Assembly: GCA_964406825.1 (NCBI GenBank)
Contig: CAYOTG010000001.1
Coordinates: 1 to 26,944 of the forward strand
From: an uncultured bacterium
GTDB lineage: Bacteria > Fidelibacterota > Marinisomatia > SCGC-AAA003-L08 > D37C17
Direction of reading: 5' to 3'
DNA length: 26,944 nt
Part shown: positions 1 to 26,944 of the stretch, in pieces
Numbering within the stretch: position 1 is the first letter of the stretch
Layout: each line of letters begins with the position of its first letter
Notes under the pieces: generated by a model
Told to the model about the DNA's origin: nothing
Database searches by the model: none
Seen by the model: only the letters and a program-made list of their open reading frames with translations
Position numbers and translations under genes: made by a program

Positions 1-1
1 C

Positions 2-2119
2 CTTGAAGGTGATGCAGATAACATCGAATTATGGTTGGATGGGAATTTATTAACAACATTAACTTCAGAACCTTTTGAATATTTATGGTCTCCTCCATCA
101 GGTTTATTCGGAGACTTAGAGCTTATTGCAAAAGCATTGTATGAGGATGAAAGACTTTCTTTTTCATTTTTAGATTTTTATTTACAATATGAAATTCAAG
201 AAGAATCTGCACCTTTAGGTTTAAACGATGGGATAAATATTAATGAAAACAATATTATATTTGCTCTTTATGCACCTGGAAAAGAATATGTTTCAATTAA
301 AGGTTCTTGGAACCAAAATTTTCCAAATGGAGAAATAATGAAAATATCAGGTGATACATTATGGTGGTATGAGACAAATTTAGAAAATGGAAATTATTCC
401 TATCAATACAATATTGATGGGATAAAAAATATTGCAGATCCTTGGTCAGAGGATGTCGAATGGAAGGACCCATTTACTGGATATGAAAGCGGAAACTTTC
501 AGCATGCTAAAACAATTTTTCAAGTTGGACAAACTGAGTATATGTGGAACGATGATGATTATAATAGACCTGAAGTAGAAGATTTGATTATATATGAATT
601 ACATATCGGAGATTTTTTAGGTATTGAAGATGAAATTGGAACATATACTAATTTGATTGATGCCATAAATGCTGGTTATTTCAATGATTTAGGAATAAAT
701 GCAATTGAACTTATGCCGATAAATGAATTTGAAGGAGATTATTCATGGGGCTACAATACTTCTTATGGCATGGCTCCTGAGAGTAGCTATGGAACGCCCT
801 CAGATTTAAAAAATCTTATAAATACTGCTCATCAACATGGTATCGCTGTTTTACTAGATGTTGTTTATAATCATCTCTGGGGTTCTTCACCACTTTTTCA
901 ATTATATCATCCTTTAGATGATTATAATTGGGATGCACATGATTTCTCTATTTGTCCATATTTTGATAATGCTCCATCAGATTGGGGCTATAAATTACAA
1001 CATTGGCATAATTTAGATGGGCGTAATTATAGAGGATGGAAATATGTAAAAGACGCGCTCATACATTGGGTAGAAAAATATCATATCGATGGTTTTAGAT
1101 TTGACTATGTTGAAGGTATTGGATGGGATGGCGATTATAATGGGTCCTCATATTATGCAAATATTTTAGATAATATAGATCCTTCATTAATATTAATAGC
1201 AGAAACTGATAATGCATATCAAATTAATAATACAGATTTTGATTCTGGCTGGGACTATAGCTATCACCATAATTTATTTGATAATATTTTAGATATTTAC
1301 TTTAATATTAATAATATCGTTAGCCATATTAATGCATATTCTCAAGGGTATAATTTTGTTACAGGACCTATTAATTATATTGAAAGTCATGATGAGAGTA
1401 GACTTATATATCAATCAACTGAATTTCAAGGTCATTCATTAGAAGATGCATATAGAAGGTCAAAAGTGGGCGCAAGCATTCTATTGACTAGTCATGGTGT
1501 CCCGATGATTTATCAAGGTCAAGAATTTGCTCAAAATAGTCCTAATAGAGACTCTGGAGGATTTCCGATCCCTCAACCATTGCAATGGTCAAATTTGGAA
1601 ACAGAATTAGGCTTAAATTTAAATGAACATTATAAGAAATTATTTTCATTGAGGACAGAGTATGATATTTTAAGTCAGCCTCCACTAGAAATGAAATATA
1701 TCAATAATATAGATAAAACATTTGTTTATTGGCGCGTTAATGATAACCAACAAGTTATTGTAGCTATTAATTTAGATACTAATCCTCATTCTATTGATTT
1801 AGAATTTCCAAATAGTGGTTCTTGGACTGAATATATAAATGATTCTCAAATTAGTATTGATTCAAATTGGTATGGAGATTTTTATCTAGAACCACTAACA
1901 TCCTATATTTTTGTACCTTCAATTGATGAACAATGTAGTTTAGGAGATATAAACCAAGATAGCCTTGTAAATATTATCGATATAGTTTCACTTGTAAACT
2001 ATATTTTATCAGGTGCAGGATTTAGCGATAATCAATTATGTGCAGCTGACCTTAATTCTGATAATGTTATCAATGTTATTGATATTGTCACTATAGTTAA
2101 TATCATCTTATCTGAGTAA
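2..2119 (+). CDS. Secreted GH13 alpha-amylase-family glucanase (Ig-like domain, CBM48-like domain, GH13 barrel, C-terminal dockerin); 5' partial
   Basis: The frame is open from base 2 (LEGDADNIELWLDGNLLTT...), so the TTG at 35 is not the true start. GH13 conserved regions are present: LDVVYNH (854-874), GFRFD (nucleophile Asp 1103-1105), IAET (Glu 1202-1204), ESHDE (Asp 1391-1393). FALYAPGKEYVSIKGSWN resembles CBM48/E-set. A duplicated dockerin motif lies at the C-terminus. Confidence 0.92.
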   Translation, partial: LEGDADNIELWLDGNLLTTLTSEPFEYLWSPPSGLFGDLELIAKALYEDERLSFSFLDFYLQYEIQEESAPLGLNDGININENNIIFALYAPGKEYVSIKGSWNQNFPNGEIMKISGDTLWWYETNLENGNYSYQYNIDGIKNIADPWSEDVEWKDPFTGYESGNFQHAKTIFQVGQTEYMWNDDDYNRPEVEDLIIYELHIGDFLGIEDEIGTYTNLIDAINAGYFNDLGINAIELMPINEFEGDYSWGYNTSYGMAPESSYGTPSDLKNLINTAHQHGIAVLLDVVYNHLWGSSPLFQLYHPLDDYNWDAHDFSICPYFDNAPSDWGYKLQHWHNLDGRNYRGWKYVKDALIHWVEKYHIDGFRFDYVEGIGWDGDYNGSSYYANILDNIDPSLILIAETDNAYQINNTDFDSGWDYSYHHNLFDNILDIYFNINNIVSHINAYSQGYNFVTGPINYIESHDESRLIYQSTEFQGHSLEDAYRRSKVGASILLTSHGVPMIYQGQEFAQNSPNRDSGGFPIPQPLQWSNLETELGLNLNEHYKKLFSLRTEYDILSQPPLEMKYINNIDKTFVYWRVNDNQQVIVAINLDTNPHSIDLEFPNSGSWTEYINDSQISIDSNWYGDFYLEPLTSYIFVPSIDEQCSLGDINQDSLVNIIDIVSLVNYILSGAGFSDNQLCAADLNSDNVINVIDIVTIVNIILSE
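1934..2116 (+). other. Dockerin-like domain 1 (two Ca-binding loop-helix repeats)
   Basis: C-SLGDINQDSLVNIIDIVSLVNYIL ... C-AADLNSDNVINVIDIVTIVNIIL. Confidence 0.85.
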
Positions 2120-2143
2120 TTATTATTAGTAATAATTGAATAT

Positions 2144-5017
2144 ATGTATAAAAATTTTTTAATTATAATTTTGTTTATACCACTTTTTGCTGGTACTACA
2201 GGTAAAATTAGAGGGAGAGTAATAGATTCATTATCTAAAGAACCCGTGCCCGGATGTGTAATTCATTTGGGGAAAACTGATTATGGAACATTAGTTGATA
2301 ATAATGGAGATTATTTTATTTTAAATATTTCTCCAGGAATATATACCCTCCATGCTACAATGATGGGATATAATGAGTATGTAATCCAAAATATTGAAGT
2401 TAATATTGATTTAACATTAACAATTAATATAGATCTTAAAGAATCTTTTATAGAATTACAAAGCGTAATTGTCCAAGCTTCACCTAAACTTATTAATAAA
2501 AATTTAACATCTACAACAGCTATTATAACTGATGAGGCTATATCAAGATTACCTGTTAATGAGATTTCAGAAATTTTAAATTTACAAGCAGGGTTTATAG
2601 ATGGGCATTTGCGAGGAGGTAGAACTGGTGAAGTTGCATATTGGGTTGATGGTATGCCTGTAACAGATAGCTATGATGGTAGTAGTATTATAGATGTTAA
2701 TAAGGATACAGTAAAAGAAATGCAATTAATTTCAGGATCTTTTAATGCTGAATATGGGCAGGCAATGAGTGGTGTCGTTAATATTATAACAGATGAAGGT
2801 TCAAATAATTTTGGTGGGAATATGGATGTTTATATAGGAGATTATATTAGTAGACATAATGATAAATTTAGGAACATAGACAATATCGATTTCATCAATA
2901 GTACAAGAAATCAAAACTTTAGTATTTATGGCAGTATTATAAGAGATAAATTATTTTATTATATTAGTGGTAGGCATGTATACTACCAGGGTGTGCATGA
3001 AGGCATAAGGGAATATACTCCTCAATCTTATGGTTATCAGCTAGAAGATTTAGTAACTGAGAGTGAATATTGGCATGTTTTAGGTAGTAATTATGATAGC
3101 GATGTATATGTTAATAACATAGAATGTGGAGGCCCCCTTAATTGTGGAGATGATAGTCAAAATTATTTAAATAATCTTTTAACTTCTCACACCACACCAA
3201 ATCCTATTGGGGATAATAAGTTTATTCCAATGGATTGGAATTTAAAAAAATATGGTCAATTCAATTTAATATTTAAACCATTTAGTAATATGAAAATTAA
3301 GTATTCTCATTTTACAGACAATGTTGCATTCCAAGAATATGATCGTTATTATCAGCTTAATCCTGATGGTAATTTATCAAAGTATAGATTAGGGCAAACT
3401 AACATGCTTCAGATTAATAATATTATTAATAAAAATTCTTATTTTTCATTGGGGATTATTCAATATAAAAAGAAGTATCAACATTTCTCATTTAATAATC
3501 TTACAGATTATGTTCATAGTGATTTGAATAATCAAAATACTCCAGCATATAGTTATTCTGTAGGAGGTGTCAATCAGAATAGATTTAGCAGAGAAACAAT
3601 TTCTAGTACATTTAAACTAGATTATGTGAATCAAATTAATAGTTTACATCAATTAAAAACAGGGATTGAGTATAGGGAACATGCTATATCATATGAAGAT
3701 ATTAATTTACAGTATTATGTTGATGGTGGTTTTAATCCAATTTATAATGACCCATTTGTTACTCCCTTTATTGATGATATATCTTCAATTAATACAAGTA
3801 TTTATGATTTTGACCCTTATGAATTTAGTTTATATTTTCAAGATAAAATTGAAATGGATGAAATGATTATTAATATAGGTTTTCGTTATGATTATTTTAA
3901 TCCAAAAGGGCGATTACTTTCAGACCCATCAGATCCATTTATTTATGATCCAATTAAGCCAGAACATATATATGATTGCAGTAATTTTGATGGTTATTGT
4001 GGTGACAATGAAGCACTCCAGTCATTGGATGATAGATTAGAATATTGGTATAAATCTACACATTCCAAATTCATGTTAAGTCCACGTCTTGGAATGTCCT
4101 TCCCGCTTTCAGATCAGGGTGTAATTCATTTTTCATATGGACATTTTTTTCAAATTCCAAAATTTGAACTTTTATATTATAATGCAGATATTGCTCTTGA
4201 TAGAGGTGGTACAGGTAATATTGGCGTGATTGGGAATCCTGACTTAGAACCTGAAAAAACAGTTAGTTATGAAATTGGAACCCAATATATGCTAGATGCT
4301 AATAGTGCTATTGATATGACCCTATATTTTAGAGATATAAGAGATTTAACAGGTACCAGAACAGATTTTATTTATACATTTAATGGAGCTACATATAGTC
4401 AATATACTAACTCTGATTTTGCATATGTTAAAGGTTTAGTGATGTCATATAAGAAAAATTTTAATAATGGTTTTTCAATAACTTTTGATTACACCCTCCA
4501 AGAAGTAAAGGGCACTGCATCTGATCCTTTTGATGCATACAATGCATCAATTGCTAATGAATACCCAGAAGTACATCTTATTTATCTTGATTGGGACCAA
4601 CGACATACAATTAATACTACCCTATATTATAATACTGAATATTATGGTATTGGTATTATTAGTAAAATAGGTTCAGGCCAACCATATACCCCCTTAGTAA
4701 ATTCCAATTTTTCAAATTTGATTAATAATTCTAAATTTAAACCTATGACATTTAATATTGATTTAAAAGGAACTTTGAAATTTAAAAAAATTAATAAATT
4801 AATGATGTATTTTAATATCTATAATTTATTTGATAACCTCAATCATTTAAATGTCTATAATGATACGGGTAGGGCAGATAGAACATACTACCTAAATGAA
4901 GCTTTAAGTCAAAATACAAGTCAAATAATTAATTCTGTTTATGATTGGTTTAATAATGAAACATTTTATTCATCACCTAGAAGACTGGAAATAGGATTTA
5001 GATATGAATTTGATTAA
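2144..5017 (+). CDS. TonB-dependent receptor with N-terminal carboxypeptidase-regulatory-like domain (not SusC type), 957 aa
   Basis: Signal peptide, then TTGKIRGRVID (CarboxypepD_reg-like). Plug motifs LRGGRTGEVAYWVDGMPV and SGSFNAEYGQAMSGVVNIIT. Barrel motifs GFRYDYFNP, FSYGHFFQIP, GNPDLEPEKT. C-terminal strand RRLEIGFRYEF. Confidence 0.93.
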   Translation: MYKNFLIIILFIPLFAGTTGKIRGRVIDSLSKEPVPGCVIHLGKTDYGTLVDNNGDYFILNISPGIYTLHATMMGYNEYVIQNIEVNIDLTLTINIDLKESFIELQSVIVQASPKLINKNLTSTTAIITDEAISRLPVNEISEILNLQAGFIDGHLRGGRTGEVAYWVDGMPVTDSYDGSSIIDVNKDTVKEMQLISGSFNAEYGQAMSGVVNIITDEGSNNFGGNMDVYIGDYISRHNDKFRNIDNIDFINSTRNQNFSIYGSIIRDKLFYYISGRHVYYQGVHEGIREYTPQSYGYQLEDLVTESEYWHVLGSNYDSDVYVNNIECGGPLNCGDDSQNYLNNLLTSHTTPNPIGDNKFIPMDWNLKKYGQFNLIFKPFSNMKIKYSHFTDNVAFQEYDRYYQLNPDGNLSKYRLGQTNMLQINNIINKNSYFSLGIIQYKKKYQHFSFNNLTDYVHSDLNNQNTPAYSYSVGGVNQNRFSRETISSTFKLDYVNQINSLHQLKTGIEYREHAISYEDINLQYYVDGGFNPIYNDPFVTPFIDDISSINTSIYDFDPYEFSLYFQDKIEMDEMIINIGFRYDYFNPKGRLLSDPSDPFIYDPIKPEHIYDCSNFDGYCGDNEALQSLDDRLEYWYKSTHSKFMLSPRLGMSFPLSDQGVIHFSYGHFFQIPKFELLYYNADIALDRGGTGNIGVIGNPDLEPEKTVSYEIGTQYMLDANSAIDMTLYFRDIRDLTGTRTDFIYTFNGATYSQYTNSDFAYVKGLVMSYKKNFNNGFSITFDYTLQEVKGTASDPFDAYNASIANEYPEVHLIYLDWDQRHTINTTLYYNTEYYGIGIISKIGSGQPYTPLVNSNFSNLINNSKFKPMTFNIDLKGTLKFKKINKLMMYFNIYNLFDNLNHLNVYNDTGRADRTYYLNEALSQNTSQIINSVYDWFNNETFYSSPRRLEIGFRYEFD

Positions 5018-8000
5018 AATTAAAAAATCTATTTTTCTATTGTTATTAAGTATTGTCTTATCACAAGATGAGTCCGGTGATATTTATAGAAGATATGGAA
5101 TTCATAATGGAAACCTTGTAAAAACTGTTTATAGTAATTGGGGGGTTGTAGGTCAACCTGGAGATAAAGGACCTAGAGGAGCTTGGATAAATGATAATAA
5201 TGGTTATATTGGGGATGATAGTGTACTTGTTGGGGCTCAGGTAGAAATTCAAGATGAACAAGGTGATAATATTGTTTTTCATTCAGTTGTAACATGCCCA
5301 GTTGATAGGCCATCATCTACTGGACCAGAGCAATCTTCATCAGGGTTACGTTGGGGGTTTGAACCTATTGCAGGCTATCTTAATCCATCACAGCTATATG
5401 TTGCAACCAGCACTAATCCAGATACTTGGCCTAATATATGGCCTGATGAAAATTGCAATTGGAGTGATGATTGGTGTGGATATTTTGGAAAGGATACTCA
5501 ATATATCCAACAAGAAAGTTTTTATGTTATGAATGATAATAATGATCATGAATTTAATTATTCAGATAAAAATGAGTGGGGAGTCTCATTCAAACCTTCT
5601 CCGATATCTAATCCATCTATGAATGGATTAGGATTGGAAGTCAAAGTCAGAGGGATGCAATGGCAACAAGTTCTAGCGCAAGATTGTATATTTTTTCTTT
5701 ATGAAATTAAAAACACAAGTGAAACAGAATACAAAAAAGTAGTTTTGGGTGAATTAGTTGGGACCTATATTGGGAGTGTAGAAGTTGAGGCTGATGATGA
5801 CTGGTCTTTTTTTGATGTTAATTCAGATCTTACTTATACTGGAGATTTTGATAATAACTGCTCAGATAATAATCCTAATTGGGCAGGAGATGTAGGTATG
5901 GTTGGTTATGCTTTTCTTGAAAGTCCAGGCAATCCTTATGATGGAATTGATAATGATGGAGATTTTGGAATAAGCAGCTCAATGTTTAATGAAGAATCTT
6001 TTATTAATAGGATAGTAAATGTTGGGGATGATGTTATCATTATTGATGATGATTATAATAGAATAAAAATTCAGGTTAATCAAGATACTACTTTAACATC
6101 TCAGGGACGAGAAATCTCAGTTATTATAGGAGAATCTATTTTTAATGAAGGGAACGAAATAGATGGCTCTATTAATCCTAATGCATTTAATGGTTTAGAT
6201 GATGATTTAGATGGGTTAATAGATGAAAATTATTATCTTCATTATCGTCAAGTTAGAAAATTTTATAATGAAGAAACAGGCCAAGAAGAAATCCTCTTTG
6301 ATTTACTTAATCCAAAGGCATATGTAAACTATTTTGATTATCAAAATAATAGCAATGGATTTATAGATGAAGATTTATCTGATTTGATTGATGAAAGGCG
6401 TGATGATGGAATAGATAATGATGGTGATTGGGTTATCAGTGTTCATGATGTTGGATCTGATGGTATTAGTAATACTTTTGATTCAGATGGAACTGAAGGT
6501 AATGGTATCCCAGATGCAGGTGAACCTAATTTTGACCAAACAGATCCAGATGAATCTGATCAAATAGGTCTGACAAGTTTTGACTATTTTGTTCCAGCTT
6601 CTTCTTATCCAATGAGCGATGATGAAGCACTTTGGGAGAAACTTTCTCCTGGTTTTTTTGATGTTCCTGAATCAATTAATAACGCGGAACCTACTTCTGG
6701 TGAAGATGGAGATTTTATTTTTGGTTCAGGCTATTTTCCTCTCTTGCCTGGACAAACCGAACGTTTTTCAATAGCTCTTATTTATGGAGAAAGTAAATTC
6801 GACCTTGATAGAAATAAAGATGTAGTACAAGAAATCTATGATAATGATTATCAATTTCCTCCACCACCAGCAAAACCTAATGTTACAATTGTTCCAGGAA
6901 ATTCAGAAGTAACCCTATATTGGGATAGAGTAGCTGAAACAACAATGGATCCTGTTTTATTAGATTATGATTTTCAGGGTTATAAAATTTATCGAGCAAC
7001 AGACCCTGATTTTAATGATGTCCGGAATATTACAAATGCATATGGTATAGTTGAAAATTATTCTCCCATTACTCAGTTTGATTTAATTGATGAAATTGAT
7101 TCTTTATTTTACCCTAGCTATGAGATTTTTCAACAATCTGGTGGACTTTCCTTTTACCTTGGAAACAATACTGGCTTAGTCCATAGCTACATAGATTCTA
7201 ATTTAATTAATGGTAGAACTTATTATTATGCAGTTACTGCATATGATGAAGGAGATCCCAATCATACATACCCTTCAGAAAATACAAAATATATAACGGT
7301 ATTACCATCCGGAGAAATTATTACAGATAAAAATACAGGCTATGCAACACCAACTTCTTTTGTGCAAGGATTCCAAATTGATGATATTCAAATTGAAAAT
7401 GTGGGATTAGATATTGGAACAGGTATTATTAATTGTGATATTATCAATAATGAAGATGTTATAGGGCATGAATATGTGATTGAGTTCTGGGATTCTTCAA
7501 ATGATTTGATAGATAATGATTTAGATGGAAATATTGATAATAATATAGATGAAATTATACCTACCACAACTTTTTATAGTGTCCAAGATTTAAATGATAT
7601 AGTTATTAATTTTGAATTGAATTTATATGATACAACATTCTATAGTTTTGAGAAAAGAAATATTATTCAGGACTCTTTTGAGCTTAGATATTCAAATAAC
7701 CAGATTGTATCTTCTGAGCTTTATGAAATTAATTTTGTAAATGGTGAAATTAAAGTTGATCAAGAAGAATTGCCAAATGATTTTCAAGCTATTTTTAATT
7801 ATTATCCTATCTATAAAAGTCCTTATATACAGGGAGCACAATGGAACGGGGATTTAATTAATAATGATAATGGAGACAGTTATGATGATTATGATGGTAG
7901 TTCTTTATGGATTGAAGAAGTTATAGATGCAGAAGTTTTTGATGGCATGACAATACAATTTAATAATGATTGGAATATCGAATTTGATAGTCTCCAATGG

Positions 8001-8795
8001 ATTAAAGATGGCATGCCTCTTGCTAATAATGATATTGATTTTGTTCTGGATGTTTCTGTTGATACTTTAAGTTTCACAGGATTTGAATCATTTGTTTCTC
8101 CAAATGATTATATGATTGTATTTAATGATAATCCAGAATGGAATAAAGAATTCAATTGTTTATTAACAAATTTTAAGATATATGATATTACAAATAATTA
8201 TGAACTTGATTATTATTTTCAAGGTAATCAGCAAAATAATGAAATTGATGATTTAGATAGGATAGCTATTCTTGAAAACTATACTGATAATGAGAACCTT
8301 TATACTTGGAATATTGGTTTTTCTTATTTCCCAAGCCAACAGGTTACTGAACCAATCTTAGAATTTGGAAGTGGTGATACGCTTTATATTTATACAAAAA
8401 AACCATTTAGAAATGGTGATGAATATTTGTTGACATCATATGCTCCTGAAGCTAGTTCCTCATATGAAAATATTAATTTATCAAATATTAAAGTTGTTCC
8501 TAATCCTTATATAGCCGCAACAGCAATTGAGTCTGCTTTACCTCCTGGTATTTCAAGTGGAAGAGGTGAAAGAAAGGTTGAATTTCAGAATGTCCCTAAT
8601 GATGCAATTATAAAAATATATAATATTAGAGGTCAACATATTAGAACATTAAAACATGATGGAAATATTTTTGATGGATCAATAAGCTGGAATCTTAGAA
8701 CAACCGAAAATATGGATATCGCTTATGGTGTCTATTTGTATGTTGTTCAATCTTTAGTTGGTAGTAAAAAAGGGAAAATAGCAATTATTAAATGA
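5004..8795 (+). CDS. Large secreted acidic protein with DxDxDG Ca-binding repeats, FN3-like domain and T9SS-type-A/FlgD-like C-terminal domain; function unknown, 1263 aa
   Basis: Signal peptide (...FLLLLSIVLS-Q). Acidic repeats DGIDNDGD, NGLDDDLDGLIDE, DDGIDNDGDW. FN3-like PPAKPNVTIVPGNSEVTLYWD...GYKIYR...NGRTYYYAVTAYD. CTD-like IKVVPNPY...IKIYNIRGQHIRTL...WNL...GVYLYVV...GKIAIIK. Overlaps the receptor by 14 nt. Confidence 0.85.
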   Translation: MNLIKIKKSIFLLLLSIVLSQDESGDIYRRYGIHNGNLVKTVYSNWGVVGQPGDKGPRGAWINDNNGYIGDDSVLVGAQVEIQDEQGDNIVFHSVVTCPVDRPSSTGPEQSSSGLRWGFEPIAGYLNPSQLYVATSTNPDTWPNIWPDENCNWSDDWCGYFGKDTQYIQQESFYVMNDNNDHEFNYSDKNEWGVSFKPSPISNPSMNGLGLEVKVRGMQWQQVLAQDCIFFLYEIKNTSETEYKKVVLGELVGTYIGSVEVEADDDWSFFDVNSDLTYTGDFDNNCSDNNPNWAGDVGMVGYAFLESPGNPYDGIDNDGDFGISSSMFNEESFINRIVNVGDDVIIIDDDYNRIKIQVNQDTTLTSQGREISVIIGESIFNEGNEIDGSINPNAFNGLDDDLDGLIDENYYLHYRQVRKFYNEETGQEEILFDLLNPKAYVNYFDYQNNSNGFIDEDLSDLIDERRDDGIDNDGDWVISVHDVGSDGISNTFDSDGTEGNGIPDAGEPNFDQTDPDESDQIGLTSFDYFVPASSYPMSDDEALWEKLSPGFFDVPESINNAEPTSGEDGDFIFGSGYFPLLPGQTERFSIALIYGESKFDLDRNKDVVQEIYDNDYQFPPPPAKPNVTIVPGNSEVTLYWDRVAETTMDPVLLDYDFQGYKIYRATDPDFNDVRNITNAYGIVENYSPITQFDLIDEIDSLFYPSYEIFQQSGGLSFYLGNNTGLVHSYIDSNLINGRTYYYAVTAYDEGDPNHTYPSENTKYITVLPSGEIITDKNTGYATPTSFVQGFQIDDIQIENVGLDIGTGIINCDIINNEDVIGHEYVIEFWDSSNDLIDNDLDGNIDNNIDEIIPTTTFYSVQDLNDIVINFELNLYDTTFYSFEKRNIIQDSFELRYSNNQIVSSELYEINFVNGEIKVDQEELPNDFQAIFNYYPIYKSPYIQGAQWNGDLINNDNGDSYDDYDGSSLWIEEVIDAEVFDGMTIQFNNDWNIEFDSLQWIKDGMPLANNDIDFVLDVSVDTLSFTGFESFVSPNDYMIVFNDNPEWNKEFNCLLTNFKIYDITNNYELDYYFQGNQQNNEIDDLDRIAILENYTDNENLYTWNIGFSYFPSQQVTEPILEFGSGDTLYIYTKKPFRNGDEYLLTSYAPEASSSYENINLSNIKVVPNPYIAATAIESALPPGISSGRGERKVEFQNVPNDAIIKIYNIRGQHIRTLKHDGNIFDGSISWNLRTTENMDIAYGVYLYVVQSLVGSKKGKIAIIK

Positions 8796-9787
8796 TGAAG
8801 ATTATATATATATTATTTTTTTCTATATTTTTTGCATCGCAGTCTAATGTAGGGACCACTGCTGCACAATTTTTAGGTATAGGCGTTGGAGCAAGAGCCA
8901 TGGCTATGGGAGGAGCATTTACATCGATGGTTGGAGAGCCTAGCTCAATGTATTGGAACCCTGGTTCTATCTCTAATATAGAAAATAATCAGGTAGAAAT
9001 TTTGAATACAAATTGGTTGATTGATACTCAGTGGCATTATCTTGGCTACATTAATAAAATCAATCATAGAAGTGCAATGGGTGTAAATTTATTTTATCTT
9101 GATTATGGGGAAGAAGAAATTACTACAATCTATGAACAAGGAGGAACTGGTAATTATTGGTCCGCTTATGATTTGTCTTTAGGATTATATTATGGAATGG
9201 ATTTGACTAATAAATTTTCATTTGGTGGTGGTGCAAAATATATTAAACAATCAATTTATAATGAAACAGCTTCTACTATTGCAATTGATGTTGGATTATT
9301 ATATCAAAATTATACCAATAATTATAGAATTGGCATGAGTATTTCTAACGTTGGACTTAATATGATTCTTAAAGGCAATGACTTATATTTTAATTGTGAT
9401 CCAGATCCAGATAACCTAGGAAATAATGATAATATCCCATGTGTTTTAGAAACGGGAGAATACCCGCTGCCTATTTTTTATAGAATAGGTTTTTCTAAAG
9501 ATTTTAATATTAATGATAATTTATTGTTTACAACTTCTTCTGATTGGGTTATCCCAAGCGATGATGTTGAACATTTAAATATTGGTTTTGAATTTAATTA
9601 TTCTGATAAAGGTTATTTGCGATTTGGTTATAGGCAATTAGGGAAACAAGATACTGAAGAAGGGTTAACTTTTGGTATAGGGGGAAAATGGAATATTTAT
9701 GGAAGAAATTTAAATATTAATTACAATTATCATGATTTTGGAATTTTTGGTTATGTCCAGTATTTTGAATTTATTTTTAATTTATAG
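8792..9787 (+). CDS. PorV/PorQ-family outer-membrane beta-barrel, 331 aa
   Basis: Signal peptide. Family motifs GTTAAQFLGIGVGARAMAMGGAF and SMYWNP. Alternating beta-strand pattern ending YFEFIFNL. ATGA overlap with the upstream gene. Confidence 0.85.
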   Translation: MMKIIYILFFSIFFASQSNVGTTAAQFLGIGVGARAMAMGGAFTSMVGEPSSMYWNPGSISNIENNQVEILNTNWLIDTQWHYLGYINKINHRSAMGVNLFYLDYGEEEITTIYEQGGTGNYWSAYDLSLGLYYGMDLTNKFSFGGGAKYIKQSIYNETASTIAIDVGLLYQNYTNNYRIGMSISNVGLNMILKGNDLYFNCDPDPDNLGNNDNIPCVLETGEYPLPIFYRIGFSKDFNINDNLLFTTSSDWVIPSDDVEHLNIGFEFNYSDKGYLRFGYRQLGKQDTEEGLTFGIGGKWNIYGRNLNINYNYHDFGIFGYVQYFEFIFNL

Positions 9788-9789
9788 TT

Positions 9790-11634
9790 ATGATGAAATA
9801 CATTTATATATTATTTTTATCCTTTTTATATCCGGTATCTGTAACATTTAGCGTAGATATGCAAGAACAATATTTATCAAGTGGGAATGTTTATTTAGCA
9901 GGTTCTGATTCATTAACACAGACTTTTTTTGGCTCTTATGCAGATAGTGTTATTATTAATCCATGGACACCCGAAGATGTAGAACTTGTTGATATTGATT
10001 TTACAGGCGTATTTTCAAAAACTATTGAATTGCAATCCAATATTACTTATGTATATAAATTTGTCAATGGATTAAATTATGAATTAGAGGGGGAATCTGA
10101 TAGATTCATTTATATAGCAAATCAGGATACTATTTTAGATATTGCTTGTTACAATAAAGTTGATGAATCTTGTGATGACATGAATATTACATTGGTCCCT
10201 GTTACATTTTTTGTTGATATGCAACAAACAGTAATATCAGATAATGGTGTTGGTTTACTAGGTGCAAACGATTCCTTTACAAATTTTGGGTATGATTTTA
10301 TAACAGGTAATCCCATCCCCGTTTATGACCCTTCCTATTTGAGCCTGCAAGATATTAATAATGAAAATATTTATTCAATAACATTATTACTGGAACCAGG
10401 TGTTAATTATCAATATAAATTTGTTAATGGTAATGATTTTAGTGGAGCTGAACAAAGCCAAAGATCTATTACTGTCTCTCCAGTATCTGGCTACTATCTT
10501 AATGAAGTTTGTTTTAATTCTTATGATGATTGTGAAAATTTTACCACTTTATTAAATACTTTGACTTTTAAAACGGATGTATCAAATGCTGTTTCTGATA
10601 ATGGCCTTGAACTTGGAGATATGTTAATTGTTAAATGGGGTTATGGAGAAACACAACCTATTGAACGATTGGATACACTGCAATTAATGCCATTTTCATA
10701 TATTTATAAAATAGATATTGATTCAGTTTATATTTCTTCAGAGGTTGATTTATACTATCAATATTATAAAGTAATTGATGATAATGAATACAGAGAAATT
10801 TTTTTTAATTTTGATTATTTAGGTTCTGATATTGTTTTAGCGGAAAGGCGCTTCTTTGATTTTGAAGATTCTTTAGATTCTCAAGATATTTTAGTGGAAG
10901 ATGTTATTGATTCTAATGTTGCCCCAAGGAGGATGCCTGTTTTTGCAAATACTGAATCTATAGGAGAAGAATTAGAAGTTACATGGAGTATTGACCTTAG
11001 GCCAGCTTATTATCAAATTTTATTTGGTGATACCTTATTTGATATACAGGGAACATATCATGTTGATAATGTTGACAGCTTATATGAATGGGGTGTTTGG
11101 ATTAATGGCCCTGCTTCTACTCCTGCAAATGGGCAAGCCTGGACGGAATGGGGACCAACCTTACAAGGCACAACATCAAAAAAAATGTGGGATGATGGAA
11201 CCCATGGTGATAGTGTCGCAGACGATCATATATATACTTTGATTTTAACTTACGATGAAAGTTCATCAATATCTCAAGAATGTAAGTTTGGTATAAAAGG
11301 AGGAGACAATGAATCTTCTTATGGCCTTAATCACTATGTAAATATTAATTCATTTGATCCTAATATATATGTTTATTGGGGATCAATTAATCCAATTTTT
11401 TATAATAGGTGGGATTATGACACAAACCAGCCCATATTAGATTTTTGTGATGCAAATGGTGATACGAATCAAGATGGCATTATTAATGTTATTGATATTA
11501 TTCTACTAATGAATGTGATTCTTGATAATCCAACGCTTTCATCAGAGGAAATTTGTCTTTTTGATTTAAATGATGATAATATAATTAATGTTATTGATAT
11601 TATAGTTATAACTCAAATTATTCTTGAGGATTAA
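9790..11634 (+). CDS. Secreted non-catalytic multidomain protein: two CBM20/CBM48-like modules, a choice-of-anchor-X-like segment and a C-terminal dockerin, 614 aa
   Basis: Signal peptide. Repeated module VTFxVDMQ...L.G...YKFVNG...E...R...C, twice. Motif KMWDDGTHGDSVADDHIYT begins near 11182. Dockerin at 11446-11631. No catalytic motif recognised. Confidence 0.75.
   Translation: MMKYIYILFLSFLYPVSVTFSVDMQEQYLSSGNVYLAGSDSLTQTFFGSYADSVIINPWTPEDVELVDIDFTGVFSKTIELQSNITYVYKFVNGLNYELEGESDRFIYIANQDTILDIACYNKVDESCDDMNITLVPVTFFVDMQQTVISDNGVGLLGANDSFTNFGYDFITGNPIPVYDPSYLSLQDINNENIYSITLLLEPGVNYQYKFVNGNDFSGAEQSQRSITVSPVSGYYLNEVCFNSYDDCENFTTLLNTLTFKTDVSNAVSDNGLELGDMLIVKWGYGETQPIERLDTLQLMPFSYIYKIDIDSVYISSEVDLYYQYYKVIDDNEYREIFFNFDYLGSDIVLAERRFFDFEDSLDSQDILVEDVIDSNVAPRRMPVFANTESIGEELEVTWSIDLRPAYYQILFGDTLFDIQGTYHVDNVDSLYEWGVWINGPASTPANGQAWTEWGPTLQGTTSKKMWDDGTHGDSVADDHIYTLILTYDESSSISQECKFGIKGGDNESSYGLNHYVNINSFDPNIYVYWGSINPIFYNRWDYDTNQPILDFCDANGDTNQDGIINVIDIILLMNVILDNPTLSSEEICLFDLNDDNIINVIDIIVITQIILED
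11446..11631 (+). other. Dockerin-like domain 2
   Basis: C-DANGDTNQDGIINVIDIILLMNVIL ... C-LFDLNDDNIINVIDIIVITQIIL. Confidence 0.85.
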
Positions 11635-11702
11635 TTTTTATTTACTAATATTTATTGTGGTAAATTAATTTCTATCCCAGAATTTATTTTATGCTTAGAA
11701 GT

Positions 11703-13118
11703 TCAAATTGGAAAAGTCGGTACAATAAAAGTATATGGAATTCCCTTTCTATAGGTATACAAATCAATATGTGTTAATGTTATTTTATCAAAAATATTAA
11801 AGTTTATTGAGATTTCTGAAGAATATTTAGATATCAATAATTCTACATAGTCATTTAGATGATTCTCAATAATATTTAGATGATTATTATTAAATTCATC
11901 TAATGATATGTTTTTACCTTTTAAATAAGTCCTTAAGTGAAAATTAGAAAGTATAGCATCTCTAAAAATTTGCACTTCTTTTAAAACCTCAGGATGATTA
12001 TCATAATAATTATTATAGGCAATAATATTTAATTGTTCATCCCTTAATAAATCTACAATAGCATATTTAAGTTGTAGTGGATATTCATTTTTACTGATAT
12101 TTTCTTTTCGAAATACTAATGGATGTTTTTTAATCAATGATTCAATGTTAGCGATTGTATACATGCTATTATTAAAGCTTAAGATAACTTCATTAGGATT
12201 GATATCATATTTATCATTTGATAAATTTAGATTATTTGTATCCCAATAAGGGGTTTTGTCTCTTTGCTGTGAGGGGAATTCCTCAAATGTTTTATGCGCA
12301 AGTTTTAAAAAAGGTTTTTCAAAAAGCAACAGATTCATACCTTCCATAATATTTGAAACATATAAATCGTAACCTTTTATATATTCATTTTCATAAATTT
12401 TTTGTTGAATGGATTCCAATTGTTCTATTTTATTTTGTTTGGTGATTATAGGGGTATTTTCCCAACCTAGTATTTTTAAGAATAAAACTTTTTTATCTTT
12501 AGATAATATTGGACCAACAATTTCATTTTTTTCCATTATTTTTGAAAATATTGCATTATGAATTGCTGGATCATGCTCATCAAAATAGCTAATAATTCTA
12601 TTTGGTATAGATTTGAGATTAAGATAATTATAACAAATATCAAGAAAATTAATATCATTTTTCAATAAACTATCAACTTGTTTTGCAAGAATATCACTAT
12701 TAAAACTTAAAAATTGAATGTTATATTTCTTTGTAGAATTATAATAATGTGATTGTACCAATAGAGAATCTATTTTAATCAAATCATATACTTTCTCTTT
12801 TAAAAGAAGCTCTCTCATCTTCTGTTCTTTAAATCCATCTATAAATTCATTAGAATAACTATTTGATAATAAATTTTTTTCTATATCTATTGCCATCAAC
12901 TTTTCGGCAATTAAGGAGTTTAAAATGATTTTTTTACTAATATTGTTATCAAGTTTACAATAAGCAGGTCTTATGGTATATTCAGCTCTTTTTATAAAAT
13001 CATTTTTTGTAATGATTCTATCTTTAATTTTAACTAAAATGTTATGCTGATTATCAAAATCATTTTCAATGGAATAAGTAAATGAGAATGAAAGAAATAG
13101 AAAAATTATTAATAACAT
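11703..13118 (-). CDS. Exported SurA/PrsA-like chaperone (degenerate peptidyl-prolyl isomerase-like), 471 aa; possibly truncated by a premature TGA
   Basis: Signal peptide. SurA-N-like segment VKIKDRIITKNDF...KIILNSLIAEKLMA. Parvulin-like middle (LLKNDINFLDIC...IVGPI...VLFLKIL). The frame stays open for 16 codons past the TGA, to a TAA at 11654-11652. Confidence 0.55.
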   Translation of the reverse strand: MLLIIFLFLSFSFTYSIENDFDNQHNILVKIKDRIITKNDFIKRAEYTIRPAYCKLDNNISKKIILNSLIAEKLMAIDIEKNLLSNSYSNEFIDGFKEQKMRELLLKEKVYDLIKIDSLLVQSHYYNSTKKYNIQFLSFNSDILAKQVDSLLKNDINFLDICYNYLNLKSIPNRIISYFDEHDPAIHNAIFSKIMEKNEIVGPILSKDKKVLFLKILGWENTPIITKQNKIEQLESIQQKIYENEYIKGYDLYVSNIMEGMNLLLFEKPFLKLAHKTFEEFPSQQRDKTPYWDTNNLNLSNDKYDINPNEVILSFNNSMYTIANIESLIKKHPLVFRKENISKNEYPLQLKYAIVDLLRDEQLNIIAYNNYYDNHPEVLKEVQIFRDAILSNFHLRTYLKGKNISLDEFNNNHLNIIENHLNDYVELLISKYSSEISINFNIFDKITLTHIDLYTYRKGIPYTFIVPTFPI

Positions 13119-13120
13119 AA

Positions 13121-14161
13121 TTAGAAAGAGAATTTAATGGTATAAAGATGAATATCCCCTAATATACCTAATGTTTTGAAAGTATAATCTAAATCAAAAA
13201 AGTTGTAGTCAGATACATAAAATCTTAATCCTCCTCCATAAGTCAAGCCATATTGAGAATCTTTAAGAAAAATTCCCTTATAGCCTGCACGCAAGAAGAA
13301 TGAAGCTTTACCCGGTATTAAATAAGTTAGTTGTGTACCAATATTTAATGATTCGTTATTATTATTTGGATGTAATGCATCTAAAGCAACCAACATTCTT
13401 ATTTTTTCAGAATATATTGGCTGTACTGAAAATCCCATTCTAAAAATCAAAGGGAGTTCCCACTCAGAAGTTTTATATAGACCCTCGACATCATCATAAT
13501 TACCATATTCATCTGGTTCAGGATCAATAGGAACCATAAGATCTATCCCATCGTAACGCAATCTGGTACCATAATTTGATATACTCATTCCTATCTTCAT
13601 CCCTTGATTTCTCTTATTAGTTGGTGAGAAGAAATTTGTTGTTACTAAAACACCAAAATCAATTGCAAATGCATTAGCACTCATATGCCATATATTTGAT
13701 GAAATATATTTAGCAGTGGCTCCAAATGAGAACCAATCTACTAATTTCCTCCCAAAAGAGATACTTGCTGCAAATTCATTAGCAGAATAAAACTCTCCTG
13801 TTCCTTCTGGCTGAGAAACTGTTGTAACAGGTTCATTACCATACCCCATATAATTCATAGTAAATGCTAAAGTCCCATACTCTTCATAGTTAATAGCAAC
13901 ACCTGTATAAATATTATTGATATCAGCAACCCATGGCTGATACATGAAAAATGTTTGTTTGCTATTAACATAGGATAACCCTGCTGGATTCCAATATGCT
14001 GATGAGATATCATTTGCAACACTAACATACGCACCCCCCATTGCAGTGGCAGCGCTTCCCACATCAATTTCTAAAAAATTAGCTCCTGTTGTTCCATTCC
14101 CATTAATTTCAATAGAAAAAAGAGTTGATAAAAATATAATATTTAAAATATATATTTTCAT
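13121..14161 (-). CDS. PorV/PorQ-family outer-membrane beta-barrel, 346 aa
   Basis: Signal peptide. GTTGANFLEIDVGSAATAMGGAY and SAYWNPAGL. Ends YTIKFSF. ATGA overlap with the upstream gene. Clear paralogue of 8792-9787. Confidence 0.87.
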   Translation of the reverse strand: MKIYILNIIFLSTLFSIEINGNGTTGANFLEIDVGSAATAMGGAYVSVANDISSAYWNPAGLSYVNSKQTFFMYQPWVADINNIYTGVAINYEEYGTLAFTMNYMGYGNEPVTTVSQPEGTGEFYSANEFAASISFGRKLVDWFSFGATAKYISSNIWHMSANAFAIDFGVLVTTNFFSPTNKRNQGMKIGMSISNYGTRLRYDGIDLMVPIDPEPDEYGNYDDVEGLYKTSEWELPLIFRMGFSVQPIYSEKIRMLVALDALHPNNNNESLNIGTQLTYLIPGKASFFLRAGYKGIFLKDSQYGLTYGGGLRFYVSDYNFFDLDYTFKTLGILGDIHLYTIKFSF

Positions 14162-17100
14162 TTTATAATAGCAAATTTTCCAATTTTATGCTTATTGTTA
14201 ATCTTTGATTGAACATGATAAATATACATCCCTGCTGCCACTTGAAGACCTTCATTACTTAAAAGATCCCAATAGGCTATACAATCTTCTGGATTTTCAC
14301 AATCCACATTATTCATATTTATCTCATTAACCAAAACACCGCTTACTGTAAAAATTTTAATAGCACATTCAGATGGAACATGTGTAAACATTATTTTACG
14401 TTCTTGGCTTTGATTTGGATTTGAAAATGCTTCTTCCATTAGATTAGACCCTACATATGGATTTGGGACAACTTTGATTCGGTCCATTTGTTCATCATGG
14501 AGACTTATACTAATAGAATCAGGAGCATTGGTATGTACAAACAATGTATCTATTTCTAAAAATGGGGAATCATATGTAATCCCAAATACATCCCCTGGCT
14601 CTGGTTCCTCTGCAAAAGATAGCGCGAAATGAGTATCATCCCAAAATAGTAATTCTGGTCCTAAAGAATCATCGAGATATGTAGTTCCAACTAAAATTTT
14701 ATCTTCAAGTTTTTCATATTCGCCACTATTATTTAAATCAATAACTAATAAATCAAAAATCATATTATTTGATTCATTATAAACATAAAAATCAAAATTT
14801 ATGATTTTTGACCAAACGCCATTATCTGTTAAAAATTGGGAAGGATTTAATCCAAGATCTTGATCTTCTTCATCTAATAATTGATAATTTAAATCTTCAG
14901 ATGAAATAATAACAATTTCTTCATTTTGATATTCTTCATCTTCTGTAAATATTATTTGACAATTCCATGGTTTTATTTTACTCACTCTTTCACTAATACT
15001 TATAATAGGTTCAATAACGTTACTATAGTTTCCGGGGAGCCATCCACTGTCTTTAAATAATCCTTCCTTAATATTTTGGATTGAAAAAACTAATCCATCA
15101 ATCATATCAGTTGTAATCATTTTATCTGGATCTAGTGTCCAATATTCATATTGAGGGTAATTATTTTCTTCAAAAATAAATTGATTTTGTATATTCCCAG
15201 AATTTCCTGTTTTACTAAATAGTAAGCGTAATGTGTTCCATTGCCCACAAGCTAAATCCTGTTCGCAGTTATTTTGATTATTAATTTGCGAACAATATTC
15301 ATCTCCAAAATTATTTTTTTCACATGATGATTCATCCCAATTGCAATCATCAATGTTTAAACATTCCTCTTCACTATAACTTTCACATATTATATCAGAA
15401 CAAAAATATTCATCTAATATTTCACTCCAATTACAACCTATTTGATTTGAACAATCAGATTCATTATTTAAGCTGGTACAGCTAATATTAGTAGAACAAT
15501 AATTCTCTTCCCTGTATATTTCATATCCTGATGTAACCAAAAAGTTTTCATCATCGGTATCATTTAAAAATGTAAGTATATAATTTTGATTATCTAAAAC
15601 TAAATTAGGTGAGTAAACATCTACATTAAGATATCCAGTTCCAGATGTTTCTGAGTCTACATCTACCCAAGGTTCAACAACCCCTGCAGAAGAAGCTCTT
15701 GGAATAACTACAGCTACATTACTTGCAAGACTATTGAATATTACTTCTTCATCTTCATTTAAACTAATTTTTGCCTTATTTTCTGATGGAGGAATGCCAC
15801 TTTCAAGTTGTTCGGTTGGTTCTAATCCATAATCATAAGCAACAACAGCATAGTAGTATGTTCTGCCATTTTCTACATCTGTATCAATATATTTATGTTC
15901 AATCCCAGTATCTTCTCCTAAATAATAAGCTGCTCCAAAAACTGTTGCATAATCAGCAAACCCTTCTATACCATCTATTTTATCACACTGATAAATAGGA
16001 TCATAAAACATGGGATTTCCATATCCATCTGTTATAATTTGTGCATCCCTAAAATATTTATCTGTTGAACGATAAATTTTATACCCTTCAAAATCATTTT
16101 TTAAACTATCTGGAAGAAAATTATCAACTGAACTTTCTGCTATATCATCCCATGTTAAGATAACATGCTCATCGCCCGATTCAGCTGTTACTGTTGGTCG
16201 GGTAGGGGGGGTAGCAAATCGATAATCTGTTTCATAGATTAATTGAACAGTTTGTTTTAATGCAAATAGAGCAGGAACCTCAGGCTCAACTCCCCCAGGA
16301 GATCCTTGAATATCATCTGTAGAATGAATTTCAGCCATAGATATTCTTTCTGTCTTACCCTTATATAAAGGAAAAACAGCAGATGAAAATAATTCAACCA
16401 TATTCGAGGGTGTCCCTTCAAATTGATCAAATGCATTGTTTATATCTTGGATAACCATTAATGAGTCCCACATTATTTGATCATTTTTAAACCATTTAGT
16501 TGTAGCATCTTCCTGATGTCCATCAATGGGGAATAATTTAAAAGATGTAAGCCCTAACATATCAGATTCAGAGACATCTGTTTCTCCAAAGTTAGGCTCA
16601 CATCCTACTCCTTCAACACAATCAGGTTTTCCATTACATTCACCTTCATCTGGGCCATTGTAATTACTATCATCAGGGCCAACACCATCAAGTCCCACAT
16701 CGTCATTTATAATAGCACATATCACATTGTTTGTTAAAACAATGTTTCCATCTACATCAATTGCAGGTGTCCAATCACCATCTTCATCACCTTCATATCT
16801 TGATTCTGATTCTATATACATACCTGCATCATTATCTCGTGATTCATCCACCATCCCATCAGCATCATTATCAATTCCATCATCTGAAATACCAGGACTT
16901 TCTAAAAAGGCAAATCCCATAATACCAGGAGTACCACCACCAAATCCTGTAGCATTATAATCCCATGAATAGGCTAAATCAAGATCTACATCAAAATAAC
17001 CTACTTCATCATCACCGCTTTGATCTGTTTCTCCACCAATAGCATTGTCAACCCAATAGCCGAATGCCATTTCATTTATATTATAATCTGAAATATTGCT

Positions 17101-18013
17101 GATATTGTATTCCCAAAAAAGAGCATCTCTGACCAATGGATTGTTCCACTGGAAAGCTCGTGATTCAACTCTTAGCCCAAGACCTCCCCATGGTTCTCCA
17201 CCTTGATCAAGTAAATTCCCAGGAATAAATTCACCGTCAATAGGATAATACTCAAAAGTTTTTGTAGGATAACAATCAAAGTCACAACCATTAATACAAT
17301 TCTCTTGATTATCATTTATACCATAATTATTGCCAAGTATATCTTGACACTGCCATTTAGTATTTACAGGAAGGTATTCTTGGTCTTGCGCATCATTTAC
17401 TACAAAATAAGTTTCAAGATCAGCATACTGAACGCCTCTACCAAATCTTCCATCCCATTCACCAGGCCACTTAGTTGTTGTCCCAGATGATGGCCATGCT
17501 GATGGCCAACTATATGGATCATCACTCATTGCAGGAGAAGGGTTATTTTCAGCAGGATTATGATAACCAAATACAGGATGGAATCCCCATAATGTCCCGT
17601 AAGCATTATCCTCATTATAATCCATTTCTTCTCTATAGGCAGTTTGAAGAAAATAAATTTCATGTAGTGAATTATTTGGATTATTAATATCTATTTCACT
17701 ATCAATAACATTTGTATCAATGTTTGTATTATCACCATCATCTTCGATATAAACTTTTGCACCAACAAGTAGTGCTACGCCATCAAGCATTCTATACCCT
17801 GTCCCATCATTGGGCCAAATTGATACATCATATAACCCCCCAGGCTCCCAATCAGATAATTGTGTATTATTTTTTAAAAAATAGAAGAATTCTATTGCCA
17901 TCCATTTTAGCTTCTTGATTAGCAGAAGGATCCCCGGCAGAATCTTCGGGGCCATCATATTCTTGACTGGCAAGTAAAGATAATAAGAGAATAATATTAA
18001 TAATCCATTTCAT
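14158..18013 (-). CDS. Large secreted acidic protein, paralogue of 5004-8795, interrupted by a +1 frameshift near codon 47 (1284 aa if repaired)
   Basis: ATG at 18013 directly follows the receptor stop and encodes a signal peptide, MKWIINIILLLSLLASQ-EYDGPEDSAGDPSANQEAKMDGNRILLFFKK*, with TAA at 17869-17867. The rest continues in the +1 frame (NNTQLSDW...). It shares AFLESPG..DGIDND, EPNF..TD..ESD..GLTSF, GYKIYR.TD, NGRTYYYAV.AYD, IKVVPNPY and GK.AIIK with the + strand paralogue. Confidence 0.85.
15238..15498 (-). repeat. Three tandem Cys-rich peptide repeats, C-x7/8-C-x5-C-x1/2-W, inside the large protein
   Basis: CTSLNNESDCSNQIGCNW, CESYSEEECLNIDDCNW, CSQINNQNNCEQDLACGQW; 12 Cys in 87 codons. 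Confidence 0.8.
17870..17881 (-). other. T6A6 homopolymer tract at the frameshift point
   Basis: The minus strand reads CTA TTT TTT AAA AAA TAA TAC. Removing one A gives TTT TTT AAA AAT AAT ACA CAA (FFKNNTQ) and joins the signal peptide to the long ORF. Confidence 0.85.
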
Positions 18014-21013
18014 TTAATATCTAATTTCTATTCCTATTTTAATTGATCTTGGAGCACCGTAATGAGTTGGGTCCTGATAAGTATCTTCAATTGTTGTGTA
18101 ATTATTTCTAAAGGAAGCCTCGCTGGATTCACTCAGAATAGCACTGTATGCCCTCCCTGTTTGACTATTAACCGTATATTCATTAAGAGTGTCAAATAGG
18201 TTATATACTTCAAATGTTAATCTAGCATTAATAACAGGTATATTATAATAGCTAGCCAAATTGATTAAATAATTTGATGGTTTATATGCATTATTAGGTT
18301 CTAAATTTATTTCAGCAAGTGCATTTTCAGATATTGGTTCAAATGTAAATGCGGTACCTGAGTTAAAGTAAGCACTTACGGTTGTCCCAAATTTTTCTTT
18401 ATTATATCCAAATGTTACATTAAATGTATGCCTCTGGTCCCAGCTTAAGGGTAAAAGACGTGTTAAAGGATCTTTATTTTCTCCTTCTCTATCAAATGAT
18501 GATTGAGGAGAATCTGCAATCCCTTTGGTATGTTGATAGGTATAGTTTGCTAAAAAACTTAATGGTCCGTTCTGATAATCAAAAATCAACTCTATTCCTC
18601 TTGCATTCCCATAATCTTTATTTGCGTACAAACCATATTTAACTTCTCTTAATGTTTGAATTGTTGTTGTTGTTAATAAATTATATATATCTTTATTAAA
18701 TATTACAATTTCATAGCTCATAGAGTTATTAATTTCTTCCCAATATCCAAATTCATAATTGACTGTTTTTTCTGCTTTTAAATTAGGATTCCCAAGTATT
18801 ATCTGATAATCATTTGATGGTATTGTCCAATCAGAATTAGCATACATTGCATACAGTGGGGGCATCTGGAAAAAATGGCCATAACTAAATCGTACCAATG
18901 CATCATCTATTTGATAGGATAAAGCAAAGCGTGGGCTTATTTGATAATTAACCTCTGATTTTAATGGTATACTTCCAAAAATAGTTATATCACAATCTTC
19001 ATTTGGAATCCAATCTGGATTTAATAAATTTCCAAAATCATCGAGTTCCGGTTCACAATAAGAGGCGTAATATGCATTATCAGGATCTTGGTAATTTGAA
19101 GGATAGTAAGTATTTGGATCGAACATATCATACCTTAATCCAAAATTGATTACCATATAACTGAATTCCATTTTATCTTGAATATATGCAGAATATTCAT
19201 AAGATTTTATATCATATTCTTCAGCAAAAGGGCTTGATGGGTCCCCCTCATCAATTGTTGGTATATAATCAGAATAATCATCAGGATTAGCATCTTTTAT
19301 TGTATAGTGCCTTATTGATAAATCATGAGTAAAATTATCAAGTCCAAATTTTAAATTATGTACAGAATTTATTTGGGAATTAAAATCAAATTTAAAATTA
19401 AAATCATTAATTGTTTTATTATTATGAACTTTATCATGTCCTCCTTGCAAAAAACTAGATTCACTAACAGTATATTCATCAGCAACATATCTTGAATCAA
19501 AAGGATCCTCATAAACATATGTTCCATCTTTTTTATTATTATAAGAAAGTTTTAAATCCATAAAAGATGAAGAACTGAACATATAATTAATAAATAATGA
19601 ATAGAAATTATTTTTAGAATGATTTGTTGCTCTTGAATCAGGTGAATATTTATAAAAATTATACCCATCTATTATTGAACTTTCATACTGATTGAATGAA
19701 TTCATTAATGAAAATTTTAAATTAATAGATGGTTTAAAGGTTAATTTTGTTAACATTGATGAAGCAATAAAATTATTCATAGGAACAAAATTATCTTCTT
19801 TTAATCTGATTTGAGCAGGTATAAAACGTGCTGTTCTTCCATAGTAATTTCCAAGATCAATACATCCGATCTCATCTATTAAAGATTGTGCGCCACTATA
19901 AAAAAGAAGGTATTCTTCTTCTTCATTAATTGGAATAAATTCACAATCTCCATATTGGATACATTCAAATTCTTCCATAATATGCTCCCCTGTTTCAGGA
20001 TTATAAATCTCGCCACCTTTTGAATTGGAGCAATAAGTTTCAATGACGTGTGATCCTGAATGTTCTGAATAATAATTTGAAGGGTTATCGTACATAAAAT
20101 CACTTTGGTCCTCAACGTTAAAAAAATCATACCCATTTAAATGTCCTAGATTATTTTGATATCTAGAATTCACGAAAAATGTTAATTTATTTTTAATAAT
20201 TGGACCACTAAATTGAAAATTATAATCTTGATTCAGATTAACGATAGGGTTATCAAGTCCAATAAAGATATTATTGTTAGATGATAAGTAGTTTTCATAC
20301 CTAGTAGAAAAAGAACTCTCGAATTTATTACCACCATCCTTTGTAACCTGATTCACTACACCACTCATAGCTCTTCCATATTCGGCATTGAAGGTTCCAG
20401 TGATAATTTCTAAATCTCGTAAGACACTAGGTTCTAAATATACTGTTTGAAAGTCTCGTCCATATGTATCATCAGTTCGCATACCATCAACTAAATAGGT
20501 GACTTCTGTATTTCTCCCACCTCTAAAATGCCCATCTACAATACCTGCTTGCATTGTAACAATAGATTGAACATCTTTAATTGGGAGAATATCTATTTGT
20601 TCCCCAGATATATTTTTTATTGTTCCTGATTGATCTTTTTTTGTGGAAATTTTTGAAGCTGTAACAATTACTTCTTCCCCTTCGATAAAGGATTCTTCCA
20701 TTTGAGCATCAATACTTGTTGTTTTATTTACAGATACAATAACATTTTCAACTATAATTGATTTAAAGCCAATCATGTTAATTTTTAAATTATAGGTTCC
20801 TGGATACAAATTAAGAATATAATAGAACCCTTCATAGTCAGTAGCAATACCAACACCAGTTTCAATAATTGAAACACTAGCTCCAATTATTGGTTCGTTA
20901 TTGGAATCAGATATAATCCCAGATATTTTTCCTGTTGTTTGACTATAAAGACTACATACAAAAAAAAATATAACTAAATTTTTATATTTTTTATTTTGTA
21001 TGATTTTAGCCAC
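18014..21013 (-). CDS. TonB-dependent receptor with N-terminal carboxypeptidase-regulatory-like domain, paralogue of 2144-5017, 999 aa
   Basis: GTG start (exact start uncertain). Signal peptide, TTGKISGIISD, FRGGRNTEVTYLVDG, TGTFNAEYGRAMSGVVN, GLRYDMFDP, FSYGHFFQMP, GNPNLKAEKT. Ends SIKIGIEIRY. Confidence 0.93.
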   Translation of the reverse strand: MAKIIQNKKYKNLVIFFFVCSLYSQTTGKISGIISDSNNEPIIGASVSIIETGVGIATDYEGFYYILNLYPGTYNLKINMIGFKSIIVENVIVSVNKTTSIDAQMEESFIEGEEVIVTASKISTKKDQSGTIKNISGEQIDILPIKDVQSIVTMQAGIVDGHFRGGRNTEVTYLVDGMRTDDTYGRDFQTVYLEPSVLRDLEIITGTFNAEYGRAMSGVVNQVTKDGGNKFESSFSTRYENYLSSNNNIFIGLDNPIVNLNQDYNFQFSGPIIKNKLTFFVNSRYQNNLGHLNGYDFFNVEDQSDFMYDNPSNYYSEHSGSHVIETYCSNSKGGEIYNPETGEHIMEEFECIQYGDCEFIPINEEEEYLLFYSGAQSLIDEIGCIDLGNYYGRTARFIPAQIRLKEDNFVPMNNFIASSMLTKLTFKPSINLKFSLMNSFNQYESSIIDGYNFYKYSPDSRATNHSKNNFYSLFINYMFSSSSFMDLKLSYNNKKDGTYVYEDPFDSRYVADEYTVSESSFLQGGHDKVHNNKTINDFNFKFDFNSQINSVHNLKFGLDNFTHDLSIRHYTIKDANPDDYSDYIPTIDEGDPSSPFAEEYDIKSYEYSAYIQDKMEFSYMVINFGLRYDMFDPNTYYPSNYQDPDNAYYASYCEPELDDFGNLLNPDWIPNEDCDITIFGSIPLKSEVNYQISPRFALSYQIDDALVRFSYGHFFQMPPLYAMYANSDWTIPSNDYQIILGNPNLKAEKTVNYEFGYWEEINNSMSYEIVIFNKDIYNLLTTTTIQTLREVKYGLYANKDYGNARGIELIFDYQNGPLSFLANYTYQHTKGIADSPQSSFDREGENKDPLTRLLPLSWDQRHTFNVTFGYNKEKFGTTVSAYFNSGTAFTFEPISENALAEINLEPNNAYKPSNYLINLASYYNIPVINARLTFEVYNLFDTLNEYTVNSQTGRAYSAILSESSEASFRNNYTTIEDTYQDPTHYGAPRSIKIGIEIRY

Positions 21014-23900
21014 CTAAAATAATGCCAACAATAGCAACAACATCAACCACGTTTACTATTCCATCTTCATTTATATCTGCTGCACATATATCTAAATCTG
21101 TACTATTGCCTAATATATATCCAACGATAGCAACAACATCAACAACATTTAAAATATCATCACCACTAACATCACCATTTGCTATACAGGTATCGTCTTC
21201 ACAAACTCCATCACATATTTGCACATCATCAAAATAATATGTTTCTCCCATACCTTCCATTCCAAAATTGAAGAAGATAGATGCCATGTTATAAGTCCAA
21301 CCGTAATCTAATCCAGCACTTAAAGATTCTGTGCCAGGTGCTTGATTTGTGAAGTCAAATTCTAAAATCTGCCAACCTGAAATAGTGGTATTAGTTTCTG
21401 TTTCACAAGTGTGCGTAGGGTCATTTGAGTCTTCGACTTTCAAGCGTATAGGCGTCCCCACTTGAGGAGACCAAACTCTAACTGCCATTACTGAGTTAGA
21501 CAAAGTCAATGGAATATTTGTTGCAAAACCTGCAGGAGTACCGATGGTCGTTCCAGCCCATGTTTCTGCACCATTAGTTTTGATAACTTCAATAGCCATA
21601 TTATTAGCGTCATATGGATCAGTTACCAAGGAAGATACGTTCCCTCCAAAATCTGTCATGGTATAATTTATTGTTGACCCTTCGAAATCTACAGGTAAAT
21701 CAATTTGTGTGATTTCATCCACGCAAAAACCATCTTCACACACGGAACCTTCATCGCATATAACATCATCACATGCATCAGTTGAATCGCCACACGTTTC
21801 CTCACAACTTCCTGCACAATAAGCAACCGTCAAATCCTCGCCACCCACTGTAAATCCATAGTTAGGATACTCATCACTTGTATCAAAATCACAATCAGAG
21901 CCTAAGGTTGGTTGTAGTATAGTTGAACTTGCCCAAATATCATACCACCATCCATCTCCATTTGCACATAAAATTACAAATTCATAGTCCCCATCTTGGA
22001 GTGATGCTTGCATGCCATTATCTGTATGAGCGCCCCAACCAGACCAGTTATCAAAACTTCCTGTAACACTCACAAATTCACAATCATCAACACCATCAAT
22101 ATCAAAAGTCACTTGATGTGTTTCAGAAGTCTCGTCGCATGTTTCCTCACAACTTCCTGCGCAATAAGCAACAGTTAAATTTTCACCATTTACAGTAAAA
22201 CCATAGTTAGGATATTCATCATTTGGATCAAAATCACAATCAGAACCAGCTGGAGCTTGATACTGAGTTGATGCTGACCATATGTCATTCCACCATTCAC
22301 CTGAAGTGTCAACACACAATATTGTAAATTCATAATCACCCTCTTCTAAGCTTATAGTCCAATTATTATCATTGGTTGCGCCCCATCCATCCCAATTGGA
22401 AAAGCTTCCAGTAATACTGACAAAACCACACTCATCTAATCCATCTATATCAAAAGTCACTTGATATGTTCCGCCTTCACCGGCACTACATGAGTTAAAG
22501 GTTACTATGCTGGCATCTAATGGTTCCAAAACACAATCACCATTATCATTTAATTCGCAGCTGGGAACTTGAAATTCTCTATTATTACAATCATTACCAG
22601 GAGAATCACAATTTGACTCTGGATTATTTCCACAAGCTCCTATTCCTTCATCACTCTCAATTTCTGATCCATTAACGAATTTGTATTCAATAATATCATC
22701 ACTAAGAACATTAATAGTTGCTGAATAAATACCATCCCCATCTAAATCTTGCATTTGGGTTGGTAATAATAGAGTTTGCCAAGGTAATGTTTGAAAATTA
22801 CCTATCATATAAACATCTTCAATAACATCTTCATTATTCATATCAACATGAAATGTGACATCAACTGGAGTTGGAGGTTGACATCCATTATCCCAACAAG
22901 TTCCAAAACAATAGGGTCCAATCATTAAATCTTGTCCTTCTTCTAATACAAAGCCATAGTTTCCAAATTGGTCATCTGGTAACCAATCACAACTACTGCC
23001 TACAGGAGCTCCTCCTTGTAAACCATCCCATCCATTTGTAGTAAATAAATATTCGTATTCACCAATAGGAATTTCAAGAGTCAACTCCCAAATACCATCC
23101 TCGTTTACATCACTCATAGGATTACATGCTCCACACCATCCATTAAATGTCCCATTTACATATACTGTTTCATCATTGGATAACCCTTGCTGAACTTCCT
23201 GTGACATATCAACCTGAAATGTAACATTAGAAAATACTGATTCAATACATTCTTCGCTACAAGATCCAAAACATACAGACTCTACAACAGTATCTTCAAA
23301 AACAGTAATTTCTCTATCAGCCCATTGTCCTACGGCACAATCTTGCCCTAACAAATCTTCCCAGCCAGATCCAGTATTCCAGTATGGCCAGTGCCCGTTA
23401 CGAAATTTATATGTATATGTTCCAGGGTCTAGCGCTATGGTATAAGACCAGACTCCATCTCCATCTTCATCAGTCATAATAAAACCAGGATCAGGATAAA
23501 ATGCTCCCATCCATAAGGTTGGCCCTTCGCCTGGTGTTATGTCTTCTTGAGACATATTTACATTAAAAGTAACCATAACAGGTTCTTGCTCAAGAGCTCC
23601 TTCATCAATCCATAAAGCAATCAAATCAATTTCTTCTTGCGATAAAGAACCCTGTGGTGGCATATTACCAGGAACACCTTCAGGTCTTGTTATACGATCA
23701 TATAATTCACTCGAGGCATGATTACCAGGGATAATTACATCGTTTAACATTAAATCATCGTAGCTTGATAAATTAAGTCCTCCTGAAGAATTATCTAAGT
23801 GACAATTGCCACAATTATTATCAAAAATGGGTTGTATCTCTTCTGTGTAATCAACTGCAAAAATTGTTGTTATAAATATTGATAAAAACATTGCTTTCAT
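21006..23900 (-). CDS. Secreted multidomain protein: N-terminal c-type cytochrome (planctomycete cytochrome C-like), five CBM20/48-like modules, Cys-rich linker, beta-sandwich CBM-like domain, dockerin; 964 aa
   Basis: RBS AAAGGAG. Signal peptide. CGNCH heme motif (23813-23799) and distal MPP (23663-23655) within VDY..IQPIF..NC..CH...GGL...IIPG...S.L..RI...MPP...LS.EEI.LI..WI.EGA. Modules begin VTFNVNM, VTFQVDM, VTFHVDM and VTFDIDG (twice). Dockerin at 21188-21009. Confidence 0.82.
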   Translation of the reverse strand: MKAMFLSIFITTIFAVDYTEEIQPIFDNNCGNCHLDNSSGGLNLSSYDDLMLNDVIIPGNHASSELYDRITRPEGVPGNMPPQGSLSQEEIDLIALWIDEGALEQEPVMVTFNVNMSQEDITPGEGPTLWMGAFYPDPGFIMTDEDGDGVWSYTIALDPGTYTYKFRNGHWPYWNTGSGWEDLLGQDCAVGQWADREITVFEDTVVESVCFGSCSEECIESVFSNVTFQVDMSQEVQQGLSNDETVYVNGTFNGWCGACNPMSDVNEDGIWELTLEIPIGEYEYLFTTNGWDGLQGGAPVGSSCDWLPDDQFGNYGFVLEEGQDLMIGPYCFGTCWDNGCQPPTPVDVTFHVDMNNEDVIEDVYMIGNFQTLPWQTLLLPTQMQDLDGDGIYSATINVLSDDIIEYKFVNGSEIESDEGIGACGNNPESNCDSPGNDCNNREFQVPSCELNDNGDCVLEPLDASIVTFNSCSAGEGGTYQVTFDIDGLDECGFVSITGSFSNWDGWGATNDNNWTISLEEGDYEFTILCVDTSGEWWNDIWSASTQYQAPAGSDCDFDPNDEYPNYGFTVNGENLTVAYCAGSCEETCDETSETHQVTFDIDGVDDCEFVSVTGSFDNWSGWGAHTDNGMQASLQDGDYEFVILCANGDGWWYDIWASSTILQPTLGSDCDFDTSDEYPNYGFTVGGEDLTVAYCAGSCEETCGDSTDACDDVICDEGSVCEDGFCVDEITQIDLPVDFEGSTINYTMTDFGGNVSSLVTDPYDANNMAIEVIKTNGAETWAGTTIGTPAGFATNIPLTLSNSVMAVRVWSPQVGTPIRLKVEDSNDPTHTCETETNTTISGWQILEFDFTNQAPGTESLSAGLDYGWTYNMASIFFNFGMEGMGETYYFDDVQICDGVCEDDTCIANGDVSGDDILNVVDVVAIVGYILGNSTDLDICAADINEDGIVNVVDVVAIVGIILGG
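21009..21188 (-). other. Dockerin-like domain 3
   Basis: C-IANGDVSGDDILNVVDVVAIVGYIL ... C-AADINEDGIVNVVDVVAIVGIIL. Confidence 0.85.
21791..22463 (-). repeat. Tandem intragenic duplication of a ~116-aa module (period 345-348 nt)
   Basis: QVTFDIDG..C.FVS.TGSF.NW.GWGA...GDYEF.ILC...WW.DIW...GSDCDFD..DEYPNYGFTV.GE.LTVAYCAGSCEETC occurs twice. The DNA 20-mer gtttcctcacaacttcctgc is identical at 21796 and 22141. Confidence 0.93.
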
Positions 23901-23906
23901 AAGTTT

Positions 23907-23913
23907 CTCCTTT
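23907..23913 (-). promoter_or_regulatory. Shine-Dalgarno site for the cytochrome-CBM-dockerin gene
   Basis: AAAGGAG, 6 nt upstream of the ATG at 23900. Confidence 0.75.
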
Positions 23914-23929
23914 ATATTAACTTTTTTAA

Positions 23930-25531
23930 TTAACTAAATGTGTACCATATTAGTAAGACGGATATAATCAGTATACTTGTCAAAATCTTATCTGTATTCA
24001 AACTCTTTGGATCTTCATTACTACTTTTTGATTCATAAATCACATCTTTAATTTTTTCATAATCAGGTTCATCCGTCATATAACTAATTATAATCATAAC
24101 AATTGAACAAATTAAAAATAGATATAAAGCAAAATGTAAAAAATGTGGTGATGTTAACATATTGCTATATCCCATGATTTCACTTATAAGCCTAGCAACA
24201 CCTAAAAGTGCCCCTAATCCAAAAGCGGCCATTACTCCCTGGGAATTAATTCGTTTGATAAACAATCCAAGTAAAAATGCTGCAGCAATAGGTGGAGAAA
24301 TATAAGCCTGGATTCCTTGAATATATTGAAATAATCCTCCAGATGACAATGATTTTTGAAACGGTATCCAAAGCATTCCTGATACCACTAAAACACCTGT
24401 TGCAATTTGCCCAACTCTAACCAAGTGTTTCTCAGATTTTTCAGGATTATATTTTTTATATATATCCCATGTTATAAGCGTTGAGCATGAATTAAATACG
24501 GAAGAAAGAGAGCTCATCAATGCTGATAATATACCTGCAGCTACAAGGCCTCTTAATCCAACAGGCAAAAGGAATTGAACCATTGCAGGTAGTGTCCCAG
24601 CACTAATTGCATTTCCATCGGCATCCAACGCTAATTTAAATGCTGAATTAGGATCATTATGCAAGGTATAGGCTATCATTCCTGGAATTACAAAAATAAA
24701 CATAGGCGTTAATTTTAAGAATCCCGCAAAGATTGTAGCTTTTCTACCTGTGCTTTCATCTTTTGCAGCTAAAACTCTTTGAACTATAAATTGATCGGTA
24801 CACCAATACCAAATTCCTAGAATAGGAGCTCCAAATAAAATGGCAGTCCATGGATAATCAGCATCTGATGCAGATCTCCATAGGCTCATAAAACCTTCTC
24901 CAGAAGTAGCAACCATGTTTCCCCAACCTCCAACAGCGTTAAGTCCAAAAATGGTTACTAATATTGAGCCTCCAAGAAGAAGGAACATTTGAATGGTATC
25001 TGTATATATAACGGCTTTAAGTCCACCTAATATTGTATATAGACCAGTTACGATTACAACAATAATAGCTCCTGTCCAAAAATCAATGCCTAATAAACTC
25101 TCGAATACTATGGCTCCAGCAAATATTGTTACTGATATTTTTGTGATTACATAAGCAAAGATTGAAACGAGAGATAAGTACATACGTGCACCTGGAGAAA
25201 ACCTTTTTTCTAAAAATTCTGGCATTGTTGTAACACCACTTTTTTTATAAAATGGAACAAAAACCCATCCGAGTATTAATAGCATAAATGCTGCAAGAAT
25301 TTCAAATTGTGATTCAATAAGCCCTTTTTTAAAACCACTTTCAGCAAGTCCTACTAAATGTTCAGAGCCTATATTAGAAGCAAATAGAGAAGCTCCTATA
25401 ACAAACCATCCTAGATTCCGATTTGCTAGAAAATATTGAGAGGTATCATCCTTACTCCTTGATGAATATATCCCAACACCCAAAATAACTGCAAAGTATA
25501 GACCTACAACAAAATAATCCAAAAATTCCAT
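23930..25531 (-). CDS. Sodium:solute symporter (SSS family), SGLT-like Na+/sugar cotransporter, 533 aa
   Basis: YFLANRNLGWFVIGASLFASNIGSEHLVGLA, TTMPEFLEKRF, GGLKAVIYTD, WYWCTDQFIVQRVLAA, SSLSSVFNSCSTL. Many hydrophobic helices. RBS AGGAG. Confidence 0.95.
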   Translation of the reverse strand: MEFLDYFVVGLYFAVILGVGIYSSRSKDDTSQYFLANRNLGWFVIGASLFASNIGSEHLVGLAESGFKKGLIESQFEILAAFMLLILGWVFVPFYKKSGVTTMPEFLEKRFSPGARMYLSLVSIFAYVITKISVTIFAGAIVFESLLGIDFWTGAIIVVIVTGLYTILGGLKAVIYTDTIQMFLLLGGSILVTIFGLNAVGGWGNMVATSGEGFMSLWRSASDADYPWTAILFGAPILGIWYWCTDQFIVQRVLAAKDESTGRKATIFAGFLKLTPMFIFVIPGMIAYTLHNDPNSAFKLALDADGNAISAGTLPAMVQFLLPVGLRGLVAAGILSALMSSLSSVFNSCSTLITWDIYKKYNPEKSEKHLVRVGQIATGVLVVSGMLWIPFQKSLSSGGLFQYIQGIQAYISPPIAAAFLLGLFIKRINSQGVMAAFGLGALLGVARLISEIMGYSNMLTSPHFLHFALYLFLICSIVMIIISYMTDEPDYEKIKDVIYESKSSNEDPKSLNTDKILTSILIISVLLIWYTFS

Positions 25532-25536
25532 AGTTA

Positions 25537-25541
25537 CTCCT
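25537..25541 (-). promoter_or_regulatory. Shine-Dalgarno site for the symporter
   Basis: AGGAG, 5 nt upstream of the ATG at 25531. Confidence 0.7.
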
Positions 25542-25624
25542 AGATATTATAATTTAAATTAGAGCTATTAATATAATGATAATTATAATTATTATCCCAA
25601 CAGGTTTATTAATTAAATTTAAAA
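25542..25624. promoter_or_regulatory. Divergent promoter region between the symporter operon and GH3
   Basis: Position between divergent genes. TATAAT on + at 25548, 25572 and 25584, and on - at 25551-25546 and 25587-25582. A 14-bp palindrome ATAATTATAATTAT lies at 25579-25592. The region is very AT-rich, so individual boxes are weak evidence. Confidence 0.45.
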
Positions 25625-25630
25625 AGAGGA
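25625..25630 (+). promoter_or_regulatory. Shine-Dalgarno site for GH3
   Basis: AGAGGA, 3 nt upstream of the ATG at 25634 (short spacing). Confidence 0.5.
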
Positions 25631-25633
25631 AAC

Positions 25634-26944
25634 ATGAAATATTTTAAAAGCTATTATAAATTATCTCTATTTGTATTGATGGGTCTATCTATTTGTTTAC
25701 CAAATAGGAAGATAGATAAAAAAGTAAATAGTTTACTTTCTCAAATGACCCTAGATGAGAAAATAGGTCAAATGACACAAATAGATAGAAGATTCTTAAA
25801 TGATAAAGATATCATCAAGTTTGGAATAGGATCCATTCTAAGTGGGGGTGGATCTGTGCCTGAGGATAATTCCATTGAAGGTTGGGCAAACATGTATGAT
25901 TCCTATCAAAATCTTGCACAAAAAACAAGATTAAAAATTCCAATTATTTATGGTGTTGATGCTGTGCATGGGCATAATAATGTTAAGGGAGCAACAATTT
26001 TCCCCCATAATATTGGGTTGGGATGCACCTTTGATGCAAAGCTTGTAAGAAAAGTTGCAGATATAACAGCACGTGAAGTATCTGCAACTGGAATTAATTG
26101 GAATTTTGCAACTTGTCTTGCAATTCCCCAAGATGAGAGGTGGGGTCGATATTATGAAGGTTTTTCAGAAGATCCTAAGATTGTTGCAGAACTTGGAGTT
26201 GCAACCATTAAAGGATACCAAAATAAACTAGGGAGGAAGCATTCTATTGCAGCATGTGCCAAGCATTTTATTGGCGATGGTGCGACTTTATGGGGGACAG
26301 GAGATAACAATTATAAAATAGATAGAGGAAACTCTATAATAAATAAAAAAGATTTATATGAAAAACATTTAGTGCCATATAAAGAAGCTATTGATAATGG
26401 CGTTTTAACGATTATGGCATCATTTAATAGCTATAATGGATTAAAATGTCATGCAAGTAGCTATCTATTTAATGATTTATTAAAAAAAGATTTAGGATTT
26501 GAAGGTTTTGTGATATCAGACTGGAGAGGTATTGACGAAATTCCAGGAGACTATAAATCAGATATTGTGACTTCCATTAATGCAGGTATTGATATGATAA
26601 TGGTTCCAGGTGATACCATTTGGGGAGGTGAATCGTATTATAAATTTTTAAGATTATTTAAAGAATCTGTTGAGGGAGGTCTTATCAAAGAAGAAAGAAT
26701 TAATGATGCTGTATATAGAATATTAAGGGCTAAGTACATGATGGGGCTATTTGATGATCCATATGCAGATAGAAACTATATCAAAGATTTTGGATCTGAT
26801 AAACATAGAGAAATTGCTAGAGAAGCTGTTAGAGAATCTATTGTATTATTGAAAAATGATTCTGTTTTACCCTTATCAAAAAATATAAATCATATTCATG
26901 TTGCGGGTATTGGAGCCAATGATATTGGTATGCAGTGTGGTGGA
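25634..26944 (+). CDS. Exported GH3 beta-glucosidase / exo-beta-glucanase; 3' partial, not in the ORF track
   Basis: Manual translation from ATG 25634: MKYFKSYYKLSLFVLMGLSIC...MTLDEKIGQMTQ...GSILSGGGSVP...YGVDAVHGHNNVKGATIFPHNIGLG...CAKHFIGDG...GFVISDW (nucleophile Asp 26519-26521)...DIGMQCGG. These motifs all fall in one frame, and 437 codons reach the window edge. Confidence 0.93.
   Translation, partial: MKYFKSYYKLSLFVLMGLSICLPNRKIDKKVNSLLSQMTLDEKIGQMTQIDRRFLNDKDIIKFGIGSILSGGGSVPEDNSIEGWANMYDSYQNLAQKTRLKIPIIYGVDAVHGHNNVKGATIFPHNIGLGCTFDAKLVRKVADITAREVSATGINWNFATCLAIPQDERWGRYYEGFSEDPKIVAELGVATIKGYQNKLGRKHSIAACAKHFIGDGATLWGTGDNNYKIDRGNSIINKKDLYEKHLVPYKEAIDNGVLTIMASFNSYNGLKCHASSYLFNDLLKKDLGFEGFVISDWRGIDEIPGDYKSDIVTSINAGIDMIMVPGDTIWGGESYYKFLRLFKESVEGGLIKEERINDAVYRILRAKYMMGLFDDPYADRNYIKDFGSDKHREIAREAVRESIVLLKNDSVLPLSKNINHIHVAGIGANDIGMQCGG

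What the first reader, a model, noticed from the sequence alone, without database searches (positions are those of the whole stretch)
2144..21013. Candidate SusD-independent glycan-uptake machine: TonB-dependent receptor + CTD-bearing giant protein + dedicated PorV, present twice
Seen: the same three-gene cassette occurs in the same order at 2144-9787 (+) and 21013-13121 (-), among GH13, GH3, CBM-like proteins and a sugar symporter. There is no SusD and no convincing lipoprotein. Established: in Bacteroidota PULs a SusD lipoprotein caps the SusC transporter, and in the T9SS PorV binds type-A C-terminal domains of cargo. Inference: each giant protein keeps its CTD bound to its own co-encoded PorV paralogue. 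That would hold it on the surface beside the receptor as a glycan-capturing lid, doing the SusD/SusE job through a barrel anchor instead of a lipid. I know of no characterisation of this triad, but could not check the literature.
Basis: partly seen in the sequence, partly recalled or inferred. Interest (0 to 1): 0.88.

Follow-up and report, generated by a model that had tools for sequence, protein, structure and literature searches.

The report
SusD-less TonB receptor, giant protein, barrel
A marine SAR406 (Marinimicrobia) bacterium carries two old copies of a three-gene outer-membrane unit (a TonB-dependent importer, a 1,260-residue unannotated surface protein and that protein's own PorV-like barrel) that sits where SusC/SusD sits in sugar-utilisation operons, is kept in the same order across several related phyla, and appears in no paper I could find.

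Summary
Two diverged copies (30-34% identity) of TonB-dependent receptor, ~1,270-aa protein and PorV/PorQ-family barrel lie at 2144-9787 (+) and 21013-13121 (-).

Orthologues place cassette 1 in alpha-glucan loci (LacI, GH13, GH77, sugar symporter). They place cassette 2 in beta-1,3-glucan loci (GH16, GH17, GH3).

In 80 loci from species-representative genomes of Marinimicrobia, KSB1, Calditrichota, Ignavibacteriota, Kryptonia and Cloacimonetes, every locus with enough flank keeps all three genes. Median intergenic gaps are 8-11 nt.

The giant protein ends in a diverged type-A type IX secretion C-terminal domain (CTD): profile-profile probability 97%, and a predicted fold matching the PorZ CTD at Z 11. 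Three of three family members with an ordinary type-A tail have neither barrel nor receptor beside them. Its N-terminal part is predicted as a galactose-mutarotase-like supersandwich, and no SusD-like fold is seen.

No SusD was found in this genome or in three 96-100% complete genomes of the same family.

Anchoring by the barrel, contact with the receptor and glycan binding are all inferred, not shown. GldM and GldN were not detected.

This scan met the same trio in at least eight other genomes, with the same verdict. I call it a new variant of a known kind, of high interest.

The parts
2..2119 (+). GH13 alpha-amylase-family enzyme with C-terminal type I dockerin (5' end cut by the contig start)
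   Evidence: Pfam Alpha-amylase 72 bits, Dockerin_1 34 bits; NCBIfam TreZ/pullulanase/GlgB-like partial hits
2144..5017 (+). TonB-dependent receptor 1 (957 aa): CarboxypepD_reg N-terminal extension, TonB-box-like SVIVQAS, Plug, 22-strand-size barrel; not SusC/RagA subfamily
   Evidence: orthologues always directly upstream of the giant gene
5004..8795 (+). Giant protein 1 (1263 aa, P0001): signal peptide, galactose-mutarotase-like supersandwich with invariant acidic DxDxDG loops, FN3, variable beta domains, CTD; alpha-glucan clade
   Evidence: orthologue contexts
8481..8795 (+). Family-specific T9SS-type C-terminal domain of giant 1 (residues ~1160-1263), type-A-like with a ~14-residue insert after the PNPY strand
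   Evidence: CHU_C 23.2 bits and Por_Secre_tail 11 bits, both sub-threshold; hhalign to type-A CTDs prob 97.2%, E 4e-11; fold match to PorZ CTD 5m11 Z 11.1, rmsd 2.2
8792..9787 (+). PorV/PorQ-family outer-membrane barrel 1 (331 aa), private partner of giant 1
   Evidence: NF033709 182 bits (cut-off 90); PorQ 104 and PorV 77 bits, both under their equivalog cut-offs; F. johnsoniae PorV 6h3i_F E 4e-9
9790..11634 (+). Fourth gene of cassette 1 (614 aa): SusE/F-like surface glycan-binding candidate ending in a dockerin; orthologues in other phyla end in a type-A CTD and carry CBM20/48
   Evidence: Dockerin_1 27.7 bits, weak CBM_20 E 0.08; body residues 16-550 are 31-60% identical to the gene after the barrel in alpha-glucan loci; those carry Por_Secre_tail/FlgD_ig/CBM20
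11703..13118 (-). Fourth gene of cassette 2 (471 aa), unknown function, weak SurA-N-like N-terminus
   Evidence: 48% and 29% identical to the gene right after the barrel in L007 and L008; SurA_N_3 E 0.02, below threshold
13121..14161 (-). PorV/PorQ-family barrel 2 (346 aa)
   Evidence: NF033709 210 bits; 34% identical to barrel 1
14158..18013 (-). Giant protein 2 (1284 aa when read through); frameshift in the A6 run 17870-17875 in this assembly; beta-1,3-glucan clade
   Evidence: intact P0122; orthologue contexts with GH16/GH17/GH3; the CTD part of the PorU model hits 14176-14424 at E 1e-5
18014..21013 (-). TonB-dependent receptor 2 (999 aa), same architecture, TonB-box-like EEVIVTAS
21006..23900 (-). 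Secreted multi-module protein: cytochrome c-like domain, CBM48/CBM20-like modules, dockerin
   Evidence: CBM region 62% identical to the gene upstream of the receptor in L007
23930..25531 (-). Sodium:solute (sugar) symporter, inner-membrane step
   Evidence: SSF 314 bits; TIGR00813 383 bits
25634..26944 (+). GH3 exo-beta-glucosidase (3' end cut by the contig end)
   Evidence: Glyco_hydro_3 239 bits; exo-beta-1,3/1,6-glucosidase-like 275 bits, under that model's cut-off

Best explanation
Each cassette is the outer-membrane core of a SusD-less polysaccharide-utilisation locus. Cassette 1 serves alpha-glucans (starch, glycogen, maltodextrin). Cassette 2 serves beta-1,3-glucans (laminarin). The receptor imports oligosaccharides using TonB energy, and the SSF symporter takes them across the inner membrane. 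The giant protein is exported by Sec and then across the outer membrane by the type IX route, recognised through its diverged type-A-like C-terminal domain. That domain is not cleaved off. It stays bound to the co-encoded PorV/PorQ-family barrel, which holds the giant protein on the cell surface next to the receptor. There the protein acts as the receptor's glycan-capture partner, filling the genomic and probably the functional position of SusD. Candidate binding parts are its large carbohydrate-enzyme-type supersandwich, its calcium-loop region and its clade-variable beta domains. Accessory binding proteins and enzymes of the locus are held at the surface separately: by dockerins in this genome, and by ordinary type-A CTDs in other phyla. 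Shown here: gene content, conservation of order, paralogue-specific CAZyme context, homology and predicted fold of the CTD, co-variation of CTD type with barrel and receptor, and congruent trees. Inferred: export route, retention on the barrel, contact with the receptor, and glycan binding.
For: The trio occurs twice, with 30-34% identity across all three genes. Synteny: 65/65 loci with upstream flank contain the receptor and 71/71 with downstream flank contain the barrel, with median gaps of 8 and 11 nt, across Marinimicrobia, KSB1, Calditrichota, Ignavibacteriota, Kryptonia and Cloacimonetes. Giant-1 orthologues sit with LacI/TrmB, GH13, GH77, GH57 and SSF. Giant-2 orthologues sit with GH16, GH17, GH3 and SSF. 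In more distant clades the next gene is a CBM20/48 protein with a type-A CTD, or a GH66, which gives the order susC / susD-position / susE-F-like / GH13. CTD: hhalign 97.2% against type-A CTDs and a PorZ CTD fold match at Z 11.1. PorZ is a cargo whose uncleaved CTD binds PorQ (PMC10202324). Seven of 102 full-length cluster representatives carry an ordinary type-A CTD instead, and all three of those examined lack both an adjacent barrel and an adjacent receptor. Trees of the three genes are congruent: Mantel r 0.90, 0.81 and 0.72, with each window cassette grouping with the same loci in all three trees. The N-terminal domain matches the supersandwich of GH94, GH15, GH65 and GH116 enzymes at Z 15.5. 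The model is nearly all beta, with no SusD-like helical fold. No SusD was found in this genome or in three same-family genomes 96-100% complete. The giant family is present in 92 of 101 genomes of the phylum, usually with several matches per genome. SprA, a PorU-like protein and 15 ordinary type-A CTDs are in the genome.
Against: There is no direct evidence for any protein-protein contact, surface exposure or sugar binding. A multimer prediction could not be run, and no metatranscriptome held the locus. The supersandwich fold shows no function by itself, and the variable region matched no known carbohydrate-binding module. Congruent trees follow from tight linkage alone. GldM, GldN and PorP models found nothing in this genome or in complete relatives, so a standard T9SS is not demonstrated. 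Sixteen of 101 genomes of the phylum have both SusD-like genes and the giant family, so the two are not mutually exclusive. Some distant clades have the order receptor-barrel-giant followed by a SurA-like PPIase, and some have YidC nearby, which hints that not every clade is glycan-related. Only three canonical-CTD members were examined.
Confidence: 0.55

Rival explanations
1. The giant protein is a barrel-anchored surface glycan-binding protein or adhesin that works beside the receptor but not on it. It would resemble SusE/F or SprB more than SusD. The operon link would serve co-expression only.
For: Cognate barrel anchoring of large adhesins is known for SprB-SprF and for type-B CTD cargo. 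The model is an elongated chain of beta domains. Members with an ordinary CTD live without a receptor, so the body can function alone.
Against: The receptor is adjacent in 65 of 65 informative loci with gaps of a few nucleotides. Receptor and giant trees are the most congruent pair (r 0.90). A separate CBM20/48 binding protein is already encoded downstream.
Confidence: 0.2
2. The giant protein is a scaffold that organises the locus's enzymes and binding proteins around the receptor. It would act as a utilisome organiser, with its invariant acidic calcium loops as docking sites.
For: Invariant DxDxDG-type loops occur across the family. The accessory proteins here carry dockerins, of which the genome has about 55-60, plus a protein with at least two cohesins.
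Against: No cohesin domain was detected in the giant protein. The family is equally conserved in phyla whose accessory proteins carry CTDs and not dockerins. A separate cohesin protein exists on contig C173.
Confidence: 0.08
3. The giant protein is an unrecognised surface enzyme, such as a new glycoside hydrolase, lyase or transglycosylase family.
For: Its largest domain is the supersandwich that accompanies catalytic domains in GH15, GH65, GH94 and GH116. Many Asp, Glu, Trp and Tyr residues are invariant.
Against: In those enzymes the supersandwich is the non-catalytic N-domain, and no (alpha/alpha)6 or TIM-barrel catalytic domain is predicted. The same conserved core serves both alpha- and beta-glucan loci. 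There were no CAZyme HMM hits.
Confidence: 0.07
4. The receptor is not an importer. It would be an Oar-like TonB-dependent exporter or assembly factor for the giant protein, making the trio a self-contained surface-display unit.
For: Myxococcus Oar, a receptor with the same CarboxypepD_reg architecture, is needed for PopC secretion (PMC6434023, listed). Orthologous receptors hit the OMP_b-brl_4 model. GldM and GldN were not detected.
Against: The CTD is homologous to T9SS signals, and SprA and a PorU-like protein are present. The loci carry regulators, sugar symporters and periplasmic or cytoplasmic glucan enzymes that need an outer-membrane import step. The window receptors themselves did not hit OMP_b-brl_4.
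Confidence: 0.05

Closest known systems
SusC/SusD (RagA/RagB) core of Bacteroidota polysaccharide utilisation loci, with SusE/F/G
   Same: A large TonB-dependent transporter with an N-terminal CarboxypepD_reg extension is followed directly by a surface partner gene, then by binding proteins and a GH13. Regulator and inner-membrane transporter are present, and several substrate-specific paralogous loci occur per genome.
   Different: The partner is a ~1,260-aa all-beta T9SS-type cargo, not a ~550-aa helical lipoprotein. It needs a third gene, a PorV-like barrel. The receptor fails the SusC/RagA model (50 bits against 368). No SusD gene is present here.
PorZ-PorQ and PorU-PorV pairs of the T9SS attachment complex
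   Same: A cargo with an uncleaved type-A-like CTD is held on a PorV/PorQ-family barrel. The giant's CTD model matches the PorZ CTD best (Z 11.1).
   Different: Those are single housekeeping parts of the secretion machine. Here the pair is multiplied, sits in catabolic operons and is tied to a TonB-dependent receptor.
Type-B CTD cargo with co-encoded PorP/SprF barrels (SprB-SprF; PG1035-PorP)
   Same: A giant surface protein has a private barrel gene immediately downstream, a CTD thought to stay uncleaved, and paralogous pairs in each genome.
   Different: The barrel is of the PorV/PorQ family, not PorP/SprF (none detected). The CTD aligns to type A with an insert and reaches CHU_C only below threshold. 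The role is nutrient uptake, not gliding.
BtuB-BtuG and other TonB transporter / surface-lipoprotein complexes of Bacteroides
   Same: They share the principle of a transporter capped or served by a surface-exposed capture protein.
   Different: In those the partner is lipid-anchored. Here the proposed anchor is a separate beta-barrel.
Oar TonB-dependent transporter of Myxococcus xanthus
   Same: The receptor has a CarboxypepD_reg + Plug + barrel architecture. Relatives hit the Oar-like barrel model.
   Different: Oar is linked to protein export, with no CAZyme context and no PorV-like partner.

Membership tests
TonB-dependent receptor | Plug domain plus TonB_dep_Rec beta-barrel above Pfam thresholds | tested here: met
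   Receptor 1: barrel 83.5 bits, Plug 25.2 bits. Receptor 2: barrel 110 bits, Plug 29.7 bits
TonB-dependent receptor | TonB box ahead of the plug | tested here: inconclusive
   SVIVQAS and EEVIVTAS lie between the N-terminal domain and the plug (alignment). This was read by eye; no model was run.
SusC/RagA subfamily (TIGR04056) | Full-length match above 368 bits | tested here: not met
   Receptor 2 scores 50 bits over model positions 2-116 only; receptor 1 has no hit
SusD/RagB | SusD_RagB (PF07980) protein next to the receptor or in the genome; helical TPR-like fold | tested here: not met
   None in any window ORF. None in the genome, which is 71% complete. 0 of 3 same-family genomes at 96-100% completeness. 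The giant model is almost all beta.
PorV/PorQ family (NF033709) | Score above 90 bits | tested here: met
   182 and 210 bits; PDB PorV 6h3i_F E 4e-9
PorV proper (NF033710) or PorQ proper (NF033711) | Equivalog cut-offs of 250 and 220 bits | tested here: not met
   PorV 77 and 89 bits; PorQ 104 and 94 bits
T9SS type-A CTD (PF18962) | HMM match above 27 bits | tested here: not met
   11.1 and 10.6 bits; 6 of 9 other family members give similarly weak hits
T9SS type-A CTD (PF18962) | Homology and beta-sandwich fold of the CTD | tested here: met
   hhalign probability 97.2%, E 4e-11, against 21 canonical CTDs; PorZ CTD Z 11.1, rmsd 2.2 A, 21% identity
T9SS type-B CTD (PF13585) with PorP/SprF partner | CHU_C above 27 bits and a co-encoded PorP/SprF barrel | tested here: not met
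   23.2 and 15.2 bits; one relative (P0086) reaches 28 bits. There is no TIGR03519 match in the genome, but the control genomes did not respond either.
Type IX secretion system in the host | SprA translocon, PorU, PorV, and the PorK/L/M/N motor and ring | tested here: inconclusive
   SprA_N 45.5 and 36.3 bits. PorU-like 153 + 101 bits, under the cut-off. 15 type-A CTDs. GldM and GldN were not found here or in three complete relatives, and the controls were weak. GldK and GldL were not tested.
Polysaccharide utilisation locus (PULDB definition) | Adjacent susC/susD pair with CAZymes | tested here: not met
   CAZymes and a receptor are present but there is no susD. PULDB predicts PULs from the susCD tandem (PMC5753385), so such loci escape it.
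Dockerin-cohesin (cellulosome-like) display | Dockerin on enzymes and a cohesin partner in the genome | tested here: met
   Three dockerins in the window; 62 dockerin matches genome-wide; a protein with at least two cohesins on C173, 46 bits. Binding is not testable here.

The most novel reading that the evidence does not exclude
Receptor, giant protein and PorV-like barrel form one stable three-part outer-membrane machine. In it a type-IX-delivered, barrel-anchored protein does the lid and capture job that the lipoprotein SusD does in Bacteroidota. That would be a separate, phylum-spanning architecture for TonB-dependent glycan uptake, in lineages that make little use of surface lipoproteins. 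It is invisible to SusCD-based PUL prediction.
Probability: 0.35. Interest if true: 0.9.

Novelty: new variant of a known kind. Interest (0 to 1): 0.75.

Why it matters
SAR406/Marinimicrobia, KSB1, Calditrichota and Ignavibacteriota are abundant in oceans, sediments and bioreactors. Their glycan use is currently inferred from CAZyme counts alone, because PUL finders key on the susC/susD pair.

This trio offers a marker for their uptake loci. The giant family is in 92 of 101 sampled genomes of the phylum, usually with several matches per genome.

It also poses a clear structural question: how does a TonB transporter recruit a surface partner without a lipid anchor? And it links type IX secretion directly to nutrient import.

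It would extend the barrel-anchor principle (PorZ-PorQ, SprB-SprF) from secretion and motility to catabolism. The two window cassettes, one for alpha-glucan and one for laminarin, are a natural pair for testing specificity.

Tried and rejected
- **Expression evidence.** No RNA run holds the stretch. Laying contigs from four metatranscriptomes gave only 20-30-nt chance matches, so there is nothing on transcription or on the frameshift.
- **Whole-model Foldseek against PDB.** It returned only generic Ig/FN3 chains at TM below 0.1. VIA-align was needed to see the individual domains.
- **Variable region (residues 760-1160), folded separately.** The model had pLDDT 76. It matched only FlgK/FlgL-type beta domains and phage Ig-like domains (Z 9-10) and no carbohydrate-binding module.
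- **Sequence search of solved structures with the family profile.** No hit.
- **T9SS motor and ring, and PorP.** GldM, GldN and PorP models found nothing. I treat this as inconclusive, because three of the four control runs found the family in no control genome.
- **Literature.** Eight full-text searches combined PorV, PorQ, TonB-dependent, SusD, Marinimicrobia, Fidelibacterota, Ignavibacteria, KSB1 and type IX terms. I also read five papers. None described the trio.
- **Type-B CTD reading.** I considered it because CHU_C was the best single-HMM hit. I rejected it as the main label because the profile aligns end to end with type A and the partner barrel is not PorP/SprF.
- **unk471 as a SurA-like chaperone.** Only sub-threshold hits (E 0.02), and no significant similarity to the PPIase of the alternative-order loci.
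Full report
**What is in the window.**
The 26.9-kb window is contig C1 of a 1.08-Mb, 71%-complete metagenome-assembled genome of about 30% G+C. The nearest named relatives of its proteins are Candidatus Marinimicrobia (SAR406, now Fidelibacterota/Marinisomatota), followed by KSB1.

Twelve tightly packed genes fill the window:
- GH13 with a dockerin
- receptor 1, giant 1, barrel 1
- a 614-aa dockerin protein
- then, on the other strand, a 471-aa unknown protein, barrel 2, giant 2 and receptor 2
- a cytochrome-c/CBM48/CBM20/dockerin protein
- an SSF symporter
- and, back on the + strand, a GH3

Both receptors have the CarboxypepD_reg N-terminal domain, a Plug and a barrel. Both small genes exceed the PorV/PorQ-family cut-off (182 and 210 bits against 90). 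Both giant genes encode about 1,270 residues with a signal peptide and no database domain at normal thresholds.

The three paralogue pairs are 30%, 30-34% and 34% identical over their whole lengths. This is an ancient duplication of the entire cassette.

The second giant gene really starts at ATG 18013 and is interrupted by one extra A in the run at 17870-17875. An otherwise identical, intact 1284-aa protein is on record (P0122). The break is therefore an assembly error or a strain-level lesion.

No SusD is present in the window, in the genome, or in three genomes of the same family that are 96-100% complete. No N-terminus carries a convincing lipobox.

**Conservation.**
The giant protein belongs to a very large unnamed family.
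- More than 4,500 hits scored among the best candidates.
- It has 2,906 clusters at 50% identity with E <= 1e-3, and 442 with E <= 1e-30.
- In 101 sampled genomes of the phylum it is present in 92, usually with several matches per genome. A lineage of about 1-Mb genomes lacks it in 0 of 6.
- SusD-like genes occur in 16 of the same 101 genomes. The two systems can coexist, but the giant family is by far the commoner.

A scan of one genome per species found at least 579 loci. The best 80 came from Marinimicrobia, KSB1, Calditrichota, Ignavibacteriota, Kryptonia and Cloacimonetes, plus MAGs with other or no phylum label.
- All 65 loci with at least 1.5 kb upstream contain the receptor. It is directly upstream in 61. 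Three have the order receptor-barrel-giant, and one has a frameshifted giant gene.
- All 71 loci with at least 0.9 kb downstream contain the barrel next to the giant gene.
- Median gaps are 8 and 11 nt.

Trees of the three genes from 61 complete loci are congruent. Mantel r is 0.90, 0.81 and 0.72, and 33-39 of 60 splits are shared. Window cassette 1 groups with L009/L044 and cassette 2 with L007 in all three trees. This shows inheritance as a unit. It does not prove physical interaction.

**Link to sugars.**
Four giant-1 orthologues from long contigs lie between a LacI or TrmB regulator, GH13 enzymes, GH77 or GH57 and SSF symporters. These are alpha-glucan loci.

Two giant-2 orthologues lie with GH16, GH17, GH3, a CBM protein and a symporter. 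These are laminarin-type loci, which matches the GH3, symporter and CBM protein next to cassette 2 in the window.

In more distant clades the gene after the barrel is a roughly 500-aa CBM20/CBM48 protein with an ordinary type-A CTD, or a GH66 dextranase. The order is therefore receptor, giant + barrel, binding protein, amylase. That parallels susC, susD, susE/F, susG.

Not every clade is clearly glycan-related. The three loci with the alternative order are followed by a SurA-like PPIase, and two loci have YidC nearby.

**The tail of the giant protein.**
Single HMMs give only sub-threshold hits: CHU_C 23 bits and Por_Secre_tail 11 bits, with similar results in nine relatives.

A profile of 30 family tails aligns end to end with a profile of 21 canonical type-A CTDs. 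Fourteen of those come from this genome. The probability is 97.2% and E is 4e-11. The difference is a roughly 14-residue insert after the PNPY strand.

In the AlphaFold model the last 110 residues superpose on the CTD of PorZ (Z 11.1, rmsd 2.2 A, 21% identity). According to the T9SS effector review, PorZ keeps its CTD and is held by PorQ. Type-B cargo is likewise held by co-encoded PorP/SprF barrels (PMC10202324). The barrel-anchor principle therefore has precedents.

The family itself provides a natural experiment. Of 102 full-length cluster representatives, 95 end in the family-type tail (89 with the strict PNPY motif, 6 with a variant of it) and 7 end in an ordinary type-A CTD. All three ordinary-tail members whose contigs I read have neither a PorV-family gene nor a receptor beside them. 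The special tail, the private barrel and the receptor go together.

**The body of the giant protein.**
The model of residues 64-1263 (pLDDT 72, pTM 0.61) is almost entirely beta.

Its first ~555 residues contain a supersandwich of about 220 aligned residues. This matches the N-terminal domains of GH94, GH15, GH65 and GH116 enzymes, aldose epimerases and the YidC P1 domain (Z up to 15.5). It is interrupted by low-confidence acidic loops whose DxDxDG-type motifs are invariant across the family.

An FN3 domain follows, then a clade-variable region with no recognisable binding module, then the CTD. There is no SusD-like helical fold.

**Host machinery.**
The genome encodes SprA, a PorU-like protein, seven PorV/PorQ-family frames and 15 ordinary type-A CTD proteins.

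GldM, GldN and PorP models found nothing, even in three complete relatives. These models are trained on Bacteroidota, and the controls were mostly silent. The export route is plausible but not established.

**Mechanism proposed, and its weak points.**
I consider it most likely (0.55) that the trio is the outer-membrane core of a SusD-less utilisation locus. The receptor imports oligosaccharides. The giant protein is exported by the type IX route and kept on its private barrel through an uncleaved CTD. It serves as the receptor's surface capture partner.

Genes, order, context, tail homology and co-variation are shown. Retention, contact with the receptor and sugar binding are inferred.

The rivals are:
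- a barrel-anchored binding protein or adhesin that does not touch the receptor (0.2)
- a scaffold for dockerin- or CTD-bearing enzymes (0.08)
- an unrecognised enzyme (0.07)
- an Oar-like export role for the receptor (0.05)

**Comparison and novelty.**
The system works like SusC/SusD but fails both membership tests. The receptor scores 50 bits against the 368-bit SusC/RagA cut-off, and there is no SusD.

The giant-barrel pair resembles PorZ-PorQ and SprB-SprF, but it sits in catabolic operons, is multiplied by substrate and is tied to a receptor.

PULDB predicts PULs from the susCD tandem (PMC5753385), so these loci are missed. Eight literature searches and five papers read gave no description of the trio.

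This scan has met the same trio in at least eight other genomes, with the same conclusions. My tests here were made independently, before I read those notes. The CTD co-variation, the PorZ-CTD and supersandwich fold matches, the alpha- versus beta-glucan assignment of the two cassettes and the phylum tallies come from my own calls here; I did not compare them with those notes in detail.

**Side finding.**
The accessory proteins of this locus end in dockerins where their orthologues in other phyla end in type-A CTDs. The 1.08-Mb genome has about 55-60 dockerin matches and a protein with at least two cohesins. This suggests a cellulosome-like display system alongside type IX secretion.

Noticed in passing
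window 17867-18013 (- strand): Giant gene 2 starts at ATG 18013, which gives a signal peptide. It is broken by one extra A in the A6 run at 17870-17875. An intact 1284-aa protein, identical otherwise, is on record (P0122). The break is probably an assembly error at a T6A6 homopolymer junction.
   Followed up: yes
window 1940-2107, 11458-11622, 21033-21176; genome contigs C173, C2, C34 and others: All three accessory proteins of the locus end in type I dockerins. The 1.08-Mb genome has 62 dockerin matches and a contig-limited protein with at least two cohesin domains (C173). Some proteins carry a dockerin followed by a type-A CTD (C28, C127). This points to a cellulosome-like display system in a SAR406 bacterium.
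   Followed up: partly
window 9790-11634 versus L003:14926-17007, L004:15002-17059, L059, L069, L076, L086: The body of the 614-aa protein (residues 16-550) is 31-60% identical to the gene after the barrel in other phyla. Those orthologues end in a type-A T9SS CTD and carry CBM20/48, where the window protein ends in a dockerin. Orthologues have thus swapped one C-terminal anchoring module for another.
   Followed up: partly
window 21006-23900 (- strand): A c-type cytochrome-like domain (PSCyt1, Cytochrome_CBB3) is fused to CBM48/CBM20-like modules and a dockerin. The orthologue in L007 (62% identity over 499 aa) lacks the cytochrome and dockerin parts.
   Followed up: partly
window 11703-13118 (- strand); L007:15043-16344; L008:14669-16063: A conserved fourth gene of the beta-glucan cassette has no domain hit, only a sub-threshold SurA-N-like N-terminus (E 0.02). 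Loci with the order receptor-barrel-giant are followed by a true SurA-like PPIase. This may point to a periplasmic chaperone dedicated to the cassette.
   Followed up: partly
L080, L082, L087: A clade about 33-36% identical to giant 1 has the gene order receptor, barrel, giant. In L080 a SurA_N/rotamase protein follows. Its substrate context is unclear.
   Followed up: no
P0282, P0348 (L089), P0386 (L090), also P0318, P0367, P0369, P0374: Seven family members carry an ordinary type-A CTD. The three I examined stand alone without barrel or receptor. One of them sits next to a protein with cohesin, dockerin, fn3 and a CTD.
   Followed up: partly
own genome and same-family genomes G005, G017, G087: GldM, GldN and PorP/SprF models detect nothing, although SprA, a PorU-like protein, PorV-family barrels and many CTD proteins are present. 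Either the motor and ring are very diverged or the export route is reduced.
   Followed up: partly
phylum sample, family f6 / genus g9 (G023, G031, G039, G067, G075, G083): A lineage with roughly 1-Mb, 96-99% complete genomes lacks both the giant family and SusD. All other sampled families have the giant family.
   Followed up: no
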